Virus record (IMG/VR): IMGVR_UViG_3300045988_059494
Coordinates: 7,219 to 71,218 of that record
DNA from: a virus
Length of the DNA: 64,000 nucleotides
Strand: one strand, 5' to 3'
Under the pieces are notes generated by a model, which had not been told where the DNA came from, did no database searches, and saw only the letters and a program-made list of their open reading frames with translations. Numbering within the stretch: position 1 is the first letter of the stretch; every line of letters starts with the position of its first letter. A program made the translations under genes and the position numbers. Shown here in pieces: positions 1 through 64,000 of this stretch.

Positions 1-302
1 ATAAACATCCCGCAAACTACTGCTTTAATAAACACTATACTCGGTAATAAAGCTAGTTTGATGGCAACTAAAGCCTGGGCTTCCGCGTTAGGAAACATCA
101 AAAGCAAAGACGTGCCTACGCAGTTGCCGATAAGTATGGTTGTTAGCATCTTTATGTCTTGTAATGAAGAGTGATAAAATCCTATCGCGCCAGTGTATAA
201 CTTAAAATCCATATTTAATATACTTAATAATCCAATGGAGAATAAGAAAGCGCCAGCGATGCCTCCTATTTGTAGGTAAATATAGCTTGCTATTGCTATC
301 AT
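1..302 (-). CDS. membrane protein, 3' end cut by window edge (ATG at 300-302)
   Basis: Open minus-strand frame from ATG preceded by GGAGGAATA SD; hydrophobic, TM-rich translation; not in ORF track because it has no stop inside the window. Confidence 0.4.
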   Translation of the reverse strand, partial: MIAIASYIYLQIGGIAGAFLFSIGLLSILNMDFKLYTGAIGFYHSSLQDIKMLTTILIGNCVGTSLLLMFPNAEAQALVAIKLALLPSIVFIKAVVCGMF

Positions 303-321
303 TATTCCTCCAAGAATTGAA

Positions 322-918
322 TTAGACAATATCTTCATTTTCTAACTCCAAATCTTCTATGTCATCCTCGTTATCTGTATCATCATAATACACTTGGCAA
401 CAACAATTAGGATGATACGGAGGGAGGATTACCTCATCTACTGGCCACTCACCTGCATATTCAGCGCAGCCGCCATCACAATCTCCGCCACTATTCTCAA
501 CAATAGCAAGTTGACTAAGTGTACCTACTTTATTAAACATAACAGCATTTTTAACAATCTGCGTTTCGTTTCTTAGTAGTTTATCATATTTATCAATTAA
601 ATATGCTTGCATCGCTGTTTTATTAGAATATTCTGATGCTTTATTCCAGTGTTCTGCGATTCTTTCATTCAAGGTTTTATTATCTTTATTATATGTTAAA
701 GATAAAATATCCTTGACTTCAAAATCCTTTGTTCTAGAATAAATTCGTTTTAACTCACCCGAAGTTGTGCTATAAGTTTGAGCAAGGGAGTCATAAAACA
801 ACTGTTGTGTTTTATCTAATAAAGTCTTTGATTGTTCCGGTTTATTACTATATGCAATAACTTGTTGAACAATTTGATTTAGGCTGGATTCTACTCCAGC
901 CTAAATCTTATCATTCAT
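322..918 (-). CDS. MuF/SPP1 gp7-like minor head protein domain; N-terminal extension contains in-frame TAG at codon 6
   Basis: C-terminal PPYHPNCCCQ motif typical of MuF/gp7 family; ORF track 322..801 starts at TTG but the frame stays open upstream to ATG at 916-918 (MNDKI-TAG-AGVESSLNQIV...). Confidence 0.5.
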
Positions 919-943
919 TGAGGCAACTTCTTTCTTGATCTAC

Positions 944-1438
944 TCACGCTTCTTCATGGCACACCTCATGCAAATCAATAATACGTTGATTGCGGCTGCC
1001 GCGCATAGGTAAGGTTAAATCGCGTTCAGCTTGAATATATGGGCCATCAATCAAGAAATCCGCGTTATTAAAGATTTCTCGCATATTTAAGTCTGAGAAG
1101 ATTGCGAGATTTTCATAGGTATTACCTGTCCAAATATAAATCTTAGTATCCGGTAATTCCTTCTTTACTGTTGTTACGATCAATCTAGTAAGGAAAGAGT
1201 TTTCTGGGCAAAGAGGTTCTCCGCCCATAATACAAAGATTTCTATGCACACCATTAGCGCGCAGTCCTTTAATAATGGAGTCGAGAGTTCCTTGAGTGAA
1301 CTCTCTACCTCCACTGAAATCCCATGTTTCTGGATTGTGACATCCTTCACAGCGGAAAGGACAACCTTGGACAAAGAAAGATAAGCACACGCCTGGCGCG
1401 GCTGAAAAGTCATCATAAATAATTCCTGCGTACTGCAT
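944..1438 (-). CDS. nrdG: anaerobic ribonucleotide reductase activating protein (radical SAM)
   Basis: CxxxCxxC-type cluster (FVQGCPFRCEGCHNPETW), 164 aa, directly downstream of NrdD, GGAGG SD. Confidence 0.85.
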   Translation of the reverse strand: MQYAGIIYDDFSAAPGVCLSFFVQGCPFRCEGCHNPETWDFSGGREFTQGTLDSIIKGLRANGVHRNLCIMGGEPLCPENSFLTRLIVTTVKKELPDTKIYIWTGNTYENLAIFSDLNMREIFNNADFLIDGPYIQAERDLTLPMRGSRNQRIIDLHEVCHEEA

Positions 1439-1441
1439 GAG

Positions 1442-3670
1442 TTATTCCTCCAATCGACCTGAATGTTTTACTCTATCATTGGCTTCGGCAACTTTACCCG
1501 CATTAAAGGCAGTTGTATAGTTACCGGTTAGATAGCCTGTAACACGTCGAAGCTGTTGAATATGGTGACTTCCGCAAACTGGGCAGTGATCATTAAACTC
1601 GTCCATATAACCACACTCAAGACAGGTGTCGTTAGGAACGTTAATGGCAAAATACGGAATATCATGTTCCATAGCATAAAGTACCAAAGTTTCTAGAGCG
1701 TCAATGTTATTCTTAACGCCACTATCAAGTTCAACGTAAGTAATGCAACCAGCAGAAGAATAACCTGTCAACTGGCTTTCAATATCAATCTTCTTAAAAG
1801 GTGACATCTTCTTCCATACCGGAACATGAATAGAGTTAGTGAAATAATCTCTATCACTTACGTTTGGAATTGCTCCATACTTATCCTTAAACTTCGTCAT
1901 AGCAGTGTAACAGAGGTTCTCCGCAGGCGTATAATAAACGCCAAAGTTTAACTGATACTGTTGTTTAAAAGTCGCACATCTATCTTGGAAGAGCTGCTCA
2001 ATCTTCTTAGCTAGTTCCATACCCTGCGAAGTAGTATGATCCTGACCAATAAGAATTTGTAGCGTTTCTGCAAGACCTAATTGACCAATAGCAAGAGTAC
2101 CATGCTTTAATGCACTACGGGTTGTCTTGCCATCATAGCCAGCCATTACGCCATTTTCATACATGAACTTCGCGGATTCCGCAGGCTGAGAGCAGATATA
2201 ATCAAATCGTTCTAGAAGCATATCCTTAGCTTCATGAATTTTCTGGTCAAGTAGAGACATAAAACAATCAATGGCGTTTGCGTCAGGGTATGCGGCATTT
2301 GCTGCTTCTTTTGCTTCCATAGCAAGAGTAGGCATGATGATAGTTACAGGGCAGATATTACCTCTACCATCTTTTGTTTGACCCATGCCATTAATATCCC
2401 AACCATTCGCGGTGCGGCAACCCATCGTGCTAAAATAGGTCTTGGGATCATTCGGGTCATATCCTGCGTTACCAGACCAATCAACGTTAGCATAGTTAGG
2501 ATAGAGTCTAGTTGCAGTAGATCTTAGAGCCAGTCTGAACAAATCATAGTTCGGATCACCTGGCTTTTGATTGACACCTTTCATACATTGGAAGATACCA
2601 CATGGGAAGATAGAAGTTTTATGTAGTTTACCGAGTCCCTCAATAGAGACATCAAGTAATGCTTTAATTACCATTCTACCTTCGGGCAAAGTGCAAGTGC
2701 CATAGTTAATAGATGTGAATGGCAGCTGATTACCAGAGCGAGACTGAAGAGTATTAAGATTATGATACATACCTTCTACAGCTTGATGCACTTCTTTAAT
2801 AGTCATATCCAGAGCATATTGATATGCTTTATCATAAATCATATATTCATTATCTTCAATTCCAGCAGTATCTGGGATATGGTCAAACAGCTCTTTATCG
2901 GAGACATTCTCAATATACTTTAAACCTTCAATATAGTGTTTTCTAAAACTCTTTCTCACATAAGGAACCATTGTCCAATCAAGGTGGGTAGCACTTACTC
3001 CACCAAATTGCTGGAGAGATTCAAGCTGGAAAATCACTGCTACCAACTGAAACGCAGTATTCACTGAGCCTGCGGGTCTTACATCAGTTTGTCTAGTGTT
3101 AAATCCATCAGCAAGCAAGTGATCAAAAGGAATAGATAGACAGTTGTGCATACCAACTGCATATGCGGATAAATCATGGATATAAATTTCGTTATTGCGG
3201 TGATTATTGCGAGCCATATCAGATACACAATAATCAAGCGCATATTTCTTCATCTGAAGGTCTGAACTTGCGCCAACACGACCTCCAAACGATAGCTCAT
3301 CAACATTAGCATTTTGTCGTTCAATAGAAGAGCCGCTAACTTTTTCAGAGAATGCTTGAATAAAGTCATCATTACTAGAGCGTACCATTTCTCTCTTATA
3401 TCTATATCTGATATAAGCCTTGGCAACATCTTTTCTTTCAGAGCGCATTAAGAAATTCTCAATCATATCTTGAATTTCTTCAACCGAGATAATATCATCC
3501 GCAGTCTTTACGCTATATTTAATTTCATCGGCAATATCTTTCGCCGTATCTTCTTCATACAGAATGCCATCAACCTCGATAAAAGCCTTGTTGATAGCAT
3601 TTACAATTCTTTGCTTATCAAATGGTACAAGGATACCATTTCTTTTCTTTACTTGTAGCAATAGAAACAC
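1442..3670 (-). CDS. nrdD: anaerobic ribonucleoside-triphosphate reductase
   Basis: N-terminal ATP-cone (KRNGILVPFDKQRI), C-terminal glycyl-radical and Zn-ribbon region (CLECGY...CPVCGS, RRVTGYL); 742 aa. Confidence 0.9.
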   Translation of the reverse strand: MFLLLQVKKRNGILVPFDKQRIVNAINKAFIEVDGILYEEDTAKDIADEIKYSVKTADDIISVEEIQDMIENFLMRSERKDVAKAYIRYRYKREMVRSSNDDFIQAFSEKVSGSSIERQNANVDELSFGGRVGASSDLQMKKYALDYCVSDMARNNHRNNEIYIHDLSAYAVGMHNCLSIPFDHLLADGFNTRQTDVRPAGSVNTAFQLVAVIFQLESLQQFGGVSATHLDWTMVPYVRKSFRKHYIEGLKYIENVSDKELFDHIPDTAGIEDNEYMIYDKAYQYALDMTIKEVHQAVEGMYHNLNTLQSRSGNQLPFTSINYGTCTLPEGRMVIKALLDVSIEGLGKLHKTSIFPCGIFQCMKGVNQKPGDPNYDLFRLALRSTATRLYPNYANVDWSGNAGYDPNDPKTYFSTMGCRTANGWDINGMGQTKDGRGNICPVTIIMPTLAMEAKEAANAAYPDANAIDCFMSLLDQKIHEAKDMLLERFDYICSQPAESAKFMYENGVMAGYDGKTTRSALKHGTLAIGQLGLAETLQILIGQDHTTSQGMELAKKIEQLFQDRCATFKQQYQLNFGVYYTPAENLCYTAMTKFKDKYGAIPNVSDRDYFTNSIHVPVWKKMSPFKKIDIESQLTGYSSAGCITYVELDSGVKNNIDALETLVLYAMEHDIPYFAINVPNDTCLECGYMDEFNDHCPVCGSHHIQQLRRVTGYLTGNYTTAFNAGKVAEANDRVKHSGRLEE

Positions 3671-3725
3671 CCCTTGTATTTATTTTTTAGACGGATACTA
3701 TATTTGGTATTTTTGATAGGCAAAT

Positions 3726-4280
3726 TTAACAAAACTGCCCAGCGATAAGATCAATAGCTTGAAAAAAGTTTCCTATATCTTGGTTTGCAAGTACCTGATA
3801 ATCAATATCCGTTAGATCGCTAAAATCTTGCTCGTCTGCGGAAAAGCGTCGAATAATTTCTTTAACATCTGGATCCTCTTCTCTTTTAAGCTGACGAAGC
3901 AAACGCTCTTTATCGCTAGCCTGTACATAATATACGGTTAAGTCAATAAGACCATCCTCCATAAGACAACGGATACCTTCTGGATTAAAGACACCAACAT
4001 TGATTTTGTCTTTTGATAAACTCGATAAAGCAGTGCCATAATGCCAGCCATTAAACTCTGTCGCTTCTAGCATATCACCATTTAATACCTTGGTAGTAAA
4101 TTCATCCACTGTCAAGAAATAATAGTTAACGCCATAGCGCTCTCCCTGTCGTGCAGGACGAGTAGTGCAACTAATGATCTCGTTAAATTTATCGGGGTAA
4201 CGTTTAACGAGAGCGTGAAGGATACTATCCTTCCCGCTTCCCGCCTTGCCGCAAATAGCAATTATTTTAGTTTTCTCCAT
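3726..4280 (-). CDS. guanylate kinase-like / deoxynucleoside monophosphate kinase
   Basis: P-loop GKAGSGKDS plus CTTRPARQGERYGVNYYF guanylate-kinase signature; probable start at MEKTK (track ORF 3726..4331 overlaps the upstream gene). Confidence 0.6.
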   Translation of the reverse strand: MEKTKIIAICGKAGSGKDSILHALVKRYPDKFNEIISCTTRPARQGERYGVNYYFLTVDEFTTKVLNGDMLEATEFNGWHYGTALSSLSKDKINVGVFNPEGIRCLMEDGLIDLTVYYVQASDKERLLRQLKREEDPDVKEIIRRFSADEQDFSDLTDIDYQVLANQDIGNFFQAIDLIAGQFC

Positions 4281-5673
4281 TATCTTCTTCCTCTCCTGTT
4301 GCTCGCTCGCTTCTAAGGATAAGCGAACCATCTGCTAATACCTCGTCAATATGATACAACTGATGTCTACCAGAACTTGCATACTTCTTGGTTACAAATT
4401 CATCACCACGACGAATACCCTGTACAACAATCATATTACCGCGATTGAACCAAGATTTCTCAATGACAGTCTTAGTACCATCACTATTTCGGCGGAATGT
4501 CTGTCTATCAAACAGCGAAAAATATTCCTGTCTAAACTTAACAGATACTACGCCAGTCGTTGTCAAGAGATATACAACACTCTTGGTTTTATTCTTTGCA
4601 ATACAAGTTCCGCAAATGCGGTTGAGCTTGTAAATTGGAATAAGAGATGCGCCTTTCTTGAAAGTCTTCTCAATAATCGGTTCCTCAGGAAGAGAAAAGA
4701 AGTTAACTAAACCATACTTAGCAGTATTTACATTACTTAATTCATGGTCGTGATAATAGAAGCAAAGAACTTCCATTTCCCAAGACGAGATGTTGCCACT
4801 AGCATACTTCTCCCAATCTTGCATAAAGATACGAGAGTTCAACTCATCAAGAATACTATCCTTATTCTCTTTAATCCAATCTCTAAAAATATCCATATAA
4901 CTCTGATAAACTTTATCCCAAGCCTTAATATTGATATACCAAGACTCGAGTTCACCATCAAGAAGTCCTTCACAATCAATCTCAGTCAAGAAATTAATCG
5001 CTCTTACATCAAGATGGTATCTCTCATGGTCAAATGGATCTTTACATTCAGCCTTTAAATATCTATTAAACTCAAATACTCGCTTTGGTAAAGCAAAAGT
5101 ATCATTCTTTGGAATTAAATCATAACGAATAAGACCCGGCATATTCTGCAAAGTTAATCGTTTCTTTTTGTCGCAAGTTAGCCACAAATATTCTACCATA
5201 GTCTTCTTGCGGTCTTTGAATTGATCGAACGCACCACCCTTAATAAGAGCAATCATAGCTTGCTTATTAGGAGCTATTCTATAATAGAAATCTATCATAG
5301 ATGCATATGGGCGATTTGCAATAATAGTCTTAATCAAATCGTTATTGACATTTGTTAAACCCTTTAAGCCAAACAAAATCTGATTATTCTCTGTATCGGG
5401 TTTAAAGCCAAGCTCAGAATGGTTAATATCAACAAGAGATACCTTAATACCCTTGTTACGAATTTCGCCAATCGCCTTTGCTAACTTTGTATAATCTGAC
5501 TGCTCGCTCTCATTTTCATCAATAGCACCACTATTAACGATAAGATATGCCGTATTCCAATACACAGGATTGAAATGTGTAGCAAGATAAAGAGTCTGCA
5601 TACCAACGAAGCTATAAGCAAGAGCATGAATAACGGAAAAACTATCGTGTTTACCCACTATTTCTAGTGGCAC
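4267..5673 (-). CDS. dnaE: DNA polymerase III alpha (DnaE) C-terminal portion (downstream half of split gene)
   Basis: Begins inside the conserved DnaE motif (GKHDSFSVIHALAYSFVGMQTLYLATHFNPVYW ~ NKSHsaAYa..YqTaylKahYP); the 6821..9334 ORF ends inside the same motif. Confidence 0.6.
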   Translation of the reverse strand: MPLEIVGKHDSFSVIHALAYSFVGMQTLYLATHFNPVYWNTAYLIVNSGAIDENESEQSDYTKLAKAIGEIRNKGIKVSLVDINHSELGFKPDTENNQILFGLKGLTNVNNDLIKTIIANRPYASMIDFYYRIAPNKQAMIALIKGGAFDQFKDRKKTMVEYLWLTCDKKKRLTLQNMPGLIRYDLIPKNDTFALPKRVFEFNRYLKAECKDPFDHERYHLDVRAINFLTEIDCEGLLDGELESWYINIKAWDKVYQSYMDIFRDWIKENKDSILDELNSRIFMQDWEKYASGNISSWEMEVLCFYYHDHELSNVNTAKYGLVNFFSLPEEPIIEKTFKKGASLIPIYKLNRICGTCIAKNKTKSVVYLLTTTGVVSVKFRQEYFSLFDRQTFRRNSDGTKTVIEKSWFNRGNMIVVQGIRRGDEFVTKKYASSGRHQLYHIDEVLADGSLILRSERATGEEEDNGEN

Positions 5674-6820
5674 AGACTATCTTTTACTATTAGCTTTTAA
5701 CTAATAGGATACCATTTCGGTTTTCAGTTGCTTCGTTTCCTAAAACAACGCTACGTACCAATAGTAGCCCTACTCCCAGTCTAACCCGGGATAGTCGTTA
5801 CAGGTTTCTTAAAGGATAAACAAGGTTATTATCTTTGAATGACTCTCCAATATTTATTCTTCTAACAGTTTCTTTAGAAGAACCATATAAATCAATTATT
5901 TCTTGGTAGGTCATATCAGTATGAAGCAGCGCATCTTTTATCTTGTCTGCCCTTATCGCTCTAACGTCTCTTTTTCGAATGGGATAAGTTGGATATAATC
6001 CTTTTTTTAATGTTCCAGCATTTATTTTCTTTACTGTGGAATATCCCATATCAAGTTGTTTAGCAATTTCTGCTAAAGATAAAGTAGAATTCGTTAGTAG
6101 TTCAATTAATTCGTCATAATCTGAATCATTCTTGTAATATTTATAGAGAGGATAATTTTGATTTTTGTCATAGAAATACAATCCATTATTGATGCTTGAA
6201 ATAAATGAAGCACTAATATTATACTTCTATTCTAACTCATAATAAGGAATACCTTCCTAGATTTCTTTTTTCAAAGAAGCTATTTGATCTTGTGATAAAA
6301 TAGAATTTCTAATTCTACTACCACCGCCAAGATCAGAATTATATCCCTCTCCATCTCCTCTAAAACTATTCTTTTCTTTTATCCAAAACTGTTCTCTTTC
6401 ATTCACAATATTTATATCATCTGTATAAATCTATTCTAAAACTTCAATTTCAAAATTGTCTATACCATATTGACGCATTTTACTGTGAATTAAATCGTTA
6501 TAAGAACTAGATTTAGAGTTTAAAGCACAAGAACGATGTTCTCTTATACGACGTTTTAAATTATTTGTTTGGCCAACATATTTGTGACCATTTATCTTGT
6601 TTGTGTAACAATATATGTAATACATTATATACCTCCATAGCATAATGTATTACCATGTTATCCTTTAAGACTTCCCACGGGATTATCATGGCAACACAGT
6701 TAGGATACTTTTTATATCCTCTATGTTACTTTAGAATTCCCCGTTAGCAATTAACAATTTTTGTCCAAAATTTTTAATTACCCTCGTGGTAAGCGAGTAA
6801 AATATCTAGGGGCAAGCATT
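5660..6820 (-). mobile_element. candidate group I intron (or free-standing HEG insertion) interrupting dnaE, carrying a GIY-YIG ORF
   Basis: ~1.16 kb between DnaE halves. Putative 5' exon ends GGT AAG TAT (GKY) followed by intron G; putative 3' end ...AUAGUG before GGT AAA CAC. A junction GKY|GKHDS would restore the conserved DnaE motif. Confidence 0.35.
5798..6643 (-). CDS. GIY-YIG homing endonuclease with 3 in-frame TAG codons
   Basis: N-terminal YIYCYTNKINGHKYVGQTNNLKRRIREH (GIY-YIG), middle EQFWIKEKNSFRGDGEGYNSDLGGGS, C-terminal HTH region; track ORFs 6431..6643 and 5798..6181 are in frame, separated only by TAGs. Confidence 0.7.
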
Positions 6821-9334
6821 TCACCCCATCTGCGGACCGAGACCAAATTTCCAGACATACTTACCTAGCTTCTCGGATTTCGCCGTATCCAAAACTTTCT
6901 GATGAAGCTCTGGAATTTTATTCATCTGTTTCTTACCAACAATCTTTCTTGCGGCATTCGCTTCAGCCAGACTAAAGTTACAAATATCTGGATCCCGCAA
7001 CATTTTCATTAGCTGCTCCTGAGAAGGAGGCACACCATAAGAAGATAAAAAGTAAGGTTCCAAAGTTTTCTGTTCTTGTTTAGTCAAGCCATTATTGTCC
7101 ATCTCTTTATACCAAAGAGAAATATCATGCTTATAACGAACATACTTTTCCATCGGAGTTTCTGCGCCCGGTTCAGAAGCCATAAGACGCATCAAACCAT
7201 TGGCATCCGCCATCTCTAACGGGTTATGCGGACGAATTTTCTTAGCTGCCTGTGCGCCTACTGCGCTATCAAACTGAAAACAACCAATTACATCATTGTT
7301 AGCCAGAGCGTTCCACATAGCTTCATCATCTTGCGGCAGGATAGATGGATGTAGATACTTATTATAGACCTCTCTAAGAGTTAAGTTTTGCTCAATAACT
7401 TTATCTGCTTGAAGCAGTTCAATGGTCTGAATGATAATATCCTGTACACTTGTTAGCAGGAAGTCATACTTTACGGAACCTGCGGCCTCTTGGTCATGCA
7501 GATCCCACTGTGTAATTAACGCGCCCTTAGGAGTTCGCATAACCGCGGCAGAGTCATAGATGTTTTCATCAAAAAGGATAACGCCAGAAGCGTGACTACT
7601 TCTTTTATTAACCATGCCTTGAATACGAATAATAATATCAAGCAAGCCTTCATACTGCGAAACCGCGGTTACAAATGCTTTAACAGGCTTTCTGCCTTTC
7701 TCTTGATTACCATTTACAACATCTTCAATCGGCCACAGGAAACCGCGCTCTTGAGGAATCAAAGAACTCAAGTATTGTGCTTCATCAACATCAATACCGT
7801 CGGGATATTCCTCAGAACGATAACCTCTACACGCAGTCAAGATTGCAGATTTTGTACCCTCTGTACCGAAAGTGCAAACCTGAATAAGACCAAGTTCTCC
7901 TCTTTCCTTGCGGATTTCGGCAAAAATCTTCTGAATTTTAGACGGCGCCAAGTCAAGATCAATATCGCCTAACTCAACACGTTCATCGTTAATGTAACGC
8001 CAGAAAGGTAAGTCCCACTCGAGGGGATCAAGCTGAGTAATACCAAGGAGATAATGGTTTAAAGCTGCACACGCAGAACCACGACCTGCGCCGACTGTAC
8101 TGCCGCAATTCCAGAACAAATCTACATAGTGCTTCAATGTATTAGGATATGCGAACATACAAGTCTGCAATTTCTCGCCAATGACTCTCTTTACTCTTGC
8201 TTCTTCTTCGAGTCTTTCCCAATACTCTTTCTTGTGGATAAGACCTTTCTCCTGCATTGCAATGATGCACTCCTGAATCCAATATTTCTCTTGCTCGTTA
8301 TCAGATTCAATCAAGGAAGTTAGTACCTTATAATCATCACGGAAAGTATCCATCATATCCGCGGGAACGCGAGACCAGTCGCTGCAATTATAATGAGTTA
8401 CTGCTACTTCTGGGACAGACTGATGCTTCTCAAGAGAATAAAACTCAATCTTATCCTTGATCTCATTAGAATTGTCATAGATAGAGTAAACTGTATCTAA
8501 GTCAAAGCTAGACAAAAGTAAATCAGTTGTCTCTTGTTCAGTCATAAGATATGTGAATTCATAGAATGAATCAACTTCTCGCTCACCACCCTTAGAATTA
8601 AGATAAGACTTGTGAACATATCTATCTTCTTTAGTTAGATAATGAGCATCCGTACCAACGCACATCTTTACATCAAATACTTGGGCAATTTTGAGCATTC
8701 TCTTGTTTGCAGTAACCTGATCACTGTTGCTTGCAGGAGCACACTCAACATAGAAGTTATCCTTGCCAAAAACGCTAATACAAAATTCCATAAAGTCAAT
8801 AATCTGTCTATGGTAACGATACGCATTATCAGTATCATTAGCTTTTTCGCAAGCATCGAGGTTAAGAATAGAATTACCTAATTCACCACCAATACACGCA
8901 GTCGTGCCGATAATGTCTCCCTTAAATCTCTGCATAACTTCCTGTAATTCTGATTTCAAAAGCGGGACTCGTTCCATACCACGATCATAGTAACTATTAG
9001 TCCACGCAATAGAAGACAGCTCTTTAAGACCTCTGTATCCATGCTCATTCTTTGCAAGCAAAATAAAATGATAATACTTTTGTCCCATATCTCGAGTATC
9101 GGTAAGATAAATCTCATTACCCAATGCTACAGTAAACTCAGGATGAGTTTCCTGAAGTTTCTTTGCATACTTATTTACTCGCATATGTGAACTTAAGGAT
9201 TCGTGATCTGTGATGGCAATACCAGTCAAACCAAGCTCAATAGCCTTATCAATTAGCTCTTCTGGATGATTGATACAATCGAGAAGGCGCAAATTACTAT
9301 ACTCAGTATGAGCATGGTTGTTAAAATAACTCAT
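6821..9334 (-). CDS. dnaE: DNA polymerase III alpha (DnaE) N-terminal portion: PHP domain plus polymerase core
   Basis: N-terminal PHP motif HAHTEYSNLRLLD...GIAITDHESL; 837 aa; ends within the conserved GKYGFNKSH-like motif. Confidence 0.8.
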   Translation of the reverse strand: MSYFNNHAHTEYSNLRLLDCINHPEELIDKAIELGLTGIAITDHESLSSHMRVNKYAKKLQETHPEFTVALGNEIYLTDTRDMGQKYYHFILLAKNEHGYRGLKELSSIAWTNSYYDRGMERVPLLKSELQEVMQRFKGDIIGTTACIGGELGNSILNLDACEKANDTDNAYRYHRQIIDFMEFCISVFGKDNFYVECAPASNSDQVTANKRMLKIAQVFDVKMCVGTDAHYLTKEDRYVHKSYLNSKGGEREVDSFYEFTYLMTEQETTDLLLSSFDLDTVYSIYDNSNEIKDKIEFYSLEKHQSVPEVAVTHYNCSDWSRVPADMMDTFRDDYKVLTSLIESDNEQEKYWIQECIIAMQEKGLIHKKEYWERLEEEARVKRVIGEKLQTCMFAYPNTLKHYVDLFWNCGSTVGAGRGSACAALNHYLLGITQLDPLEWDLPFWRYINDERVELGDIDLDLAPSKIQKIFAEIRKERGELGLIQVCTFGTEGTKSAILTACRGYRSEEYPDGIDVDEAQYLSSLIPQERGFLWPIEDVVNGNQEKGRKPVKAFVTAVSQYEGLLDIIIRIQGMVNKRSSHASGVILFDENIYDSAAVMRTPKGALITQWDLHDQEAAGSVKYDFLLTSVQDIIIQTIELLQADKVIEQNLTLREVYNKYLHPSILPQDDEAMWNALANNDVIGCFQFDSAVGAQAAKKIRPHNPLEMADANGLMRLMASEPGAETPMEKYVRYKHDISLWYKEMDNNGLTKQEQKTLEPYFLSSYGVPPSQEQLMKMLRDPDICNFSLAEANAARKIVGKKQMNKIPELHQKVLDTAKSEKLGKYVWKFGLGPQMG

Positions 9335-9351
9335 ACACTTCCTCCTTTAAT

Positions 9352-9392
9352 CTTTCTATAATAATTATATCATATTTTATAATAAAAAGCAA
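9352..9392 (-). promoter_or_regulatory. conserved AT-rich promoter block upstream of dnaE
   Basis: tctataataattatatcatattttataataaaaag on plus strand = TATAAT-containing motif on the coding strand; member of the repeated family. Confidence 0.4.
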
Positions 9393-9396
9393 TTCA

Positions 9397-10558
9397 TCAA
9401 TCTTTCAACACCAAAGTTAATTTCTGCGCCGCACGAGTACAAGCTGTGTAAAGCCACCGAGCATGATCTGCTTGTCTTAATACTTCCTCGACTACTAATA
9501 CCTTATCATACTCGCTACCTTGGGATTTATGAGTCGTGATACAATAGCCATAGTCAAATTGCTCCGGTCGCAACTGCTTAGGAAACAGTCGAAAGTTTTC
9601 TCGATTTACTGTTGTTTCTTTGGTGGTAATAAGTTTCCAATCCATCAAGAGGTCATGAAATGTCTGATCTCTCTTATCAGCATTATCAATCGTCTCAGGG
9701 GTAAAATCAATTAAACACATAGGATTAAGCCACTTATTTGGGACGGTAGCAATCTTATCAATAGTACCAATAGTGCCATTGACGAGAGCGTCTCCAGTCT
9801 CAGTAATCTTATCCCAGTTGTTTTTAAGACAAATAACTTTATCTCCAACAATAGGATTAGGAATGTCTTCACCATAGCGCATATTGCGGTAATAATTATT
9901 TAATGTATGACGAGTAATATTTTTCCCGCAAAGAATCTGATCTGCCCATGTAAACATACCGTCACACATCTCTCTATGACGCACAATATTGATTTCAGTG
10001 CCTTTATAAGGCTTGATAAGTTTACCTTCTCGAATATCTGCGGACAGACGAATAATCTCGCTTTCTGCAGCCTGGCGCATAATTTCATCGAGGAAGATGT
10101 GCGGACGTTCAAGAATGCCATTTTCTTCGCCAATAGGCGGTAACTGACCGGGATCGCCGCAAGCAATTACATAAATGCCATGCGACAGCAGCAAATTCCA
10201 CATAGGCTTAGGTAGCATAGATACCTCGTCAACTACGATAATATCATAATCAGAAATATTATCTTTAGGGATATGAATAAAGCTGCCATCTGCGCGCGGA
10301 ACAGATTTATACAAGAGTCTATGTGCAGTCATAGCAGTGGGACAACCCTTATTTCTTAGTACCTGTGCAGCTTTGCCGGTATAAGCGATATATCCAACTC
10401 TTTCGGGATCAATATCGAGAGCGGAGATAATAAACTTGATAAGAGTAGATTTACCTGTTCCTGCTTTCAGGCGTAGCCAGCGATCACGGTATAATTTTCG
10501 TTTGCGTGATATCTGGCTACAGCAATTTTCAAACCCTCTTCTTGTTTTTTAGTTAATT
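9397..10558 (-). CDS. RecD/Dda-like superfamily 1 helicase; needs -1 frameshift or ~8 nt hop at GCC TGA just before Walker A
   Basis: ATG at 10556-10558 gives MELTKKQEEGLKIAVARYHANENYTVIAGYA then TGA. The Walker A (AGTGKSTLIKF) and the rest of the helicase (track ORF 9397..10332) are in the -1 frame, with no start codon of their own. Confidence 0.55.
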
Positions 10559-11088
10559 CCATCGGGTTTTACTTCCTCCTTTTCTTTTAAATTTAATTCA
10601 TCTATTGTCCACATATTATCATGCAATTCTTTATGACAATTAGAACATAATAATATACATTTTTTACTTTCTTCAACTGCTTCTTGCAACTTAAAGTGGT
10701 CATTACTTATAGTAAAATCCTTTTGTGATGGGTCTAAATGATGAAATTCTAATGCTTTTAGGCATTTACTATAGCCGCATCTTACACATTGACCTCCGCG
10801 TTGCTATTTTATTTTAGACAGAAAGGCCCCTCTTGTTAGCTAAATTCCTTCTGACATACAGTCATAACAACAACTTCTCTAATTAGCCGCAGCACTTTTA
10901 GGGGTGAAAGTTTTTCCACATATAGGGCATTTTTTTTCTTTCAGACCCGAGGCTCCTGTAATTTTTCTCTCTTGATTACGTTGCTTTCTAGCTTGATACA
11001 TACAAGCATCACTACAATATTTTTTTGTGGATTTTATAGCTTCAAACTCTTTTCCACAAACTGTGCATATATTTGTCATAAAAATCAT
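10549..11088 (-). CDS. HNH homing endonuclease with 3 in-frame TAG codons
   Basis: C-terminal CGYSKCLKALEFHHLDPSQKDF...LLCSNCHKELH (HNH); track ORF 10879..11088 ends at TAG and the frame continues; paralog of 53357..53896 with a TAG at the aligned position. Confidence 0.65.
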
Positions 11089-11123
11089 TCCTTCTATATA
11101 TAGTAACTTATCAGATTCTATAA

Positions 11124-11261
11124 TATATAGAAATATATGTAGATAAATTTACTTGATTTGTCCAAGGGTTTTATCAAACTGCGTACCACTAATTACAGTA
11201 TATGCTTCTCCGTTATGGTATCTATCAACGGCAATCTTGAGTCCTTCCTCTTGTTTACGTG
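11124..11261 (-). pseudogene. diverged duplicate of the helicase N-terminus (46 codons), truncated exactly before the Walker A position
   Basis: MELTRKQEEGLKIAVDRYHNGEAYTVISG... ~75% identical in protein to the 10558 copy but divergent in DNA; flanks the HNH gene. Confidence 0.4.
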
Positions 11262-11464
11262 TTAGTTCCATTTTCCTTCTCCTTAATTGCTGCATCTACT
11301 TTAGCTTTTAAATTATATAAATGCTCCAATCCCACATCATAAAGTAATCTGGTATCCATCGGCAATGTAATCAAATCGCCATTTAGTTCATGTGAGAGTT
11401 GCTTATGTAGTTGTGCCATTTCTGAAATATTCATGCTAGTTAAATCTACATATAAAATATTCAT
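11255..11464 (-). CDS. hypothetical protein (69 aa)
   Basis: ORF track only; overlaps the helicase-fragment copy in another frame. Confidence 0.3.
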   Translation of the reverse strand: MNILYVDLTSMNISEMAQLHKQLSHELNGDLITLPMDTRLLYDVGLEHLYNLKAKVDAAIKEKENGTNT

Positions 11465-11558
11465 ACCGCTTTTCCTTTCAAAAAATAGTAAACCCTATTT
11501 TGGTTTCTGCGGACGACCGTCTAGGTGCCGGGCCAGTCCGCAGTTTCCATCAATCTAT

Positions 11559-13142
11559 TTAAAAGAAATACTCTTGACGATTTATGATTTCATAGTTCTG
11601 AATAATTAGCTGTGGTGTCACGCTATTGAAATACTTGTTTACCTCCGCCTTGCCAACGAGATTAATTGTAACACAACCATTCTCGCTAAACAAACTTTCT
11701 AGTTCTTCTTCGCTAGACTTAAACTTGATACAGGTTACTCCATTAGATAACTGTATCTTTAAAGTGGGATTTCGATCTCTAGACATTAAGGTAATCATAT
11801 CTTTAGTGATAGATAAATGTTCTACCGCGATAAGCGGCTCATCTACATTCTGTCCCCAAAGATTCTTCATATTACCCAGCTCTAAGATTTCTTTAGGTCT
11901 AATATCATTGGCTGAATGAATAAAGTCTACCTTGTAGCTAGGTGAGAACTCAATATCTTTAAGAGTTGTATCTGCGTACTCAACAAAAGCATCAAAATTT
12001 TCATCTAAGATACCAAAGCCAAACGCATTAGGATGTCCTTCCGCGAGATAGATTAAACCGCTGTCTCGGCAGAAACCTCTAAAATCATTGAGTTTAGATT
12101 TCTCATATCCTCGTGCAGAGCCACTCCAAGCCTTTTTACCATCTTCATCTACTTCAACAAGTAGAGCAACAGGACGTTGGTATTCTGCCATTAACTTGTT
12201 GGCAATTAGACCGGTAATACCTCTATCAAAAGATGGATGTTCTAACTTAACAAGTAAGATTTTATGATCTAAAAGATTATTTTCTTTGATAATACTTTTA
12301 ACCTGTTCAACTGCGGCATCTTGGTTCCTAGTCTGGCGGTTTTTAACATTAGTGCAAGTCCGCAAACTTTGGTCTAATCTTGTCTCTTGCTGGCCAGCGC
12401 ATCCTCGTTTAGTAGAGGGCACCAGATCAAAGGCTTTCCAATTCAACATAGATTCGAATAATAAAGTCTTTTCTTCTAACGTGCCTACTCGCGTAATCGA
12501 GTTAATTAAAGGAACAATGTAGAACGCTACGCCTATTGGAGTGGGATTGTCACCTAATTGATAATGGTTTTTTTCTGCCATACCCTTGATAAAAGGATTT
12601 TGAAGCTGACTTAAACCAGTTTGAACAAGATAATGGGTTTCAAAATCTCGCAAATCCATCATATCTCCAACAAGACCAACTGCAACCATATCTAAGAACT
12701 GATCTGCCTTTTGTTCACTGGTTGGAAGTAAAGAATCAATAAACTGGCATAACTTATACACAACACCAACACCAGATAATGACTTAGTTGGATAATCACA
12801 TAACTGATTATTTACAATACACGCATATTCAGAAATCTTTTCTGCTTGGTGGTGATCCAGTACAAGAACTTCAACTCCTTTATTATGCAACATCTTATGA
12901 ATATCATAATCATTTGAACTCGAGTCTGGAGCAATTACCAGTGTTGTTTCTGGTGGAATAAGAGCTGGATTAATTCCGTGCATTTTGCCATTATGGAAAC
13001 TATAAGAGATATGCTCAATAGCAGATGGAATAATTGCATGAATGTAATTCAATAGTAAGGCTGCTGAAGTATAGCCATCGCAATCACTATCTACTTGCAC
13101 ATGAATATGGAAACCATCTTTATGTAACTGGTTAAACAGCAT
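11559..13142 (-). CDS. RecJ-like DHH-family single-strand DNA exonuclease
   Basis: DHH motifs HVQVDSDCDGYTSAA, DHH-like HHQ, GGGH-like region; 527 aa. Confidence 0.65.
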   Translation of the reverse strand: MLFNQLHKDGFHIHVQVDSDCDGYTSAALLLNYIHAIIPSAIEHISYSFHNGKMHGINPALIPPETTLVIAPDSSSNDYDIHKMLHNKGVEVLVLDHHQAEKISEYACIVNNQLCDYPTKSLSGVGVVYKLCQFIDSLLPTSEQKADQFLDMVAVGLVGDMMDLRDFETHYLVQTGLSQLQNPFIKGMAEKNHYQLGDNPTPIGVAFYIVPLINSITRVGTLEEKTLLFESMLNWKAFDLVPSTKRGCAGQQETRLDQSLRTCTNVKNRQTRNQDAAVEQVKSIIKENNLLDHKILLVKLEHPSFDRGITGLIANKLMAEYQRPVALLVEVDEDGKKAWSGSARGYEKSKLNDFRGFCRDSGLIYLAEGHPNAFGFGILDENFDAFVEYADTTLKDIEFSPSYKVDFIHSANDIRPKEILELGNMKNLWGQNVDEPLIAVEHLSITKDMITLMSRDRNPTLKIQLSNGVTCIKFKSSEEELESLFSENGCVTINLVGKAEVNKYFNSVTPQLIIQNYEIINRQEYFF

Positions 13143-13318
13143 CTTAGCGGCTTGTTCTATATTATCTAATAGCAGTGGAGATAAGTTATCTTCCTCTGTT
13201 ACATTAAGATAATGAGCGATGTCTTCAAACTTAATACCTCGATTAGTAAGAACCTATTCAATCGCTGAATAGTTTTCTTGAATAGGTTTGATTAACTGAT
13301 AATCCATGATTAACCTCC

Positions 13319-14425
13319 TTAATTTTTAGGAATAATTCGCGAAGCTAATAGCTTCTCAAAGACTTCCGGACCTTCATCTATCGGACTCGCCTTATAAGGA
13401 GAAATCATAGCTTTATCGAATATAGCGGTTACTCTAATAGAGTTATTATACTTGTTATAGAAATGAATTAATTTAGCTTTTAATCGCTTAAACTCGTCAT
13501 CTCCAATTTCTTGGAATTGTCGATCAAGAGCAATTACAATATCTCTCGCTCCAACCTGCTTTAATAAATCAACTTGATAGCTTGATAAGCTACTTCCGCA
13601 AATTGCCACAGAAATATCATTCTCATGACCATAGTAAGACTGATACATAAGGCAAGATTTCTCAGACTCGAAGATAATCGCTGCGTGCATCTTAGCAATA
13701 TTATCTTTACTATTGTTGAGATTATATAGATTCATACTAAGAGGATGATTATACAGCTTCTTGCCAATCAATAGAGGTCTATACTTGCCATATCGTTCAG
13801 CTTCATCTTCTGCTAATGAACGACCTCTTATGCCAATTAAACGATTATTAATGTCGAAGTGCGGGATTGTGATCTGCTCACCGCCAGGATAGTAGCCAAT
13901 AAGATTCTTCTTGCTCACCTCATCGCTAATTCCTTCTTGTTCCCAACTTTCTATTCTTGGATAGGCGAAACGACTAAGAATAATTGGGTCATATTCTTTT
14001 AGTTGATTGGTAGATTTTTTTTCTGCCATCCGCAAATTATGTCGCTTAAACACTTCCCAATCTTTCAGTTCTGGCTGTTCGTCATCTCGTTGTTCTACAC
14101 CGTCAAAGCCAAAGTATGATGCAATATAATCCATTGCATCATACATCTCCCACTTCAAGTCCTTTTGATTTTTCATTACCTTAATACACAAATCAAAAAT
14201 ATCGAAGGTAGGATCTACACACCCAGTGTAGCATCTGAACAATCTTGTATTTGTGTAATAATAGAGCTTGCGAGAACCCTCTCCCGGCAGATTATGACAG
14301 ATAGTTTGGGAGATAAGCCCGCCATCTGTATATTCAGGCTCACCTCCCCAGGCTTCAATTAAATCATATATCTGTTCAAGTTCAAGTTTCTCCTTTAGCT
14401 CGTCTTTATCATAGTAACGCGACAT
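13319..14425 (-). CDS. DNA primase (DnaG-like, Zn-binding plus TOPRIM)
   Basis: Zn-ribbon CHNLPGEGSRKLYYYTNTRLFRCYTGC followed by TOPRIM-like region; sits between DnaB and the ssDNA exonuclease. Confidence 0.75.
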   Translation of the reverse strand: MSRYYDKDELKEKLELEQIYDLIEAWGGEPEYTDGGLISQTICHNLPGEGSRKLYYYTNTRLFRCYTGCVDPTFDIFDLCIKVMKNQKDLKWEMYDAMDYIASYFGFDGVEQRDDEQPELKDWEVFKRHNLRMAEKKSTNQLKEYDPIILSRFAYPRIESWEQEGISDEVSKKNLIGYYPGGEQITIPHFDINNRLIGIRGRSLAEDEAERYGKYRPLLIGKKLYNHPLSMNLYNLNNSKDNIAKMHAAIIFESEKSCLMYQSYYGHENDISVAICGSSLSSYQVDLLKQVGARDIVIALDRQFQEIGDDEFKRLKAKLIHFYNKYNNSIRVTAIFDKAMISPYKASPIDEGPEVFEKLLASRIIPKN

Positions 14426-14589
14426 CAGTCTACAATAGAAAGACGAGTTACAGTGCCACGCAGACCATAAGATGTGTTGATAATCTCCATGACATACTGA
14501 TACGGATTCTTCTTTGCGTCTGCGCCCTTACGAGTTGCAACGAGTGCGTCAAACTGCTTCTTATTCATCTGATAACCGATCTTCATAAT
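14424..14589 (-). CDS. small hypothetical protein (54 aa)
   Basis: MKIGYQMNKKQFDALVATRKG...; stop TGA overlaps primase ATG (TGATG). Confidence 0.3.
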
Positions 14590-14598
14590 TTTCTCTCC

Positions 14599-16143
14599 TT
14601 AATTTTTATTATCCCATGCACTGGGTTCATCGTCTATAATAACCCGCAGATCCTCGATGCCTACCATCTCGTGATGCCAAGTGGTACAGAACTGAGGATG
14701 AATACGACAAGTTCCTAAGTCTGCGGTACACCATAGGAATACTCCTTTATAGGCTCCTCGTCTATTTTTATATACTGACATTTTAATATTTGGTCTTTGA
14801 AGATTTGGATTTGCTTCCAAAATAGGCTCTAGCTTTACCAAGTCTTCCTCTGACACGCCTAACAAAATCATACCTACGTCAATTCTATCTGCGATACTTT
14901 TAGCACCACGCAACAAGTTCTGATCTGGGGTTTCACTATCTTTATAATCACCATTTAGCTGAGTAGCTGACATAATAAAGACACCATACTTATTCGCCAA
15001 ATCTTTTAGTCGAGCAGATAACATAAACAGGATATTATCTTCTCTTAATCGAACTCCGCCACTTCTTCGTGAAATTTCTTCTAGAATTTTTAGCGAGGTC
15101 TGAATATAATCAAACAAGACGTATTTCACATCATGCTCGCGAATATTCTTCTTAATTTTGTTTTCGACATCCTGCAACGAGAAATCCGGCAATTCTTCAA
15201 CCCAAATTGGACTTTCTTGAATAATCTTACCGGCTTCTACTACGCGTTCTCTTTCTCCTTCAAGATACTGACCATTTAAGATATGATCCTCATTAACAGA
15301 AGAAAGAAAAGCTAACATCATAGTTTGAACCTCTTCTTTATCTTGCTCTGTTGCAATAAATAAAGTAGGTTGTGATGCACCATTTTTTATCCAACCAAAT
15401 TGTTCGTGATAAATTCTATTACAAGCGAAGTTACAGGCATCCGCAATTAGACTTCGTGTCTTACCAATACCAGTAGCCGCAGATCGTAAGTAAAACTTCT
15501 TTAATCTTGCACCTCTTGTTACCGTGTTGATAAGTGGTCCATAAAGAGGAATACCGACTTCAGGATGCTCTTCCAAACGCTCGATCAAATCTATAATACC
15601 ATCGCCTGCCTGGTATCCCAAGCCTAAATCATCTTCGATATATTTGCTTTTGATTTCATCAATGCGTTTATCAATAGTAGTAGCTATATCAGTCAATGAA
15701 GTTGCATCAAGCCAATCCTCTTGTCGTTGGCGCTTCTTAGTATCGAGTAGATTATCTGGATCGTAAAGCTCGCTTACATTTACGCCATAACTATCATATG
15801 CTCGCAGCAATGAAAACTTCTTCATTCTGCTATAATAGTAATTGAAAGTATCCTGTCGAGCATTCTGTGATGCTTCTAGAAGATATTCAACGCCTTTATT
15901 CTGCTTAAAAATAGCGTCAAATTTCGGTCGATTCGCAAGATAATCAATAATTGCGTCAATATTCACCTGGCTTCCTGTCTGATGAATATTATACATACTA
16001 CCGAATACAATCTTGTGGAAGTTCTCTACAAAGTCATCTTCGTGGATTATATACTTATCTGTATCATCGAGAATCGCGGCATTATTAAAGACACATCCAA
16101 TGATTTGAGTGATAGCAGCAGTATCAACAAAGCTACTATTCAT
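14599..16143 (-). CDS. replicative DNA helicase (DnaB-like)
   Basis: 514 aa, N-terminal DnaB-type domain, C-terminal RecA-like ATPase (GIGKTRSLIADACNFA, Walker B ILFMLSARL region). Confidence 0.8.
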   Translation of the reverse strand: MNSSFVDTAAITQIIGCVFNNAAILDDTDKYIIHEDDFVENFHKIVFGSMYNIHQTGSQVNIDAIIDYLANRPKFDAIFKQNKGVEYLLEASQNARQDTFNYYYSRMKKFSLLRAYDSYGVNVSELYDPDNLLDTKKRQRQEDWLDATSLTDIATTIDKRIDEIKSKYIEDDLGLGYQAGDGIIDLIERLEEHPEVGIPLYGPLINTVTRGARLKKFYLRSAATGIGKTRSLIADACNFACNRIYHEQFGWIKNGASQPTLFIATEQDKEEVQTMMLAFLSSVNEDHILNGQYLEGERERVVEAGKIIQESPIWVEELPDFSLQDVENKIKKNIREHDVKYVLFDYIQTSLKILEEISRRSGGVRLREDNILFMLSARLKDLANKYGVFIMSATQLNGDYKDSETPDQNLLRGAKSIADRIDVGMILLGVSEEDLVKLEPILEANPNLQRPNIKMSVYKNRRGAYKGVFLWCTADLGTCRIHPQFCTTWHHEMVGIEDLRVIIDDEPSAWDNKN

Positions 16144-16670
16144 GTATCTTCCTCCTGTTCATCTAAGAATGTAAATAATTGCCGCGTATGCTTCATCGGT
16201 TCTCGCTTAGGAGGAACAATGTGAACTTCTCTTACTGGCAAATTATATTTCTGAATTTCTACTCCTTGATTGCGTTGCTTAGCTTCCCATAAAGCTCTCC
16301 AATAATTGAACGCTTCATCATAGACATATGGGATAATACCGATACCACCATTAGCTTTTTCGATCGAGTTTCCTCGTATCTCAAAGAAATACTTCAATGT
16401 CTTTCTCATGCCAGAATAGGTATAATTATTATCCTTTCTAAAGGTCTCCATCTGTTTTCTAATTTTAACAGAGATACTGTTAATTCCAAATAAGCTCTTG
16501 ATATATGTTTCTAATTCTTTCTTATCTTTCTCTTCTTGACTTTGATTTTCTTCTACGCTCTTCGCGCACGATTCATGAGCGTAACGTCTAGGATTTGGTT
16601 TCACAAATGGTTCCATATTAGCGTCAAACATTTTGCCACAATATAAACATTTGACCATATGCTTTGCCAT
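16140..16670 (-). CDS. hypothetical zinc-ribbon protein
   Basis: CLYCGKMF...CAKS motif; 176 aa. Confidence 0.35.
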   Translation of the reverse strand: MAKHMVKCLYCGKMFDANMEPFVKPNPRRYAHESCAKSVEENQSQEEKDKKELETYIKSLFGINSISVKIRKQMETFRKDNNYTYSGMRKTLKYFFEIRGNSIEKANGGIGIIPYVYDEAFNYWRALWEAKQRNQGVEIQKYNLPVREVHIVPPKREPMKHTRQLFTFLDEQEEDT

Positions 16671-16698
16671 AATATTACGCTCCTTTCTTTATTACTTT

Positions 16699-16730
16699 TC
16701 TATATATATTATATCAAATTTATGATAAAA
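16699..16730 (-). promoter_or_regulatory. conserved extended -10 promoter (coding strand TTGATATAATATATATAGAAAAG)
   Basis: TGnTATAAT about 35 nt upstream of the ATG at 16670; family member. Confidence 0.5.
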
Positions 16731-16734
16731 AATC

Positions 16735-16766
16735 AAAGGAGAGTATTATTTATAATACTCTCCTTT
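16735..16766. terminator. perfect-hairpin bidirectional intrinsic terminator
   Basis: AAAGGAGAGTATTAT/ATAATACTCTCCTTT inverted repeat with flanking A and T runs. Confidence 0.6.
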
Positions 16767-16769
16767 ATA

Positions 16770-17744
16770 TTAGCCAGCGATCAGAAGCTCCAAGTCGTGA
16801 ACAATAAGATCAATCTGTTCAGCTTGCTCAGGAGAACATTCTCCGACTTTCTTTCCTTTACCGAGATACTTGTCAACAATAGCTGTAATCTTTGCGGCAT
16901 TGGACTGATTTGCAGACATCAGCTCACCAACAAGCTCCTGAAAACGAGCTGTCAGTTGGTCAAAATCATAAGCAACATCTTCCGTAACAACCTGTGTTGC
17001 TTCGTTAGAGATGAACTTACCACCGGTTTCTTCTGCCTGCTTGTCAATAGCTCCCGCGATCGCACTTACTAAGTTATCGTAAGTAAATTCAATAGAATTG
17101 GGGATATACTTGAAACGAGAACCTGCTACGTAACGAGGAGTACCTCTCATAAAGAGGCGAGTTTGGACACCTTCATCAGTATTTACGGAAGTAGAATAAC
17201 CAATGATGTCACAAGTTCTTTCGCAAATCAAACGACCTCTCTTATCAAGAGTAGGAACAATCTGATTATACTCATTGCCTTCCTCGTCTTTAAATACCTT
17301 ATCGGTAGAGTGAGAAATAAGAATTAGACCATAATTCAACTGGAGAATCTTGCGGATCGCCTCGTCAAATTCGGTACCAACCATGGAATAACCCTTACCA
17401 TAAGCAAGGTCGGCGATGGTATCAACGCCTTCGCGGTTGCAAATATACTTCTCGCAATAGCTGTAAGCAATATCCGCGGTGTCGATAACAATGGTCTGGA
17501 ACTTCTCCTGTACTTCTGGAGTTTTTAACTCTGTAAATAGCTTCTTAAATTCGCCCCAGCTATTGATCGGCTGGGCGTATACACCTGGCAGTGCATTATA
17601 ACCTTTCTCAAAAGCGAGAAGCAGTGCTCCCGGAAACTTACTGGCAATCGTAGTCTTACCAGACTTAGGAGTGCCATAGAACAAAACGGAATATCCTCTT
17701 AGATCTCTTGATACTTCATGCGGTTTAAGGTCTAGCAAACTCAT
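16770..17744 (-). CDS. RecA-fold ATPase (Sak4-like recombination/annealing ATPase)
   Basis: Walker A GTPKSGKTT; 324 aa; adjacent to a putative SSB. Confidence 0.55.
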   Translation of the reverse strand: MSLLDLKPHEVSRDLRGYSVLFYGTPKSGKTTIASKFPGALLLAFEKGYNALPGVYAQPINSWGEFKKLFTELKTPEVQEKFQTIVIDTADIAYSYCEKYICNREGVDTIADLAYGKGYSMVGTEFDEAIRKILQLNYGLILISHSTDKVFKDEEGNEYNQIVPTLDKRGRLICERTCDIIGYSTSVNTDEGVQTRLFMRGTPRYVAGSRFKYIPNSIEFTYDNLVSAIAGAIDKQAEETGGKFISNEATQVVTEDVAYDFDQLTARFQELVGELMSANQSNAAKITAIVDKYLGKGKKVGECSPEQAEQIDLIVHDLELLIAG

Positions 17745-17821
17745 AAATGATTTTTCTCCTTTATATATTCTTTTATTTAATGAGGAATTAAAAGGGGGTA
17801 GATTAACTACCCCTTATTCAA

Positions 17822-18775
17822 TTAGAAGTTGTAGTCGCCCTTCGCAGGAGTTGCAGCCTTAGTTGCGCCACCGGTCAATGCGTTACCACGAGAAGCCTGA
17901 TACTCGTCCTGACGTCGCTTGATTTCAGCAAGGTGAACCTCACGGTTAGAAATCATTTCAGCAAACTCGGATGCGAGCAGGGTATCTTCGCTATCCCACT
18001 CATAAATTTCTGGCTGTGCCCAGTTGATTACCAGATCACGCTGAGAAGAACGGCTTTCCTTGACGATTGCCTCGCCAAAAGCGTTTTCCTCCTCAATCTT
18101 ACGAACAATAGTTCGAGATACCTGAATACCCTGAACACGAGTAAATACCGGATTGCTACTAGAAGCACCGAGATTTTCAAAGTAATCAAGCGCCTTTGCT
18201 GGAGCATGAGGCTCGTAAACACTGAACTCAACAGGGAGCAGTGCATTGCGGAAATCAAATACACAACCCTTAACAATTACCTTTTCCGGAGTATTGCGCT
18301 CTTCATCTGCCTCAATGCGACGAACATTGGTAATTACCATATCAGTGTTGAAAGTTGCGCGGCTCTTCGGCTCACACAGCTCCTGTACCTGATGAACAAA
18401 GCCACCCTCATTGCGGCGAATAGAGACGAGCTTGTCATCCTTATCATACCACTCATTCAGACCAATGGCAGTATCAATACGAACCTTACCCGCATTTTCC
18501 TTACCATGTTCCATAACAGAACCAATCTTACCACTGATGATAGACTGAAGAACATTGAAAGTGTTGTTGGGCTTACCCTTGGCAGTTACCGCAGTAACAT
18601 AAGTGAAATGAGTCTGCACGACATTGAGCAGTTCATCGTCTGTTGCAACACTCAAAATACCGCTAATAAACTCAGTACCCGGATTCTTAGAGTTTGGGCC
18701 ACTCTTCTTCATTTCCAGCTTGTGCTCGTAAACATAACCCTCTACGTGGGACTCATTCTTCATTTTCTTAGCCAT
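17822..18775 (-). CDS. putative phage single-strand DNA-binding protein (DUF2815-like)
   Basis: 317 aa, Gly/Ala-rich C-terminal tail, gene-order association with the Sak4-like ATPase; inference. Confidence 0.4.
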   Translation of the reverse strand: MAKKMKNESHVEGYVYEHKLEMKKSGPNSKNPGTEFISGILSVATDDELLNVVQTHFTYVTAVTAKGKPNNTFNVLQSIISGKIGSVMEHGKENAGKVRIDTAIGLNEWYDKDDKLVSIRRNEGGFVHQVQELCEPKSRATFNTDMVITNVRRIEADEERNTPEKVIVKGCVFDFRNALLPVEFSVYEPHAPAKALDYFENLGASSSNPVFTRVQGIQVSRTIVRKIEEENAFGEAIVKESRSSQRDLVINWAQPEIYEWDSEDTLLASEFAEMISNREVHLAEIKRRQDEYQASRGNALTGGATKAATPAKGDYNF

Positions 18776-18791
18776 TCTTATTATTCTCCTT

Positions 18792-19172
18792 TTAATTCTC
18801 GTTCAAATTGTTTTTATAGCTGTTAATATCAAAGTTCTTACCTTTTTCAGTCAAGCTATAAATGACAGGGTTCTTGCCATACTTATCTACAAATCCATCA
18901 GTTACGAGCTTTCGAATAGCTCCAGAGATCTTACGAGATGAAATAACCATTCCATCTGCAATATCTTTTGCTTTCCAACTTGTGACATCACAGGACTGTA
19001 AGTATTCCAAAATTGCCAGTCCGCTCTCTGTGAACATTGGCTTCTCCATATCTTGCTGCTCACGCAACAGATTATAGACGTCCTGAACCTCGTCAGGAAG
19101 ATTTACTGGCTCCTTACAATTCTGTACGAGCCAATCGAAATATTCAATAAAACTCTTATACTTATTATTCAT
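18792..19172 (-). CDS. winged-helix DNA-binding protein
   Basis: MarR/PadR-like wHTH region (ISSRKISGAIRKLVTDGFVDKYGKNPVIYSLTEKG). Confidence 0.4.
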   Translation of the reverse strand: MNNKYKSFIEYFDWLVQNCKEPVNLPDEVQDVYNLLREQQDMEKPMFTESGLAILEYLQSCDVTSWKAKDIADGMVISSRKISGAIRKLVTDGFVDKYGKNPVIYSLTEKGKNFDINSYKNNLNEN

Positions 19173-19244
19173 TTATTCATTTCCTTTATTTCTTATGTAT
19201 ATATAATACAATAAAAAAGAAGTTATGTCAATTAGCGCTATCCA

Positions 19245-19883
19245 TCATGCTTCACAAAGAATTAACTCTTGTGCGTACGGAAGAGTTTCAATCCACTTGC
19301 AGAACTCTCTCCATTCGGGGAGACGATGATCGTGACGCTGAACATAAATATTCTTTAGGCAACGATAATTCGTGGTCATGCGCGCAGTAAGCTCAAATCC
19401 CGCGGGATTCGTATAAAGAATTTCAAGATATAATCGTTTCATCTGTTCGGTCAATTCGACAACAAGAGCAACCCTATTGTCCTTTACAGCCCGCGCTCTT
19501 GCTTGATCAAGCGCGTTATAACGAGTGATCTTCTCTTCCATAATATCAATAACACGAGGATCAACATATTCATTATACTGCTCTCGCACATCAAACTTGG
19601 TAATGCGGTGCATCGTACTTTGAGAACTTACAAACTCCAAGAAGCGGTATCTCTCAGCCTCTACCCACATTTTATTAGAGCAGGTTAAATCAAAAGCTAC
19701 TCTAATACCAGTCATAAACTGATTATGTGCGCCATTGCCACTCGATGCTGCTTTTGATAGTCTAGTGCCACGCTTTATATCCTACTCTGTTGCTTCACGC
19801 ATTTCCGCGGTCGTGCGCATTGGATAGCCTGCCGCAACCAAACTCTCTTCAATGTCATAAATCTTTACATTATTTACTTGCAT
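19245..19883 (-). CDS. ThyX-like (flavin-dependent thymidylate synthase family) protein with altered catalytic motif; in-frame TAG at codon 34
   Basis: Aligns with ThyX (WVEAERYRFLEFVSSQSTMHRI vs WFRHRIASYNELSGRY). ATG at 19881-19883; track ORF 19245..19715 is the part after the TAG. Confidence 0.4.
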
Positions 19884-20188
19884 TATTATTCTCCCACTGT
19901 ATTAGAATAGCCTACGACGTTAAAATTGCTAGCTAACCAACAATCTAAATCATCTACAACGGCGACGCATCTCTTGCCTCTAAAGTTATCTATATAGTAT
20001 GAATAGCTAATAAATCCCAAGTTTGATGGAAGCGGCCCCACTTCTGTGATAAATCGTTTTACCTGAGAAGAAGGAGCATTACCAACAAATAAAATTTGCT
20101 TATCGGGATTTTCTTTAGCAAGCTAATTAGCATATCGCATTAAGGTAGCTGTTTTACCAGCTCCTCTATTTGTAATTACCTTAAACAT
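19865..20188 (-). CDS. P-loop NTPase, hypothetical; in-frame TAG at codon 22
   Basis: GGAGG SD, MFKVITNRGAGKTATLMRYAN-TAG-LAKENPDKQILFVGNAP...; no ORF in track because of the TAG. Confidence 0.45.
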
Positions 20189-21099
20189 TAGGAGCCTCCT
20201 CTGGTACTATTTAGACCATAATCTTTTGTTTTATAGAACTCAATCCAATAAGTCTCTCGCTCATTCAACTAAGCTCGAGGCACTTCTTCCAAAACTTCGA
20301 ACATGAAATTATGCTGTCCAGATTTTTGCATTGCCTAATATAACTTATTAGTCGCTGGACCGTAAGCTAAAGAAGTTTTAATGTGTTGCCTAAAACGCTC
20401 TTTAATATCAACAGATTGGCCAATATAGGCCTAACCAGTGATTAGATTAGTAATCTTATAGATACCACAGACTTTAGAGGCTTTTGGAAATAACTTACTC
20501 ATAAGTGCATCATAAGATGGCTTATAATAAGTTTCCCAAATTAGCTTATCAATAGCTTCTTTCTTGAAGAAACGAGTCTATAATTCTCGCAACAGACTTA
20601 TATCATTAACACTTAAATCATCAATAGTTAGTCGATAATAGTCCTAATTTGCGGCACTCTCTTCTTGACGCTATTGAGCTTGGATATACGCTAACTATTT
20701 AGCTTCTAACTGCTCCAGTTTGTCTTGTTCTACTAGAACCTACTAGGCAATTTCCGCGAGTTCTTTTTCCTTTTGCTGTTCAAACTCTTGATAGACTTTT
20801 TCTAATTTTTCAGTTTCTCGCGCATATATTGTCTTTGCGCTCTCTTTGGCTTGCTGCTCTGCGTTTTCCCGCATTTTAGTAGCTGTATCAATTAAAGAGT
20901 TGATAACTTCATTCTACTAATCTATATTAGCTTTTAGCTACATTAAATCTAGATTATGTCGTTCAATATCTGATTCAATGCGCTCATTTTCTGCCTATCG
21001 CTCTCTATTTATTGATACTACTTTAAGCCGATCATTGCGGAGGTGGACAGTATATCCTGCCAAAGCAGCAATAATTAAACCTAATAGTAAATATATCAT
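20188..21099 (-). CDS. TM helix + coiled-coil + C-terminal GIY-YIG domain protein; 13 in-frame TAG codons
   Basis: MIYLLLGLIIAALAGYTVHL (TM), Q/E-rich coiled coil, then GIYKITNLITG-TAG-AYIGQSVDIKERFRQH...ETYWIEFYKTKDYGLNSTRGG (GIY-YIG). Single frame from ATG 21097-21099 to TAA if TAG is sense. Confidence 0.6.
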
Positions 21100-21110
21100 A
21101 ATTAAAAGAA

Positions 21111-21140
21111 GTCGGTAAGAGATATTCTCTTACCGACTCT
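21111..21140. terminator. hairpin terminator
   Basis: AGTCGGTAAGAG/CTCTTACCGACT inverted repeat after the 21148 gene stop. Confidence 0.5.
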
Positions 21141-21147
21141 CAATTTA

Positions 21148-21408
21148 TTACTCCTGTGCGTCAGGATCGAAAGCCATGCCCTTGTCGGTCAAGCGGAGAT
21201 ACTTAACCTTCTGATGGGAGCCATCGGCAAGCTCAACCTCAGCCGGCTCACGAACGCCAAGATCCTTGCGCTGTAGAGCAGATGTAAAGATGCCATCAAC
21301 CTGGCGCTTCTCAAGACCAAGAACCTCAGCGATGTCAGCCGCGGTCAGATCCTTGCCAGCATTGTCCTTCAGATAATCAAAAACCTTACGAGTGTTTTCC
21401 TTCATCAT
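21148..21408 (-). CDS. hypothetical protein (86 aa)
   Basis: ORF track. Confidence 0.3.
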   Translation of the reverse strand: MMKENTRKVFDYLKDNAGKDLTAADIAEVLGLEKRQVDGIFTSALQRKDLGVREPAEVELADGSHQKVKYLRLTDKGMAFDPDAQE

Positions 21409-21433
21409 AATAATTTTTCCTCTCTTAATACAT

Positions 21434-21634
21434 TTATTTATTTTTCGATGCTATCATTGCATCAATTTCCAGTAAAGCATTTATCCCGTCCGGTAGAGCC
21501 ATAATTTGATTAGTAAGAGATATGATTCTAGCTTCAGCACGAGATTTTGCTTCTTTCGAAGCATTTTCATCTTGGTGAATAAGTTCGCATTTGTAGATTT
21601 CGTCCGCAAACTTCTTCATCTGTTTTCGGGTCAT
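21434..21634 (-). CDS. hypothetical protein (66 aa)
   Basis: ORF track. Confidence 0.3.
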   Translation of the reverse strand: MTRKQMKKFADEIYKCELIHQDENASKEAKSRAEARIISLTNQIMALPDGINALLEIDAMIASKNK

Positions 21635-21705
21635 ATAATCTGTCCTTTAACTTTTCTATTGCTTCCTGATTACATTATATATTATATCAGAAAATATTTT
21701 TTAAG

Positions 21706-22854
21706 TCAACAAAAAATTTCTGATATTACGCAATCTTTCGCATCCTTATCATCTCTCTTACACTTGAAAACAGGATGCCGCAGAGTGTGTTCTTTCTTGT
21801 CAACTTGCATACAATCAAGAGCTACAACCGTACCAAGCCATAATTCGGGATGTTCAGTCATCTCTCTTTTATTGTCATCAGTTAATCCAGAGCTAACTGT
21901 ACCTAAGTCAATAAGTTCACCTTTATCATTGTATGCGCCAATTCTAATTGCGGTTTTCCAGCCAAGAAAATAAGGTTTGGTTACTGGTCTATAAATATGA
22001 GGATTATGAACATAATCTTCATAATACTGACCTTCGCTTAATAGCCAAGTATATTCATCATCTTGGTTTTGCTCACCGCGCTCTTCCCAATAAGGCCAGG
22101 TTTCTAGCTCCTTACCAGTATATTCTTTAGTAGCATCGCAAAAACCCGTACAAATTAGGTCAATAGAATCCATCTGTTTAACTTTAATAGTAGACCAAGC
22201 GGGTCTTTTACCAGGACTATATGGATAGTCTTTCTTCTTTAAGACTACGCCCTCACCGCCAGATTTTAAGATACGAGAGATTTCAGCTTCCATATCTTCG
22301 TCAACACGAGTAGCAAGTCTCAAGAAACTATACTGGTTGAGATTATGTTTCTTCCAGATTGCTGCAAGAATTTTATAGCGCAAATCCGCAGGTGAGTTAA
22401 TAAGGTTGACACTATCATATGCAATAATGTCATGCACATAGTAATGAATTGGAGCGTCTTTCTGTCTCTTGATAGCAAGAGTTGGAAGACAACCCATAAT
22501 ACTTACAGTATCTTTCGATGTACCACCGGGAACATAAATTTCTCCAATGAGAATTGTTCCCGCGGGAAGGCAGTTCAATGCTTCTTTTAGGTGAGGTACA
22601 TTGTCACTTTTTTCTGTAAGAATACCAGATACTTTACTTACCGTGCGACCAAAAAGATAACAATGATTTTCGGTTTTTACAAACTGATAAAAGGCTCCGT
22701 CGATCTTCTCTTCAAGAAAATATTCTCCATTAGAGCATACTTCAGAAAGCATAGATTCCTTGCCTGCTGGGAGCTTCCAAATAAGCATCGGCTCAATCAT
22801 TAGCTCCTCTGCTTCGGGATACAACTCATGTATCTTTTCTTTATCAAAACTCAT
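21706..22854 (-). CDS. ATP-dependent DNA ligase
   Basis: KxDG adenylation motif (EEKIDGAFYQ), 382 aa. Confidence 0.8.
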   Translation of the reverse strand: MSFDKEKIHELYPEAEELMIEPMLIWKLPAGKESMLSEVCSNGEYFLEEKIDGAFYQFVKTENHCYLFGRTVSKVSGILTEKSDNVPHLKEALNCLPAGTILIGEIYVPGGTSKDTVSIMGCLPTLAIKRQKDAPIHYYVHDIIAYDSVNLINSPADLRYKILAAIWKKHNLNQYSFLRLATRVDEDMEAEISRILKSGGEGVVLKKKDYPYSPGKRPAWSTIKVKQMDSIDLICTGFCDATKEYTGKELETWPYWEERGEQNQDDEYTWLLSEGQYYEDYVHNPHIYRPVTKPYFLGWKTAIRIGAYNDKGELIDLGTVSSGLTDDNKREMTEHPELWLGTVVALDCMQVDKKEHTLRHPVFKCKRDDKDAKDCVISEIFC

Positions 22855-22947
22855 TTATTGTTATTACCCTTTCTTTTATATAAATATAATATAATAATTA
22901 AAAAGAAAAGTCAATAAAAGAAAGAATGGCGTAGCCATTCTTTCTTA

Positions 22948-25311
22948 TTATACTTGCGTAATAGAGATAGTCTGATCGTTATTCTTCAGCATGATATTAC
23001 CCATAGAAGCTCTTCCAAGAGTGGGAATATCCTTACCACTGATAACAATAGAAGATTTATTGCCATTGATGAGGAGATTATCAGTTTCCTTAATAATCTC
23101 CGCACCCGCAATTTCTTCCTTATAGCACATCAGACCCTTACCTCCACGATTCTGGAGTGTAAGTTCATCAATCTTAATTTTCTTGCCTAAGCCATTCTTA
23201 GAAACAATAGCAAGATAGTCTGCGGGATCTGTGATCGGTAAAGCCGCAATTACACTATCTCCATCATTTAGTTTCATGCCCTTTACACCTTGCGCTGTGC
23301 GAGAAGAAATGGGCATTTCCGCAGTTCCAAAGCGAATGGTCATACCATTTTTAGTTACAAGAATCATCTGCTCTTGATTAATAAATGTAACATCTACGAG
23401 TTCATCATCGCCCTTGAAGCTAATTGCAATAATGCCAGTACGCTTCATTTTATCGTACTCATTTAACGGAACCTTTTTAATAGTGCCGTTTTTGGTAGCA
23501 AAGAAAATAAATTTCTTATCTGTATCTCTTGTTAGAGTAGTAAATGCCATAGGTACTTCGCCATTCTCAAATTCAATTAAGCTAGAGATAGGCGCACCAT
23601 TAGACGCATTAGTACCCTCTGGAATATTGTCTACCAGTATACGATACATCTTACCCTTAGACGAGAATACCATTAAAGTATCCTGAGTATTAGTTCTCTG
23701 CGAAAAGACAATAATATCTCCAGTCTTAACGCCAACAGTATTGCGTTTCTGCGCTTTAAAACTCTTAGCATCAATTCTCTTGATAGTGTTCTTTTTAGAA
23801 ACTACTACAACGCAGTCCTTTGGTTCGACTACTACCATCTCTTTTTCCTGCTTAGGAATATCGACATTGAGAAGTTTAGTTCTACGAGCGTCACCATAAG
23901 TATCTCTTAACTTAGAGATTTTCTCGATAAGAACTTGGTTGCGGATTTCCTTATTAGTTAAAAGGTTGACGCACTCCTCGATAAAAGCTCTCTTTTCTTT
24001 CAACTCATTTACAAGTTCTTCCTTGTCAATGCGTGTTAATTTGCCGAGCTTCATATCAAGAATTGCATTTGCCTGCACTTCATCAACGGTAAGAAATTCC
24101 ATCAACTTAGTGCGGGCGTCTGCGCGACCAGCAGATTGCTTGATAAGCGCGATTACGTCGTCAATTTTATCAACTGCCGCAATTAGACCTTCCAAGATAT
24201 GTGCTCTTGCTTCTGCTTTTTCTTTATCAAAGGTTGTCGCATTGATTAACACATTTTCCTGATGGTCTACATAAGCTCGCAGCAGATCCACCATAGAACA
24301 TAACTTAGGTGTACCATTGACAATATAGTTCATATTATAAGATAGTGTAGACTGCAAATCAGTCAGCAGAAACAGCTTGTTCAAGGCTTTAGATACAGAA
24401 ACACCATCTTTAATATGAAACACCAGTCTATTCTGACCGATATTAGACTCATCATCAAAATCGTCAATCATCTCGCTCAGAACATCAATATTCTTTTCGA
24501 TCTGCTCTTTAATCTTGTTACGATAAGTTCGATAAGGGATGCTTGTAAAAATGATGTCTTGCCCATCAATCTCGTAATCACCTTGAATTTTAAGTGATAC
24601 ATTAGACTTGCCAGATGCAAAAGCAGTCCGCACATCCTTAATATTAAGAACCGTGCCGCCGAGAGGGAAATCTGGACCGGGAATATAAGACAATACTTCA
24701 TCAATAGAAAGATTGCCCTTTTCAATTAGCGCAATCGCAGCGTTACATACCTCAGTAAGATTGTGCGGCGCGGAATTATGTGCCATTGAAATACCAATAG
24801 CTTGACGGCCATTGCAGATAGCATTAGGGAACAATGACGGGAGAATAACTGGCTCCTGGAACTCACCATTATAAGTTTCTTTTGTTGGAACAACTTTCTT
24901 AGCAAAGTCATTCATCATTAGATCAGTAAACTTAGATGGCTTAGCTTCAGTATAACGAGAAGACGAAAACATATCATTGCTCTCTTGCGTACCCAACTGT
25001 CCCTGTCCTGTAACAAGAGGATAGCGCATAAGAAATTCCTGCGCCATCTTACGAAGAACGCCATAACAAGCAATATCGCCATGGAAATAAGAGGTTGCAA
25101 GCGTAGAGCCAATGATAGCATTACACTTCTTTGTTTTACTCTTGCTATCCATTTTTAAGTAATCTTCCATAGTCCACAGGATTTTTCGTTGAGCGCTAAG
25201 GAGTCCATCCTCTGCGGCAGGGATGGCTCGATCAGTCAAGACTTCTTCTGCATATGTCAAGAAATTATCTTTCGCTTCATCAAGAATATCAACTTCAGTA
25301 ATCAAACTCAT
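22948..25311 (-). CDS. type II DNA topoisomerase, GyrA/gp52-like breakage-reunion subunit
   Basis: 787 aa; QRKILWTM, active-site Tyr region; follows the GyrB-like subunit. Confidence 0.85.
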   Translation of the reverse strand: MSLITEVDILDEAKDNFLTYAEEVLTDRAIPAAEDGLLSAQRKILWTMEDYLKMDSKSKTKKCNAIIGSTLATSYFHGDIACYGVLRKMAQEFLMRYPLVTGQGQLGTQESNDMFSSSRYTEAKPSKFTDLMMNDFAKKVVPTKETYNGEFQEPVILPSLFPNAICNGRQAIGISMAHNSAPHNLTEVCNAAIALIEKGNLSIDEVLSYIPGPDFPLGGTVLNIKDVRTAFASGKSNVSLKIQGDYEIDGQDIIFTSIPYRTYRNKIKEQIEKNIDVLSEMIDDFDDESNIGQNRLVFHIKDGVSVSKALNKLFLLTDLQSTLSYNMNYIVNGTPKLCSMVDLLRAYVDHQENVLINATTFDKEKAEARAHILEGLIAAVDKIDDVIALIKQSAGRADARTKLMEFLTVDEVQANAILDMKLGKLTRIDKEELVNELKEKRAFIEECVNLLTNKEIRNQVLIEKISKLRDTYGDARRTKLLNVDIPKQEKEMVVVEPKDCVVVVSKKNTIKRIDAKSFKAQKRNTVGVKTGDIIVFSQRTNTQDTLMVFSSKGKMYRILVDNIPEGTNASNGAPISSLIEFENGEVPMAFTTLTRDTDKKFIFFATKNGTIKKVPLNEYDKMKRTGIIAISFKGDDELVDVTFINQEQMILVTKNGMTIRFGTAEMPISSRTAQGVKGMKLNDGDSVIAALPITDPADYLAIVSKNGLGKKIKIDELTLQNRGGKGLMCYKEEIAGAEIIKETDNLLINGNKSSIVISGKDIPTLGRASMGNIMLKNNDQTISITQV

Positions 25312-25325
25312 AAAATCACTCCTTA

Positions 25326-27224
25326 TTACTCAAAATTGAAACCTAATTCATTAGCATTATCATAGATATACTGCTTGCGAGGTTCCACTGCACTACCCAT
25401 GAGAATATTTAATAGTTCCGTGGTTTTCTCTGCATCAGAGATAGAAATACGTTTATATCTCTCATTCATAAAACATACTTTCTGCAAGTCCTCAGGATTT
25501 AACTCACCAAGACCCTTCGCGCGAAGTAGGTCGTATGAACCGGTATGAGTATTCTTCCATTCGGTCAGTTCATCTTCTGTGTAACAGTAATACTCATTTC
25601 CCTTATGACGAATAATATACAATGGAGTTACAGCTCTGTATAGCTTACCGGCTTCCACAAGAGGACGCATATAAGTATAGAAGAAAGTAATCAGCAGCAA
25701 CTCAATGTCTGCGCCATCACTATCTGCATCAGAAGTAATAACAACCTTGTCGAAATTCATCTTGTTAACATCAAAAGAAGAACCAAATCCAGCACCAATT
25801 ACGCGCACAATGTCAGACATCTCTTGGTTGGCAAGAATTTTTTCTACCGCAGTTTTAAGCGGAGATACGATTTTACCACGCAACATATAGATGCAATCTG
25901 TCTTCGGATTGCGGGCTTCTACTGCGGAGGCGCCTGCAGACAAACCCTCTACTACCAGAAGATTGCGGTTTTTGGGATTCTTATTCGTGCAATCAATAAA
26001 CTTATTACTGATTTGCATTTTTGCCTTTAAACCGGTTTCTTTCTTACCCTTTACACCACGAGCAGCATCACGCGCTTTACGTGCTGCTTCTCTAGCCTTA
26101 CGCGCATTAAGAGCCTTATCCGCGATCTTCTTGACATCTTTTTCATTCGCTGCGAGCCAATACTGAAGCTCTTCAGCGATTGCCGAGGTAAATGGCTTCA
26201 TGTCAAGTTTAACTACTCTACTCTTGGTCTGCGCATCATATGCTACACCCGGCGCAGTTACGTTGAATGCGATATATACGCCTTCTTGACAATCTTCACC
26301 CGTGAGATTTTCGTCCTTGTCTTTCAGCCAACCTTTCTCACGGAAGAACTTATTCATTTCTCTAGTGAGAATAGTCTTTACCTGCGTAATATGCGGACCT
26401 GAATCTGTAAGACCAGTATTTACATACGGAACAATGGTTGCGGAATAAGAATTTGTGTAGGTCAGAACTAAATCCAGCTTGTTCTTGTTATCAGAAAAGT
26501 TGAAGTTCAGACGGTTTTTCAAAATCTCCTTGCCCTGTACTGCCTCGTCCACAAGATCCATTAGACCATTCTTAGAAGAGAAAATTACCTGCGGCTTACC
26601 TTCTACATTTAGCTCGATAGTAAGACCAGGACACAAGCACGCAATTACCTTAAACAAATTGAGAATGGTATTCATATCTACTTCTGGATGAGTGAAGAAC
26701 TCTTCACTTGGCTGCCACTGAACAAGAGTACCAGAAGGATAATTCTTATTATCCCATGCACCACATTCACGCTTCTCAAAGACGCCTTCCTTGAACCAGA
26801 TATGTTCATACTTACCATCTCTATGACTGATTACTTCGAGCCAATGAGAAAGATAAGTGGTCAGCTTACTGCCGATACCGTTCAAGCCAAGAGCTGTACC
26901 TTCATAAACGCCATCATCAGAATACTTACCAGAAGTATTGAGTACGCTAAAAGATGCTTCAAGAACGGTCTTTCCATCGTCTCGCTTGGCATTAGGAATA
27001 AAACCCTGACCATTATCTTCCACGATAATAGTATTATCTTTCTTAATAGTCACGTTAATTTTATTACCATGCCCAGCTTTAAATTCGTCAACTGCGTTAG
27101 ATACAATCTCAATCAACAGCTGAGTAGAGTACTCAGTACTGCCGACGTAAACACCTGGCCGCAGTCTTGTAAATTCAAGAGGCGAGAGTGACTCAATTGA
27201 CTTCTCATCATATAGTTTTCCCAT
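25326..27224 (-). CDS. type II DNA topoisomerase, GyrB/gp39-like ATPase-TOPRIM subunit
   Basis: GHKL ATPase motifs (EIVSNAVDE, DNGQGF), TOPRIM (LLVVEGLSAG); 632 aa. Confidence 0.85.
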   Translation of the reverse strand: MGKLYDEKSIESLSPLEFTRLRPGVYVGSTEYSTQLLIEIVSNAVDEFKAGHGNKINVTIKKDNTIIVEDNGQGFIPNAKRDDGKTVLEASFSVLNTSGKYSDDGVYEGTALGLNGIGSKLTTYLSHWLEVISHRDGKYEHIWFKEGVFEKRECGAWDNKNYPSGTLVQWQPSEEFFTHPEVDMNTILNLFKVIACLCPGLTIELNVEGKPQVIFSSKNGLMDLVDEAVQGKEILKNRLNFNFSDNKNKLDLVLTYTNSYSATIVPYVNTGLTDSGPHITQVKTILTREMNKFFREKGWLKDKDENLTGEDCQEGVYIAFNVTAPGVAYDAQTKSRVVKLDMKPFTSAIAEELQYWLAANEKDVKKIADKALNARKAREAARKARDAARGVKGKKETGLKAKMQISNKFIDCTNKNPKNRNLLVVEGLSAGASAVEARNPKTDCIYMLRGKIVSPLKTAVEKILANQEMSDIVRVIGAGFGSSFDVNKMNFDKVVITSDADSDGADIELLLITFFYTYMRPLVEAGKLYRAVTPLYIIRHKGNEYYCYTEDELTEWKNTHTGSYDLLRAKGLGELNPEDLQKVCFMNERYKRISISDAEKTTELLNILMGSAVEPRKQYIYDNANELGFNFE

Positions 27225-27226
27225 CT

Positions 27227-27730
27227 TTAACCTCCATACATATCTAATACTTGCTGTTCAGTAATTTTGCCCGTGGCTAATTGATCAGCAAGCTCATTAA
27301 ATAGTGTTCCATTATGTCCTTTTACATATCGTAAATCTATTTTTAATCCTTCTTTTGATGTAAGTCTATCATATTCAAGAATTAAATCCTTGTTTTCTAA
27401 CGGCTTGTTGCCGGCGCGAACCCAGCCATTTGCCTCCCAGTTCTTAATCCAATTAGTGAAACTGTTCACGCAATACATAGAGTCGCTATAAACAACAGGA
27501 ACAAAGAAATCACCATCTTTAGCTCCATAGTTATTGATAGCCCACAAGATAGCGGACATTTCCATTCTATTGTTTGTAGTGCCTTCAGCTCGTTCTGAGT
27601 ATGCGGCAATTACCTTATAAGTTTCTGGATCCTGATACGGCTCGGCTTCACAAACTACAACACCGAAACCACCTTTAGCGTTTTTATCGCCGTTCTTCAA
27701 GGTCGAACCATCTGTATAAATCACAATCAT
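27227..27730 (-). CDS. ribonuclease H
   Basis: MIVIYTDGSTLKNGDKNAKGGFGVV RNase H start; likely start at the internal ATG (track ORF begins upstream inside the promoter block). Confidence 0.7.
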   Translation of the reverse strand: MIVIYTDGSTLKNGDKNAKGGFGVVVCEAEPYQDPETYKVIAAYSERAEGTTNNRMEMSAILWAINNYGAKDGDFFVPVVYSDSMYCVNSFTNWIKNWEANGWVRAGNKPLENKDLILEYDRLTSKEGLKIDLRYVKGHNGTLFNELADQLATGKITEQQVLDMYGG

Positions 27731-27830
27731 AGCGAATACCTCAAATACTTCATTTATTTTTAAGTTCTCCTTTTCCTTTTCTGTATATATAATATCATAT
27801 TTTTTATAAAAAATCAAATTAAAAACAAAT

Positions 27831-27864
27831 AAAAGCTCGATAGACGAAAGTCTATCGAGCTTTT
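27831..27864. terminator. hairpin terminator
   Basis: AAAAGCTCGATAGAC...GTCTATCGAGCTTTT. Confidence 0.55.
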
Positions 27865-27910
27865 ATTATTAGATCGTTGAATCTTCATCAGAAGGGTATG
27901 TCATCTACTA

Positions 27911-28120
27911 CTATGCATTATACATAGCTAGATCGTAGGTAATCCCACCCTTTTTATGATCTGACTTACTCATATTAAGATAGAATGAGCAAACTATCCC
28001 ATGAGCTGACCAAGGTAAACCAACCAACGCACTAATCCAAGGTAAAGACCCCAGATATCCTAAGTGCACGCAATAAAACGCTAACAAAATACCAGAAAGA
28101 GTTACGACCCATAATAGCAA
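27911..28120 (-). CDS. putative holin (two TM segments); ends with TAG TAG TAG
   Basis: Hydrophobic 69 aa ORF immediately downstream of the amidase gene; TTG start per track, start uncertain. If TAG is sense it gains a 15-residue charged tail ending at TAA (~27871). Confidence 0.4.
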   Translation of the reverse strand: MLLWVVTLSGILLAFYCVHLGYLGSLPWISALVGLPWSAHGIVCSFYLNMSKSDHKKGGITYDLAMYNA

Positions 28121-28193
28121 GCGAATATCGCAAATTAACTATTTAGAAAACTCTTTCTTAGATTTTTGTCTATGCTTTTTTTGCTAAGTTGAT

Positions 28194-28937
28194 TTAGTTT
28201 TGCTTTTCAGCATAGCGCTTCAATACAGTAACGAATTCGCCGCGAGTCAGGAAGCTTTTTGGCATCAATTGACCCTTTTCGTTACCTTTAATTAGACCTT
28301 GCTCCTGTGCCCATTTCATTGCCTCTTGTTCCCAAGTCATAGGCTTTAGATCTCTTTGCGCAAGGTAAGTATCCATCATTTTATTAAATTGATCCTGTGT
28401 CACAATTTCTTCCTCCTTTTTAATTGGTGCAGTTGCGGTCAGACGCTTTTTGAAATCAATCCACTTGCTTTCATCGCGTACCCAAGGTTCTGGACAACGC
28501 TTACCAGTTACGTCATAATGTCTAATGACATGGTCTGCCGCAATATTATACTTCTTCATTAACATCTTTACTAGTTCAACTGTACGATTTACTGTTGCTT
28601 CGGTAATGACATATTTACCATTTACAATATCGCTGCACATCTCGACGCCAATAGAATTTCGGTTTGTACAGATATTTCGATATGGGTGATGTGAAGACTC
28701 TAAAGAGCCGCCACAATGCCAAGCACCATCTGAATCCTTTACAGATTGAACTACGCTATTTTCATCTACAAAGTAGTGTGCGGAAGCCTGACGATTAGCT
28801 CCAGAGAAATAGTTGCCATTACCAGCTGCTGTATCTCCGTTATTCGCAGTATAGTGGACTACAATATATAGAATAGAGTTACCACTACGCCCACTATAAT
28901 AATTAGATGAATGAGCGGGAATAAATTTTATTTCCAT
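28194..28937 (-). CDS. N-acetylmuramoyl-L-alanine amidase (endolysin; amidase_2/PGRP fold plus C-terminal domain)
   Basis: YIVVHYTANNG...AHYFVD...VGVEMCSD signature; 247 aa. Confidence 0.8.
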   Translation of the reverse strand: MEIKFIPAHSSNYYSGRSGNSILYIVVHYTANNGDTAAGNGNYFSGANRQASAHYFVDENSVVQSVKDSDGAWHCGGSLESSHHPYRNICTNRNSIGVEMCSDIVNGKYVITEATVNRTVELVKMLMKKYNIAADHVIRHYDVTGKRCPEPWVRDESKWIDFKKRLTATAPIKKEEEIVTQDQFNKMMDTYLAQRDLKPMTWEQEAMKWAQEQGLIKGNEKGQLMPKSFLTRGEFVTVLKRYAEKQN

Positions 28938-29062
28938 TAATGGTTCACCTCCAATGTGAATTAAGTTATTTAGTTTTATCTTAGTAACAATTAATTAAAT
29001 CTTAGTTGTTGCTAAGGATATAATTAAAGCCAAGAGTTTTTTTCAAACTCTTGGCTTAACTA

Positions 29063-30433
29063 TTAAATTTTATCAGCAATCGCCGCAATCTTGCTTCGAT
29101 AGATATTCTTAAGAGTGACTTCACCATAACTGTCTTGTCCTCTAAAGATTTTAGAGACACGTTTCATACCGTTATTAGCTCCAGAAAAATGAATGTCATC
29201 TACCTGGGTTTTTTCGTCACCATCAATAATACAAATACAATCTTCGCCAACTCGCTGTAAAGCTAGTTTCATAAGTGTGCGATCTAGGTTTTGAGCTTCG
29301 GAAATATAGATACCTGCGCTCATTCCTGTTGTATCATATCCACGAATATCGGAAAATGGTAGAAGAATTAGCTTGCCGTCCGCGATCATTTTTTCAACAG
29401 CTTCTCTGCCTCCAAATTTACTACTTAGCAAATTACCGATCTGAGAATCTAGTAGTTTTTCATCTTTTGTTCCAGGATAATAACCCAATTTAGCAGAATT
29501 TGCTGTGGCAATAGTGTTACAAAATACGATAATTTTATCTAGCTCTCCGGCTTCTAATTTTGCCATTAAATAAGCAAGAGAAACATAAGTTTTTCCGCTA
29601 CCAGCAGGGCCTTTTACTAAAGTCAACTTATTATTTCGTAAACTATCAAATAACATTTTTTGATAGATGTCATCTTGATATGGGACAATCTTACCAAACC
29701 ATTTAGATTTAATGGGCTTTGAAACAAGATATTTGAATTCATCACCTGTCCAAACCCGCAGGTCTACAATCTTATTGTCTTTATCTTTAATAATGAGATA
29801 CTGTCCCGGCAGTAAACCAAAGTTATTATCTGCCTTTTGATAGAAGTCATTTAACTCATTATCATCTAAGACTACTTCTACATAACCTGTATAGTTATCA
29901 GCATCTTCATTCACGCTTTCTATCATTCCGTGACCAAGAAATTGATTTGCGATATGTTTAAGACTAAGATCGTTAGTCACGAATACAATATCTTCATTCT
30001 TATCTCTTGCGATTGCATCAGACAAGATTCTGGTGTCATCAGTAATATCAAATCCCTTTTTAAGAATGACCTTTTCGTAACAAATCTTATGCGGGACTAC
30101 TTCATATCTATCTGGATATTTCTCAAATAGATGTAACAAGAGACGAGCGGAATATTTTACATCAGCGTCTTTATTAGATGCTGTCTTAATTCTTTCAAGC
30201 TCTTTAAGTGTAATAGAGGATACTAAAAATGGCTTAGTATCTTGCTCAAACAACTCTTCTCCTCCCAACAATAGAGAGCAAGTATCATAAAAATAAGTGT
30301 CTGTTGGGAAGCGAAATTCATTATACATATTCATTGTCCTCTTCGGTTGTGGTAGTGAATCCGATTGTTCTAGTTTGAGTTTTCTACTCACTAAGTTCAC
30401 TAATGGTAACATTGTGTCGAACAATCCTTTCAT
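29063..30433 (-). CDS. PhoH-like ATPase with N-terminal PIN domain (YlaK-type)
   Basis: Walker A GPAGSGKTY, PhoH core; 456 aa. Confidence 0.7.
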   Translation of the reverse strand: MKGLFDTMLPLVNLVSRKLKLEQSDSLPQPKRTMNMYNEFRFPTDTYFYDTCSLLLGGEELFEQDTKPFLVSSITLKELERIKTASNKDADVKYSARLLLHLFEKYPDRYEVVPHKICYEKVILKKGFDITDDTRILSDAIARDKNEDIVFVTNDLSLKHIANQFLGHGMIESVNEDADNYTGYVEVVLDDNELNDFYQKADNNFGLLPGQYLIIKDKDNKIVDLRVWTGDEFKYLVSKPIKSKWFGKIVPYQDDIYQKMLFDSLRNNKLTLVKGPAGSGKTYVSLAYLMAKLEAGELDKIIVFCNTIATANSAKLGYYPGTKDEKLLDSQIGNLLSSKFGGREAVEKMIADGKLILLPFSDIRGYDTTGMSAGIYISEAQNLDRTLMKLALQRVGEDCICIIDGDEKTQVDDIHFSGANNGMKRVSKIFRGQDSYGEVTLKNIYRSKIAAIADKI

Positions 30434-30592
30434 TTATATTAGCTTTAACGAGTTCTGTTAGTGCGCTGATGATTTCAGTAACACTAGTTAATAAGGTGGT
30501 ACCCACAGTGATCAAAAGAACTCCCGTAAGATATATAATAATATTGTCAATAAAACCACCTCTTATTTATAATGATAAATAAAAAGGAATTT

Positions 30593-31102
30593 TTAATTAT
30601 CGTTGGCCTTACGTCTAAAACGCTTTACAGATTCAATCGCTTTATCTTGACCAATAATATATTTATTTAACATATCTTCCTCTTTATCAAGAGCTGATTT
30701 AATCGCGGAAAGGCGAGATTCAATACGCGCAATATTGTGGTGGAAGGCGTTAGAGGGGTCAACTTCCGCAGAAGTTTTAGCACCGAAACCTAATACCTCT
30801 TGATAGAATTGCTCGCGGGCATTGAGCTTATTTTCCTCTTTCTCATAAGAGTATTTAAGAGCTTGAATTCTTGCTTTTGATAGGGCGATGTTGTAGCCTA
30901 CTTTTTTAGAATAAAAACCTTCATCTTGCTTGCTTAAAATAGCTGTACCATAAAAATTTTTTCCATTATAATTGATTATTACAAAAGTTATGCCTTGTTC
31001 TTCGCAATATTCTTTTACAACTACAGGAGCTTTATATATAGATTTAATTAGTTTCATTATTTGATTCTCCTTATCTATCTCTTTATCTATATAATAGCAC
31101 AT
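30593..31102 (-). CDS. hypothetical protein; N-terminal domain paralogous to 55243..55575
   Basis: Shared pattern V..V....G.A.........F....G..IAL.KA between the two ORFs. Confidence 0.3.
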   Translation of the reverse strand: MCYYIDKEIDKENQIMKLIKSIYKAPVVVKEYCEEQGITFVIINYNGKNFYGTAILSKQDEGFYSKKVGYNIALSKARIQALKYSYEKEENKLNAREQFYQEVLGFGAKTSAEVDPSNAFHHNIARIESRLSAIKSALDKEEDMLNKYIIGQDKAIESVKRFRRKANDN

Positions 31103-31196
31103 TTTTATAGATAAATCAAATTTGGCCTAATTACTAAAAAAAATTGCTGGGCCTATGCGCACGGAAACTCGGAGCCTGACGACGCTGGCGATAAAA

Positions 31197-31226
31197 AAAG
31201 AACCTCGTCTATATAGACGAGGTTCT
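31197..31226. terminator. hairpin terminator
   Basis: AAGAACCTCGTCTATATAGACGAGGTTCTT palindrome. Confidence 0.55.
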
Positions 31227-31231
31227 TAAAA

Positions 31232-32719
31232 TTAGTTCTTATCAGCGATCTTTCCGCCAAGGAAGCCAGCCAGCATAGCCTTTACATCAATGCCGAGAGA
31301 CTCACTCAGTCCCTCAGAAATCTGAGCGACATTATTGATAATATCTCCAGAGAGCTTGCTTGTGTTATCACCAAACATCACAATCTTATCAACATTGGTA
31401 TACGCCTGACCAGTTGCTTCTGCGATAGCCGGGAGCTGCTGGAAGTACATCTTGAGGGCTTCCATCTGCATATCCATCTTAGCAGCTTCACCATACTGCT
31501 TCATGGCTTCTGCCTTCTTCATAAGACCTTCAGCTTCTGCCTCAGCCTTTGCCTGAATAGCAGCTGCCTCTGCTTCACCACGAGCCTTTGCAGCTGCGGC
31601 TTCAGCCTCACCCTGAATACGAATAGCTTCTGCGGTTGCACGCTGTGCTTCAGCTCGCTGCTCTGCTTCAAAACGTTCAGCTTCTGCGGTCTTCTGACGC
31701 TCATAGAGGTCAGCCTCAGACTGCTTCTGCGTTGCGTAGAGTCGCGCATCAGCTTCCTGCTGAGCGGCATACTTCTTAGCCTCAGCGGTCTTCTTTACCT
31801 CAGCTTCCAGAGCACGTTCCTTGATAGTAACTTCGCGTTCCTTAAGGTCGATTTCCTTCTCCTGACGAGCAATATCTGCGTCAGCCGCTGCAACGTCACG
31901 CAGCTTGCGCTGGTTCTCAGACTCGATTTCCATAGCAGCATTAGCCTGAGCCTGCTTAGTATCGGATTCCTGCTTCAGCTGAGCCTTCTGGATAGCAAGA
32001 CTATTATTGCGCTTAGCAATCTCTTCCTCAGCCTTTACACGAGCGTCATTAGAAGCCTTAGCATTTTCTGCTTCAGCGACTGCAATCTCACGCTGGGCAT
32101 TAGACTTAGCAATAGCAGCATCCTTGCGAATCTGCTCGACATTATCAATACCAAGGTTGGTGATAACATCATTGTCATCAGAGAAGTTCTGAACATTAAA
32201 GGAAACCAGTTCCAGACCGAAACGAGCCAGATCAGGCACCGCATTTTCCTGTACCTTTTCGGAGAATGCCTTGCGGTCGCCAACCATCTCGGTCAGCTTC
32301 ATCTGACCTACAATCTCACGGATATTACCTTCAAGGAGATCGTTAATCTTCTGAGCAATCTCCGCACGGGATACATTCAGAAAGTTCTGTGCAGCAAGAG
32401 CAATCATTTCATCGGTCTGTCCTACTCGTACAGAAACAGTGGAGTCAACGCGTACATTGATGTATTCCGCGGTGGGAACAGCAGATCCTGTCTTTACGTC
32501 GATCTGAATAGCGCCAAGTGCCAGCTTATCCATTCGCTCAAGGAAAGGAATTTTAATACCAGCCTTGCCAGCAAGCACTCGCGGTTTCTTGTGCATACCA
32601 GAAATGATATATGCCACATCCGGCGGAGCCTTTACATAGCTCGAAACAAGAAATACGATAATCGCAAGCACGATAATCGCTACGGGAACAAAGGGAAGGA
32701 TAGTAGTTAGAATTTCCAT
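31232..32719 (-). CDS. SPFH/band-7 (flotillin-like) membrane protein
   Basis: N-terminal TM, SPFH domain, long Ala/Glu-rich coiled coil (EAERFEAEQRAEAQRATAEA...); 495 aa. Confidence 0.7.
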   Translation of the reverse strand: MEILTTILPFVPVAIIVLAIIVFLVSSYVKAPPDVAYIISGMHKKPRVLAGKAGIKIPFLERMDKLALGAIQIDVKTGSAVPTAEYINVRVDSTVSVRVGQTDEMIALAAQNFLNVSRAEIAQKINDLLEGNIREIVGQMKLTEMVGDRKAFSEKVQENAVPDLARFGLELVSFNVQNFSDDNDVITNLGIDNVEQIRKDAAIAKSNAQREIAVAEAENAKASNDARVKAEEEIAKRNNSLAIQKAQLKQESDTKQAQANAAMEIESENQRKLRDVAAADADIARQEKEIDLKEREVTIKERALEAEVKKTAEAKKYAAQQEADARLYATQKQSEADLYERQKTAEAERFEAEQRAEAQRATAEAIRIQGEAEAAAAKARGEAEAAAIQAKAEAEAEGLMKKAEAMKQYGEAAKMDMQMEALKMYFQQLPAIAEATGQAYTNVDKIVMFGDNTSKLSGDIINNVAQISEGLSESLGIDVKAMLAGFLGGKIADKN

Positions 32720-32757
32720 GTGTTTACTCCTTAATATTAAATTATTTATAAATGCAA

Positions 32758-33327
32758 TTAAAGCATTTCAATACATTTCTTTGCCTGCTGTTCCATATCT
32801 TCGATTACAGTATCAAGATGAACGGGATAGCAGTTATGTGAATCAACGCCTACGTGGTAGATGAAAGGAATTTCATTATAGAAGTTGGTAGTCTGATGTG
32901 TGTGTCCAAAAAGATTGCAAGTCACCTGCTTGAGGGATTCTTGCTCAAGATTGCCGGTCAAAGTTGGATAATGCGATGCGTAAAAATGATACTTGCGATA
33001 AGTGAAAGCGTAAGCATCAAATACCGGAATATTTGCTTTAAGATATGCTTCGCGTCTAGCGCGAGTATCGTGATTACCGCCAACAATGAGTTTCTTACCA
33101 TTCATGCGGTTTAGCATTTCAATACCTTTTTCAAGGTTTTCGCTTCCACCAAGCATTAGGTCGCCGCAGATAATCAAAGTATCATCTGGAGAAACAAGCT
33201 CATTATTTCGTGTAATAATAGCTTCATTCATCTCTTCGACACTATCAAAACCGCGAGCCTTCCAGATAAATTCCTTATCATGGTTCAAGTGGTAGTCGCT
33301 AGAAACATAAATATTCAGTGTTATCAC
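32758..33327 (-). CDS. calcineurin-like metallophosphoesterase (candidate 2',3'-cyclic/3'-phosphatase for RNA repair)
   Basis: DxH...GDxxxxG...GNHD motifs; adjacent to the polynucleotide kinase. Confidence 0.6.
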   Translation of the reverse strand: MITLNIYVSSDYHLNHDKEFIWKARGFDSVEEMNEAIITRNNELVSPDDTLIICGDLMLGGSENLEKGIEMLNRMNGKKLIVGGNHDTRARREAYLKANIPVFDAYAFTYRKYHFYASHYPTLTGNLEQESLKQVTCNLFGHTHQTTNFYNEIPFIYHVGVDSHNCYPVHLDTVIEDMEQQAKKCIEML

Positions 33328-33406
33328 TCCTTTTGATTAGTTAATAAAGTAGTCTATTACTCTTGCTAAATCTTCTACTACTGCATAGCTAAACCCTCCT
33401 CTGCAT

Positions 33407-33922
33407 TCAATCTTTTCTCTCGTATCCATGCACATTGATTTTAATATCCGAAAAGCCCCACTTAGTCTTAGGAAGCTCCTTTGCGCTCGGGATCGAAAAT
33501 CCTTTCTTCATATTCTTGATTGCCGAATCCGGCACTCTAGCGAAACCACTACGCTGCGCATTGCGCTTAATTGCAACATCAAGAGGAACATCAATAACCT
33601 CAAAGGTTAGCTTAGTGTGCGGATCTGCTGCCAGTCGACCAAGCAACTTAGCTCGAGAAGCAGGACTGATATGCGTTGCATCAGCAAATACAACATCAAT
33701 ACCAAGTTCCATAGCTTCATTGATCTGTCGCACGAACTCATTGAATACTTCGGTTTCCTTATCGAAGTAGCCATCGTGATCGTTTAAGAGGGACTTCCGC
33801 ACGAAATCTCTGGAAACTACACAAGTGGTGCGGTGATCATCTTCCAGTCGAGCAATCTCTTGCTCGACCCAAGTGGATTTACCACTACCGGGTATACCTA
33901 CCATTACTTTAAGTTCAGTCGT
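33407..33922 (-). CDS. polynucleotide 5'-kinase (P-loop, T4 Pnk kinase-domain-like)
   Basis: VMVGIPGSGKST Walker A; probable start MTTELK with GGAGG SD (track ORF extends upstream). Confidence 0.65.
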   Translation of the reverse strand, partial: TTELKVMVGIPGSGKSTWVEQEIARLEDDHRTTCVVSRDFVRKSLLNDHDGYFDKETEVFNEFVRQINEAMELGIDVVFADATHISPASRAKLLGRLAADPHTKLTFEVIDVPLDVAIKRNAQRSGFARVPDSAIKNMKKGFSIPSAKELPKTKWGFSDIKINVHGYERKD

Positions 33923-34007
33923 CATTCTTCGTACCTCCATATCTAGTTCACAAAAGATACCTTGCCAATGAATACATCTTGTATTTGGTGCACTACAGCG
34001 TTTGCAA

Positions 34008-34232
34008 TCATTCTCCCGTTGCAATGTTATTTACCTTTCTTATAAGGCGCTTAGCCGCGTTCTGCGACATATTTGTTTTTATACCATGACAATATGCCGT
34101 ATAGCGATTACAGTATTTGCATTTCTTTATCCACGTGTCATCAAGCAAATTAGAAAAACGATCTTTATCTTCTAACTCATGGACGCCAAAGAAACATAGC
34201 CATCTCATAGCTTTTTCCCTCCCAAATCTCAA
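34008..34232 (-). CDS. hypothetical small protein (74 aa)
   Basis: ORF track. Confidence 0.3.
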   Translation of the reverse strand: MRFGREKAMRWLCFFGVHELEDKDRFSNLLDDTWIKKCKYCNRYTAYCHGIKTNMSQNAAKRLIRKVNNIATGE

Positions 34233-34249
34233 TAAAAGGATCCCACATC

Positions 34250-34435
34250 TTAAATAACCCCTCTCATTCTTCGATTAGCTTCTGCCATAACCCACGCAAT
34301 ATCTTCATCAGATACTTCGGTTTCAAACTCGATCGAACAATTCTCTCCTTTTGCTCTTGCTTCAAGAATGATGTTAACCGCATCCTCGAGATCTTGCTGA
34401 TGTTCAGCAAACGAAAGAAAAGGGAGAGTATACAT
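34250..34435 (-). CDS. hypothetical small protein (61 aa)
   Basis: ORF track. Confidence 0.3.
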   Translation of the reverse strand: MYTLPFLSFAEHQQDLEDAVNIILEARAKGENCSIEFETEVSDEDIAWVMAEANRRMRGVI

Positions 34436-34605
34436 ATTATTCCTCCTTAATAAACCGATAGATAATATTCATAGACTCTTCAACTGTACACATCTCACTA
34501 TTGGCAAGTGCGCCACTCCAATCGAGGTCGTCAATAATTGCGTCAAGGCGCTTCCATGCTTCAAGAGCCTTGTTCTTATCAATCATATTTATTTTCTCCT
34601 CTCTT

Positions 34606-34642
34606 TCACTTTCTATATATATTATAATATATATTTATAAAA
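34606..34642 (-). promoter_or_regulatory. conserved AT-rich promoter block
   Basis: ctttctatatatattataatatatatttataaaaaaa (plus); family member. Confidence 0.45.
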
Positions 34643-34644
34643 AA

Positions 34645-34674
34645 ATCAAAGGTTCTATTTCTAGAACCTTTGAT
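34645..34674. terminator. hairpin terminator
   Basis: ATCAAAGGTTCTA/TAGAACCTTTGAT. Confidence 0.55.
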
Positions 34675-34680
34675 TTTTAT

Positions 34681-35199
34681 TTAATTGGTTTGCTCAGTAA
34701 AATAGACTTGTGAAAGTCCACCAATGTCATCAATCTCGTAACTATCTACTTTTAATGACCAATCTTCCCATAAGTCCTGATGCGCTAACAAGAAAGCCAA
34801 TGGATCTTTTCGAAAAGTTTTATAGTCTTCGTCAGACAGCTCAAGATCTCCATTGTAATATCCGCCTCGTAGATGGCCAGTAACATAATCTACTTCTGCG
34901 GTTACATTAACTTTATGAGTTACCTCAGCCGGAGTATCAAGAGAGATATAATATTTTTTGCCATTGATTTTCTTCCAGAATGAATAATTACTCTTTGGAT
35001 AGCCGACTTTTCTTTCTAGAATATCTTCCTTGGTATTAGACTGCAATATAATGACCGGGTTTCTACGCGGGTCTTGACCAATTGGGTGGAAATCTACCCC
35101 ATCCGCGCCAGTGATTTCAAGCCATTCTTTCCATCCTGTTTCTCTTTGCCATTCAGCCATAATTATTCCTCTTCGCTCTGGATTAGGGATTCGATACAC
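34681..35199 (-). CDS. hypothetical protein (172 aa)
   Basis: ORF track. Confidence 0.3.
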   Translation of the reverse strand: MYRIPNPERRGIIMAEWQRETGWKEWLEITGADGVDFHPIGQDPRRNPVIILQSNTKEDILERKVGYPKSNYSFWKKINGKKYYISLDTPAEVTHKVNVTAEVDYVTGHLRGGYYNGDLELSDEDYKTFRKDPLAFLLAHQDLWEDWSLKVDSYEIDDIGGLSQVYFTEQTN

Positions 35200-36005
35200 T
35201 TGCGATTTTCGCCGACAAACACGGGAATGTGTTTCTCAATAATCCATTCAGAACGAGTATACTCAATTCCATCGGGAGTTACATCTTGGACCTGAGTCTT
35301 AATACAACAAGAGCCACGCTGATAGGAAATGGGATAACTATCCCACTCAATACCAATATCAGAGAGCATCTTCTTGATTTGGATGCAAGATTTACCTTGA
35401 AGCTCTTTATGAGAGAAATTAGCCTGGCCTACCATCTGGATAGAATTGCGGATTGCATCTGACTGGCGCCAATAAATGAGGTTGGTGACCTCTTCCTTGG
35501 GGATATTGAAGCAACGGGCATCGAACATAGCGCCTTTAGACTTGGCGGTAATTAAAGCTCTCATATACTCTTGATGCTTTTGCTGAATTTCAACGTCTTG
35601 CGGAATTAAGCCAGTTTTCCAACAGGTCTCTTCATCGAGAACGAGTGCATCAAAAGCCTTATTAAAAGCCATAGTCGCCATAGATGCGGCGACAGAGCAC
35701 ATCTTCTGAACCTCATAATCAAACCATGCGGAGCTATTCAGTCGTTTATAATCTACAAGGATAAGAGTAATTTCATCACTCTGGGTATATCCAAGTACAC
35801 AACCTTGAATATTTTGGCACAGGTATCTCATAGTTTCTTGCATAGCAGTTCCAAGAATATGATCGAAAGGCTTGTTAAAACCACGAGTGAAAGTGTGGAA
35901 AGCCTTGCCATCAATGCGGATTGCGACAGGAGTTCTGCGCATCAGTCTAGCCTTAGGAACCGCTTCATAAAACTCTTTCATGCGCATACCAAGTTTATCA
36001 GTCAT
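35163..36005 (-). CDS. Thg1-like protein (tRNA-His guanylyltransferase family, 3'-5' nucleotide addition)
   Basis: N-terminal VAIRIDGKAFHTFTRGF...GYTQSDEITLIL matches Thg1/TLP palm-domain motifs; 280 aa. Confidence 0.75.
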   Translation of the reverse strand: MTDKLGMRMKEFYEAVPKARLMRRTPVAIRIDGKAFHTFTRGFNKPFDHILGTAMQETMRYLCQNIQGCVLGYTQSDEITLILVDYKRLNSSAWFDYEVQKMCSVAASMATMAFNKAFDALVLDEETCWKTGLIPQDVEIQQKHQEYMRALITAKSKGAMFDARCFNIPKEEVTNLIYWRQSDAIRNSIQMVGQANFSHKELQGKSCIQIKKMLSDIGIEWDSYPISYQRGSCCIKTQVQDVTPDGIEYTRSEWIIEKHIPVFVGENRKCIESLIQSEEE

Positions 36006-36152
36006 TCTTTGCTTGCTCCTTCCATTTCTTTCGCTTTTTGTTTAAGTTCCTCAATACTTGTTCCAAGAAGAGCGAAGAAAGTTTCATCGTCCATTTTGGC
36101 GAGATCTCGTTCCATGTTTTCGAGAGTCTTAGATAGCTTACGTAGCTTCATT
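36003..36152 (-). CDS. small hypothetical protein (49 aa), translationally coupled (ATGA overlap) to the Thg1-like gene
   Basis: MKLRKLSKTLENMERDLAKMDDETFF... Confidence 0.3.
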
Positions 36153-36419
36153 AGTCTTTATCCTTTCCGAAAATAGAGGTATTATTATTAAAGAAGCTAC
36201 CGATCCAACCAAGAGTACCTGCACACAGCGGGATCATATCCTTAGTGAACCATGCTACATTGAACATAGTATTCAAACCAGTAGCGAGAATATTACCAAT
36301 CGTGATTGAAGCAATCCAACCACCAAGATAAGCGAACCAAAAATATACGAATGGCTCAATTACAATTAGGAAAACGATACTTACCAACGCACCAATCACA
36401 GACAGAAAATCATCAAACA
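36151..36419 (-). CDS. small membrane protein
   Basis: Hydrophobic; probable start MFDDFLSVIG inside track ORF 36151..36504. Confidence 0.3.
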
Positions 36420-36571
36420 TCCGATTACACTCCTTACGATAAAATAAATAAAATAGACAATAGAGATCATAAGCGCCCACGAACCTATAATAAGTCCTCC
36501 CCAAATGGCAAGTCGAGAGCCGATCCCAACGACTAAGAATATGCTAATAAATAGCATAGATAAAAGTAGTA

Positions 36572-37480
36572 TTAGAAATAACATTTCTGTTTTCGATGCC
36601 CCTTTTCGTAGCAGTAATCTTTGCAATGTTTCGCAGCGGTGTCAGGTCTATGTTCCTTAGGCTGATCGCAATCTAAAGAACCATGCTTATGACATCTACA
36701 AGCAGCATGGCCGCGGAACCATTCACGATAGAAATGTTTACAGTCGTAACATTCTTTGTTCTTCAGTTTTCTCTTTCTCGATCTTTTCGTAGCTACATCA
36801 ATAGTCTGTCTATGTACAGATTGGACTTTTGCCGTTAATCCTCTCTTCATTAACCTATTCAGATTAACTGGCGTGTAGTTAATTACATCAGAGCAAACAT
36901 TCAGATGTCGGTCATCATCTTTGTGACAACGATCATGGATATGACCATGAATGTTGAATACCCAAGGCATCATAGGAAGCGGCTCATGCGATAGAATAAG
37001 TTTCTCACCAATCATGAGAGGCCCTTCATAGATCTCGTCAAACAGATTGTTGTCCGCGCTCACTTCCCAATAAACGAAAGGAGCGTGAAAATCATATATC
37101 TCACTGATAGAATACTTACAACCGGGATATAGCTGCTTCATTTTATCAAGAGCTTCAGATTTACTCCAAAGCTCTGTATCATAAATTCTCTTGACAATCT
37201 TGCGCTCGTAGTTACTGCGGCCGGCATCATGGTTTCCCATAATAAGTACCTTATAACCACGAAGTTTAGCGCACACAGCTGGGTCGCCGCAATCTCCAAG
37301 AATAATGAGCGTATCCTTCTTACCAACTTTACTATTGATAAGTTTAACTTGTTCTTCCGCGGAGGGACGTTCTGGCATACCTGCTACAATCTCTTCATCA
37401 TTGAAGTGAGGATCAGAGTAGATATATACCGTGCCTTGAGCGTGCCAGTGGTCAAAGATCTTATAGAGTCCAGGGATCAT
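36572..37480 (-). CDS. metallophosphoesterase with C-terminal Cys/His-rich zinc-binding tail
   Basis: YIYSDPHFNDEE...LIILGDCGD...GNHD motifs; C-terminal CYDCKHF...CRCHKHGSLDC. Confidence 0.55.
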   Translation of the reverse strand: MIPGLYKIFDHWHAQGTVYIYSDPHFNDEEIVAGMPERPSAEEQVKLINSKVGKKDTLIILGDCGDPAVCAKLRGYKVLIMGNHDAGRSNYERKIVKRIYDTELWSKSEALDKMKQLYPGCKYSISEIYDFHAPFVYWEVSADNNLFDEIYEGPLMIGEKLILSHEPLPMMPWVFNIHGHIHDRCHKDDDRHLNVCSDVINYTPVNLNRLMKRGLTAKVQSVHRQTIDVATKRSRKRKLKNKECYDCKHFYREWFRGHAACRCHKHGSLDCDQPKEHRPDTAAKHCKDYCYEKGHRKQKCYF

Positions 37481-37565
37481 TACAAAACCTCCTTAGTTAA
37501 ATCAATCGCATTATCTGCAATAAATGGATAATCTAAATCAAATAAGATATAACAGCCATTACTTT

Positions 37566-37612
37566 TCATTCTTCTTTATTTTATGTATATATAATAACAT
37601 ATATTTTATAAA
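37566..37612 (-). promoter_or_regulatory. conserved extended -10 promoter block
   Basis: Coding strand TTTATAAAATATATGTTATTATATATACATAAAATAAAG. Confidence 0.45.
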
Positions 37613-37616
37613 AAAT

Positions 37617-37640
37617 AAAGGGAGCTTAAAGCTCCCTTAA
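37617..37640. terminator. hairpin terminator
   Basis: GGGAGCtttaaGCTCCC. Confidence 0.5.
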
Positions 37641-37649
37641 AATCTATAT

Positions 37650-38384
37650 TCACCACGGAAAAGTAGGCATCGGCTCTACCTTATGGAGATTACGCTGGTG
37701 ACGTCCCATAATGTTGGCGAAGGTGTTGTAGTCAGGTACATTGCCAAATACAAGAAAATCATCTAGCTCTTTGTAGGTAAAACCAAGATTATCTTCGTCA
37801 GTTTTTCCACTAAGACCATCTTCCGGTACTTTGTTAATAAACTCTTCCGGCAAGCCCAGTTCTCTACCAATAGCAAGAACTTCCTTTACTGTAAGGTTCG
37901 ACAGAAGAGAGAAATCACCTGCGGAGTCGCCAAACTTAGTAGAATAACCAATAAAATCCTCGCTCTTGTTGCAGGTATTTGCTACTCTACCATGTTCAAG
38001 CGCAGCAATAGCATAAAGCACTGTCATGCGGACGCGGGCAGGAGAGTTAGAAGTAACTTGGGGATTGTTTTTAACCGTACTATCAAAATCATACCCCTCA
38101 TCAATAGCATGATATAAGGATTCACAGACATCGCCAATATTGATTTCGTAACTCCGAATACCGAGATAATCAATTACTTTATTGGCAATGTCGATGTCAT
38201 GCTGATTGCCCTGCGGCATCTTTACACCAATTACCCTATCTTTTCCGAGCGCTTTAACGAGCAGGGCCGCAGTTACGGTGCTATCTTTACCGCCAGAAAT
38301 ACCTACGATTGCCTTGCAATCTGCGCCATTCTGCACAAAATAGTGCTTAGTCCAATCTAAAATCTTAGGAATTACTTTCTCCAT
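37650..38384 (-). CDS. nadE: NH3-dependent NAD+ synthetase
   Basis: PP-loop SGGKDST motif, 244 aa. Confidence 0.8.
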   Translation of the reverse strand: MEKVIPKILDWTKHYFVQNGADCKAIVGISGGKDSTVTAALLVKALGKDRVIGVKMPQGNQHDIDIANKVIDYLGIRSYEINIGDVCESLYHAIDEGYDFDSTVKNNPQVTSNSPARVRMTVLYAIAALEHGRVANTCNKSEDFIGYSTKFGDSAGDFSLLSNLTVKEVLAIGRELGLPEEFINKVPEDGLSGKTDEDNLGFTYKELDDFLVFGNVPDYNTFANIMGRHQRNLHKVEPMPTFPW

Positions 38385-38833
38385 GTTTTGAGTTCTCCTT
38401 CTGTTTCAAGTCTATTATATACTTCTCTCAATATTGCGAACGCATTACCAAGTCCAGCGCGATCATCGAGCAAAATATTGTAATAAATTTTTCGTGCTGG
38501 GATATGCTTTTCTGGTGGAAGAATATCTTCATTGATATAGTCAAATGGAATATTATTGTCGCGTAAATATTTTTCAATATACGGATAACGCTCTTCCGCA
38601 GAGGCGGTAAATACAACGAGCTTGGCATATGGTTCCCATGCCCGCAGCAAGTTAATTACGCCATCATAGCGCCACTGTTCATCTTTGAAATTATGGACAG
38701 TATAATCAAAGTCAAATGCTATGATTATACTGCCATACTTCTTATATTCGCTATATAGTCTTTCAGCGGCATTATGAGTGTAGATATATGGATCACATAA
38801 AACCTTCTCGGTAGAGTCTTGCTCTAATATCAT
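38372..38833 (-). CDS. HAD-superfamily phosphatase
   Basis: Motif I FDFDYTV; 153 aa. Confidence 0.5.
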   Translation of the reverse strand: MILEQDSTEKVLCDPYIYTHNAAERLYSEYKKYGSIIIAFDFDYTVHNFKDEQWRYDGVINLLRAWEPYAKLVVFTASAEERYPYIEKYLRDNNIPFDYINEDILPPEKHIPARKIYYNILLDDRAGLGNAFAILREVYNRLETEGELKTWRK

Positions 38834-40517
38834 GTAATGTATCCTCCTTAATCATAGTGCCATTACGGAAAATGGGCTGAAGCAGATTGTCTTCACCAAG
38901 GTGCTCATTCCAAGTCAGCTCATCTTCATAATTCTGACCATCAAGAGAAACTCGGCAGCAACCCTTTTGAGATCTCTTCCAGCTAAGCGCTTTAGGCTGC
39001 TTATAGATCATAATAGGCTTGCCATTTGCATCTTCTGCGTAAGTAGCTTTTACCGCGATGCCGAAAGTATCTCGCGTATAAGGGTTAAACTTACCATCTT
39101 CCTCAAGGCACATGAACGAGAACGAACCCACGCCAAGTGAAGTATTATTGATAGCAAATCCATTATTCACAAGGCGATGGTAAATGCGGGCGCAACGCTG
39201 AGGGGTAATACTGTCGCCGTAGATTGCTTTGATATGGGGATCAAGAACCTTATAACCCTTGCTATTGATGGTGCCACCGAAGATGTCCCATAGGCGCCAA
39301 ACAGTGCCCTTATCCTCAGAGGTCAGTTCATAGTTTTCAATCAGTTTGACGTTATAACCCTCAATGTACCAATATTTGCAATCAGTACAAGCGCCGCGCT
39401 CATTAGTCCATTCGACTGTAATGTCAGCAAGAGCATACTCTCCATTGTAAGAGAAAATCTGCTGAGTGTCCTTCTCTAAGTCTCGCTCAAAGAACTCAGC
39501 AATAAATTCATTGGGATCATCTTTCAGCTGTTCCCACTCTTGCTCGTCGAGATAGATAATTTCCTTACCCGCGATAATCTCTACAGGATCGCCGCTATCG
39601 CCACGAATAGAAAGGCAACCATCATGCGCCATAATTTCGTCTTTTAACTGCGGAAGGATCTTATCTACGAGTCTCCAATAGTCATAACTATCAGATACCA
39701 TAGAGAAATTGTGGTGAGGATAAATCTCTGTTAGAAGTCTGCGGATGTGGGTAATCTCATCACCATCAACCGCGTAATTAGAACACATAACACTGTGCTC
39801 TGTAGAGATTGCGCCATAAGCAACAGGCTCAGTAGCGCAATCGCAATTATAGTTCTTCTCAAGCCACATGATTGCGGGTACAGTAGCAGTATTCAAGAAA
39901 GAAAGACACCAACCCGCAGAACTCTTAATCGCGGATTCCGCAGACTGCTGACCGCGCATAGAAAAATCGCCAAGCAGTCGAGCAACAGAAACATCATCAT
40001 CGCAACTAATATCGTGATACTTCTGCACAATCTGCCGATACCGATAGCCGACTTCCGCGGATACCTGCGTGTGCCACATGGTTGCAGACAGCAGAGTTTC
40101 AATGGTATTTACAAGCCAAACAAAGTTTGGATGGGTATTAGTAATCTCAATCTGCGGAACTCCAATCGCAGTTCTAGTACCTTCCGGGACAGCGGAGATT
40201 TCAAGCGGCAAATAACCGAGCCGATGCAGTTCTCTAATCTTATCAGACTGGAAAGCACCTTTACCGAGCGTGGCATTGAGCACACGTTCATACTCGGTTA
40301 CTACCTCGTCTTCCGAACGATTAAAGAAGCTATCGTTGAAGCCTGCAATAAGATATTCTTTAATAAAGGCTTGCAGACCAAAGAGAGTAACTTTATCAAC
40401 TCCCTGCAGCCTACTCATACGAGGAGTATAGTAACTAACCATCTTAGTTAATCCCGCAGGATACTGTTCATGGTGAGTGCTCTTATAGAAATCAATCATT
40501 AAAAGAGGATTAAACAT
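38793..40517 (-). CDS. nicotinamide/nicotinate phosphoribosyltransferase (NAMPT/PncB family)
   Basis: MFNPLLMIDFYKSTHHEQYP N-terminus typical of the NAPRTase family; 574 aa. Confidence 0.75.
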   Translation of the reverse strand: MFNPLLMIDFYKSTHHEQYPAGLTKMVSYYTPRMSRLQGVDKVTLFGLQAFIKEYLIAGFNDSFFNRSEDEVVTEYERVLNATLGKGAFQSDKIRELHRLGYLPLEISAVPEGTRTAIGVPQIEITNTHPNFVWLVNTIETLLSATMWHTQVSAEVGYRYRQIVQKYHDISCDDDVSVARLLGDFSMRGQQSAESAIKSSAGWCLSFLNTATVPAIMWLEKNYNCDCATEPVAYGAISTEHSVMCSNYAVDGDEITHIRRLLTEIYPHHNFSMVSDSYDYWRLVDKILPQLKDEIMAHDGCLSIRGDSGDPVEIIAGKEIIYLDEQEWEQLKDDPNEFIAEFFERDLEKDTQQIFSYNGEYALADITVEWTNERGACTDCKYWYIEGYNVKLIENYELTSEDKGTVWRLWDIFGGTINSKGYKVLDPHIKAIYGDSITPQRCARIYHRLVNNGFAINNTSLGVGSFSFMCLEEDGKFNPYTRDTFGIAVKATYAEDANGKPIMIYKQPKALSWKRSQKGCCRVSLDGQNYEDELTWNEHLGEDNLLQPIFRNGTMIKEDTLHDIRARLYREGFM

Positions 40518-40535
40518 TTATGCAAAACTCCTTTA

Positions 40536-41345
40536 TTAAAGAATAATAGGATCGACAGTGATGAGATCAGTTGGGAAAGTACCAGCAAGAGAGTTGGTTG
40601 TAAAGATATGCTCAACCAGTCCACTCTTGATTAGGTCTCCTTCCATGATAGTGGTTTCGCAATGAGTAATAAAGAGATAAATGTTCTTCGCACCCTCAGC
40701 CTTAAGTGCCTTAGCGGAATGGAAGAAGGTGCCGCCGCGCGAACAAATATCATCAACAATGAGAATATTTTTACCTCTTACAGCTTCCTTGTTGATAATA
40801 TCAATGCCTTTAATGTTACCAGTCGCCCAATCGCGCTTCTTCATGCCGAAACTATAAGGACGATTAAACTGTTCAGAATATCTCTTCATTGCTCCCTCAT
40901 CAGGATAATACATCACAAGATCCGGATCGTTAATTGTGTTGATCGCACGCTCAACAAAAGGAGTGTTATCACGATTCTCGATACGATCAATAAGTGCCAG
41001 ACTTACATTGCTGTGTGCATCATAGACAACTACCTTAGAGAAATTGAGCGAGTTGATAATGCCTGCGAAGCTCTTGAGAGTAAAAACATCATTAGGACTC
41101 TTTACTCTGTCCATGCGGGCGTGCGGACAGTAGGGCATATAAAGCGAGATACTATCATTGCAATAGTGGTTCTTTAAGCAAATAAGCGAGAATAATTCTG
41201 CATCGTTTTCATAGTCCCATCGTATTGCGGAAACAAAAGTATGACTCAGCTTCGGGGGTTCTAAATGCAAAGTCCCATCTGGAAAATGACTCTGAATAAC
41301 TGGCAGCCAAGTTCCAGGGTAATGGAAAGTTTTAACAGAAAGCAT
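40536..41345 (-). CDS. prs: ribose-phosphate pyrophosphokinase (PRPP synthetase)
   Basis: PRPP-binding ILIVDDICSRGGTF motif; likely start MLSVKTF. Confidence 0.8.
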   Translation of the reverse strand: MLSVKTFHYPGTWLPVIQSHFPDGTLHLEPPKLSHTFVSAIRWDYENDAELFSLICLKNHYCNDSISLYMPYCPHARMDRVKSPNDVFTLKSFAGIINSLNFSKVVVYDAHSNVSLALIDRIENRDNTPFVERAINTINDPDLVMYYPDEGAMKRYSEQFNRPYSFGMKKRDWATGNIKGIDIINKEAVRGKNILIVDDICSRGGTFFHSAKALKAEGAKNIYLFITHCETTIMEGDLIKSGLVEHIFTTNSLAGTFPTDLITVDPIIL

Positions 41346-41361
41346 AAATATTCTCCTCTCC

Positions 41362-41874
41362 TTACACAATTTTAATCTGGCAAGACTTCATTACTGCCAG
41401 AGCTGCTTCATGCGCTTCCTTGGTAGTACCGGCACACCAATCCTTATGGCACACAATTTCTCTATTGGGATAGAGTGCTCGAAGGATCAGCGCATTCGAT
41501 ACAACACAAATGTCAGTGCAAACACCGCAAATCTCAATCTGCGCAGTATCCTTTACCGGCATATTCTTCCACATAAAGGTACCAAAAGTATCCTTATCAA
41601 CCACATAAAGGTTCTTAATTGCAGAAGCCGCGTCTGTCAGCTCTGGAACAATATCCCAACCCTCGGTATTCTTCACACAATGCTGAACCGGCAGGTACTT
41701 GCCTTCAAGAGTATTGAGGTAATCATCATCGTGGGTGTCACGAGTAAAGACAACCATATCGTAGTCCTTAATATGATCGGCAATGTTCTTTGTCGCAGTC
41801 TGAGCAGCTTCAGAACCAAGTGCGCCGGTCACAAAATCGTTCTGCATATCAATTACAATAAGAATTTTCTTCAT
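41362..41874 (-). CDS. isochorismatase-family nicotinamidase (PncA-like)
   Basis: MKKILIVIDMQNDF start with catalytic Asp; Cys in ICGVCTDICV. Confidence 0.65.
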   Translation of the reverse strand: MKKILIVIDMQNDFVTGALGSEAAQTATKNIADHIKDYDMVVFTRDTHDDDYLNTLEGKYLPVQHCVKNTEGWDIVPELTDAASAIKNLYVVDKDTFGTFMWKNMPVKDTAQIEICGVCTDICVVSNALILRALYPNREIVCHKDWCAGTTKEAHEAALAVMKSCQIKIV

Positions 41875-41898
41875 AGGGAAAACTCCTTTCCTTATTCT

Positions 41899-41935
41899 TT
41901 ATGTATATATTATATCATAATTATTTATAAAAATA
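41899..41935 (-). promoter_or_regulatory. conserved extended -10 promoter (coding strand TTATGATATAATATATACATAAAGAA)
   Basis: TGaTATAAT 37 nt upstream of ATG 41874, with SD AAGGAAAGGAG between. Confidence 0.55.
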
Positions 41936-41937
41936 AA

Positions 41938-41961
41938 AGAGAGCCTTTGAACAAGGCTCTC
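41938..41961. terminator. hairpin terminator
   Basis: AGAGCCTTtgaacAAGGCTCT. Confidence 0.5.
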
Positions 41962-41967
41962 ATATCT

Positions 41968-42357
41968 TTAATCCAGACCAATAGGTTTAATATCAAGCAC
42001 CCTATCCGGATACATACTCCAGTTTTTCCAATTCCTCTTGCTTGCCTGCATTTCTGCGAGCCGCTTATTAGCTTCTACCATATCAGCCATATAGAGTAGA
42101 TTGTCACTATTGATGTTATTTTTTTCAGTTAGTGCAGCAATAGTCTGTCTCTGGATTTCAAACGATGCTTCAAAGTTTTTATATTCCATGCTATAAGAAA
42201 TAGCAACAAGCAGAATAACTAAGGTCGTCGCGCCACAAAAAACTGCACCGAGCGCCGCAATCCAATCGTATTCATGGCCAAATACCTTGATAGAAACGAT
42301 AAGTAGCATTACAAACAGCATCGCTGCGATAAGTGCAACAATCATCCAATTAACCAT
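41968..42357 (-). CDS. membrane protein, hypothetical
   Basis: N-terminal TM helices; 129 aa. Confidence 0.3.
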   Translation of the reverse strand: MVNWMIVALIAAMLFVMLLIVSIKVFGHEYDWIAALGAVFCGATTLVILLVAISYSMEYKNFEASFEIQRQTIAALTEKNNINSDNLLYMADMVEANKRLAEMQASKRNWKNWSMYPDRVLDIKPIGLD

Positions 42358-42518
42358 TTATATTCTCCTTTATGCAAATAATGTAATATACGCAAATGCA
42401 ACCGCTAAATTGCCAAACAGAAACCCTGCTTGATATGCGGTTGCCGGATCTGCTTGGTCAGCACCAATGGCCCGACCAAGAATAATTACAGCAATCCATA
42501 GGATGAAAGAAATAATCT

Positions 42519-43784
42519 TCATACTTCCTGTGCTTCCTCCATATCCGGTGCATTTTCAGTCTCCTTAATGATGCCTTCAAGTACCTTAAACTCGTAGGTC
42601 TTAGACTTGAAAGCAGTGAAGGAACGACGATTTACAATACGAATTACAACGCCTTCCTTGACATGAGTTTTGCCAATTGGGTCTGCAAGATCCTCGAAGT
42701 AATCATTGATGCGCTTCAACAGATCATCTACGGTAGTAAACTCAAAGTTGTCAATCACTGGTACTCGATTAAAGCCATGCTCATCACACCATGCAGTAAT
42801 CTCGTCAGGAGTCCACTCACGCTCGCCGTTCTCAGAAGTGATGCGGTAAATCCACATATGAGACTCACCCGGCTCGCATCCATAAGAGAAAATAGAACGC
42901 TTGCCGAACTGTTTCTGGAAAGCCTTGTCTTTCAGCTTCGAGTTATCGCCAATCGGCATGATAGTATCTCCATCGCCGAGACCATAGTAACCTACAACCT
43001 CGTAAAAGACTTCCATACCCGGCTCAAGGAACGGCTTCAGCGCCTCGTGATGCGGCAGTCGGAACTTATTATCACCGTAGTAGCCACCATCATCCTCAGA
43101 GACTACACAACGACGAGTACCAAGTACATAAGCCTGCTTAGTACGCTTCTTCATATGAAACAGGCGACGGAAGAAACCATTCGGCAGCTCCGCAACAGTA
43201 TTCATAGAACGCTGAGAAGTACCATGCATTTTAAGAGTCATGTTTAGCTGATCGCCCGGACGGAACGCATCAAGATTGTAAGCAAGCTGTGCAGTATCAA
43301 TGTGCATTGCAAAATCCGGATATACAACGCCCTCTGCCTTACGACCCTTATAAGAGGTCTTAGCCACAGTCTGCGGATACTTGCGCTTCGGGATATACTT
43401 GCGGCAGAACTCTTTATCATTGACGGTATTTACCTTATCACCATCCTCCCAGTGCTGATCGCCAAATACTTCATAGACATGGTCAAGAGAAATGACAATA
43501 CCAGAACTCTGGTTGCCACGGAGCTTAATTGCCCGGATGTGAGAGCTATTTTCCAAATATCCGCCTTGAGGAGTGCCATCGAGATTTTTTCGATATAAGG
43601 TGAAAGCATCGCCGAACCATCTCTCAATCTCTCCGTCTGTAGGAAGATAAAGCACTAACTCATTTTCTTTCATGTTGGACCCAACAATAACTCCTTCATT
43701 AAAACAATCTGCAAGCCACAGATTATCAGAATTGGGATCTTTATGCAGATTATTCAATTTTGTCACTAAAGCATAGTAAGCCAT
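42519..43784 (-). CDS. ATP-dependent RNA ligase (Rnl2-like nucleotidyltransferase with N-terminal extension)
   Basis: Motif I KMHGTS (KxHGxN), motif IV EGVVIR, motif V FKSK; 421 aa. Confidence 0.7.
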   Translation of the reverse strand: MAYYALVTKLNNLHKDPNSDNLWLADCFNEGVIVGSNMKENELVLYLPTDGEIERWFGDAFTLYRKNLDGTPQGGYLENSSHIRAIKLRGNQSSGIVISLDHVYEVFGDQHWEDGDKVNTVNDKEFCRKYIPKRKYPQTVAKTSYKGRKAEGVVYPDFAMHIDTAQLAYNLDAFRPGDQLNMTLKMHGTSQRSMNTVAELPNGFFRRLFHMKKRTKQAYVLGTRRCVVSEDDGGYYGDNKFRLPHHEALKPFLEPGMEVFYEVVGYYGLGDGDTIMPIGDNSKLKDKAFQKQFGKRSIFSYGCEPGESHMWIYRITSENGEREWTPDEITAWCDEHGFNRVPVIDNFEFTTVDDLLKRINDYFEDLADPIGKTHVKEGVVIRIVNRRSFTAFKSKTYEFKVLEGIIKETENAPDMEEAQEV

Positions 43785-44499
43785 TTAACTCATGTTCCTC
43801 CTCTTTACTAATTCGTTTATATATAAAACCTTTATATGTGTTTCTCTGCCCATTTAATACTCGATAAATTGCTTTATCAGTTTTTGCATCTGGACAAAAT
43901 TCTCTATATGCTGAAATTGCAGTAGGAAAAATAGCTAATAATTGACCATCTTTATCATACTTCGCAATCGGCTATCTTCTTGCTTCCAACGCCTTTTTCT
44001 TTGCATCTTCTCGATGACCATCTTGATAGGCTTGTTTTAATTTTTCACTTCGCTCTTTTTTTAAGGAAGGATTGTCGATAAACTTCTATTTTAGAGAGTT
44101 GCTAATCTTTTCGTTTCTTTTGTTACTATAAGTTCGATTTTTAGCAGCTAGAGTCATATGCTGTCGATACTCTGGATCTTCCCATAGCGACTTAACAGAC
44201 TCGCCTATCTGTTTTCTAACTTCTTCCGTTTGATAGTTTCCGCCTGGAGAGACATTGTAACCAAAACTTGTATCTAAAAGATTTAATTCTTTGATTGTGT
44301 CTATTTCTTTTTGTCGAATTAAATCTTCATTATCGGATTCTAATATCACTTCTTTAGTTACATTTTCCCAGCCATATTTTTCAATAGCGTAGCCGACACG
44401 CTATCCTTTATATCTCCCCGATGCTCGCTGTTCAATGGAATTTCTAGTAATTCCGCAGTATTTCTTCCCATTTGGGAAAGTGTATAAATAACAAATCAT
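43750..44499 (-). CDS. GIY-YIG homing endonuclease (I-TevI-like architecture) with 3 in-frame TAG codons
   Basis: AGGAGG SD; MICYLYTFPNGKKYCGITRNSIEQRASGRYKG-TAG-RVGYAIEKYGWENV (GIY-YIG), NUMOD-like repeats, C-terminal DNA-binding tail; track ORF 44086..44349 is the middle fragment. Confidence 0.65.
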
Positions 44500-44595
44500 C
44501 TAGATAACCTCCTAAATCTTTCTACTTATATTAAAAATTACTAGGAGGTTATTTAGAAGTTTTGTCCAAACTTTCTTCCTTATAATAAGCTCTTA

Positions 44596-44772
44596 TCTTA
44601 TTCATCTACATCCTTATAGGAAACAACTTCCACATTCTCAAGTTTGGTTGCAATAGATACCTTGCCGGTATAGATTACCACAACCTTGGTCTTACGATTT
44701 ATGCCAATGATCTTGCCGGTGTAACCACCAGCCACATTAACAATAGTACCCTTGCATACATAAGGCATCATA
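44596..44772 (-). CDS. small hypothetical protein (58 aa)
   Basis: Strong SD AGGAGGTTATAATATG; MMPYVCKGTIVNVAGGYTGKIIGINRKTKVVVIYTGKV. Confidence 0.35.
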
Positions 44773-44792
44773 TTATAACCTCCTCTTGTTAA

Positions 44793-45186
44793 TTAAAGCG
44801 TAATGTCAATTCCTTTATCGTGCAAGATGCGGATACACTCTTGCAGATAGTTGTCATCATGTTCAGGATAAATCATATTACCCTGCTTTGCGGCTTCATA
44901 AATCTCCTTATATCGGAAATCAGAAATCCATGTATCTTCACCCAGTGTAGCACCTCGCCAGTTAGGATCCTTCCAAATCTTATCTGGGTGATAACCACGC
45001 GCTTCCATCTCGTCCATAATGAGATAGTGATAAGCTACTAAAAGCGCGGGATCGTGAGTAAACGCATAATCTACAGTAGCGTGTTTCTTACCCCAACCCT
45101 TTCCCCGAAGCGCTGCACATTCTCGATGCTGACCAAGAAGGCGCTGTCGATCGAGATGTGGAATTAACTTTTGATGCCAGATACGC
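44793..45186 (-). CDS. pyrimidine-dimer DNA glycosylase (T4 DenV / endonuclease V family)
   Basis: MRIWHQKLIPHLDRQRLLGQHRECAALRG resembles the DenV N-terminus; likely start at the internal M of track ORF 44793..45311. Confidence 0.55.
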
Positions 45187-45192
45187 ATTATA

Positions 45193-45588
45193 TCACTCCT
45201 TAATAACTTCTTGCCAATGGTGATAGAGATAGGCACTTCCGCACAAAGGTTCAATTCCCTCTCGTTCAACAATACGATCGCCATCTCCAGTCTTAAGAAT
45301 GAAACAACCACTTTTAATCATAGAAAGTAGATCGCCCTGATAGAAATGGCAACCAATATATCGCATATCTCTCGCAGGAACAACCTTTACTTTATAGCCA
45401 CCTTCAAGCGTGTAAAGATCACCATAAGAATAGTCATCTTCCAACTTACACTCTACCCAATCATCAGAATAGCTAGAGAAAAATAATCCCGCGGGTTTGT
45501 CCAAATGCCCAAAGAATCTAAAGTTCTCAATACCTCCGCAATCGTTGACTAAATCTTTCAGCTTGAAATAATCCTGCAAATTTTTCAT
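45193..45588 (-). CDS. hypothetical protein (131 aa)
   Basis: ORF track. Confidence 0.3.
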   Translation of the reverse strand: MKNLQDYFKLKDLVNDCGGIENFRFFGHLDKPAGLFFSSYSDDWVECKLEDDYSYGDLYTLEGGYKVKVVPARDMRYIGCHFYQGDLLSMIKSGCFILKTGDGDRIVEREGIEPLCGSAYLYHHWQEVIKE

Positions 45589-45756
45589 TACTTTTCCTCC
45601 TCTTTACAAGAACATTTCCGACAAGAGAAAAATAATATCTTTCTATCTTTCTTGTGGCAGTAATACTCATAATCAGGATGGTCGAACATATCATTACGCC
45701 CGTCTCCTAAATCTCTAACCTCAAGATATTTACAGCCTTGCATTTATCTTTCCCTC

Positions 45757-45795
45757 ACTTTCTATATATATTATATAATAAATATATAATATTTT
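45757..45795. promoter_or_regulatory. conserved AT-rich promoter block (possibly serving the plus-strand islet)
   Basis: ttctatatatattatataataaatatataatatttt. Confidence 0.35.
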
Positions 45796-45889
45796 CAAAT
45801 TACTCTTATTGTTTGGTCAAAAGCTGATATACTTCTATTATCATTTTTTAGATAACAATAGAGAAAATAATGAAAGGGGCAGATTGTCT

Positions 45890-46153
45890 ATGTATTCTCA
45901 GATGATGAGTGGAGAAAAAGTAACTCCCTATTTAGTGCGTTTAGTAGCTGATACTGAAGACGAGATTGCCACCCTTCCTACCCACTATGCCCCTGGCAGT
46001 ACCTGCGAGGTTATTGCAACCTCTAGTGTTTATAGATTGAATAACCAGGGTCAATGGATTAAACAAAAGTCAAGTAGTGGCGGAGGCGGTGGGACAGTTG
46101 TCGTTGATGGCAGCTTAGCCGATATTTCTGACATTGATAATTTATTTGGTTAA
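45890..46153 (+). CDS. hypothetical protein with Gly5 linker (plus-strand islet gene 1)
   Basis: SD AAAGGGG; MYSQMMSGEKVTPYLVRL... Confidence 0.4.
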   Translation: MYSQMMSGEKVTPYLVRLVADTEDEIATLPTHYAPGSTCEVIATSSVYRLNNQGQWIKQKSSSGGGGGTVVVDGSLADISDIDNLFG

Positions 46154-46164
46154 GGAGTGAAAAA

Positions 46165-46422
46165 ATGAGCGTTGCATTAGAAAAGCTAATTGACCTTAAC
46201 CTGTTATCACACTATGACACCAAACTGAAAAGCTGGGTTAAGGAATAGATTGATAACGCTACAAGCGCAGAAATCACTACAAGAGCAGAACTTCCCGAGG
46301 TCGGTGAAGAAGGAAAGATCTATTTTGTAGAAGATGCTATTTTGATTTACACTTCCGAAGGTCGCTATCAAGAGATCGGTGGAACTGGAAGTCCGCAAAC
46401 AATTACTTGGAAAGATTTTTAA
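46165..46422 (+). CDS. tail-fibre N-terminal-motif minigene with in-frame TAG at codon 27 (plus-strand islet gene 2)
   Basis: SD GGAGTGA; MSVALEKLIDLNLLSHYDTKLKSWVKE-TAG-IDNATSAEITTRAELPEVGEEGKIYFVEDAILIY; shares a motif with 55749, 56266 and 57509 proteins. Confidence 0.45.
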
Positions 46423-46426
46423 TTAA

Positions 46427-46462
46427 AAGGGTCGAAGTTAAATACTTCGACCCTTATTTTTT
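46427..46462 (+). terminator. hairpin terminator with T-run
   Basis: AAGGGTCGAAGTtaaatACTTCGACCCTT TATTTTTTT. Confidence 0.6.
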
Positions 46463-46671
46463 TATTCAACAAATTGGAAAAACTCGGTATGACTGCCTAC
46501 ATCATATCTTGTGCCGTCCGCAGTCTCCCACCCACGCATATAATAAATCTTATAATTGGGGTTCATATCCTTGACAGCTTTAGTAATACATTTATACACC
46601 TCTTGTTTAGAAATATTCTCAGCAATAGTAATGCGCTCGCCATTGCTTCTATCGAAATATAATGTACCCAT
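46462..46671 (-). CDS. hypothetical protein (69 aa)
   Basis: ORF track. Confidence 0.3.
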   Translation of the reverse strand: MGTLYFDRSNGERITIAENISKQEVYKCITKAVKDMNPNYKIYYMRGWETADGTRYDVGSHTEFFQFVE

Positions 46672-46673
46672 AC

Positions 46674-47465
46674 TTAAAGCTCCTTCTGGATTGCGGCTTT
46701 CACGATATTATACTGCACATCATCAAGCAGTTCATCGACCTCAGGATCGCAAGACTTACCTACTTTCTCACAAAATGCGTCCGCAGTTACAAGAACATCT
46801 TCCATCGCACTGTTGGCAGAAATGCGCGCTTGCTCAAGATTAAAATATCCCTGCTTAACTGCGACAAGAAATTCTGGATTGCGGGGATGCAGACAATCTT
46901 CGTAAGACTCGCCCTCAGTGTAACGATGGATATACTCCTGTACTCTCAGTAGATGGTGCAGCTGTTTTGGATCGTAGCCATATTTAGCGAGAACTGCGAC
47001 TTTACTAGGGTACTCATGTTCCATCGCATGGTACTTCTCCATAGCAATACCCTTCATGGTTTTTACCGCACTATAAGGGGAATAATGCGCGATTTTCTCG
47101 CGCTCCGCAGTCAGTCTATTCCACTCATCTGCGAAAAGCGGATTTACCCACAGATAAGGAGTGAACAGGATCTCGATGAAATTGAGATTTTGCTTGCGGA
47201 AAGTAGAGAACATCAGGCGAATATCTTTAAGGTCAGTATGCTCATCGTTGGCACGAACATGAGTGGTACTAATAGGTTTCTTATTGAAAACAATCTCCTT
47301 AAAGGTAGGAGTGAGGATCAGTTTGGTATCCACATCGCTGGTCGGGATCTGCAAGCCATAATTTTGAGAACCTTGGAGGAAGATACCTACGATACGAGAG
47401 TTATCAAATCTCTCTTTTGCTTCCTCCAGATGGTCATGAACACGCTGCATAATTTTATTTTCCAT
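46674..47465 (-). CDS. Pol-beta-superfamily nucleotidyltransferase (GS-x9-SDVD motif)
   Basis: GIFLQGSQNYGLQIPTSDVDTKL matches the minimal NTase / OAS / CD-NTase-type active site; probable start MENKIMQ with GGAGG SD. Confidence 0.5.
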   Translation of the reverse strand: MENKIMQRVHDHLEEAKERFDNSRIVGIFLQGSQNYGLQIPTSDVDTKLILTPTFKEIVFNKKPISTTHVRANDEHTDLKDIRLMFSTFRKQNLNFIEILFTPYLWVNPLFADEWNRLTAEREKIAHYSPYSAVKTMKGIAMEKYHAMEHEYPSKVAVLAKYGYDPKQLHHLLRVQEYIHRYTEGESYEDCLHPRNPEFLVAVKQGYFNLEQARISANSAMEDVLVTADAFCEKVGKSCDPEVDELLDDVQYNIVKAAIQKEL

Positions 47466-47793
47466 TATCAATAGCCTCCATTTCTTTAACATATCTCTCG
47501 GGAATAGGATGCGCGGTAATGAGCGTATCCTTACCTCTCCAGATGTAGATGTTGCCTCGATATATTCTGATAGAGCAAGTGTTTGTTTGATTTCTTTTGT
47601 TCTGCAAGTAAGAGAAAAATCGCGGAAACTTCTGGAATTGATTAATCGTTGCACCGGAGCGTTTAGCTTGCTTAGCTAGCTTTTTAGCTTCTGCAAAACT
47701 AGTGCAACCGTCGGTTCGCTGAACAATACGCTCTTTGCTATGTCTTGTAATTCGTCCCATTACTTTACACCTCTTCCTCTCTTTTTGTAGCAT
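47455..47793 (-). CDS. hypothetical protein (112 aa)
   Basis: ORF track. Confidence 0.3.
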   Translation of the reverse strand: MLQKERKRCKVMGRITRHSKERIVQRTDGCTSFAEAKKLAKQAKRSGATINQFQKFPRFFSYLQNKRNQTNTCSIRIYRGNIYIWRGKDTLITAHPIPERYVKEMEAIDNGK

Positions 47794-48010
47794 CTAAATA
47801 AATTCGAATGGTATCCGCCTTACTCTCAAGAGTATTTGCTTCCTCAATGAGATGCTGTGCTTGCCAGTATAGCGCAGTAGCGAATTTATCTAGCTCCTCT
47901 CTTGACTTATCGAAAAGACCCGGATACTCTGCTTCGAGGTCTTCCAAATCCTCCTCTTGATACCATTTTAGACCAAGTTCTGAAAACTTACCCATTAAAT
48001 CTTCCTCCAA
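47765..48010 (-). CDS. hypothetical acidic protein (81 aa)
   Basis: ORF track. Confidence 0.3.
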   Translation of the reverse strand: MEEDLMGKFSELGLKWYQEEDLEDLEAEYPGLFDKSREELDKFATALYWQAQHLIEEANTLESKADTIRIYLDATKREEEV

Positions 48011-48177
48011 GTAAAATGATTGTAATAAACTATTTCATTACAAGTAGGACAAACTGTCAAAAGTCGGCCAGTGCCAACCCCACGGGTAACTTCATTAAAC
48101 CTACAATGAAAAACGCACTTGCACTTTTCGCATTTAACCCGATAACCAATATATCTATGCTTCCTAATAATAACCAT
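47995..48177 (-). CDS. zinc-ribbon protein (60 aa)
   Basis: CEKCKC...CPTCNE. Confidence 0.3.
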   Translation of the reverse strand: MVIIRKHRYIGYRVKCEKCKCVFHCRFNEVTRGVGTGRLLTVCPTCNEIVYYNHFTWRKI

Positions 48178-48503
48178 TATCTAATCTCCCTCCATCCATT
48201 TTTCTCAATGACCACTCTCATATTCTGAACGCCGACAGGATTCATACTATGTATATGAAAGCTATATCCAGTATCTACAATACCTTTAGCTTCTAGCCAA
48301 TCGAGTAACTTGATATAGTCCCCGCCTTTAGATACATAGTCACCAGCATCATGATCAAGGTCAATCAAGATATTGTCATCTGTCATGTTATGTTCATAGT
48401 GCCAAATTGCAGTTTTAGCTGCTTCTACGCTTTTAGCCCAGATATATCCAACTGGAGCTGGTCTTGTATCATCAATCCATAACTTCATGCAATAAGTCTC
48501 CAT
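48177..48503 (-). CDS. hypothetical protein (108 aa)
   Basis: ORF track. Confidence 0.3.
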   Translation of the reverse strand: METYCMKLWIDDTRPAPVGYIWAKSVEAAKTAIWHYEHNMTDDNILIDLDHDAGDYVSKGGDYIKLLDWLEAKGIVDTGYSFHIHSMNPVGVQNMRVVIEKNGWREIR

Positions 48504-49288
48504 CTACAGCTAAAATAGGATTTGCCATTTAAGCAAGCTCGCTTAATTTTCTTAGCGATATTATTCCCATTGATGGTATCCTGCTGCTTTACATCAACCT
48601 TTGTAGTAATAAGCCATTCGGCAGCTGCCTGCAAGTTATCAAAATGGTTGATTACTGCTTTCTTCTTGTTTATAATACAAACAGTTCCGACAGGAAATTC
48701 TACTTCGTTCAACTTAACAGAAGGAGCTACTTCCTCTTTCTTTTTAACACCCATTTTCTCTCGCAGCTTCTCAATAGAGATAGAATCAGTAATCTTAACG
48801 ACCTTAGCCAGCATCATCGCATCATCAAGAGAGTTATGAGTCTGAATTGCTGCATCGTCAATCAAGAGCTTATAGGCTCTAATCAAAGCGCAATCCTTAA
48901 TTTTAGTTCTCTTACTGAACCATTTAGCCGCATTTCTCATATCGCCGCATACGTAGCCCATCATAGTGCGTGCTTTCATAGAAATCGCATTATGGAATGT
49001 ATGGCGCAGATATTCAATATCAGCATTACCCCAAGCATAGAACTCTGGCATATCATCAACACCATCAAAAGTCCAGTCATAGAATTCTTCAAAAGCCTTG
49101 TCTGCGGATGGTGCGCTTTTCAGCATATCTACCGTGAGACCTGTCAGCTTAGTGATAAATTCAGTGACTTTATTAAAATTACTGGGAGCCACAAGCGAGT
49201 AAAAAGTCTTGCCATCTTCCCGCACGCAGCCAATCGAAATAATCTCTCCCGCGAACTGAGTAGCTTCAAAGTCAACAAAATACTTCAT
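48485..49288 (-). CDS. DnaQ-like DEDDh 3'-5' exonuclease (probable proofreading subunit)
   Basis: Exo I motif FVDFEATQFAGEIISIG; HNSLDDA-like Exo III; 267 aa. Confidence 0.7.
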   Translation of the reverse strand: MKYFVDFEATQFAGEIISIGCVREDGKTFYSLVAPSNFNKVTEFITKLTGLTVDMLKSAPSADKAFEEFYDWTFDGVDDMPEFYAWGNADIEYLRHTFHNAISMKARTMMGYVCGDMRNAAKWFSKRTKIKDCALIRAYKLLIDDAAIQTHNSLDDAMMLAKVVKITDSISIEKLREKMGVKKKEEVAPSVKLNEVEFPVGTVCIINKKKAVINHFDNLQAAAEWLITTKVDVKQQDTINGNNIAKKIKRACLNGKSYFSCRWRLIA

Positions 49289-49326
49289 AAATTCATTTAC
49301 CCTCTTTCTTTACTTTCTATATATAT

Positions 49327-49350
49327 TATATGATATTTTTATAATAAAAT
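49327..49350 (-). promoter_or_regulatory. conserved promoter block
   Basis: Coding strand TATCATATAATATATATAGAAAG. Confidence 0.4.
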
Positions 49351-49351
49351 A

Positions 49352-49380
49352 AAGGAGAGCTATTAATCTAGCTCTCCTTT
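49352..49380. terminator. hairpin terminator
   Basis: AAAGGAGAGCTAttaatcTAGCTCTCCTTT. Confidence 0.6.
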
Positions 49381-49384
49381 ACCA

Positions 49385-49486
49385 TTATTCTTGCTTACAT
49401 GGCTCTCTGAAGTAGCCACAGCCGCACTACTTTACCCACGGAGCATTTGCGTGTCCGCACTTTGGACAGATCCAACCTGTCTACAT
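49385..49486 (-). CDS. zinc-ribbon minigene with TAG at codons 2 and 20
   Basis: SD GAGGTGA; M-TAG-TGWICPKCGHANAPWVK-TAG-CGCGYFREPCKQE-TAA. Paralog of 49756..49911, where the aligned codons are CAA and CAG. Confidence 0.5.
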
Positions 49487-49488
49487 GA

Positions 49489-49752
49489 TTACTCACCTCG
49501 CATTTTATCATAATATGCGCCCCAGTCTACGGGACCATTATCAGAGGTGTCGCGGAAAATGTTGCTCCAAAACTCTTCATAAGTGGCATCAGAGATATTC
49601 GGATTGACAGCTTCAATAAGAGCAACACCATACTCACCTACAATGAGGTCAATAAAATTCTCTCCGCAATCAAGAATATTGCTGAGTTCAACTGCTTTCT
49701 TGTTATAAAGCGCGAGATTATGTGCGTGCTTAATAAAGTTTTCTTTATTCAT
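49489..49752 (-). CDS. hypothetical protein (87 aa)
   Basis: ORF track. Confidence 0.3.
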   Translation of the reverse strand: MNKENFIKHAHNLALYNKKAVELSNILDCGENFIDLIVGEYGVALIEAVNPNISDATYEEFWSNIFRDTSDNGPVDWGAYYDKMRGE

Positions 49753-49755
49753 GTG

Positions 49756-49911
49756 TCACTTCTCCTTATCTTGTATTGGTGAAGTATTGATAGCCATATC
49801 ATAGATATTACTACAAGTGACTTGATTGTCCTAAAAGTCAAAACAAGAGCACTGCGGCACCCAAGGTGCGTTTACTCTCTTACACCGAGGACAAAGCCAA
49901 CCTTCTTGCAT
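49756..49911 (-). CDS. zinc-ribbon minigene (standard-code paralog); ends at TAG (codon 27) or, if TAG is read through, at TGA ~49756
   Basis: SD GGAGG; MQEGWLCPRCKRVNAPWVPQCSCFDF-TAG-... Confidence 0.45.
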
Positions 49912-49926
49912 TATGATTTTACCTCC

Positions 49927-50934
49927 TTAAAAATCCCAAGCGTTGCCATTAATGATGGCTTTAGCATATTTGTTATTAGACATTCCGGGAGCATTAGACA
50001 GCTCATTCCGCAGAATAGTAAGAGTATCTTCGTCAATACCCTTAAGCAGAGAGATAGCCATAACTTCAGACAGATTACTAATTACCTGCTCCAGTTTTGC
50101 AATTCTATCAAGAGTACGATAAGAGAACAGACACTCAATGCCGGTTTTATCAGTAATGTTACGAAAACAATGGCAGAAAGAAACGAGTTTCTTGTTATCA
50201 TGCGCCATTGCCATCTCAATCTTCTCAGAATAGTCGATATTCACCATTGCAAAACGATCAAGACTTGCTCTATCCAAGCAATAGCGACCAGTGTAGTTAT
50301 TATCGGCACCTGTACCAACCGTGTTACCGGCAGCGATAACTCTAAAGTTAGGGTGCGCATTAACTTTACCGGTGGGGAAATCGAAGTATCTATTCGCGAT
50401 GGCCGCGTTCAAAATGATCAGAGTCTCGGGGATAGACGCATCCATCTCGTCCAAGAAGAACAGGCCGCCCTTCGTAAAAGCCTTATAAAACTGGGTTTCC
50501 TGATAATTGCCATTGGCATCAATGAAGCCAGTGAGTTTGTACTCCTGCGTAACGGCATTGGTGAAGTAAAAATCCAGACCCAGAGCTTCCGCAACCTGCT
50601 GACAAATGACATTCTTGCCGGTGCCTGCTTTACCAGTCAGATATACTGGAATATCCAGATTAACAATATTGGCTACTTCATCGAACTTCTCATGCGTAGT
50701 GCCGACAATCTTATGAATACCTTCGGGAGAGCGAATTTCATGAATTTCGGGGAGAAAACCATAAGTCTGATGGATCTTTTCCTCGATCTTAGGATACAGC
50801 TGATCGAGAACTTCGTCCGCATTAACATCAACTACGGCATTAGTCACCGCCTGCATCATTGCTTTAAGCATCTTCTCGTTATCCATATTAGCATACCTCC
50901 ATGTATTTAAGAATTTCTTCAATGTTGTTACCAT
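49927..50934 (-). CDS. MoxR/CobS-like AAA+ ATPase
   Basis: Walker A GKAGTGKNV, Walker B FFLDEMD; 335 aa. Confidence 0.65.
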   Translation of the reverse strand: MVTTLKKFLNTWRYANMDNEKMLKAMMQAVTNAVVDVNADEVLDQLYPKIEEKIHQTYGFLPEIHEIRSPEGIHKIVGTTHEKFDEVANIVNLDIPVYLTGKAGTGKNVICQQVAEALGLDFYFTNAVTQEYKLTGFIDANGNYQETQFYKAFTKGGLFFLDEMDASIPETLIILNAAIANRYFDFPTGKVNAHPNFRVIAAGNTVGTGADNNYTGRYCLDRASLDRFAMVNIDYSEKIEMAMAHDNKKLVSFCHCFRNITDKTGIECLFSYRTLDRIAKLEQVISNLSEVMAISLLKGIDEDTLTILRNELSNAPGMSNNKYAKAIINGNAWDF

Positions 50935-51706
50935 GATCTGTAATCCATTCTCTGTTGATAATATAAGTATCTTTTTCCTTTAAGCAAGTTTTAATCTGTT
51001 CTAATGAGACTGGTCTACCATATCCACAAGAGAAATCTTCTTCCATACTAGGGCAAGTCTCTAGATACTTAAAACCAATACGCCTAAACATACTGGGGTG
51101 AACCATAGGGAAACAAATCTTTTGCAGACTAAAGCGTTCATTGAAATTTTTGATATTTACAGTAGGAAAAATTATCTGTCTACCTTTGACAGAAGGAATA
51201 AATCCTATCGAGAGCTTGGTCTGAATTCCAGCAAGTTCAATAAGGTTAATAGCAGATACAAGAGCTGCGCCCGCACTTTCTAGCTCTTCCGCTTCTACCA
51301 TAGCCGCGCCACCAGTGGCATAGATAATAGAAATAGTTTTCTTCTTTCTATTGATTTTCTCTACTGAAATCATAGACTTCGGCAAGCCCATTAGCGCATT
51401 TGGTACATTAGGCACGAAACCTACAACCTGATTAGTTGCAATCGGCTTAGGAATAAGATTATACATCTTACTAACTAACTTTTTGTTCTTTATCAGATTA
51501 CTCTTGATATTCTTAACTGGATCATTATATCCATAAATCAAGAGAGATTCAGCTTCCTCATAAGTATTTGTACCGCTCCAATTCGAGTTACCAGTCGTTT
51601 GAGAACTATGTTCATCTCTCATAAACTTATTGTTTGGTCGTTCTTTAAGCGTGTTCATAAGCTCAAAAATGCTGCTAAATTCTTCTTTATACATATTATA
51701 AGACAC
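50888..51706 (-). CDS. hypothetical protein (272 aa) between the AAA+ and vWA genes
   Basis: ORF track. Confidence 0.3.
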   Translation of the reverse strand: MSYNMYKEEFSSIFELMNTLKERPNNKFMRDEHSSQTTGNSNWSGTNTYEEAESLLIYGYNDPVKNIKSNLIKNKKLVSKMYNLIPKPIATNQVVGFVPNVPNALMGLPKSMISVEKINRKKKTISIIYATGGAAMVEAEELESAGAALVSAINLIELAGIQTKLSIGFIPSVKGRQIIFPTVNIKNFNERFSLQKICFPMVHPSMFRRIGFKYLETCPSMEEDFSCGYGRPVSLEQIKTCLKEKDTYIINREWITDHGNNIEEILKYMEVC

Positions 51707-51738
51707 TCTTATAAACTTCCTTTCCTATTTCCTTATGT

Positions 51739-51775
51739 ATATATTATATAATAATTATTTATTATTTTCAAATAG
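51739..51775 (-). promoter_or_regulatory. conserved promoter block
   Basis: Coding strand AATAATTATTATATAATATATACATAAGGAA. Confidence 0.45.
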
Positions 51776-51780
51776 AAAAG

Positions 51781-51816
51781 AAAAAACGAGGAAATATTTC
51801 TATTTCCTCGTTTATA
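51781..51816. terminator. hairpin terminator
   Basis: ACGAGGAAATAtttcTATTTCCTCGT. Confidence 0.55.
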
Positions 51817-53391
51817 TTAGTGAATCTGCGCGTAGCGCTCACTGTCCAGCTTCTCAAGAACAAGAGCAAGTCCGTCCTTGCCGCTCAGAATCTGCTGGAT
51901 CATAACAGGGCTGAAACCACTTACGTAGCTAAAGCCGTCCCCAATCGCGGGAATGTTGTTATTACGCGCGTTCAGGTTCCAAAAGACACAACTCGGCATC
52001 TTGTAGCCACACCGCGCCCACTTAGCCTTCATGTCTTCAAACAGAGTGTTGATCCGCTGCATTTCCATGCCACGACCCCAGCCGCCAGTAACATGGTTAC
52101 TCGTTACACAGCGATCAAATTCCATATCAGAAAAGATATATACACGCTCAGGCATATCTTCTGCACGAACAGACTGCTTCATAGCGGTCGCAAGCAGCAT
52201 ATCGAAAACAGCTTCGATATTAGTATTCGCACCCCAATCCGCACTCACGCAGCGGCACAGCTTATCCGTAATGTCTGCACCCTCGAACTTTACCAGCTTC
52301 GGAGAGCCAGAAAAAGTAATGAAGTGGTTAGCAAACGGACCGTGCGCCTTATCTGCAATGTATGCGCCCATAGAAACAGCCGCTTCCATAGGAACACCAG
52401 ACATAGAGCCAGAAACATCGACAACTGCGATGCCGTTCTCTACATTGTCGCCATAGAAATTGGGCAGATTATCCCAATACTTCTGGAGCATTAGACGCTC
52501 AGAGTCTTCCAGACTCTTACGGCGAGAGCTGAAGGCACGATGAGCAATGTCATGCGGATACAGCGCACCAGCGTTAACGGTAGTTTCAGTATCCTTAGCA
52601 AAAGCCTCATACTTTGCCTTAATCATATCGCGACGCGCAAATGCGTTACGATAGATAATACCTGCACGAGAAGGAATTTTATCAAACTCAATCTCGTCCC
52701 AACGGTTTTCAGACATAAGGCGTTCGACAATGCGGATGCGCTCGCGCAGTACAGACAAGGTCTTGCGGTACTCCTTCGGAGTCATATGGAAATGATTACG
52801 AGAGATCGTCGCCAGACGACGCGACTCCTTAGAAGAAGTGTTCTCAGACTTCAGCCACTTAGCAAGAAGCGACGGAGTTTTACAAGAAACATCGAGCGCA
52901 AGCTGATGTCTCATAATCTTGAAAGCCTCATCTTCCAGAGGAGTGTCGACAAAGACGTAGAAATCATCCCAACGACCATACTCGGGCACGAACTTCAGGT
53001 TACGGCGCATTGCTGCGGTTTCATTGAAGGCAAGCCAACGAGAAACCACGCGGAAGAAACGACGTTCTCCCTGTCCACCACGCACATCGCGCAGATAAAA
53101 CAGACACTTCAGTGCATGAGCCTCGTCCTCATCAAAAGCAGCCTTGAACAGAGTGATGCAATCTGCATCGGTGCGCTGACGATAAGCGCCTCCAAGCGCA
53201 AAAAGATCCATAAGTCCATTTAGCGTAGACTTATGAGTAATAGCGCCATTCTCAGTCAGAGTGAAGTTAGTGTCCTGCTTCATAGCGTTCATAAAAGTAT
53301 TCATTGTATCAATCTCCTTTTGATTTTTAGTCGCTCCCTTGGACAAGGGAGATAGTTTATTGATAATGTTCTTCTGCGTGACAATTTGCAC
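51817..53391 (-). CDS. CobT-like protein with C-terminal vWA domain (MIDAS DVSGSMSG)
   Basis: vWA motif AVVDVSGSMSG; 524 aa; partner of the MoxR-like ATPase. Confidence 0.5.
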   Translation of the reverse strand: MQIVTQKNIINKLSPLSKGATKNQKEIDTMNTFMNAMKQDTNFTLTENGAITHKSTLNGLMDLFALGGAYRQRTDADCITLFKAAFDEDEAHALKCLFYLRDVRGGQGERRFFRVVSRWLAFNETAAMRRNLKFVPEYGRWDDFYVFVDTPLEDEAFKIMRHQLALDVSCKTPSLLAKWLKSENTSSKESRRLATISRNHFHMTPKEYRKTLSVLRERIRIVERLMSENRWDEIEFDKIPSRAGIIYRNAFARRDMIKAKYEAFAKDTETTVNAGALYPHDIAHRAFSSRRKSLEDSERLMLQKYWDNLPNFYGDNVENGIAVVDVSGSMSGVPMEAAVSMGAYIADKAHGPFANHFITFSGSPKLVKFEGADITDKLCRCVSADWGANTNIEAVFDMLLATAMKQSVRAEDMPERVYIFSDMEFDRCVTSNHVTGGWGRGMEMQRINTLFEDMKAKWARCGYKMPSCVFWNLNARNNNIPAIGDGFSYVSGFSPVMIQQILSGKDGLALVLEKLDSERYAQIH

Positions 53392-53896
53392 ATAGTAATA
53401 AACATTTATCTACTTCTTCATAAAGTTTATCTATATTGTCGAGTGTTACTCCAATTTCGGCTATACCGAAATCTTTTTGGGTTGGGTCAAGATGGTGAAA
53501 TTGTAAAGCTCCTTCGCATTTATCATAACCACAACGCTCACATTTTCCGCCTTTATAAAGAATTAGCTAGTGTTTGATGGCTTTTTGACGAGCCTTACCG
53601 CTATCTTGGCTTGGAGAGCAATCATAACAATAAATGCGATTATTGACTTTTGTTTTATATTTCTTCCCACAAATCGGGCATATCTTCTCAATCTCTTCTT
53701 GAGCAATATTGGGATTAGTACATTTACCACACGACTAAGTGGGCCTGCTACTTGTTAAACTTGAACCTCTAATTTCCTTTTCAGTTCCACAGTCACATCT
53801 GCATTTCCAATAGGTCTTACCATTGCGGTTTGGCGCTCTTTCAATAACGACTAACTTACCAAAACGCATACCAGTTAAATCTCTTAAATTTGGCAT
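53357..53896 (-). CDS. HNH homing endonuclease with 2 in-frame TAG codons (paralog of 10549..11088)
   Basis: SD GGGAGG; CERCGYDKCEGALQFHHLDPTQKDF...LLCANCHAEEH; the TAG in KAIKH-TAG-LILYKGGKCERCGY aligns with the TAG in SKIK-TAG-QRGGQCVRCGY of the paralog. Confidence 0.65.
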
Positions 53897-53979
53897 TTTA
53901 ATTCCTCCCTTACTATATATAAGAGAAGACCTTAATAGACAAACGGATTTTGTCCAATGTTAGTTTATCTTTTTGTCTA

Positions 53980-54055
53980 TGGAGCAAACGGCTGGATTCG
54001 AACCAGCGATCACGGGGTTGCAGCCCGCTGTCTTAATCCACTTGACTACGTTCGC
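53980..54055 (-). tRNA. tRNA-Cys(GCA)
   Basis: Hand-folded cloverleaf: acceptor GCGAACG/CGTTTGC, anticodon loop CUGCAAC, T-loop GGTTCGAATCC, U73, encoded CCA. Confidence 0.7.
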
Positions 54056-54075
54056 ATAAGAGCGGCAAAAGCCGC

Positions 54076-54327
54076 TTAATCGGTCATTAAGACTACATTG
54101 GAAATATGTGTAAGATATGTTACATCATCAATCTTGATTTGAATAGTGTCACCATCGTCAAAGTCTTTCCAAGACTGAACTGTGCCATCAACTACTGTGC
54201 CATCTGGCATCGAGATAATTGCTCTATTAAAATAGAAATTAGTATCTAAAATCTGACGGTTTCCGCATCCAGTTAAGCAGAATGCTAAACCCGCAGCTGC
54301 AACCAGCGCCACAATCTTCTTTTTCAT
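54076..54327 (-). CDS. small lipoprotein
   Basis: MKKKIVALVAAAGLAFCLTGCGN signal peptide with lipobox; the track ORF extension overlapping tRNA-Leu is spurious. Confidence 0.5.
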   Translation of the reverse strand: MKKKIVALVAAAGLAFCLTGCGNRQILDTNFYFNRAIISMPDGTVVDGTVQSWKDFDDGDTIQIKIDDVTYLTHISNVVLMTD

Positions 54328-54354
54328 TGTTTTATAACCCTTTCTGTAAGTTAA

Positions 54355-54436
54355 TGGTAGGCGAGGAGGGACTCGAACCCTCACGCATAAGCAGCAGATT
54401 TTGAGTCTGCCGTGTCTACCATTCCACCACTCGCCC
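54355..54436 (-). tRNA. tRNA-Leu(CAA), type II
   Basis: Acceptor GGGCGAG/CTCGCCT (G1-U72), anticodon loop CUCAAAA, long variable arm, A73, CCA. Confidence 0.65.
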
Positions 54437-54560
54437 ATAGGAGAAGAGAATTATCGCAAGAAGAAGCGAACATTATTCTTCTTTTGATAATCCATCTCAG
54501 CCTGATAAACGCCCTTGAAGAAGTGTCTTACCTTATTCAGCATTATTAAATCCCTCACTT

Positions 54561-54596
54561 TCTATAAATATTATATCATAATATTTATTTTATTGC
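54561..54596 (-). promoter_or_regulatory. palindromic promoter variant TATAAATATTATATCATAATATTTAT upstream of the tRNA-Leu/Cys unit
   Basis: Near-perfect 26-bp palindrome containing TGATATAAT on the coding strand; near-identical copies at 61326 and 62419. Confidence 0.5.
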
Positions 54597-54640
54597 AAAT
54601 TTTTCATTTATTGCTTTCATTGTAAATAATCCAGGACTGC

Positions 54641-55093
54641 TTAGCAGCTATCCTTTTCGTCCATCTTCGCCCCGCAGTACCTGCAATAGTAGCTATCACT
54701 ACTCTCTGCGTTTCCGCATTCGCTACAAGTGAGTACGCCATCATCATGGTGAATCCATCTCCCATGCACCACTGGGACGACATCGGCGGTAGGAAGCGCC
54801 TTAATCCTCTCTGCGTACCAACTCGGATAATGCGCTTCCGGCGCTTCGCTGAAGATTGTATTCAGCGCGGCTTCTTTCGTGATGTATTTAGCCATCAACT
54901 GACTTCCGTCCAAATATTCCCGCAGTAGCGGACAGTGCGCCGCCGGGACCGCCGTGCAGAATCCGCCGACCGCAGTACAGTTCCCGTTATCCTTATGCCT
55001 AAAGCGGCAACGCAGGCAATTAACATTTTCCATCACATTTCCTCCTCCATCGGCATCCGTTACAGGCCACATGAACCAGCGTGTAGTTTCCAT
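54641..55093 (-). CDS. Cys-rich hypothetical protein in a locally GC-rich segment
   Basis: 150 aa with CLRCRF, CTAVGGFC, CSECGN, CRYCG clusters; composition differs from the surroundings. Confidence 0.35.
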   Translation of the reverse strand: METTRWFMWPVTDADGGGNVMENVNCLRCRFRHKDNGNCTAVGGFCTAVPAAHCPLLREYLDGSQLMAKYITKEAALNTIFSEAPEAHYPSWYAERIKALPTADVVPVVHGRWIHHDDGVLTCSECGNAESSDSYYCRYCGAKMDEKDSC

Positions 55094-55111
55094 ATTTCTC
55101 GTCTAATTTGT

Positions 55112-55205
55112 TGGCGGAGGGCGAGAGACTCGAACTCTCACGCCGTTGTTCACGGTTACTAGCGGTTTTCAGGACCGCTCCCTTGCCAATTAGGGTTAGC
55201 CCTCC
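55112..55205 (-). tRNA. tRNA-Ser(UGA), type II
   Basis: Acceptor GGAGGGC/GCCCTCC, anticodon loop CCUGAAA, long variable arm, G73, CCA. Confidence 0.65.
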
Positions 55206-55242
55206 GTATAGAGCAGTTTTATATCCTGCTCAGGATAGCAGC

Positions 55243-55575
55243 TTATGTAGTTTCAAGGAACTCTTGTTCAGCTTCCATAACTTCACGCAGTTCATGCGCA
55301 GCCTTATTCTCATAATCAGCCATATCAGAATAATGAGCAACCGCATCATCATAAATGCGTCTAGCCTCAAGTTTCTTCGCCGTTGCGCGCTTCATACGCT
55401 TGCGGGCAATCTTTTCCGCACACCGCAGAGCAGCAATCTGCTTACCCTTCTCCAGTGAAAACTCGTCATCTGCATGGCATACTGCAACGCCTCGCACTAC
55501 TCTGCCTGCGTAGGTGGAAACCGCAATTACACGAGAACCATTGGTATAAAACTTGTACTTCTCAATCGGATACAT
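55243..55575 (-). CDS. hypothetical protein; paralog of the N-terminal domain of 30593..31102
   Basis: ORF track; shared motif. Confidence 0.3.
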   Translation of the reverse strand: MYPIEKYKFYTNGSRVIAVSTYAGRVVRGVAVCHADDEFSLEKGKQIAALRCAEKIARKRMKRATAKKLEARRIYDDAVAHYSDMADYENKAAHELREVMEAEQEFLETT

Positions 55576-55726
55576 AACTTGTAACTCCTTTTCTCATTTA
55601 CTATATATATTATATAATAAAATTTCATATATGTCAAAGATCATCTAAGCTAGCTTAGTATCGACCCTTATCATATTTCCTTTTGTTTATATACATATAA
55701 TACAATAATTTTTGAGAAAAATAAAA

Positions 55727-55758
55727 AATAGGATAAAGCCTAATGGCTTTATCCTATT
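55727..55758. terminator. hairpin terminator
   Basis: AATAGGATAAAGCCtaatGGCTTTATCCTATT. Confidence 0.55.
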
Positions 55759-56213
55759 AAATCAGAGAAATTGCCCCAAGCAACAGATGCAGTAGGAGAA
55801 CCCCACGATCCATCACCTTTAAGGTACTTATCAGTATCTCCTGCTTGAGGTGCTGGTACTAAACCTCTCGTGCCCGCGGCCGTAGAGGAAGCCCCAGTCA
55901 TAGTATCTACATTGTTTTGAACTACTGTCCAGTCACTTGCTTTATAGCTAGAGCTATAATCACTGATACATATAATCATATCACCTATTTCAAGTTTGCC
56001 CAAAGAAGCAATCTCGAAAGAAGCATTAGCTTTATATGTCCAACCAATTTTGTAGTTCTTTAGACCAGTAAGATCGGCAGCACTAGAGACGACACCTTTA
56101 AAGACTAGAGAAGAAGAAACCGCGGTTTGCAATGCATTGACCGCGGCTCTTGCTTCTTCATCTTTAAGGGAGTAAATGGTACTGCCGAGTTTAATTTTGG
56201 AAATATCCGCCAT
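55749..56213 (-). CDS. tail-fibre-like protein (short)
   Basis: N-terminal ADISKIKLGSTIYSLKDEEARAAVNALQ motif shared with the 56266 gene. Confidence 0.4.
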   Translation of the reverse strand: MADISKIKLGSTIYSLKDEEARAAVNALQTAVSSSLVFKGVVSSAADLTGLKNYKIGWTYKANASFEIASLGKLEIGDMIICISDYSSSYKASDWTVVQNNVDTMTGASSTAAGTRGLVPAPQAGDTDKYLKGDGSWGSPTASVAWGNFSDLIG

Positions 56214-56265
56214 TTACTCACCATCCTTTATTTTCATAAACGAGTTTTAGCTCGCTAGTGCTAAA

Positions 56266-57486
56266 TTACTTAACAGTAACTTCCTTAGAGGTAACTACTA
56301 CGTCGTCAACATCAAGTTCAACAGCACCGCCGGTAAACTTGGTCTTGTCAGTATCTACGCCAGCCTTATCGTAAGATACGCCGGTAACAACCTGAGTCTT
56401 AGTGCCTGCGAAAGTAGCATTAACATCGACTTCATTACCAGCAAAGGTAGCTGCAAATTTATCGCCAGTAAATACTGGAGCTGTAGCAGTAGCGCTAGTA
56501 ATACCAGTTACAACATCGGTTGCAGTTTCAGCGAGTTCTGGAAGAGCACCTGCATCAAATGCACCTTCTGTGTAAGAAGCCTTTGCACCCTGAACGAAAG
56601 TAGGAAGTGCGTTCGCAGTAAAGCTAAAACTTAAAGTCTCAGTGGTATCATCAACGTTAGCGCTCCAAGTAGCCTGAGAACCTTGAGTAAAAGTATCATC
56701 GCCGTTGGTAACAAAAGTATCCTTAGCCTTAGACGGCAGAGAACCAACAGAAGTTACCTTTTTAATGCTATCCTTAGCTGGGGTTACGGTTACGTTTGGT
56801 GCAGACACAGAACCGGAAATTTGAACACCGTTTTCAGCATCCTTAGCAATACTAACAGTACCAGCAGCAGTTGTAGTACCGGTTACAGTACCTGCTGGAG
56901 TATAATCACTCTTGGTTAGAGTAGCATCAGTTGCGGTCTGAGTAAGACCAACCTCAATAGAACCTGCGGCATTACCCTTAGCCTTCAGACCGATAATAAT
57001 CTGGCCAGCTACGGTACCAGTAGCGGAATCCTTCTTAGATAGAGCACCAAGACCCATATCCGCAGCAAGGGTATCAAGGTTAATATTAGCAGACAGATTC
57101 TGAGTACCAATGGTAACAGTCTTTAAAGCATAAATGCTCTCATCGCCAAGCTCATGCCATGTAGCCGGCTCACCGCCATATACATACTCCTTAACACCAA
57201 TGATGATTACATCACCAGCAACCGGATTGGTAATGTCAGCAAAAGCACTAACAACACCACGGAAGTGCATAGAACCTGCAATACCGGCAATAGCGGCCTG
57301 AACCTGAGCGCCAGTTACAAGACCTTGCTCCTTAGCACTAACGCCAGCCGCAACGTCCTTCTTAGCAGCATTACCAAGAGTAGCAAGAAGCTCACGAGCC
57401 TCAGCATCCTTTAGATAATAAGTCTGATCTCCAATAGTTAGTTTGGAAACAACAGGAACATTCTTAGGATCAAAAATAGCAGCCAT
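56266..57486 (-). CDS. tail fibre / structural protein (Gly-Ala-Thr-Val rich)
   Basis: 406 aa, low-complexity beta-rich composition; N-terminal KLTIGDQTYYLKDAEARELLATL motif; SD AGGAGG. Confidence 0.5.
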   Translation of the reverse strand: MAAIFDPKNVPVVSKLTIGDQTYYLKDAEARELLATLGNAAKKDVAAGVSAKEQGLVTGAQVQAAIAGIAGSMHFRGVVSAFADITNPVAGDVIIIGVKEYVYGGEPATWHELGDESIYALKTVTIGTQNLSANINLDTLAADMGLGALSKKDSATGTVAGQIIIGLKAKGNAAGSIEVGLTQTATDATLTKSDYTPAGTVTGTTTAAGTVSIAKDAENGVQISGSVSAPNVTVTPAKDSIKKVTSVGSLPSKAKDTFVTNGDDTFTQGSQATWSANVDDTTETLSFSFTANALPTFVQGAKASYTEGAFDAGALPELAETATDVVTGITSATATAPVFTGDKFAATFAGNEVDVNATFAGTKTQVVTGVSYDKAGVDTDKTKFTGGAVELDVDDVVVTSKEVTVK

Positions 57487-57508
57487 AAATTAATTTCCTC
57501 CTATAAGA

Positions 57509-58021
57509 TTATTTGAAGATAGCTGTTTCATCTTCTAAATTAACTGTAGCGCCAACTTTGGCGTTCAGTACATCTGTAATCGCTTTTTGCGTCATGGTAC
57601 CATCGGTATTTTCTCCACTGCCAGAGTAAAGTTTCATAACACCTGCGGTTTCCGCGGACGCTACGGGAAGCGAACCCGGTCCAATACCAACAAACTCAAC
57701 ACCATTATAATAATATAAAGCATTTGAATTATTGGCATCAATATAAATTTTATTTTCATTAGGAGTGATTTCTTGAGTGCCATCAACATCTTTGAAAATC
57801 TTTTCACCAATGAAATAAGCGCGTTGGAAGATAGTATTCTCATACTCAAGACTTCCATAAGTTGACACGCCATCGCCAACAATCACGCAAAGGCCTTGCT
57901 TAGCAGTATCTACTAAACAAATTTCGCCCTTTTCGGGAATAAAACTATCCTTTACCTTCTCGTAATTGTAATCATTATCACGGCGCATCTTTAAGACAAT
58001 CTAAATTGTTTTAACAGCCAT
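57509..58021 (-). CDS. fibre-like structural protein with in-frame TAG at codon 7
   Basis: SD AGGAGGTTAAGGCATATG; MAVKTI-TAG-IVLKMRRDNDYNYEKVKD...; track ORF 57509..57988 is the post-TAG part. Confidence 0.45.
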
Positions 58022-58026
58022 ATGCC

Positions 58027-58242
58027 TTAACCTCCTATTGTTATAGGAGCGCCGCCGGCGTCCAAAATGATTGTATCAGTATCCTCAATCGCGGGAGAAG
58101 TGATCTATACTCGAGTACTGTTATCAGTATCCAAGAAAATCAGACGATTACCCTCATCTGTCGTGAAAATCAACTAGCCCTCTTTAATCGGGATGCTATC
58201 GAGATTGGCAAAAGAACCTTTAAGAACTACTAAATCAGCCAT
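58027..58242 (-). CDS. fibre-motif minigene with 2 in-frame TAG codons
   Basis: SD GAGGAGGGATTTATAAGAATG; MADLVVLKGSFANLDSIPIKEG-TAG-LIFTTDEGNRLIFLDTDNSTRV-TAG-ITSPAIEDTDTIILDAGGAPITIGG. Confidence 0.4.
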
Positions 58243-58374
58243 TCTTATAAATCCCTCCTCTCACATAGATATAAAAATTGTAGCAAGTCATTTTCCCATA
58301 TTTGGCCCGAAAAATTCTAAAGCCACTTTGCATTTGCACCGAGCGCGGTCCGATGCCCACATATATGCAACAAA

Positions 58375-58403
58375 AAACCCTGTCATTATATAATAATGAC
58401 AGG
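58375..58403. terminator. hairpin terminator
   Basis: ACCCTGTCATTATataATAATGACAGGGT. Confidence 0.55.
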
Positions 58404-58415
58404 GTTTATATTTAC

Positions 58416-59528
58416 TTACACACCAAACTTGTTAATCATCAAGTCGTTTACCTTAGTAAGTGTGAGAGAAAGAACGGAGGTGGAATTGAGCCACTGTTTC
58501 TTAGCAATCTCTGCATCGTCGTCTGGCAGCTCATCAAAAGCATCCCACGGCAACGATAATGCGACCTTATCAGGATCAACACAAAGCACGCCATTCTCAG
58601 CAACGACATCCTTCACATCGAATTTAACGTGGTAGCAGAACTCTTTATTGTAAAATTCACAATATACCCATCCCGCAGAATACAGGTTAACTCTGTAACT
58701 ATATTTGGTATTAGTCCAACCATTAGAAAGTCTAACGGTAATATCATAAGCGACATCACGCTCATAATTGATATTCAGATCCATGAGAGTTTCCTCGAGA
58801 GGGTATCCCTGCTTAAGATCAAAAGCAATAGCCCGCAAACAGTCGAAAGTGATATTCGACATCTGAGACAGCTTAATAATCTTATCAATCTCGTCGTCCC
58901 AGCCAGTGCCGAGCTTATCAGTCATGTAAGCACGAATTTCCTCAGGTGCAGGACAAGTAATCTCGAAATGATAATGGAAACGACCAGGTCTATTAACAAG
59001 AAACTCATTGAGGTCACGCGGATCGTTGCAGGTGATAACGAACAATTTCTTGCCATTATCAATACCGTCAAATAGACTAAGCATTTCTATCTGCGGATCA
59101 CCGTCATCTGTCTTGCGGAAAGTCTTTTCGAACTCGTCGAAAATGATTGTTACCTCTTGCTGAATAGAGCTAAGAAAATTGCTGATACCGGGCACAGCCG
59201 CATCAACAATAATAACAGGCATATCATTTTCAATAGATTTGCTAGCAATCATTCGAGCGAGCAAAGACTTACCAATACCCTTCTTACCAGAAAGAATAAC
59301 ACCAAAGTTTCTTTCGCTAATCTGAAACGATTTAAGGATTTTATCTGCCTTGCGGGCATGGTCGCCATAAATCGTGCCCTCATTGATTACAAGGTCATCA
59401 TGCTTGGTAAGCCAAAAACCCATCTGCGGATGGAAACCGACTGTGTAGGTTGCAGCAGGTAATTCTTTGTATGTCTGAACATCTTCGCCATATACCTGAT
59501 AGCGAGAACCTGCATTTACAATATTCAT
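58416..59528 (-). CDS. AAA-family ATPase
   Basis: Walker A GKKGIGKS, Walker B IIFDEFE; 370 aa. Confidence 0.55.
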   Translation of the reverse strand: MNIVNAGSRYQVYGEDVQTYKELPAATYTVGFHPQMGFWLTKHDDLVINEGTIYGDHARKADKILKSFQISERNFGVILSGKKGIGKSLLARMIASKSIENDMPVIIVDAAVPGISNFLSSIQQEVTIIFDEFEKTFRKTDDGDPQIEMLSLFDGIDNGKKLFVITCNDPRDLNEFLVNRPGRFHYHFEITCPAPEEIRAYMTDKLGTGWDDEIDKIIKLSQMSNITFDCLRAIAFDLKQGYPLEETLMDLNINYERDVAYDITVRLSNGWTNTKYSYRVNLYSAGWVYCEFYNKEFCYHVKFDVKDVVAENGVLCVDPDKVALSLPWDAFDELPDDDAEIAKKQWLNSTSVLSLTLTKVNDLMINKFGV

Positions 59529-59552
59529 ACTCTACTTCCTTTCAAATGTATA

Positions 59553-59626
59553 TGGTGCGGGGCCGCGGATTCGAACCGCTTTTTCAGCCTTTTAACGCTG
59601 ATGGTCTACTTATAGCCTAGCCCCGC
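59553..59626 (-). tRNA. atypical tRNA-like gene with an apparent 8-nt anticodon loop (GUUAAAAG); anticodon unresolved (UAA, AAA or quadruplet)
   Basis: Acceptor GCGGGGC/GCCCCGC, T-loop GGTTCGAATCC, A73, CCA; anticodon stem UCAGC/GCUGA encloses 8 nt; weak D-stem. Confidence 0.4.
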
Positions 59627-59629
59627 GTA

Positions 59630-59706
59630 TGGTGGTTCTTCAGAGGCTCGAACTCTGGATCGTCCCGTTATGAGCGGGATGCTGTGACCAACTCAGCTAA
59701 AGAACC
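59630..59706 (-). tRNA. tRNA-Met(CAU) (or Ile-lysidine type)
   Basis: Acceptor GGTTCTT/AAGAACC, D-stem GCTG/CAGC, anticodon loop CUCAUAA, CCA. Confidence 0.65.
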
Positions 59707-59752
59707 ATATGACGGCATTAAAGCCGCCAGGAGTCCGTAAAGAAGGAGAAAA

Positions 59753-59826
59753 TGGCACCGGTTGGTAGAATTGAACTACCGTCAGAGGAGTCAGAATCCT
59801 CTGTACTACCATTATACTAAACCGGT
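59753..59826 (-). tRNA. tRNA-Gln(CUG)
   Basis: Acceptor ACCGGTT/AACCGGT, anticodon stem GAGGA/TCCTC with loop UUCUGAC, T-arm GGTAG/CTACC, G73, CCA. Confidence 0.6.
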
Positions 59827-59830
59827 AAAT

Positions 59831-59916
59831 TGGTGCCGCCAGCGGGACTCGAACCCGCACGGTTCTACACCGGGGGATTTTAAGTCCCCTGTGTCTACCA
59901 GTTCCACCATGGCGGC
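59831..59916 (-). tRNA. tRNA-Leu(UAA), type II
   Basis: Acceptor GCCGCCA/TGGCGGC, anticodon loop CUUAAAA, long variable arm, A73, CCA. Confidence 0.65.
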
Positions 59917-59924
59917 ATACTTTC

Positions 59925-60278
59925 TTATTCATAACCTACTGCATCATACATTGGAGCATAACTTTTCACATGACGATGAGTAATAACTCCAATACAAGTT
60001 TCTTTGTCATCTACTTCTTTAATGTAAATAGAAGCCTGATCACTTGTGATTGCGGCACGACCTCGTGGATTTGTTACACGCTTCGCGCACTCTTCGACGT
60101 GCTTCATATCAATAGTATTGATCTCAATACGCTTGTTTCTACCAATGATTACAAAAATAGGTTTATTATTTACTAACAAAGGCTTTGTATCAATGATCCG
60201 TCCGCACCATCTAATTGAATATTCTTCGTGAACATCTGTAACAATCAGATGGGTCTTAATCATAACATCTTCTGTCAT
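59925..60278 (-). CDS. hypothetical protein (117 aa)
   Basis: ORF track. Confidence 0.3.
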   Translation of the reverse strand: MTEDVMIKTHLIVTDVHEEYSIRWCGRIIDTKPLLVNNKPIFVIIGRNKRIEINTIDMKHVEECAKRVTNPRGRAAITSDQASIYIKEVDDKETCIGVITHRHVKSYAPMYDAVGYE

Positions 60279-60538
60279 GCTTTTAACCTCGCAAAGAAAG
60301 CTAATACATCATCATCTGCTTGAACTTCTACAATATCCTCTGAACGAGGTGCTGGAGTTGATTGATGGAATGGGTGTTGCTCCTTCCAACAATCTAAGAA
60401 ATGTTTCTTGATGTAGCTCTCCGAACTGAAAGCCTTATGACAAGTTGGACAAATATACATATCTCTCTTCCTCTTAACAAATATCATCCATTGTTGGGTC
60501 ACTAATTTCAATACCTGCGAAGATTTCGCAATCATCAT
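60275..60538 (-). CDS. small C2H2/C2HC-like zinc-finger protein
   Basis: YICPTCHKAFSSESYIKKHFLDCWKEQH. Confidence 0.35.
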   Translation of the reverse strand: MMIAKSSQVLKLVTQQWMIFVKRKRDMYICPTCHKAFSSESYIKKHFLDCWKEQHPFHQSTPAPRSEDIVEVQADDDVLAFFARLKA

Positions 60539-60918
60539 AGGTCATATTCCGCATAAACTCAATCTCGATTGCTTCTCGCTCGAGAGTTTCAATATCCTCT
60601 TGATATTCATAAATCATGTTCATGATATTGTGAATAGCGCCAAACACTTCATCGAAATTATCCACGGTAATGTTAATTCCTTTTGCAATCTCGATTTGTT
60701 GCTGTAGACGAGCAATCTCTTTATGAGCAGAAGTCTTGCTTTCCCGCAATTTGCTTGCTATTGATTCAAGCTGTTCTTGACTAAATCTCCTAATCTTTTC
60801 ATAAGGAGCTTCTGCAATATCATAAACATGAGTATTACGAGAGTAATTTGCGAGAGGAATAAAATCCTCATTGTGACGAACAAAGAAGTTAAGATATTGT
60901 GACATATACATTCTCCTC
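60474..60918 (-). CDS. hypothetical protein
   Basis: Probable start MYMSQYLNFF with SD AGAGGAG; the upstream part of track ORF 60474..61115 overlaps tRNA genes and is spurious. Confidence 0.35.
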
Positions 60919-60927
60919 TCTTTCGTG

Positions 60928-61042
60928 TGGTTGGAAGCACAGGATTCGAACCTGTATCTCGCGTCCCATACGATAAAATTGCTGTTACAGCCTATTACTA
61001 GGCTAAATCTTACGCGCGTGCTGTCTCTTACACTAACTTCCA
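60928..61042 (-). tRNA. tRNA-like gene with ~40-nt insertion in the anticodon-loop region (possible intron-containing tRNA or pseudo-tRNA)
   Basis: Canonical T-arm ACAGGTTCGAATCCTGT, acceptor TGGAAGT/GCTTCCA, A73, CCA, D-arm GTG..CAC. The putative anticodon stem CGCGT/ACGCG encloses 47 nt that include a hairpin AGCCTAgtaaTAGGCT. Confidence 0.3.
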
Positions 61043-61044
61043 AA

Positions 61045-61120
61045 TGGCTGGGATGGTGAGACTCGAACTCACGAATTCCGGGGTCAAAGCCCGTTGCCTT
61101 ACCGCTTGGCGACACCCCAA
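61045..61120 (-). tRNA. tRNA-Gln(UUG)
   Basis: Acceptor TGGGGTG/CATCCCA (one G-U), D-stem GCC/GGC, anticodon loop CUUUGAC, G73, CCA. Confidence 0.55.
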
Positions 61121-61322
61121 TATTTACAAGACGCTAACGGGCATAACCAATTCCTTTTCGTCCTTTTGTCGGTTCCCCATATGCTCACTGTCCAAAAGAA
61201 CTAGGTTTCTTAAGACCGTGGTCTTAAAACCATAAATATCTCTTATATTTATTCAAATTAGTAGCACAAAAGTTTGCTGATATAGCGTCTTAATCCACGA
61301 TTTGTGGTTGACCTTGCCGGCC

Positions 61323-61360
61323 TATATAAATATTATATCATAATATTTATTATTTTTCAA
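61323..61360 (-). promoter_or_regulatory. palindromic promoter variant upstream of the tRNA unit
   Basis: cctatataaatattatatcataatatttattattttt; near-identical to the 54561 and 62419 copies. Confidence 0.5.
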
Positions 61361-61599
61361 ATCAAGACCCACGGAAACTCAAGCTAATTACTCCATATCT
61401 CCCACTTGTTTCCGTCTTAAAGAGATATATCATAGTCTGGAGGTAATACACTTACCAATAAACATTCTTGTATTCAAGTAAATAGAAGAATTTGCTGTAT
61501 GGGTCTTTTCCATAACATAGGAAAGGAGTGATACATAACCCCATTTAATGGGGAAGTGGCCGTAACTATAAGGGATAACCTTATCTAAGCTCTGGCAAG

Positions 61600-62223
61600 T
61601 TACGAGGTTTCACCGTATTTCCATTTGTATCCATAAGCAGTTTTTCGTTTGCCATTGCATACAGCAGCTATATGCCCTGAATGTTGTTTGCCCAAACGAT
61701 CATAAGCAGCTTTAATTGAAGGGAAAATATTCAAAATTTGATTGGTATTTTTATCTATCTGTATAACAGGCTTAATAATACCTAAACGACTTTTAATACT
61801 TCGCTCTTCTTTGGAAATACCATATTGATTTAACACCTTTGAACAAGTGTCCGTAGAATAATTCAAAATTTTTGCAACTTCTTTAATATTTAATCCTTCT
61901 TTATATAAAGAATATATTAAATCATAGTCACAATATCTCTTTCCATCGCCGCCAAGGGTTGCATTATATCCATTCTTGAAAGAACGTTTTTGTTCAATCC
62001 AATAAACTTCTCGTTCTTCTGGATTATCCGTTTCTTCAATTAGCTCAATATGGAAATGTTCAACCCCATATTTCCGCATAGCAGAATATAATGGACGCTT
62101 TTCGTTACGCTCTTTGAAAGCATCTCGACAATGTTCCTTAAAGCGTTTCTCGATAGAGAATTCAGTTTTACCGACATAAATTTTACCATTTATGTCATTA
62201 GTGATCTAATAGATGTATGCCAT
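61600..62223 (-). CDS. GIY-YIG homing endonuclease with in-frame TAG at codon 6
   Basis: SD AAAGGAG; MAYIY-TAG-ITNDINGKIYVGKTEFSIEKRFKEHCRDA...RKYGVEHFHIELIEE...YWIEQKRSFKNGYNATLGG; track ORF 61600..62079 is the post-TAG part from an internal Met. Confidence 0.65.
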
Positions 62224-62306
62224 AACTAAATGACTCCTTTCTTTTTATTTTGATATAATTAGCATTACCCGTCTTTTACCGCGTGGAGGTTTATATCACA
62301 AAAGAC

Positions 62307-62378
62307 TCGGAGTGACAGGATTCGAACCTGCGACCTCGATACCCCAAATATCGCCGTCTACCGCTGACTTACACCCCG
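62307..62378 (-). tRNA. tRNA-Pro(UGG), CCA not encoded
   Basis: Acceptor CGGGGTG/CACTCCG (one G-U), anticodon stem CGATA/TATCG with loop UUUGGGG, T-loop GGTTCGAATCC. Confidence 0.55.
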
Positions 62379-62418
62379 TTATAAAGACACATATTGTAAT
62401 ATGTGTCTTTCCTTATCT

Positions 62419-62450
62419 TGTATAAATATTATATCATAATATTTATACAA
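62419..62450 (-). promoter_or_regulatory. palindromic promoter variant upstream of tRNA-Pro
   Basis: tataaatattatatcataatatttatacaaaat. Confidence 0.5.
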
Positions 62451-62452
62451 AA

Positions 62453-63313
62453 TCAAATTGTTGTAACAAAAGCATTATATCCCTTGTTAGCTAGATCATG
62501 AACTACTCTTGCTGCGTTAGTCTTCACAGAAAACGCACCAACTTGTACCTTCCAATAGCTACCAACCTTGCGGACATAAGCGTTTTTATATCCTGCATTG
62601 ATTGTGTCTGGAAGAGCTTTAATCTTAGCCAAAAATGCGTTTGCATTAGCTTTCTTGCTAAATGCGCCAAGCTATACTCTATAAATAACTTTTGGCTTTA
62701 AATAAACAGCCATTACATTATCAACAGGACGATTAGTAAATGCTTTTGTGATACACTTACCATCGTGTAATACCTTGGTACTTCCACCTCCATCAAGGTT
62801 AATAGCATAATCAACCTTGAGAGTCTGCAAGAAAGATTGCATTTGCGAGAAGTTCATACCTGGAGATTCAATAGCTACAATAAAGATATTCTCTTTATTA
62901 TAAGCTAAAATAGTTCTTCTAGCTTTGTAGTTAATCTCAGAAGCAATAGTAATAGGAACTGCGGCGCCGGCCTTAATCAAAACTGGATAGCCACTTACGA
63001 AGTCTTCAAACTTCTCTTGACCAATTACACCGTATCTTAGCTCTCCATTTATAGTTCCAAATCCTTCTCTGTAAGAAGAATTAGAGCTAATGATTTTTCC
63101 TTCATCAGAATAATTCAAGATAGTTGAACCATTGCTCATGTTAAAGAAACCACCATTTGAAATAATAGAAGGCTTAACAGCGCAGCTATCATAATAGGCT
63201 TTCAAAGTCTAACGAGGCTATTGACATAATGCCATATCAAACTTTGAAATCTCTGTCTTAGGGATTTCTACAACAGTGATATAAGAATAGTTAGTTGGAT
63301 TATAAATCTTCAT
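62453..63313 (-). CDS. cell-wall-associated protein: phosphodiester-glycosidase-like (NAGPA, NLDGGGST) domain plus C-terminal SPOR domain; 3 in-frame TAG codons
   Basis: SD AAGGTGA; MKIYNPTNYSY...ALCQ-TAG-PR-TAG-TLKAYYDSC... (track ORF 62672..63205), then ...VIYRV-TAG-LGAFSKKANANAFLAKIKALPDTINAGYKNAYVRKVGSYWKVQVGAFSVKTNAARVVHDLANKGYNAFVTTI-TGA (SPOR). Confidence 0.5.
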
Positions 63314-63375
63314 TTTATCACCTTCCTTAATATTTATAAAAGAGAAGATAATTAAATTAAAGAAATATCCCCAAA

Positions 63376-63451
63376 TGGTAGTCCAGATAAGACTTGAACT
63401 TATGCCCTTTCGATTATCAATCGAACGCTCTACCGACTGAGCTACTGGACT
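63376..63451 (-). tRNA. tRNA-Ile(GAU)
   Basis: Acceptor AGTCCAG/CTGGACT, D-arm GCTCAGTCGGTAGAGC, anticodon loop UUGAUAA, A73, CCA. Confidence 0.7.
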
Positions 63452-63454
63452 ATA

Positions 63455-63542
63455 TGGCGCGGAGGGAGAGATTCGAACTCTCGGACCCTCGCGGGTCACT
63501 AGTTTTCTAGACTAGCGCCTTAAACCGCTCGGCCACCTCCAC
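63455..63542 (-). tRNA. type II Ser-like tRNA (G73, long variable arm) with unusual anticodon loop CUAGAAA (formal anticodon AGA)
   Basis: Acceptor GTGGAGG/CCTCCGC (one U-G), anticodon stem CTAGT/ACTAG; same architecture as tRNA-Ser(GGA) but with A at position 34. Confidence 0.45.
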
Positions 63543-63619
63543 TTATTATCAAGACTCTATTATAGTCTAATTAACGGTTAGATGCTCAATAAGCTAAAGA
63601 ATTGCTGTTAGAGTCTTAA

Positions 63620-63696
63620 TGGTATGCTATATTGGACTCGAACCAATGACCCTCGGTTTAGAAGACCGATGCTCTGTCCAACTGAGCTAATAGCAC
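63620..63696 (-). tRNA. tRNA-Arg(UCU)
   Basis: Acceptor GTGCTAT/ATAGCAT, D-arm GCTCAGTTGGACAGAGC, anticodon loop CUUCUAA, CCA. Confidence 0.65.
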
Positions 63697-63960
63697 TTAT
63701 TTCATTCGATATTTAAGCCAATCTCTGTAGGCTTCTTCTCTCGTAGGTGTTGGTTCATCTTTCCAGAACCAATAGCTTTTACGTTCTTTCCATCTATTAA
63801 CAGAGATATGATAGAACTGTTCAAAAGAACTTGGAACAAGAGAGCAATAATCACAAATATCCCACTGACAAGTATATTTCTTGTAAGCAGAATTCGATAA
63901 GTCGAGGTTAATGTTTCTATTAAGCGCCCGCCGCACTTTACGATTAGCAATCTTCTTCAT
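63697..63960 (-). CDS. hypothetical protein (87 aa)
   Basis: ORF track. Confidence 0.3.
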   Translation of the reverse strand: MKKIANRKVRRALNRNINLDLSNSAYKKYTCQWDICDYCSLVPSSFEQFYHISVNRWKERKSYWFWKDEPTPTREEAYRDWLKYRMK

Positions 63961-64000
63961 GCCACGGTTATGATCCTTCCAAACCGGTTGTTTCCGATAT

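What the first reader, a model, noticed from the sequence alone, without database searches (positions are those of the whole stretch)
322..62223. Recurrent TAG placed at codons 2-7 of recoded genes suggests translational gating
In several recoded genes the first TAG is within the first seven codons: MNDKI-TAG (MuF-like, 916), MAVKTI-TAG (fibre-like, 58019), MAYIY-TAG (GIY-YIG, 62221), M-TAG (minigene, 49484). An early amber codon would abort translation after a few residues unless a suppressor is present. This gives a simple switch that keeps selfish endonucleases and late structural proteins silent early in infection.
Basis: inference. Interest (0 to 1): 0.65.

Follow-up and report, generated by a model that had tools for sequence, protein, structure and literature searches.

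The report
Early amber codons in recoded phage
This phage reads the TAG stop codon as glutamine, and four of its genes do carry a TAG within their first seven codons, but across the phage family TAG positions are spread almost evenly along genes, so the early placement looks like chance rather than a purpose-built switch.

Summary
The window is part of a ~144-kb gut-type phage that uses TAG as a sense codon (Gln). The matching suppressor tRNA(CUA) lies about 2.2 kb beyond the window's right end in every 94-98% identical relative examined.

All four cited early TAGs are real and lie inside coding sequence. This is supported by Shine-Dalgarno sites, orthologue N-termini, a Pfam GIY-YIG match starting at residue 1, and a paralogue of the 33-codon Zn-ribbon gene.

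The "recurrence" is weak:
- In the window, 4 of 15 recoded genes have a first TAG at codons 2-7, against 1.45 expected (P=0.04, with the threshold chosen after the fact).
- In 76 recoded genes of the same phage family that are not represented in the window, the count is 4 against 8.8 expected.
- The 220 unique TAG sites are nearly uniform along genes.
- Early sites are no better conserved than later ones. Fibre-like TAG7 is Glu in relatives, and "MuF-like" TAG6 is Leu.

What does stand out is which genes carry TAG. Six homing-endonuclease genes hold 25 of 39 TAGs, a roughly 20-fold enrichment.

Suppressor-dependent delay of endonuclease and late genes is already a published hypothesis (Borges et al.). 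Verdict: a new member of a known kind, with no support for gating that depends on position.

The parts
61600..62223 (-). GIY-YIG homing endonuclease gene (207 codons). Its single TAG is at codon 6 (62206-62208), inside the YIY-q-ITN motif.
   Evidence: SD -11.2. Pfam GIY-YIG covers residues 1-87, plus NUMOD1. TAG6 is kept in 4 of 5 homologues; one has K.
57509..58021 (-). TAG at codon 7 (58001-58003).
   Evidence: SD -11.4, with no SD for the downstream ATG 57988. Orthologues start MAIKTFEVVFKLRRD, with Glu opposite the TAG; 3 of 8 carry the TAG. Relatives instead have a TAG at codon ~83, where the window has Gln. No Pfam or PHROG hit.
49385..49486 (-). 33-codon RanBP2-like Zn-ribbon gene, MqTGWICPKCGHANAPWVKqCGCGYFREPCKQE. 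TAG at codons 2 (49481-49483) and 20 (49427-49429). An intrinsic terminator follows at 49350-49381.
   Evidence: Sequence and SD GAGGTGA. Paralogue 49756-49911 aligns from residue 1 with Q opposite both TAGs, E=2e-13. Conserved with both TAGs in contig 055134. Weak Pfam Zn_ribbon_RanBP hit.
322..957 (-). TAG at codon 6 (940-942) and codon 19 (901-903).
   Evidence: SD GAGGTG -9.4 for ATG 957, against -4.6 for ATG 918. In 11 relatives TAG19 is invariant, while TAG6 is TTG (Leu) in the more distant ones. No Pfam Phage_Mu_F hit and no PHROG hit.
5798..6625 (-). Intron-encoded GIY-YIG endonuclease gene with TAG at codons 65, 123 and 133.
5646..6822 (-). 1,177-nt insertion in dnaE that can be excised precisely and looks like a group I intron. 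It carries the GIY-YIG gene above.
   Evidence: Absent from the 97%-identical contig 055134. P1 GGGGU/GCCCC with a U.G pair, and a terminal G. The spliced ORF is 1,296 aa, 98.6% identical and gap-free to the uninterrupted DnaE. Rfam finds no match.
10549..11079 (-). HNH endonuclease gene with TAG at codons 67, 80 and 92. It sits in an insertion block (10465-11178) that is absent from the close relative.
20188..21099 (-). Gene for a protein with a transmembrane segment, a coiled coil and a C-terminal GIY-YIG domain. It has 13 in-frame TAGs spread over codons 35-277.
43750..44499 (-). GIY-YIG endonuclease gene with TAG at codons 33, 138 and 176. Its SD and AUG are sequestered in a 24-bp hairpin (44491-44514 / 44542-44565).
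53357..53896 (-). HNH endonuclease gene with TAG at codons 54 and 110.
62453..63313 (-). Lysin-like gene (phosphodiester glycosidase plus SPOR domains) with TAG at codons 32, 35 and 214.
11559..13307 (-). RecJ-like DHH exonuclease gene with a single TAG at codon 18 (13254-13256).
   Evidence: SD -12.3. Pfam DHH, DHHA1 and RecJ_OB.
19245..20188 (-). Two adjacent genes: phrog_6721 homologue 19245-19883 (TAG at codon 34) and orf100 19886-20188 (TAG at codon 22).
58027..58242 (-). 71-codon gene upstream of the 'fibre-like' gene, with TAG at codons 23 and 46.
   Evidence: SD -15.0.
49756..49911 (-). 51-codon Zn-ribbon paralogue with TAG at codon 27.

Best explanation
The window comes from a large phage that has reassigned the amber codon. 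TAG is read as glutamine by a phage-encoded suppressor tRNA(CUA), and TAA and TGA remain the only terminators.

In-frame TAGs are rare overall (39 in 15 genes) and are nearly absent from the replication and nucleotide-metabolism genes that fill the window. They are concentrated in homing-endonuclease genes and occur in a few other genes: a lysin-like gene, small Zn-ribbon genes, and genes of unknown function. Any such TAG makes the full-length protein dependent on the suppressor tRNA out-competing host RF1. That dependence could delay or reduce expression of these genes (inferred; this is a published hypothesis).

The four TAGs at codons 2-7 are ordinary members of this population. They arose by single-base changes from Gln, Glu or Leu codons at poorly constrained N-terminal positions. 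They are the lower tail of an essentially uniform positional distribution, not a designed 5' gate.

Shown: the recoding, the Gln assignment, the gene starts, the positional statistics, and the enrichment in endonuclease genes. Inferred: the presence of the suppressor in the window's own genome, and any temporal regulation.
For: Recoding:
- No convincing gene ends in TAG.
- Reading through TAG raises crude coding density from 84.5% to 89.8%.
- A 313-codon ORF has 13 TAGs and no TAA or TGA.

Suppressor tRNA:
- A 91-nt tRNA(CUA) lies about 2.2 kb beyond the window's right end in the 96-98% identical contig 055134 and about 2.4-2.6 kb beyond it in two metagenome contigs. It is also present in nine more distant relatives.
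- It scores 53.6 bits against Rfam tRNA.
- It is homologous to the 88-nt Sup-CTA of phage phAss-1.

Gln assignment:
- The residue opposite TAG in orthologues is Q at 47 sites; the next most frequent is E at 10.
- Q lies opposite both TAGs in the Zn-ribbon paralogue.

Positions:
- 220 unique TAG sites fall in quintile bins of 56/49/41/41/33.
- 9 sites lie at or before codon 7, against 9.6 expected.
- In clusters without a window member, 4 genes have a first TAG at or before codon 7 against 8.8 expected, and the sites fit a uniform distribution (KS p=0.14).
- Tail-fibre-region genes of the close relative carry TAGs throughout their length.

Lability:
- Fibre-like TAG7 is Glu in 5 of 8 orthologues, and MuF-like TAG6 is Leu in 6 of 9.
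- Mean conservation is 0.50 for sites at or before codon 7 and 0.40-0.56 for later sites.

Gene class:
- Endonuclease genes carry 25 TAGs in 1,389 codons, against 13 in 15,356 codons elsewhere. The odds ratio is 21.6, P=1e-18.
Against: - Within the window the excess at codons 2-7 is nominally significant (P=0.042).
- The first TAG lies within 35 codons in 12 of 15 genes, against 6.3 expected (P=0.0008, post hoc).
- Non-endonuclease TAGs in the window are skewed toward the 5' end (KS p=0.009).
- The family-wide histogram declines mildly from 5' to 3' (KS p=0.03). A weak preference for 5' positions, for example to reduce wasted synthesis, is therefore not excluded.
- The GIY-YIG TAG6 and the 'MuF-like' TAG19 are conserved among the homologues sampled.
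- Only about 64 kb of the window's own genome plus parts of relatives were analysed.
- Gene starts in relatives were called by a home-made SD and codon-score routine.
- The family sites share ancestry, so the tests are not phylogenetically corrected.
Confidence: 0.75

Rival explanations
1. TAG is deliberately placed at codons 2-7, so that without suppressor tRNA ribosomes abort after a few residues. This would give a cheap on/off switch that keeps endonucleases and late proteins silent early in infection.
For: Four real cases occur in 15 recoded genes, against 1.45 expected. A suppressor tRNA is encoded by the phage lineage. The GIY-YIG TAG6 is kept in 4 of 5 homologues. The M-TAG start-stop arrangement is conserved in the one relative available.
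Against: There is no excess in independent genes of the family: 4 against 8.8 expected. There is none family-wide either: 9 against 9.6. Five of six endonuclease genes have their first TAG at codon 33-67. Early sites are replaced by Glu or Leu codons in relatives, while other TAGs appear elsewhere in the same genes. The threshold of 7 was chosen after seeing the data. Any internal TAG gates equally well.
Confidence: 0.1
2. A weak cost-minimising bias. Because suppression competes with RF1, TAGs near the 5' end waste less synthesis and yield harmless short peptides. They would therefore be slightly better tolerated, giving a mild 5' skew without any switch function.
For: The family-wide quintile counts are 56/49/41/41/33, KS p=0.03. 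The window shows a 5' skew in its non-endonuclease genes.
Against: The skew is not significant in clusters independent of the window (KS p=0.14, mean relative position 0.466). It could also come from relaxed constraint at N-termini, or from occasional over-extended start calls.
Confidence: 0.12
3. Annotation artefact or pseudogenes. Either the early TAGs lie upstream of the true start codons, or the TAG-laden endonuclease genes are decaying pseudogenes under the standard code.
For: Many other 'early' TAGs in TAA/TGA-delimited ORFs do lie upstream of the SD-supported starts. Homing-endonuclease genes are known to degenerate.
Against: Orthologue or paralogue N-termini and a domain match from residue 1 cover all four sites. 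The endonuclease ORFs are interrupted only by TAG (25 times), never by TAA, TGA or a frameshift, over 1,389 codons. A cognate suppressor tRNA is present in the lineage. Two of the endonuclease insertions are presence/absence polymorphisms against a 97%-identical genome, so they were recently mobile.
Confidence: 0.03

Closest known systems
Stop-codon-recoded (genetic code 15, TAG to Gln) gut phages and the 'recoding regulates late and lytic genes' hypothesis (Borges et al., bioRxiv 10.1101/2021.08.26.457843; Peters et al., PMC9523058)
   Same: In-frame TAG is read as Gln through a phage suppressor tRNA(CUA). TAG is depleted from early and replication genes and present in lysis-type genes. Borges et al. 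explicitly propose that in-frame stops keep a group I intron homing endonuclease in an early gene untranslated until late. The intron-borne, TAG-containing GIY-YIG gene in dnaE is the same arrangement.
   Different: Their endonuclease example is in TGA-recoded 'Agate' phages. Here six endonuclease genes (GIY-YIG and HNH, intron-borne and free-standing) hold 64% of the TAGs in a TAG-recoded phage. No positional (codon 2-7) effect is claimed in that work, and none is supported here.
phAss-1 / proposed Phassvirus group (Babkin et al. 2023, PMC10607447; GenBank OQ749652)
   Same: A ~136-kb gut phage using code 15, with an array of 36 tRNAs that includes Sup-CTA genes. One of these is an 88-nt long-arm form homologous to the 91-nt suppressor found here. 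Modules for NrdD/NrdG, DnaE, RecJ, topoisomerase and NAD salvage are syntenic.
   Different: Only 19 of 74 window proteins have a hit, at 26-49% identity, and there is no nucleotide-level match. The window therefore represents a distinct lineage.
T4-type translational control of homing endonucleases such as I-TevI, segB and mobE (Edgell, Gibb & Belfort 2010, PMC2988022)
   Same: Endonuclease genes embedded in early transcription units are kept untranslated until late. Here the SD and AUG of the GIY-YIG gene at 44499 sit in a 24-bp hairpin, and endonuclease initiation regions are more base-paired than those of other genes.
   Different: In T4 the block is an RBS-sequestering hairpin that is relieved by late promoters, not a suppressible stop codon. 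Late promoters inside the hairpins were not identified here.
Amber-suppressor-gated expression circuits in synthetic biology (for example the suppressor-tRNA feed-forward 'leak dampener', PMC7969014)
   Same: An amber codon placed early in a coding sequence makes expression conditional on a suppressor tRNA.
   Different: Those are engineered systems. No evidence here shows that natural selection chose the early position.

Membership tests
Code-15 (TAG to Gln) recoded phage | In-frame TAG codons inside otherwise intact, homology-supported genes | tested here: met
   15 genes carry 39 TAGs. Pfam and PHROG domains span the TAG positions.
Code-15 (TAG to Gln) recoded phage | TAG is not used as a terminator | tested here: met
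   All TAG-terminated standard-code ORFs are fragments of read-through ORFs. TAG shows no pile-up near the 3' ends of code-15 ORFs; the last decile holds 19 of 220 sites.
Code-15 (TAG to Gln) recoded phage | Phage-encoded suppressor tRNA with a CUA anticodon | tested here: inconclusive
   None of the 12 tRNAs in the window has this anticodon. It is present about 2.2 kb beyond the window's right end in the 96-98% identical contig 055134, about 2.4-2.6 kb beyond it in two metagenome contigs, and in nine further relatives. The window's own source contig was not found.
Code-15 (TAG to Gln) recoded phage | TAG aligns with Gln in homologues | tested here: met
   Q is the commonest aligned residue, at 47 sites against 10 for E. 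The paralogue has Q at both TAGs. The fibre-like orthologues swap TAG and Q.
Code-15 (TAG to Gln) recoded phage | Recoded codons preferentially in late or lysis genes (Borges model) | tested here: inconclusive
   The lysin-like gene has 3 TAGs and most replication genes have none. However, the RecJ-like gene, NrdD in relatives, and two genes in the replication module do carry TAG. Timing is unknown.
   Window: 4 against 1.45 expected, P=0.042, post hoc. Family: 9 against 9.6. Independent clusters: 4 against 8.8.
   Conservation is 0.50 for early sites and 0.40-0.56 for later ones. TAG7 corresponds to Glu and TAG6 to Leu in relatives.
   This needs time-resolved ribosome profiling, proteomics or tRNA quantification.
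Group I intron carrying a homing endonuclease (dnaE insertion 5646-6822) | Precise excision restores the host ORF; U at the 5' splice site pairs with G of an internal guide; terminal G | tested here: met
   The spliced ORF is 1,296 aa, 98.6% identical and gap-free to the uninterrupted allele. P1 GGGGU/GCCCC and the terminal G were read from sequence.
Group I intron carrying a homing endonuclease (dnaE insertion 5646-6822) | Recognisable catalytic core (P3-P9), or a match to Rfam Intron_gpI | tested here: not met
   No Rfam match even at E<=1. The core was not modelled by hand.
Phage Mu F / SPP1 gp7 head-morphogenesis family (the label given to gene 322-957) | Match to Pfam Phage_Mu_F or to a PHROG head-morphogenesis family | tested here: not met
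   No such hit at E<=0.01 in Pfam or E<=0.001 in PHROGs. Only the short PPYHPNCCC motif resembles the family (sequence inspection).
T4-type RBS-sequestering control of homing endonucleases | A stable hairpin includes the SD and/or AUG of the endonuclease gene | tested here: met
   A 24-bp hairpin covers the SD and AUG of the gene at 44499, and a 12-bp perfect hairpin covers the AUG at 6625. Endonuclease genes against other genes give Mann-Whitney p=0.002.
T4-type RBS-sequestering control of homing endonucleases | A late promoter placed so that late transcripts lack the inhibitory arm | not tested
   The promoter type of this phage is unknown. No transcript data are available.

The most novel reading that the evidence does not exclude
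Amber recoding in this lineage has been co-opted mainly as a brake on selfish homing endonucleases. TAG density is about 20-fold higher in six endonuclease genes, which also tend to have sequestered ribosome-binding sites. Suppressor-tRNA availability and RNA structure would then jointly restrict endonuclease synthesis to a late, low-level window. 5'-proximal TAGs such as the GIY-YIG codon 6 and the M-TAG start-stop would be the cheapest form of this brake.
Probability: 0.2. Interest if true: 0.5.

Novelty: new member of a known kind. Interest (0 to 1): 0.27.

Why it matters
If early amber codons were a selected gate, they would be a minimal natural riboregulator-free switch, and a design rule for predicting phage gene timing from sequence alone. 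The evidence here argues against that. Annotators and modellers should therefore not read regulatory meaning into the position of a recoded stop.

Two things are useful in practice:
- The window must be annotated with translation table 15. Otherwise 15 genes, including all six homing-endonuclease genes and a lysin-like gene, are truncated or split.
- TAG load marks the mobile endonuclease genes. This supports the published idea that recoding restrains selfish or toxic genes and extends it from one case to six.

Tried and rejected
- **Nucleotide search.** Megablast of both halves of the window against 50,697 GenBank phages gave no match.
- **Source contig.** An exact 40-mer search hit IMG/VR contig 055134 and three metagenome contigs. 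All are only 94-98% identical, so the true source was not found, and an early assumption of identity had to be corrected.
- **Suppressor in the window.** None was found. The two tRNA-like genes with abnormal anticodon loops do not carry CUA.
- **Ser, Leu or Tyr decoding.** The suppressor's long extra arm and G73 suggested this possibility. It was rejected because Q dominates the aligned residues.
- **Context after TAG.** The base following TAG shows no purine or other bias compared with Gln codons.
- **Conservation.** A test of whether early TAGs are better conserved than later ones was negative.
- **Rfam.** Searches of the dnaE insertion found nothing, and searches of the suppressor region found only tRNAs.
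- **Hairpin at 'MuF-like' TAG19.** It was considered as a read-through stimulator. This was not pursued, because the stem includes the TAG itself and would be melted by a ribosome decoding it. In relatives it is kept only through G.U-forming synonymous changes.
- **Other hits of the tail-fibre query.** Hits in ~40-kb contigs share only a C-terminal domain and were left out of the statistics.

Full report
**What the window is.** Nearly all genes lie on the minus strand and have strong AGGAGG-type Shine-Dalgarno (SD) sites. There are 12 tRNA genes between 53.9 and 63.7 kb. The window has no nucleotide-level match among GenBank phages. It is 96-98% identical to IMG/VR contig IMGVR_UViG_3300045988_055134 (144,564 bp, with overlapping ends) and to a few metagenome contigs, but identical to none of them. 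The DNA polymerase III alpha protein is about 40% identical to those of Enterococcus and SPbeta-like Bacillus phages. The published code-15 gut phage phAss-1 shares 19 of 74 proteins at 26-49% identity, in synteny.

**Recoding is real.**
- With TAA and TGA as the only stops, crude coding density rises from 84.5% to 89.8%. Every TAG-terminated standard-code ORF is a fragment of a longer read-through ORF.
- One 313-codon ORF holds 13 TAGs and no TAA or TGA.
- My curation gives 39 in-frame TAGs in 15 genes.
- No tRNA in the window has a CUA anticodon.
- A 91-nt tRNA(CUA) sits about 2.2 kb beyond the window's right end in contig 055134 and about 2.4-2.6 kb beyond it in two metagenome contigs. It is also present in nine more distant relatives. 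It scores 53.6 bits against Rfam tRNA and is homologous to an 88-nt Sup-CTA of phAss-1.
- The amino acid is Gln. Opposite 220 unique TAG sites, orthologues most often have Q (47 sites; next is E with 10). A Zn-ribbon paralogue has Q opposite both TAGs of the minigene.

**The four cited sites.** All are at the stated coordinates, and all lie within coding sequence.
- GIY-YIG gene (start 62223). SD dG is -11.2. The Pfam GIY-YIG domain aligns from residue 1, so MAYIY-TAG-ITN is part of the catalytic motif. The TAG is kept in 4 of 5 homologues.
- 'Fibre-like' gene (start 58021). SD dG is -11.4, and the downstream ATG has no SD. Orthologues start MAIKTFEVVFKLRRD, with Glu at position 7. They carry a different TAG at codon ~83, where the window has Gln.
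- M-TAG 'minigene' (start 49486). It is a 33-codon RanBP2-like Zn-ribbon ORF with an SD and a terminator. It aligns from residue 1 with the 51-aa paralogue at 49756-49911 (E=2e-13) and is conserved in 055134.
- 'MuF-like' gene. The better start is ATG 957 (SD GAGGTG; conserved in relatives; third-position substitution bias). This makes the cited TAG codon 19. That TAG is invariant in 11 relatives. A second TAG (942-940) becomes codon 6, and it is TTG (Leu) in the more distant relatives.
- Neither 'MuF-like' nor 'fibre-like' is supported by Pfam or PHROGs.
- Many other apparent early TAGs in TAA/TGA-delimited ORFs lie upstream of the real, SD-supported starts and are not in genes.

**Is the early placement more than chance?**
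- In the window, 4 of 15 recoded genes have their first TAG at codons 2-7, against 1.45 expected under uniform placement (P=0.042). The threshold was chosen after seeing the data.
- A broader 5' skew exists in the window: the first TAG is at or before codon 35 in 12 of 15 genes (P=0.0008, also post hoc).
- To replicate this, I called genes under code 15 in about 50 related loci, clustered the orthologues, and counted each aligned TAG column once.
- The 220 unique sites fall in quintile bins of 56/49/41/41/33 (KS p=0.03). Nine lie at or before codon 7, against 9.6 expected.
- In clusters with no window member, which form an independent sample, 4 of 76 genes have a first TAG at or before codon 7 against 8.8 expected. 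Their sites fit a uniform distribution (KS p=0.14).
- Early sites are no better conserved than later ones.
- Tail-fibre-region genes of the close relative carry TAGs along their whole length.
A weak 5' preference cannot be excluded.

**What does stand out.** TAG load depends on gene class, not on position. Six homing-endonuclease genes (four GIY-YIG, two HNH) hold 25 TAGs in 1,389 codons, against 13 in 15,356 codons for all other called genes (odds ratio 21.6, P=1e-18). These genes are interrupted only by TAG, never by TAA, TGA or frameshifts, so they are not decaying pseudogenes. Two of them are presence/absence polymorphisms relative to the 97%-identical contig, so they were recently mobile. 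One sits in a 1,177-nt insertion in dnaE. Removing that insertion at a U|G...G| junction restores a 1,296-aa DnaE that is 98.6% identical and gap-free to the uninterrupted allele. This is the signature of a group I intron, although Rfam does not detect one.

**Mechanism.**
- Established knowledge: an in-frame amber codon yields full-length protein only when a suppressor tRNA out-competes RF1.
- Inference: genes carrying TAG are expressed less, or later, than TAG-free genes.
- Borges et al. proposed this for late and lysis genes, and specifically for a group I intron endonuclease in an early gene.
- The window fits that picture for endonucleases and the lysin-like gene. TAGs in RecJ-like and neighbouring replication-module genes show the rule is not strict.
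- An early TAG gates no better than an internal one; it only wastes less synthesis.
- Endonuclease translation-initiation regions are also unusually base-paired. One example is a 24-bp hairpin over the SD and AUG at 44499. Endonuclease genes against other genes give Mann-Whitney p=0.002. This is the classical T4 route to late endonuclease translation. A second, position-independent layer of control is therefore plausible.

**Verdict.** The sequence observation is correct. The statistical 'recurrence' is marginal and does not replicate. The position-specific gating interpretation is not supported. The general suppressor-dependence idea is already known. I classify this as a new member of a known kind (a code-15 phage lineage distantly related to phAss-1) with modest interest. 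The most useful result is the strong concentration of TAG in mobile endonuclease genes.

**Caveats.**
- The window's own genome could be sampled only over 64 kb.
- Gene starts in relatives come from a simple SD-plus-codon-score routine.
- Related genomes share ancestry, so the tests are not phylogenetically corrected.
- Expression timing is untested.

Noticed in passing
window 5646-6822 (minus strand): dnaE is interrupted by a 1,177-nt element carrying a TAG-containing GIY-YIG gene. Splicing at GGGGU|G...CACG|A restores a 1,296-aa DnaE that is 98.6% identical and gap-free to the uninterrupted allele in contig 055134. It looks like a group I intron (P1 with a U.G pair, terminal G), but Rfam finds nothing even at E<=1.
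   Followed up: partly
window 10465-11178 (minus strand): The block containing the HNH endonuclease is absent from the 97%-identical contig 055134. It is flanked by two diverged copies of the first ~25-31 codons of the target gene (MELTRKQEEGLKIAV... at 11271 and MELTKKQEEGLKIAV... at 10562). This is as expected if homing carried donor flanking sequence along.
   Followed up: partly
window 44491-44565; also 6617-6653, 53896 and 63313 start regions: The SD and AUG of the GIY-YIG gene at 44499 are sequestered in a 24-bp hairpin whose 5' arm contains an anti-SD (ACCTCCTA). The AUG of the intron GIY-YIG gene lies in a 12-bp perfect hairpin. Endonuclease initiation regions are more paired than those of other genes (p=0.002), and the lysin-like gene is the most paired of 77. 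This resembles T4 I-TevI and mobE control.
   Followed up: partly
window 866-917: A 13-bp perfect hairpin (23-nt arms at 83% complementarity; dG -22.6 kcal/mol) lies inside the 'MuF-like' coding region. It encloses the internal ATG (918-916) and the conserved TAG (903-901). In more distant relatives the 3' arm carries synonymous C-to-T changes that keep G.U pairs. Its function is unknown.
   Followed up: partly
window 59553-59626 (minus strand); L001 1456-1529, just beyond the window's right end: Two tRNA-like genes have abnormal anticodon loops. One has an 8-nt loop that ARAGORN reads as the four-base anticodon UAAA (Rfam tRNA 31 bits); it is conserved in at least six relatives. The other has a 6-nt loop. 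They could be frameshift-suppressor-like tRNAs or decayed tRNAs.
   Followed up: no
L032 15993-16083 (contig 055134, about 2.2 kb beyond window position 64000): The suppressor tRNA(CUA) is 91 nt long with a ~21-nt extra arm, a U1 mismatch with position 72, and G73. This is an unusual architecture for a tRNA that evidently inserts Gln. An 88-nt homologue exists in phAss-1 (OQ749652 62445-62532). How it is charged is unclear.
   Followed up: partly
relatives L003, L005-L007, L009, L011, L033 (for example L003 12089-12434); compare window 63543-63619: Most relatives encode a phage tmRNA (tag peptide DNNYFDSHMAA or a close variant) next to tRNA-Arg(tct). The window and contig 055134 lack it; in the window, tRNA-Arg and tRNA-Ser(aga) are separated by only a 77-nt spacer.
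   Followed up: no
window 27905-27913 (minus strand): Three consecutive TAG codons lie 11 codons before the TAA of a small membrane-protein ORF (27869-28120). They could be a Gln triplet, or a residual or conditional terminator. No orthologues were available to decide.
   Followed up: no
window 20188-21099 (minus strand): An unusual protein has an N-terminal transmembrane segment, a ~190-residue Gln/Glu-rich coiled coil, and a C-terminal GIY-YIG nuclease domain with no recognisable DNA-binding domain. At 13 TAGs, its gene is the most TAG-dense in the window. The predicted start has no SD.
   Followed up: no
window 37650-41874 (minus strand): An NAD-salvage cluster is conserved in synteny with phAss-1. 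Its products match phAss-1's nicotinamide phosphoribosyltransferase, ribose-phosphate pyrophosphokinase and nicotinamidase genes at 34-45% identity.
   Followed up: partly

Follow-up and report, generated by a model that had tools for sequence, protein, structure and literature searches.

Introns classically target conserved sites in DNA-metabolism genes. The td intron of phage T4, with its endonuclease I-TevI, lies in the gene for thymidylate synthase, while the intron-bearing polymerases of phages SPO1 and SP82 are of the Pol I type (family A) and the endonuclease there is an HNH nickase. Cyanobacterial split-intein DnaE is rejoined by trans-splicing at the protein level, with no ribozyme. 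That phage DNA polymerase genes bear group I introns is documented for the SPO1/SP82 family (gene 31, I-HmuI; PMC2814812, in part). For the 'Agate' phages, a group I intron endonuclease with in-frame recoded stops has been described within an early gene, and its authors propose that recoding delays the endonuclease until late infection (Borges et al., bioRxiv 10.1101/2021.08.26.457843); the searched portion of that text makes no mention of DnaE or DNA polymerase III.

Here we describe a locus in 64,000 nucleotides of viral DNA (IMGVR_UViG_3300045988_059494:7219-71218, hereafter the window) at which 6822..5646 is very probably a mobile, self-splicing subgroup IA group I intron, inserted in the YGFNKSH motif of a dnaE-type gene and bearing a GIY-YIG gene. 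The host, as in T4 td, is a conserved gene of DNA metabolism, here a dnaE-type polymerase and not thymidylate synthase, and as in SPO1/SP82 an endonuclease-bearing group I intron would occupy a conserved site of a replicative polymerase, but with a family C (DnaE/YorL type) enzyme and a GIY-YIG endonuclease in place of family A and an HNH nickase. The closest characterised polymerase homologue is YorL of SPbeta, whose gene is uninterrupted. Cyanobacterial split-intein DnaE is similar in having a selfish element in DnaE and pieces rejoined after expression, though its insertion site is different, and the recoded codon of the 'Agate' phages is TGA (Trp) against TAG (Gln) in the window. An intron plus endonuclease is a classic selfish element; a dnaE-type host gene is a rarely recognised setting for it.

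Boundaries of the insertion and the restored polymerase

An insertion of about 1.2 kb in dnaE had been proposed in the initial annotation and proved real. Phage contigs L004 and L005 have the same dnaE-type gene uninterrupted, at ~97% identity to the window either side of the insertion, and in contig L025 window position 6823 is joined straight to 5645. These intronless alleles set the boundaries at 6823|6822 and 5646|5645, giving an insertion of 1,177 nt (6822..5646, minus strand) that is present or absent among ~97% identical relatives. The main features are:

6823..9334, minus: dnaE-type polymerase exon 1, 2,512 nt, 837 codons plus U 6823 of a Tyr codon (from the ORF, Pfam domains and colinearity with L004)
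5646..6822, minus: probable group I intron (boundaries from intronless alleles and same-site loci)
5798..6625, minus: GIY-YIG homing endonuclease gene, 275 codons plus TAA stop, between the P6 strands
4267..5645, minus: dnaE-type polymerase exon 2, 1,379 nt, opening AU AGU UUU and so completing the Tyr codon (HHH_6)

The insertion begins with G 6822 and ends with G 5646, the omega G directly before the 3' exon. G|AUAGUUU is kept in all same-site introns examined, and together with exon GGGGU| is common to 9/9 of the loci analysed that have an intron at this site (the window's and those of eight IMG/VR contigs). The ORF ends are as had been noted: the 837-aa ORF (9334..6821, minus) ends ...EKLGKYVWKFGLGPQMG*, its closing TGA being made from the last exon base, U 6823, and intron bases 1-2, and the 468-aa ORF (5673..4267, minus) begins MPLEIVGKHDSFSVIHALAYSF..., whose GTG 'start' at 5673 is an intron position, at the 3' end of P7. 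Removal of the intron gives ...CAG AUG GGG U|AU AGU UUU... (predicted ligated-exon junction ...AUGGGGU|AUAGUUUU...), from which the protein reads QMG-Y-SFSVIH. This is the site of the YGFNKSH motif of Pol III alpha, with the intron in phase 1 of the Tyr codon of a G-Y-S-F-S-x-x-H motif. The spliced CDS has 3,891 nt and 1,296 aa, 1,281/1,296 of them identical to the L004 ORF with 0 gaps.

The view that the two ORFs straddle a conserved DnaE motif therefore stands, as residues 725-947 of Thermus aquaticus Pol III alpha can be aligned to the joined protein without interruption, ...FANYGFNKSHAAAYS... included, and alignment of both ORFs to intact DnaE, which had been suggested as a check, shows the spliced product to be colinear with uninterrupted homologues. 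The junction first put forward (GGT AAG TAT / GGT AAA CAC, peptide LGKYGKHDSF) was wrong: intact homologues (Enterococcus phage VRE9_2, SPbeta YorL) match all of the ORF 1 tail YVWKFGLGPQMG and resume at SFSVIH. By the boundaries from L004, L005 and L025, the true splice sites lie downstream of those positions, the 5' site by 41 nt and the 3' site by 9 nt, and the flanks of the endonuclease gene, given as about 180 and 120 nt, measure 197 nt (6822..6626) and 152 nt (5797..5646). Pfam finds PHP, Pol III alpha and finger domains in the first ORF and HHH_6 in the second, so PHP, palm/NTPase, finger and HhH follow in order on one spliced polypeptide, which by its sequence is assigned to family C as an SPbeta-YorL-type phage replicative polymerase. 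Six of the 30 exon bases beside the insertion site differ from L004, compared to 2.8% overall; such clustered exon substitutions would be a signature of mobility and, with the presence/absence polymorphism, lend indirect support to homing.

Ribozyme architecture and covariation

The initial description of a probable group I intron is strengthened by two independent covariance models, both built with the window left out: R1 (3' half, from 40 other phage introns) and R2 (5' half, from 20 other phage introns). R1 matches the window at 5806..5637 (109.1 bits, E=3.6e-20) and R2 at 6846..6670 (70.2 bits, E=1.1e-18), on the same strand as the gene, correctly ordered and either side of the endonuclease ORF, and the window's two halves score as high as those of other members. 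Similarity to experimentally established group I introns comes through R1, which also finds T4 td (44.6 bits, E=7e-7) and the annotated SPbeta nrd introns bnrdE and bnrdF (E about 1e-4); R2 gives 13 bits (E=0.08) on T4 td and no match to the bnrdE and bnrdF introns. The elements below are from the helix map unless another source is given:

6670..6822, minus: 5' ribozyme half (R2 match, helix map, covariation)
6809..6827, minus: P1, exon GGGGU (6827..6823) and intron GA with UUGCCCC (6815..6809), read from the sequence
6806..6801, minus: P3 5' strand
6797..6783, minus: first hairpin, loop CUUACCA
6782..6746, minus: GGU...GCU hairpin
6744..6739 with 6682..6677, minus: P4
6735..6734 with 6687..6686, minus: P5
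6728..6721 with 6699..6692, minus: P5a
6720..6715 with 6707..6702, minus: P5b
6676..6674, minus: P6 5' strand
5646..5806, minus: 3' ribozyme half (R1 match, helix map, covariation)
5804..5802, minus: P6 3' strand
5796..5791 with 5680..5675, minus: P7
5790..5775, minus: P7.1
5770..5764 with 5754..5750 and 5720..5719, minus: P7.2
5749..5727, minus: extra hairpin
5713..5708, minus: P3 3' strand
5707..5687, minus: P8
5670..5655, minus: P9
ending at omega G 5646, minus: 3' tail GUAAACACG (from the sequence)

At the 5' splice site U 6823 forms a wobble pair with G 6813; 7/7 pairs of P1 are standard, and the same P1 is found in eight same-site introns. The mapped group I core comprises P4-P6, P3-P8 and P7 with the P3/P7 pseudoknot, and every helix proposed for the window is fully paired, some helices being short (P5 2 bp, P10 about 3 bp; P3 has 6 pairs including two G·U wobbles). 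P7.1 and P7.2 lie between P7 and the P3 3' strand, with 5/5 and 7/7 pairs compensatory, an arrangement which agrees with T4 td in the R1 alignment and by which the intron is assigned to subgroup IA, td-like (IA2). T4 td and the window read alike in the strands of P4 (ACGGGG/UCCCGU) and P7 (GACUAU/AUAGUC), have P7.1 and P7.2 after P7 and, bearing out the likeness to the T4 td/I-TevI layout drawn earlier, both hold a GIY-YIG ORF between the P6 strands with its stop in a conserved CCU(G)UAAC just 5' of P7. They differ in the 5' domain: T4 td has P2 between P1 and P3, whereas in the window this hairpin is absent, the P3 5' strand follows P1 after a gap of only 2 nt, and two hairpins stand between P3 and J3/4-P4. 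The window also has the extra hairpin in the P7.2 3' strand.

In the ORF-deleted alignment 87.5% of cells were paired, against 72.7% in shuffles (0/500 as high), with compensatory changes at 54 pairs and a covariation score of 0.334 (0.125 shuffled, 0.06-0.13 in slid controls). Compensatory changes occur in P4, P5, P5a, P6, P7.1, P7.2 and P9, P7 is invariant, and RNAalifold independently recovers P7, P7.1, P7.2 and P9. In the MAFFT alignment pairing reaches only 49-67% in P3 (67%), the first hairpin and P8, which is attributed to alignment offsets because pairwise duplex checks do show P3, with covariation. The Rfam search advised in the initial annotation gave zero matches of RF00028 to the window even at E<=10. 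The gathering threshold is 50 bits, and the controls, T4 td (31 bits) and the intron of Lactobacillus phage SA-C12 (32 bits), were both under it; none of the 14 family loci with pattern-matched introns scanned reached it. RF00028 is insensitive to this td-like subgroup and to ORF-bearing introns, and since T4 td itself falls short, the negative is uninformative and weighs little.

The GIY-YIG endonuclease gene and its TAG codons

The endonuclease gene is preceded by a Shine-Dalgarno sequence (GGAGG, 6636..6632) and has its stop codon inside the conserved core element CCUGUAAC. Three TAGs (6433..6431, 6259..6257 and 6229..6227) are the sole in-frame stops before the TAA in 275 codons, and there are no frameshifts. 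The product falls in PHROG homing endonuclease families and is I-TevI-like in having an N-terminal GIY-YIG domain (Pfam PF01541, E=2.5e-11, residues 1-87; 34% identical to the I-TevI catalytic domain over residues 5-84) and a separate DNA-binding domain (Pfam helix-turn-helix matches, residues 122-208). Its DNA-binding part is a repeated helix-turn-helix, compared to zinc finger plus helix-turn-helix in I-TevI, and unlike I-TevI it has in-frame TAG codons. GC content is 28.5% in the endonuclease gene and 38.9% in dnaE, a contrast that would likewise be a signature of mobility; the dnaE exons are free of in-frame TAG.

Across six endonuclease genes there are 19 in-frame TAGs and zero TAA or TGA, and four of the six have TAG in place of the invariant Gln codon of YVGQT. 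Because orthologues show TAG at Gln, the endonuclease TAGs are read as Gln, and TAG is evidently a sense codon in this gene. The earlier claim of a TAG-recoded GIY-YIG ORF between the dnaE halves is upheld by these orthologue TAGs and by the use of TAG as terminator in 1/57 long ORFs in the window.

Alternative explanations

Genes split by free-standing endonucleases are found in T4-like phages, and a two-subunit DnaE split in this way had been offered as the alternative in the initial annotation. The insertion would then be a dead intron or plain endonuclease cassette, and DnaE would be made as separate polypeptides of 837 and about 460 aa, assembling non-covalently. Standard ORF calling does yield two ORFs, just as the SA-C12 homologue is two genes in RefSeq (exon 2 labelled 'DNA binding protein') and PHROGs has fragment families for each polymerase piece, and splicing of the dnaE transcript is something we infer rather than observe. 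However, piece two would have as its sole in-frame start the GTG at 5673, inside P7 and without a Shine-Dalgarno sequence, and the break is within a contiguous conserved motif. Both ribozyme halves are intact and high-scoring with a covarying core, the frame is restored without gaps, and near-identical relatives have a single ORF from which the insertion is precisely absent. The split polymerase was rejected on these grounds and is very improbable.

It is also unlikely that the intron splices but carries a decaying endonuclease pseudogene, its TAGs being true stops and its mobility lost. At the positions of the three TAGs in the window's gene, orthologues have Lys, Lys and Asn instead of Gln; no tRNA with anticodon CUA was found within the window, and no near-identical copy of the intron was found elsewhere (best about 72% identity). 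Decay is hard to reconcile with 275 codons at 28.5% GC holding zero TAA, TGA or frameshifts, with orthologues interrupted by TAG only, or with four other endonuclease genes in the window that have 2-13 in-frame TAGs each and no other stop, where TAG so rarely ends long ORFs. An intein, a group II intron or an assembly chimera has next to no probability. DnaE genes are well-known intein hosts (Synechocystis DnaE is the split intein example), but here a stop codon comes at the very start of the insertion, and the ORF inside it is not an in-frame fusion with the exons; against a group II intron, the insertion has neither a reverse transcriptase nor a domain V. A chimera is excluded by the recurrence of this insertion at one site across independent contigs, so that reading frames and recurrence refute all three.

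Proposed mechanism and wider occurrence

For the mobile group I intron, splicing, the activity and target of the endonuclease, and the timing of expression are predictions from the sequence. The dnaE exons and intron would be transcribed as a single pre-mRNA in which the exon tail GGGGU and internal guide GCCCC form P1; guanosine would attack after U 6823, omega G 5646 would define the 3' splice site, and the ligated exons (...AUG GGG U-AU AGU UUU...) would encode the 1,296-aa polymerase, while on unspliced RNA translation would stop at the junction-made UGA. The endonuclease, expressed from its own Shine-Dalgarno sequence, is presumed to cut intronless alleles, at which the intron would spread by repair-mediated homing. 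With its three TAGs read as Gln in this TAG-recoded phage, its translation should wait for active TAG suppression, and the TAG-free polymerase exons could be translated from the outset.

The 5' junction pattern is common to 12 IMG/VR stretches, and 8/8 distinct contigs examined in full have the same intron (1,139-1,189 nt) with an orthologous endonuclease; in phage SA-C12 the same codon is interrupted by an intron without an ORF (Rfam Intron_gpI, E=3e-6). The family search pattern matched at least 120 IMG/VR stretches. Taken jointly, and only tentatively, the data may point to a large unannotated phage subgroup IA family, missed by Rfam, with a rearranged 5' domain (P3 5' strand directly after P1, two hairpins before P4) in which the first hairpin would dock on the P7.2 loop by a covarying 5-bp kissing interaction (UACCA/UGGUA to UAUCA/UGAUA). 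It might be a recurrent invader of DnaE-type genes, a single gene having as many as three introns; where the phage is TAG-recoded, the family's endonucleases and free-standing ones could be the only early-region genes with TAG codons, the code switch acting as a timer which parts polymerase synthesis from endonuclease activity.

Current annotation tools miss the intron and call the polymerase as two or three genes, and a family-specific model would correct the gene calls of many genomes of phages from gut and dairy. The window extends the conserved-site rule for introns to family C phage polymerases, and with its intronless, ~97% identical relatives forms a clean natural plus/minus pair for the study of homing. 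It is also the counterpart, in TAG code, of the published TGA ('Agate') case, making the idea of recoding as a timer testable at a single locus: five window endonuclease genes need TAG read-through, and the surrounding TAG-free genes, including the polymerase, do not.

The interrupted polymerase gene and the limits of the insertion

The family C, SPbeta-YorL-type polymerase gene of this phage is present in the window as two ORFs:

9334..6821, minus strand: polymerase ORF 1, 837 aa, ending ...YVWKFGLGPQMG*, with PHP, Pol III alpha NTPase and finger domains
5673..4267, minus strand: polymerase ORF 2, 468 aa, beginning MPLEIVGKHDSFSVIHALAY..., with an HHH_6 domain

Between them lies a GIY-YIG ORF, the sole interruptions of which are three in-frame TAG codons, and the initial annotation had described all three ORFs correctly. 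It was also right that the split falls within a conserved polymerase motif, as seen on alignment to Pol III alpha, but its proposed junction, GKY|GKH, missed the 5' site by 41 nt and the 3' site by 9 nt and is ruled out by protein and DNA alignments to uninterrupted relatives. Uninterrupted homologues were found with a junction-spanning peptide (tblastn) in Enterococcus phage VRE9_2 and SPbeta YorL, where the alignment covers the whole ORF 1 tail (YIWDSAVSVQMG and YVWNVQFKRQFG) and then reads YSFSILH or YSFSLLH, equivalent to SFSVIH of ORF 2. A scan of IMG/VR, from which 80 relatives were kept, gave for each a contiguous match over the junction. The related loci L004 and L005 share 99% of protein residues and about 97% of nucleotides with the window; by blastn, L004 positions 4407 and 4415 correspond to window 6825 and 5640, and in a further locus, L025, window 6823 and 5645 fall on adjacent bases. 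As these mappings place both edges, the insertion is exactly 6822..5646, or 1,177 nt. A megablast search of the locus against GenBank phages gave no match.

With the insertion removed the gene reads ...CAG AUG GGG U|AU AGU UUU UCC GUU AUU CAU... (QMGYSFSVIH), the sequence at the predicted spliced junction 6823|5645 being ...CAGAUGGGGU-AUAGUUUUUCC.... The predicted spliced CDS of 3,891 nt (1,296 aa) has no in-frame TAG, and its product aligns without gaps to the L004 ORF (1,281/1,296 identities) and continuously to residues 725-947 of Thermus aquaticus Pol III alpha, where the insertion site separates N from Y in ...FANYGFNKSHAAAYS....

Identification of the ribozyme

The initial annotation had proposed a group I intron and an Rfam/Infernal search as a check, which found no group I match in the whole window at gathering thresholds, nor in 5400..7100 even at E ≤ 10. 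This is an uninformative negative, reflecting a limit of the model, because T4 td, the textbook endonuclease-bearing intron, reached only 31 bits in the Rfam test, because an ORF-less element in Lactobacillus phage SA-C12 (L003, NC_047760; 357-nt gap, 3924..4280) is matched by RF00028 (32 bits, E=3e-6), and because SA-C12 and the window share a motif, GACUAU-hairpin-AGUA-stem-UAUUGGUAC. A pattern scan of IMG/VR with this motif gave at least 120 stretches, and on inspection the matches listed were one family. The 3' half of the family carries, in order, CCUGUAWC, GACUAUC, the P7.1 hairpin, AGUA, P7.2, GAAA, the P3 3' strand, P8, a conserved A-rich stretch ending AUAGUC, and P9 with a GAAA loop, while the 5' half carries UUACCA, GCUAACGRGG and CCCGUGGGAA; in most family members among the matches listed an ORF lies directly 5' of CCUGUAWC.

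Covariance models were built, leaving out the window, for the 3' half (R1, 40 family sequences) and the 5' half (R2, 20 family sequences). RNAalifold on the R1 set recovered P7, P7.1, P7.2 and P9, with compensatory changes in 17 of the 23 pairs. R1 matched window 5806..5637 (minus strand; 109.1 bits, E=3.6e-20) and R2 matched 6846..6670 (minus strand; 70.2 bits, E=1.1e-18), either side of the endonuclease ORF and in the correct order and strand; the SA-C12 element scored 27 bits with R2. Beyond the window, R1 picks up T4 td (44.6 bits, E=7e-7) as well as the two annotated introns in SPbeta ribonucleotide reductase genes (E about 1e-4), which connects this family with group I introns that are already established. 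When an annotated family member was sought among phages (blastn with ORF-deleted introns), only unannotated partial matches in Enterococcus, Lak and Lactococcus phages were returned. A weak R1 match elsewhere in the window (34634..34728, minus strand; 17 bits, E=0.35) has no R2 partner and is probably due to chance.

Proposed elements of the intron (all on the minus strand)
P1: GGGGU|GA 6827..6821 with UUGCCCC 6815..6809, U·G pair at the splice site
P3: GAUAUU 6806..6801 with GGUAUC 5713..5708
First hairpin: CUCG-CUUACCA-CGAG 6797..6783
Second hairpin: GGUAAUUAA...UUAAUUGCU 6782..6746
P4: ACGGGG/UCCCGU
P5, P5a, P5b: present
P6: GGG 6676..6674 with CCU 5804..5802
P7: GACUAU/AUAGUC
P7.1, P7.2: present, with an extra hairpin inside the P7.2 3' strand
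P8: present
P9: CCACUA-GAAA-UAGUGG
Intron tail: GUAAACACG, last base omega G 5646

All proposed pairs in the window are standard pairs, and the P4 strands are the same in sequence as those of T4 td. The 5' domain differs: td has P2 between P1 and P3, whereas the window has no P2 there and carries two hairpins between the P3 5' strand and J3/4, so that the P3 5' strand stands ahead of both 5' hairpins. A td-like P3 using the GCU just before AACGGGG was rejected, as those bases form the 3' side of a hairpin that covaries, and the Rfam alignment of SA-C12 was dropped as a guide to P3-P5 as it wrongly placed P3 inside P5.

In a 22-sequence ORF-deleted alignment (MAFFT), 87.5% of cells were paired compared to 72.7% after shuffling (none of 500 shuffles was as high), and both sides had changed at 54 pairs. 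The covariation score was 0.334; shuffles gave 0.125 and slid controls 0.06-0.13. Because the window supplied the structure, the comparison with slid controls is somewhat favourable, a bias that does not affect the compensatory counts. Pairing was lower (49-67%) for P3, the first hairpin and P8, which we attribute to MAFFT offsetting these helices; in pairwise duplex predictions P3 was kept with at least 8 different sequences (for example AACACC/GGGUGUU, UAUACC/GGUAUA, GUUUCUUUU/GAAAGAGAAAC and UUGCUUUU/AAAAGAGCAA). The first-hairpin loop UACCA (6791..6787) and the P7.2 loop UGGUA (5760..5756) are complementary in sequence, and in six same-site introns the two change jointly to UAUCA/UGAUA (alignment A3, columns 51-56 with 292-296), which suggests that these loops may form a tertiary kissing contact.

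The insertion is thus very probably a td-like subgroup IA group I intron with a GIY-YIG homing endonuclease, within a family C phage DNA polymerase gene; the intron proposed initially is upheld by the R1 and R2 matches, the covariation and the uninterrupted relatives. Public annotation gives the polymerase exons as separate genes. The alternative of a split polymerase gene, with a free-standing endonuclease between its parts, was rejected because both ribozyme halves are intact, the ribozyme core covaries, exon 2 of the polymerase is without an independent start, and in close relatives the gene is uninterrupted. For the group I intron, we infer splicing, endonuclease activity and expression timing at this locus. 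No open-access paper was found to describe a phage dnaE-type gene carrying a group I intron, and the rearranged 5' domain of the family with its proposed kissing loop is among the most novel features here.

The endonuclease gene and TAG as a sense codon

The endonuclease gene starts at ATG 6625, with GGAGG at 6636..6632 on its 5' side, and orthologues start MYYIYCY... at this position. Its TAA stop (5800..5798) falls in the conserved CCUGUAAC, much as the I-TevI stop sits in the CCUAAC of td. The N-terminal GIY-YIG domain (Pfam E=2.5e-11) is 34% identical to I-TevI residues 5-84, the C-terminus consists of helix-turn-helix repeats, and GC content is 28.5% compared to 38.9% for the polymerase.

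Endonuclease orthologues are interrupted in frame by 19 TAGs but by neither TAA nor TGA, with TAG at the invariant Gln of YVGQT and at other Gln positions in four related loci (L206, L207, L212 and L215). Four more endonuclease genes of the window have in-frame TAGs and no other stop:

10549..11148, minus strand: HNH gene, 3 TAGs
20188..21129, minus strand: coiled-coil-plus-GIY-YIG gene, 13 TAGs
43750..44592, minus strand: GIY-YIG gene, 3 TAGs
53357..53959, minus strand: second HNH gene, 2 TAGs

TAG terminates only 1 of the 57 long minus-strand ORFs, one which overlaps tRNA genes. As judged from these reading frames, TAG is a sense codon in this phage. No in-frame TAG occurs in the large genes for replication and nucleotide metabolism that surround the TAG-bearing genes, or in the polymerase exons; setting aside several shorter ORFs with one or two TAGs, the confirmed TAG-requiring genes of the window are endonuclease genes only. 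No tRNA-CUA was found in the window, none of its 12 tRNAs reading TAG; a tRNA-like gene at 59553..59626 (minus strand; 8-nt anticodon loop GUUAAAAG, Rfam tRNA only 31 bits) is not a CUA suppressor; ARAGORN gives it the four-base anticodon 'taaa'.

In the 'Agate' phages a TGA-recoded group I intron endonuclease lies inside an early gene, and recoding was proposed to delay its production (Borges et al., bioRxiv 10.1101/2021.08.26.457843). The logic of a recoded intron endonuclease is already described, with TGA there and TAG here; that TAG codons cluster in the endonuclease genes of an early region otherwise free of them is the other most novel feature.

Same-site introns, intronless alleles and related introns

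The 5' junction pattern CAGAUGGGGU...UUGCCCCUA is common to 12 IMG/VR stretches. Full examination of eight distinct contigs showed in every one both ribozyme halves, 834-867 nt apart, within same-site introns of 1,139-1,189 nt carrying an orthologous endonuclease. The window intron shares only about 71% of its bases with the other copies, a divergence close to that of the exons, and no recent donor was found among the copies compared.

All intron-bearing alleles have the exon sequence GGGGU|...G|AUAGUUU, while intronless L004 and L005 have GGC/GGT UAU UCA UUC at the same point (...ATGGGCTATTCATTC... in L004, ...ATGGGGTATAGTTTT... in the predicted spliced exons of the window). Of 30 site-adjacent exon bases, 6 differ between window and L004, all synonymously, against 2.8% overall. 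This clustering fits co-conversion during homing, selection on P1/P10 pairing, or both.

The SA-C12 polymerase is annotated as two CDS, and the 357-nt gap between them is an ORF-less group I intron placed at the codon interrupted in the window, with a likely junction of GGG U|CU UUU AGU, one residue shorter than that of the window; RefSeq names these exons 'DNA polymerase' and 'DNA binding protein'.

Further introns of the same family lie at other sites in related dnaE-type genes (L033 2216..3243, L210 618..4089, L206 4024..5024 and L214 5588..6685). That of L033 corresponds in position to window ~8000 (about aa 445), and L210 has three introns in 4 kb; a three-exon layout is mirrored by the PHROG fragment families phrog_7513, phrog_21652 and phrog_20695. 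Introns are crowded together in some IMG/VR phage contigs: L128 (8015..10108 and 10848..10896, minus strand) has three Rfam-threshold group I introns and one family intron in about 3 kb, and L133 (13518..14969, minus strand) has two Rfam matches and a family member.

Follow-up and report, generated by a model that had tools for sequence, protein, structure and literature searches.

A gut phage genome with in-frame TAG codons, most likely read as glutamine and unevenly spread between gene classes

The 64-kb window, that is, the whole stretch of DNA analysed here, belongs to an SPbeta/EF1-like, siphophage-type genome of about 145 kb from a gut metagenome, of which about 78 kb (the window and its flanks) were examined. 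All called window genes lie on the minus strand except for a plus-strand pair at 45890-46422. A long block encodes NrdD/NrdG, DnaE, PIF1, DnaB, YorF/YorH, gyrase A/B, ligase, RNase H, PhoH, NAMPT, NAD synthase, an RNA ligase, and a Thg1-like protein, and an array of tRNA genes extends beyond the window end. Genes for a resolvase and an M78 peptidase are present in the flank. The genes with in-frame TAG codons and the features around them are listed in Table 1.

Table 1. Position and TAG content of the features discussed, in window coordinates
Feature	Position	Strand	TAG codons	Further details
211-aa ORF	322..957	-	942, 903	
TAG-poor block (replication, nucleotide, NAD metabolism)	944..48503	-		holds most of the 72 'other' genes
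Intron-like 1.18-kb insertion splitting dnaE	5641..6824	-		alignment to siblings breaks off at 6825 and 5640
GIY-YIG homing endonuclease gene inside dnaE	5798..6625	-	6433, 6259, 6229	
HNH endonuclease gene in PIF1-like helicase gene	about 10549..11088	-	10881, 10842, 10806	
RecJ-like exonuclease, 582 aa	11559..13307	-	13256 (codon 18)	
phrog_6721 protein, 212 aa	19245..19883	-	19784	
P-loop protein, 100 aa	19886..20188	-	20125	
Transmembrane (TM), coiled-coil, C-terminal GIY-YIG protein, 303 aa	20188..21099	-	13 TAGs	
Putative two-TM small membrane protein (holin-like), 114 aa	27869..28213	-	5 TAGs, including TAGTAGTAG	
GIY-YIG endonuclease gene, 249 aa	43750..44499	-	44403, 44088, 43974	
85-aa ORF	46165..46422	+	46246	public-collection call; AAGGAG RBS
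Zinc-ribbon minigene, 33 aa	49385..49486	-	49483, 49429	
Zinc-ribbon minigene, 51 aa	49756..49911	-	49833	public-collection call; GGAGG RBS
HNH-type endonuclease gene, 179 aa	53357..53896	-	53737, 53569	
tRNA array, 12 genes in window	53980..63696	-		none CUA; ARAGORN, Rfam
170-aa ORF	57509..58021	-	58003 (codon 7)	called at 170 aa; GGAGG RBS
71-aa ORF	58027..58242	-	58176, 58107	called at 71 aa
GIY-YIG + NUMOD1 homing endonuclease gene	61600..62223	-	62208 (codon 6, within GIY motif)	
NAGPA + SPOR cell-wall enzyme, endolysin-like	62453..63313	-	63220, 63211, 62674	

A preliminary description of the window had claimed at least 17 genes that are intact only if TAG is sense, all ending in TAA or TGA, with conserved motifs running across the TAGs. 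Indeed, 17 such genes were found; they contain 45 in-frame TAGs and are interrupted by neither TAA nor TGA. Sixteen of them (44 TAGs) are on the minus strand and all 17 terminate at TAA or TGA. In the final set of 85 called window genes, 67 end in TAA, 18 in TGA, and none in TAG, which also terminates none of the 25 flank genes. Two of the 58 standard-code ORFs of at least 100 aa terminate at TAG, and both are fragments of TAG-containing genes. As the off-frames of coding genes hold TAA, TAG, and TGA in the ratio 1380:566:1404, the chance that 44 of 44 minus-strand interruptions are TAG is about 0.17^44, and that of a 303-codon frame lacking TAA and TGA is about 9e-11. GIY-YIG, HNH_2, and phrog_6721 matches (Pfam, PHROG) span the TAGs. 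The phage reads TAG as sense and never uses it as a terminator. Good ribosome-binding sites had been described for every one of these genes; our scan gave a clear GGAGG/GAGG/AGGAG site in 14 of 17, and none at 20188-21099 or 27869-28213. The start of the DUF2828/DUF7788 gene (51817-53304) probably lies downstream of an upstream TAG.

Three classical GIY-YIG genes were found beside the transmembrane one, instead of the four first proposed. That inside dnaE (Pfam E=2e-11, residues 1-87, across the TAG at codon 65) is missing from sibling contigs L002-L005, in which DnaE is intact with 1296 aa. The junction of the insertion reads ...ATGGGGT / ... AAACACG / ATAGTTTT, and joining restores MGYSFSV of the intact gene; a U precedes the 5' site and a G stands at the 3' end, and an Rfam search gave no group I intron. 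The PIF1-like helicase is uninterrupted in siblings L002 and L004. Pfam HNH_2 and zinc-finger matches cross the TAGs of the HNH gene located there, two of which are replaced by CAG in L003. Its paralogue at 53357-53896 (shared CxxC...FHHLDP...CxxCH motifs) has a 179-aa call in a public collection and is missing from sibling L009. The 249-aa GIY-YIG gene has a GGAGG site and a Pfam GIY-YIG match just under the cut-off (E=4e-4), and the third matches both GIY-YIG (E=3e-12, residues 1-87) and NUMOD1.

Among the remaining genes, the RecJ-like exonuclease has DHH, DHHA1, and RecJ_OB domains, and its homologues show EQVL at the TAG site; homology to phAss-1, a distant relative, reaches upstream of the TAG, and the phAss-1 codon is also TAG. 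The ThyX-like gene, the MuF-like head protein (322-957), and the fibre-motif genes of the preliminary description found no support in Pfam or PHROG; 19245-19883, without a ThyX match in Pfam, matches phrog_6721 (E=2e-54, residues 2-210) across its TAG. The 322-957 ORF has a full-length public-collection call, and five sibling contigs keep both of its TAGs. The translation of the P-loop gene contains a GAGKT motif, and its TAG is kept in sibling L017. The adjacent transmembrane protein does carry the 13 TAGs first counted, three of them crossed by its GIY-YIG domain (residues 211-292) and one reading CAG in L017; its syntenic homologue in phAss-1 carries about 8-9. In the cell-wall enzyme, not merely the SPOR domain (Pfam 7e-14), as had been noted, but also NAGPA (3e-18) lies downstream of TAGs, and the SPOR part is matched by PHROG endolysin families. 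Both TAGs of the 33-aa minigene line up with Gln (CAR) in its 51-aa paralogue and are kept in L008 and L009, and those of the 71-aa ORF are kept in L008-L010. No family match was found for the 71-aa ORF or, in Pfam and PHROG, for the 85-aa and 170-aa ORFs. A further TAG-containing ORF, absent from the first list, is that at 27869-28213, flanked on one side by an Amidase_2-SLH gene (28194-28937) and on the other by a hairpin with a T-run. All of its TAGs are kept in L017; it has no public-collection call, no Pfam or PHROG match, and no ribosome-binding site, and is the weakest member of the set.

Beyond the window, 2.4 kb from its end, the contig encodes a minus-strand tRNA with a CUA anticodon (L007 2999-3089, equivalent to 66440-66530). 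This tRNA scores 51.4 bits with the Rfam tRNA model and folds into a cloverleaf; phAss-1 and 22 IMG/VR phage contigs keep it, with covariation. It is 91 nt long with a variable arm of about 20 nt, and its U1*C72 mismatch, discriminator G73, G10, and U35 resemble the identity set of GlnRS substrates. The phage very probably uses genetic code 15 (TAG to Gln, with TAA and TGA as terminators) by means of its own suppressor tRNA. In the 78 kb examined, no gene for a release factor or an aminoacyl-tRNA synthetase was detected; these, or further suppressors, may be located in the remaining 66 kb.

The use of TAG is strongly skewed between gene classes. TAG accounts for 0.26 of the Gln-type codons in homing endonucleases, 0.31 in lysis-like genes, 0.16 in unannotated small ORFs, and 0.48 in the transmembrane GIY-YIG gene, versus 0.011 (6/524) in the other 72 window genes, which include those for replication and metabolism (Fisher p = 1.5e-19 and 4e-10; odds ratio between classes, 44-fold). 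In the flank beyond the window, TAG is frequent again. The separation is not absolute: TAG is strongly enriched in a subset of genes, as first described, but not confined to it, since the RecJ-like exonuclease, 19245-19883, and 19886-20188 carry TAGs within the replication block. The replication genes are nearly TAG-free, but they do not use the standard code, as had been supposed; they just lack TAG, and either code reads them.

This skew could reflect a temporal translational gate, an interpretation whose chances we consider about even. The suppressor tRNA in the phage's own array, with features that appear to fit GlnRS substrates, would be charged with Gln, presumably by the host enzyme, and would then outcompete the host's release factor 1 at UAG codons. 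Genes whose products are required while the suppressor is still scarce (replication, nucleotide, and NAD metabolism) may be nearly TAG-free for this reason, being readable under either code. By contrast, genes that would be useless or harmful if expressed early (homing endonucleases, the membrane-anchored GIY-YIG nuclease, the NAGPA-SPOR enzyme, the putative holin, and small unannotated ORFs) carry 1-13 TAGs, and their full-length products would appear only after suppression becomes efficient.

Alternatively, TAG may be reassigned genome-wide, with an uneven spread that is historical and not regulatory, which is possible although we consider it doubtful. Replication genes may have been inherited from ancestors that used the standard code, acquiring few TAGs since, whereas mobile endonucleases and accessory genes may have been longer among code-15 phages, or under weaker selection, and drifted further toward TAG. 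The TAG-richest genes do include mobile insertions that are present or absent depending on the sibling contig, and TAG sites vary in one way only, by a transition between TAG and CAG. In addition, the RecJ-like TAG is kept in two lineages at 35% identity, so suppression may be active by the time replication genes are expressed. A sigma-70-type, host-type promoter match (11/12) lies upstream of the suppressor tRNA at a distance of 94 nt; expression of this tRNA therefore need not be late and could be early. However, drift alone would not readily give an odds ratio as high as 44-fold inside one genome, and the lysis-like genes are enriched as well. Moreover, the non-mobile transmembrane GIY-YIG gene is recoded in two lineages at largely different positions, which suggests recurrent enrichment.

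The amino acid inserted at TAG is most likely glutamine. The TAG in the SPOR domain aligns with an invariant Gln of the motif (B. subtilis CwlC, 1x60), and the three TAGs of the NAGPA-SPOR gene correspond at the DNA level to CAA, GAA, and CAG in the standard-code homologues L020 and L022; in these columns Gln is invariant or reaches at least 90% among 27 homologues. Across sibling contigs, TAG sites read TAG 60 times, CAG three times, and no other codon. Pooled over 17 TAG columns, the BLOSUM fit is best for Gln (57; Glu 28, Ser 5.6), although Gln counts are inflated because many database homologues were translated with TAG as Q, and Glu and Lys come slightly above Gln once Gln residues are removed. 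Decoding as another amino acid such as serine, or mixed decoding by other suppressors elsewhere in the genome, seems improbable. tRNA-Ser shares the long variable arm and G73, and the amino acid therefore cannot be read from the tRNA alone; columns 61, 255, and 277 of the GIY-YIG family are often Ser among homologues, and phAss-1 has several CUA tRNAs. Against serine stand the NAGPA-SPOR columns, the CAG-only variants, and the D-arm, whose 4-bp stem and small loop are unlike those of class II tRNAs. The phAss-1 suppressor was called as tRNA-Gln by tRNAscan-SE (Babkin et al., PMC10607447).

It is very unlikely that the phage simply mirrors a host in which TAG is a sense codon or amber read-through is strong. 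The nearest bacterial-genome matches are Clostridia MAG contigs, themselves possibly phage, but in such a host a phage-encoded CUA tRNA would be superfluous, the TAG-free early block is as predicted for a standard-code host, and the relative L020 (NCBI genome assembly) stops at TAG and has no in-frame TAG. Finally, although homing endonuclease genes often decay and 27869-28213 lacks a ribosome-binding site and family match, a reading of the TAG frames as pseudogenes or assembly artefacts with TAG as an ordinary stop is refuted by the stop-codon asymmetry (45 of 45 interruptions are TAG, versus an off-frame ratio of about 1:5). Identical TAGs in independent assemblies from other samples, domains that continue past TAGs, the cognate suppressor tRNA, and the lack of any TAG-terminated gene also speak against it.

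Recoding of this kind is already described, and the present phage joins the published code-15 phages. The same pattern was reported by Borges et al. (10.1101/2021.08.26.457843), who also describe an early gene carrying a recoded intron endonuclease, and by Babkin et al. (PMC10607447). TAG enrichment of lysis-like genes is likewise seen in unrelated recoded phages. With its distant relative phAss-1, which carries three different CUA tRNAs, the phage has in common the RecJ-like TAG codon and a heavily recoded transmembrane GIY-YIG gene, the latter with largely different TAG positions. The variable arm of its suppressor differs from that of any canonical tRNA-Gln, and the conservation of this long arm across phAss-1 and the IMG/VR contigs is possibly a new detail.

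TAG is read as a sense codon in this phage. When genes were called with TAA and TGA as the sole stops, and the calls were cross-checked against public ones, the minus strand yielded 85 genes (18,954 codons), 16 of which contain a total of 44 in-frame TAGs; a plus-strand gene holds one more, giving 45 TAGs in 17 genes. The 85 genes terminate in TAA (67) or TGA (18) and never in TAG, as is also true of the 25 flank genes, and just two large standard-code ORFs end in TAG, both of them pieces of TAG-containing genes. The part of the minus strand lying in ORFs of at least 100 codons rises from 80% under the standard code to 89% when TAG is sense. The preliminary description had stated that at least 17 genes are intact only under this reading, and its statement stands with slight corrections to counts and labels. 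The labels ‘MuF-like’, ‘ThyX-like’ and ‘fibre’ found no support in Pfam (E up to 5) or PHROGs. ORF 30321-30515 and a lengthening of 51817-53304 to 53421 were not retained as TAG genes, since neither the public calls nor the domain limits require them. Gene calling under the standard code splits the 17 genes and would mis-annotate an abundant gut phage.

The codon is very unevenly distributed. Expressed as TAG/(TAG+CAA+CAG), the TAG share is 0.26 in the five homing endonuclease genes, 0.48 in the TM-coiled-coil-GIY-YIG gene, 0.31 in three lysis-like genes (NAGPA-SPOR, Amidase_2-SLH and a putative holin), 0.16 in four unannotated ORFs earlier taken to be virion-like, and 0.011 in the other 72 genes. 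The difference from these 72 is significant both for the endonucleases together with the TM-GIY gene (Fisher p = 1.5e-19) and for the lysis-like genes together with the unannotated ORFs (p = 4e-10). Thus, the earlier claim that TAG is confined to a subset of genes holds as a strong skew, but not strictly: RecJ has a TAG at codon 18, where the distant code-15 gut phage phAss-1 (OQ749652) has one too, and the other exceptions are two adjacent genes (19245-19883 and 19886-20188) and two zinc-ribbon minigenes. The low-side flank is TAG-rich, with six and four TAGs in two small genes, four in a resolvase, six in a 407-aa gene and two in a Big_3 protein, and has no TAG terminators. The code is therefore genome-wide, and the window by chance spans a TAG-poor block.

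The best-supported account of this pattern is the published one, of which the CUA tRNA is present on this contig and the timing is inferred. The phage would supply the CUA tRNA and a host enzyme would charge it with glutamine; genes without TAG would be translatable immediately, and those with TAG would give full-length products only under efficient suppression. In the mostly co-directional gene run, TAG occurs in nucleases, wall-degrading proteins and membrane proteins, and their neighbours are without it, as would be expected of recoding that serves as a translational gate. The main rival to the timing part is that the skew is historical, a product of mobile genes and weak constraint. Homing endonucleases are prominent among the TAG-rich genes, as are lysis-like genes, and the TM-coiled-coil-GIY-YIG gene is not mobile. 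We regard the historical explanation as rather unlikely, and gating by suppression as about an even chance.

It is also unlikely that the TAG-containing frames are pseudogenes. Off-frame stop triplets number 1380 TAA, 566 TAG and 1404 TGA, so that 45 TAGs unaccompanied by TAA or TGA are not explicable by decay or chance; for a 303-codon frame, the probability of having neither TAA nor TGA is about 9e-11. Moreover, conserved domains run across the codons, as the preliminary description had maintained: Pfam and PHROG matches to GIY-YIG cross TAGs in four genes, HNH_2 does so in an HNH gene, both NAGPA and SPOR do so in the NAGPA-SPOR gene, and phrog_6721 covers one small gene from end to end, TAG included. 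Homology between RecJ and its phAss-1 counterpart reaches upstream of the RecJ TAG, and identical TAGs recur in independent assemblies. Predicted TAG-spanning peptides include VIYRVQLGAFSK, ALCQQPR and EQVLTNR; metaproteomics, as in the work of Peters et al. in 2022, reportedly offers a test of full-length translation of TAG genes with glutamine.

That TAG specifies glutamine is well supported by alignments. One TAG of the NAGPA-SPOR gene (62674) falls within the SPOR motif YRV-x-LGAF and aligns both to a Gln of the solved SPOR domain of B. subtilis CwlC and to the second repeat of the same phage protein, KVQVGAF. Two distant homologues of this gene have no in-frame TAG there and show, at the DNA level, CAA, GAA and CAG at the three TAG positions; one of the two lies on a contig in which TAG terminates 1 of 21 genes. 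In 27 homologues, Gln is invariant in these three columns or makes up at least 90%. At TAG sites across sibling contigs from other samples, TAG was seen 60 times, CAG three times and no other codon, and the two TAGs in the minigene 49385-49486 fall opposite Gln in its paralogue. A BLOSUM fit to 17 TAG columns from three protein families scored Gln best (57), ahead of Glu (28) and Ser (6). Many database homologues have already been translated with TAG as Q; after removal of Gln the best fits were Glu, Lys and Gln, and Glu and Lys are the usual substitutes for Gln. Another amino acid is therefore an unlikely reading of the codon.

ARAGORN found 12 tRNAs in the window, none with a CUA anticodon, and the low-side flanks of this contig and four siblings are without tRNAs. 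The tRNA array runs beyond the window end, and the CUA suppressor that the preliminary description had thought worth seeking is located there, 2.4 kb past the end on the same contig, with a cloverleaf fold and a score of 51.4 bits against the Rfam tRNA model. With a phage-borne CUA tRNA at hand, it is unlikely that the host itself reads TAG as sense. As to the companion suggestion of an RF2 or a Gln-tRNA synthetase, no release factor or aminoacyl-tRNA synthetase Pfam family occurs among the genes called over 78 kb of the roughly 145-kb genome (window coordinates -9056 to 69528). Such code-change genes are optional in code-15 phages, in which they are a minority trait.

The suppressor tRNA is 91 nt long and carries a variable arm of about 20 nt with a hairpin of 4-5 bp, and the rest is class I-like, with a 4-bp D-stem. 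It has U35, G10, G73 and a U1*C72 mismatch. According to the identity rules of E. coli GlnRS, U35, G73 and an openable 1:72 pair suit a Gln acceptor, and the variable loop of canonical tRNA-Gln is 4-5 nt. The long arm does not suit such an acceptor. A comparison of the suppressor with each of 187 phage tRNAs put tRNA-Leu(UAA) marginally ahead but does not discriminate isotype; the tRNA-Leu genes of the phage itself have A73, in contrast to the G73 of the suppressor. phAss-1 contains a clear homologue of the long-arm suppressor adjoining a conventional CUA tRNA of 72-75 nt, and an exact-pattern scan of IMG/VR detected 22 contigs, 52-197 kb in length, with the long-arm type; at phAss-1-type loci it stands in tandem with a normal 75-nt CUA tRNA. 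In 13 distinct long-arm sequences, covariation occurs in the acceptor and D stems, and the variable-arm stem survives UA-to-CG substitutions. All 13 have G at position 73 and either A-U, U-A or a mismatch at 1:72.

We tentatively suggest, as a possibility still short of an even chance, that the suppressor belongs to a previously unremarked family of CUA tRNAs with a long variable arm, and that the extra arm is perhaps a functional adaptation. The putative family would be defined by a length of about 90 nt, a D-arm of class I type, G73, a 1:72 pair that is weak or mismatched and the extra hairpin of 4-5 bp, and would be conserved in gut phages of 52-197 kb belonging to a broad clade that includes phAss-1. 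The arm could act as an anti-determinant against wrong synthetases, shield the tRNA against anticodon nucleases of the host, or provide a handle by which it is charged in a non-standard way in hosts that lack GlnRS. The searchable literature contains no mention of phage suppressor tRNAs with long variable arms, which is not proof of novelty. If the suggestion is true, UAG receives glutamine via a tRNA architecture not known for this amino acid, and the family is a concrete object for testing how a stop-codon tRNA acquires glutamine.

Further features lie in and around the array. Three 11/12 matches to the sigma-70 consensus, each with an extended -10, lie on the gene strand at locus L007. One match precedes the suppressor tRNA by 94 nt, and another precedes tRNA-Gln(UUG) by about 210 nt. 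A tRNA-like element inside the window has an 8-nt anticodon loop (GUUAAAAG), for which ARAGORN gave the anticodon ‘taaa’; it scores barely above the Rfam threshold (31.3 bits), its anticodon arm is identical in three sibling contigs, and it could be a quadruplet-reading or a degenerate tRNA. A second tRNA-like element (43.7 bits, Rfam) has a 6-nt anticodon loop and no CCA. A sub-threshold twister-P1 match (31 bits, E=5e-4, gathering score 67) occurs just upstream of tRNA-Ser(GCU), and no HDV-like or theta ribozymes were detected beside the suppressor tRNA.

Two replication genes are interrupted by endonuclease genes. The DnaE gene, which is an uninterrupted 1296-aa frame in siblings L002-L005, is split in the window by a GIY-YIG gene within an insertion that has an exact in-frame exon junction, a U before the 5' splice site and G as its last base, boundaries like those of group I introns. 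The Rfam Intron_gpI model, applied both at its gathering score and with E values up to 1, detected no group I core, a weak negative because the enclosed ORF of 828 nt may prevent a match, and the 5' part of the insertion has no distant blastn match among phages. The PIF1-like helicase gene, uninterrupted (385 aa) in L002 and L004, is split by an HNH gene after codon 29. On the 3' side of the HNH gene, helicase codons 1-31 are repeated in diverged form behind an RBS of their own; this copy is broken by an 8-nt insertion (TGAAAGCA) that introduces a TGA in frame immediately before the Walker A motif. The layout is the same in L003 and L005, and relative to L003 the window is without one T at the first-copy boundary; a permissive Rfam intron search of the helicase insertion gave no match. 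The TM-coiled-coil-GIY-YIG gene, the most heavily TAG-coded in the window, is matched in phAss-1 by a syntenic homologue whose TAGs, about 8-9 in number, occupy mostly different positions. Its protein is predicted to be membrane-anchored with a C-terminal GIY-YIG nuclease and is kept in two distant code-15 lineages; the phAss-1 homologue lies about 400 nt from two suppressor tRNA genes, with one small ORF between. The small ORF listed as a possible holin has two predicted membrane spans and three consecutive TAGs near its 3' end, has no RBS and no family match, and lies between the Amidase_2-SLH gene and a strong hairpin with a T-run.

The window (G+C about 0.39) lies on contig ERZ27261405 k119_87904 (ENA, 144,639 bp), where record coordinates equal window coordinates plus 58,352. 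Flank DNA of this contig was available for 9 kb past the low end (L001) and 5.5 kb past the high end (L007), together with sibling contigs and, for the entire window, public gene calls and Pfam matches. All called genes except one pair are on the minus strand. The gene set is an SPbeta/EF1-like replication and metabolism module followed by the tRNA array, and comprises NrdD/NrdG, guanylate kinase, DnaE, a PIF1-like helicase, a RecJ-like exonuclease, DnaB, YorF and YorH families, AAA_24, ligase, gyrase A and B, RNase H, PhoH, Band_7, NAMPT, PRPP synthase, nicotinamidase and NAD synthase, with Thg1-like and RNA ligase genes before the array. The latter two, along with an AAA_33 kinase-like gene, look like a tRNA repair set, and the Thg1-like enzyme is of note in a phage whose suppressor tRNA has a mismatch in its first base pair. 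Public assemblies contain hundreds of near-identical contigs, 141-148 kb in length. Among phages, DnaE best matches (40% identity) those of Enterococcus phage EF1 and of SPbeta-like Bacillus phages, and megablast of 10 kb against 50,697 phage records, OQ749652 included, found no nucleotide relative; against the same collection the NAGPA-SPOR protein gave SPOR-domain matches only. A look-up of the edge ORF (63697-63960) returned no record. A first scan of a genome collection for the host gave no match, and a second gave mostly SPOR-domain matches in Clostridia, with three full-length matches on MAG contigs that are possibly phage; the host is probably in Clostridia. Past the low window end, an opposite-strand cluster (M78 peptidase-like, 143-aa resolvase, DUF4376) may be a lysogeny or inversion module, and hence the phage may not be strictly lytic.

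Coordinates of the features discussed, in the window or its equivalent and in flanking or related sequences
Feature	Window (nt)	Other locus (nt)	Strand	Remark
dnaE insertion	5641-6824		minus	
PIF1-like helicase gene	9397-11271		minus	
HNH gene	10549-11088		minus	HNH_2 match
phrog_6721 gene	19245-19883		minus	
TAG-bearing small gene	19886-20188		minus	
TM-coiled-coil-GIY-YIG gene	20188-21099	phAss-1 63008-63900	minus	13 TAGs
Small ORF	27869-28213		minus	may be holin
AAA_33 kinase-like gene	33407-33925		minus	
Thg1-like 3'-5' polymerase gene	35163-36005		minus	
RNA ligase gene	42519-43784		minus	
Gene pair	45890-46422		plus	
TAG-bearing gene	46165-46422		plus	1 TAG
tRNA-like, 8-nt loop	59553-59626			
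NAGPA-SPOR gene	62453-63313		minus	
tRNA-like, 6-nt loop	~64708-64782	L007 4747-4821		
twister-P1 match	~65119-65176	L007 4353-4410		
CUA suppressor tRNA	66440-66530	L007 2999-3089	minus (gene strand)	ARAGORN
Long-arm suppressor homologue		phAss-1 62445-62532		
Sigma-70 matches		L007 749-777, 2877-2905, 8169-8197	gene strand	
M78/resolvase/DUF4376 cluster		L001 14101-18402	opposite	4 TAGs in resolvase

Recoding of TAG in phages is already known, and the long-arm suppressor tRNA family is the sole item that may be new. Borges et al. described phages of Firmicutes and Bacteroidetes that have suppressor tRNAs and read TAG as Gln; their structural and lysis genes are recoded, their replication genes variably so, and recoding favours an intron endonuclease located in an early gene (10.1101/2021.08.26.457843); the NCBI taxonomy contains a ‘Caudoviricetes code 15 clade’. 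The present phage resembles theirs in reading TAG as Gln, in having a phage CUA tRNA, in the depletion of TAG as a stop, in keeping replication genes compatible with the standard code while lysis and other genes are recoded, and in a recoded endonuclease inserted in an early gene. However, the TAGs of the window are mostly in nucleases and small accessory ORFs scattered through the replication block and are not gathered in a single structural/lysis module; the structural module of the phage lies beyond the DNA covered here. In addition, the 78 kb covered here hold no release factor or synthetase, and the long variable arm is unmentioned in that study (10.1101/2021.08.26.457843).

The closest comparison is with phAss-1, an EF1-related gut phage of 136 kb in which 41 ORFs contain TAG and which encodes three CUA tRNAs (Babkin et al. 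2023, PMC10607447), and with the proposed genus Phassvirus, gut phages of 133-138 kb with 2-3 CUA tRNAs that read TAG as Gln (PMC10607447). They share with the present phage the kinship to EF1, NrdD/NrdG, the NAD-salvage genes and the reading of TAG as Gln; the RecJ TAG codon, the long-arm suppressor tRNA and a heavily recoded TM-coiled-coil-GIY-YIG gene are common to phAss-1. About 25 window genes have phAss-1 homologues at 24-49% amino-acid identity, and the Thg1-like, RNA ligase and NAGPA-SPOR genes have no match there. In contrast to phAss-1, the genome is about 145 kb and one suppressor has been seen so far rather than three. Since membership of Phassvirus calls for at least about 80% nucleotide identity and shared synteny with phAss-1, 24-49% protein identity with no megablast match places the phage outside the genus, as kin at a higher rank only.

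In its long arm the suppressor differs from canonical bacterial tRNA-Gln and supE-type amber suppressors, with which it shares U35, G73, G10, a weak or mismatched 1:72 pair and the CUA anticodon. With SPbeta/EF1-like siphophages, the phage has in common a yorL-like DnaE (40% identity), YorF, YorH and DnaB, and the DnaE of EF1 is likewise split by a homing endonuclease. However, these phages use the standard code, no stop-codon recoding having been reported for EF1 (Babkin et al., PMC10607447), whereas TAG is sense here. The present phage adds to the code-15 phages a second, deeply diverged EF1/SPbeta-like branch beside Phassvirus.
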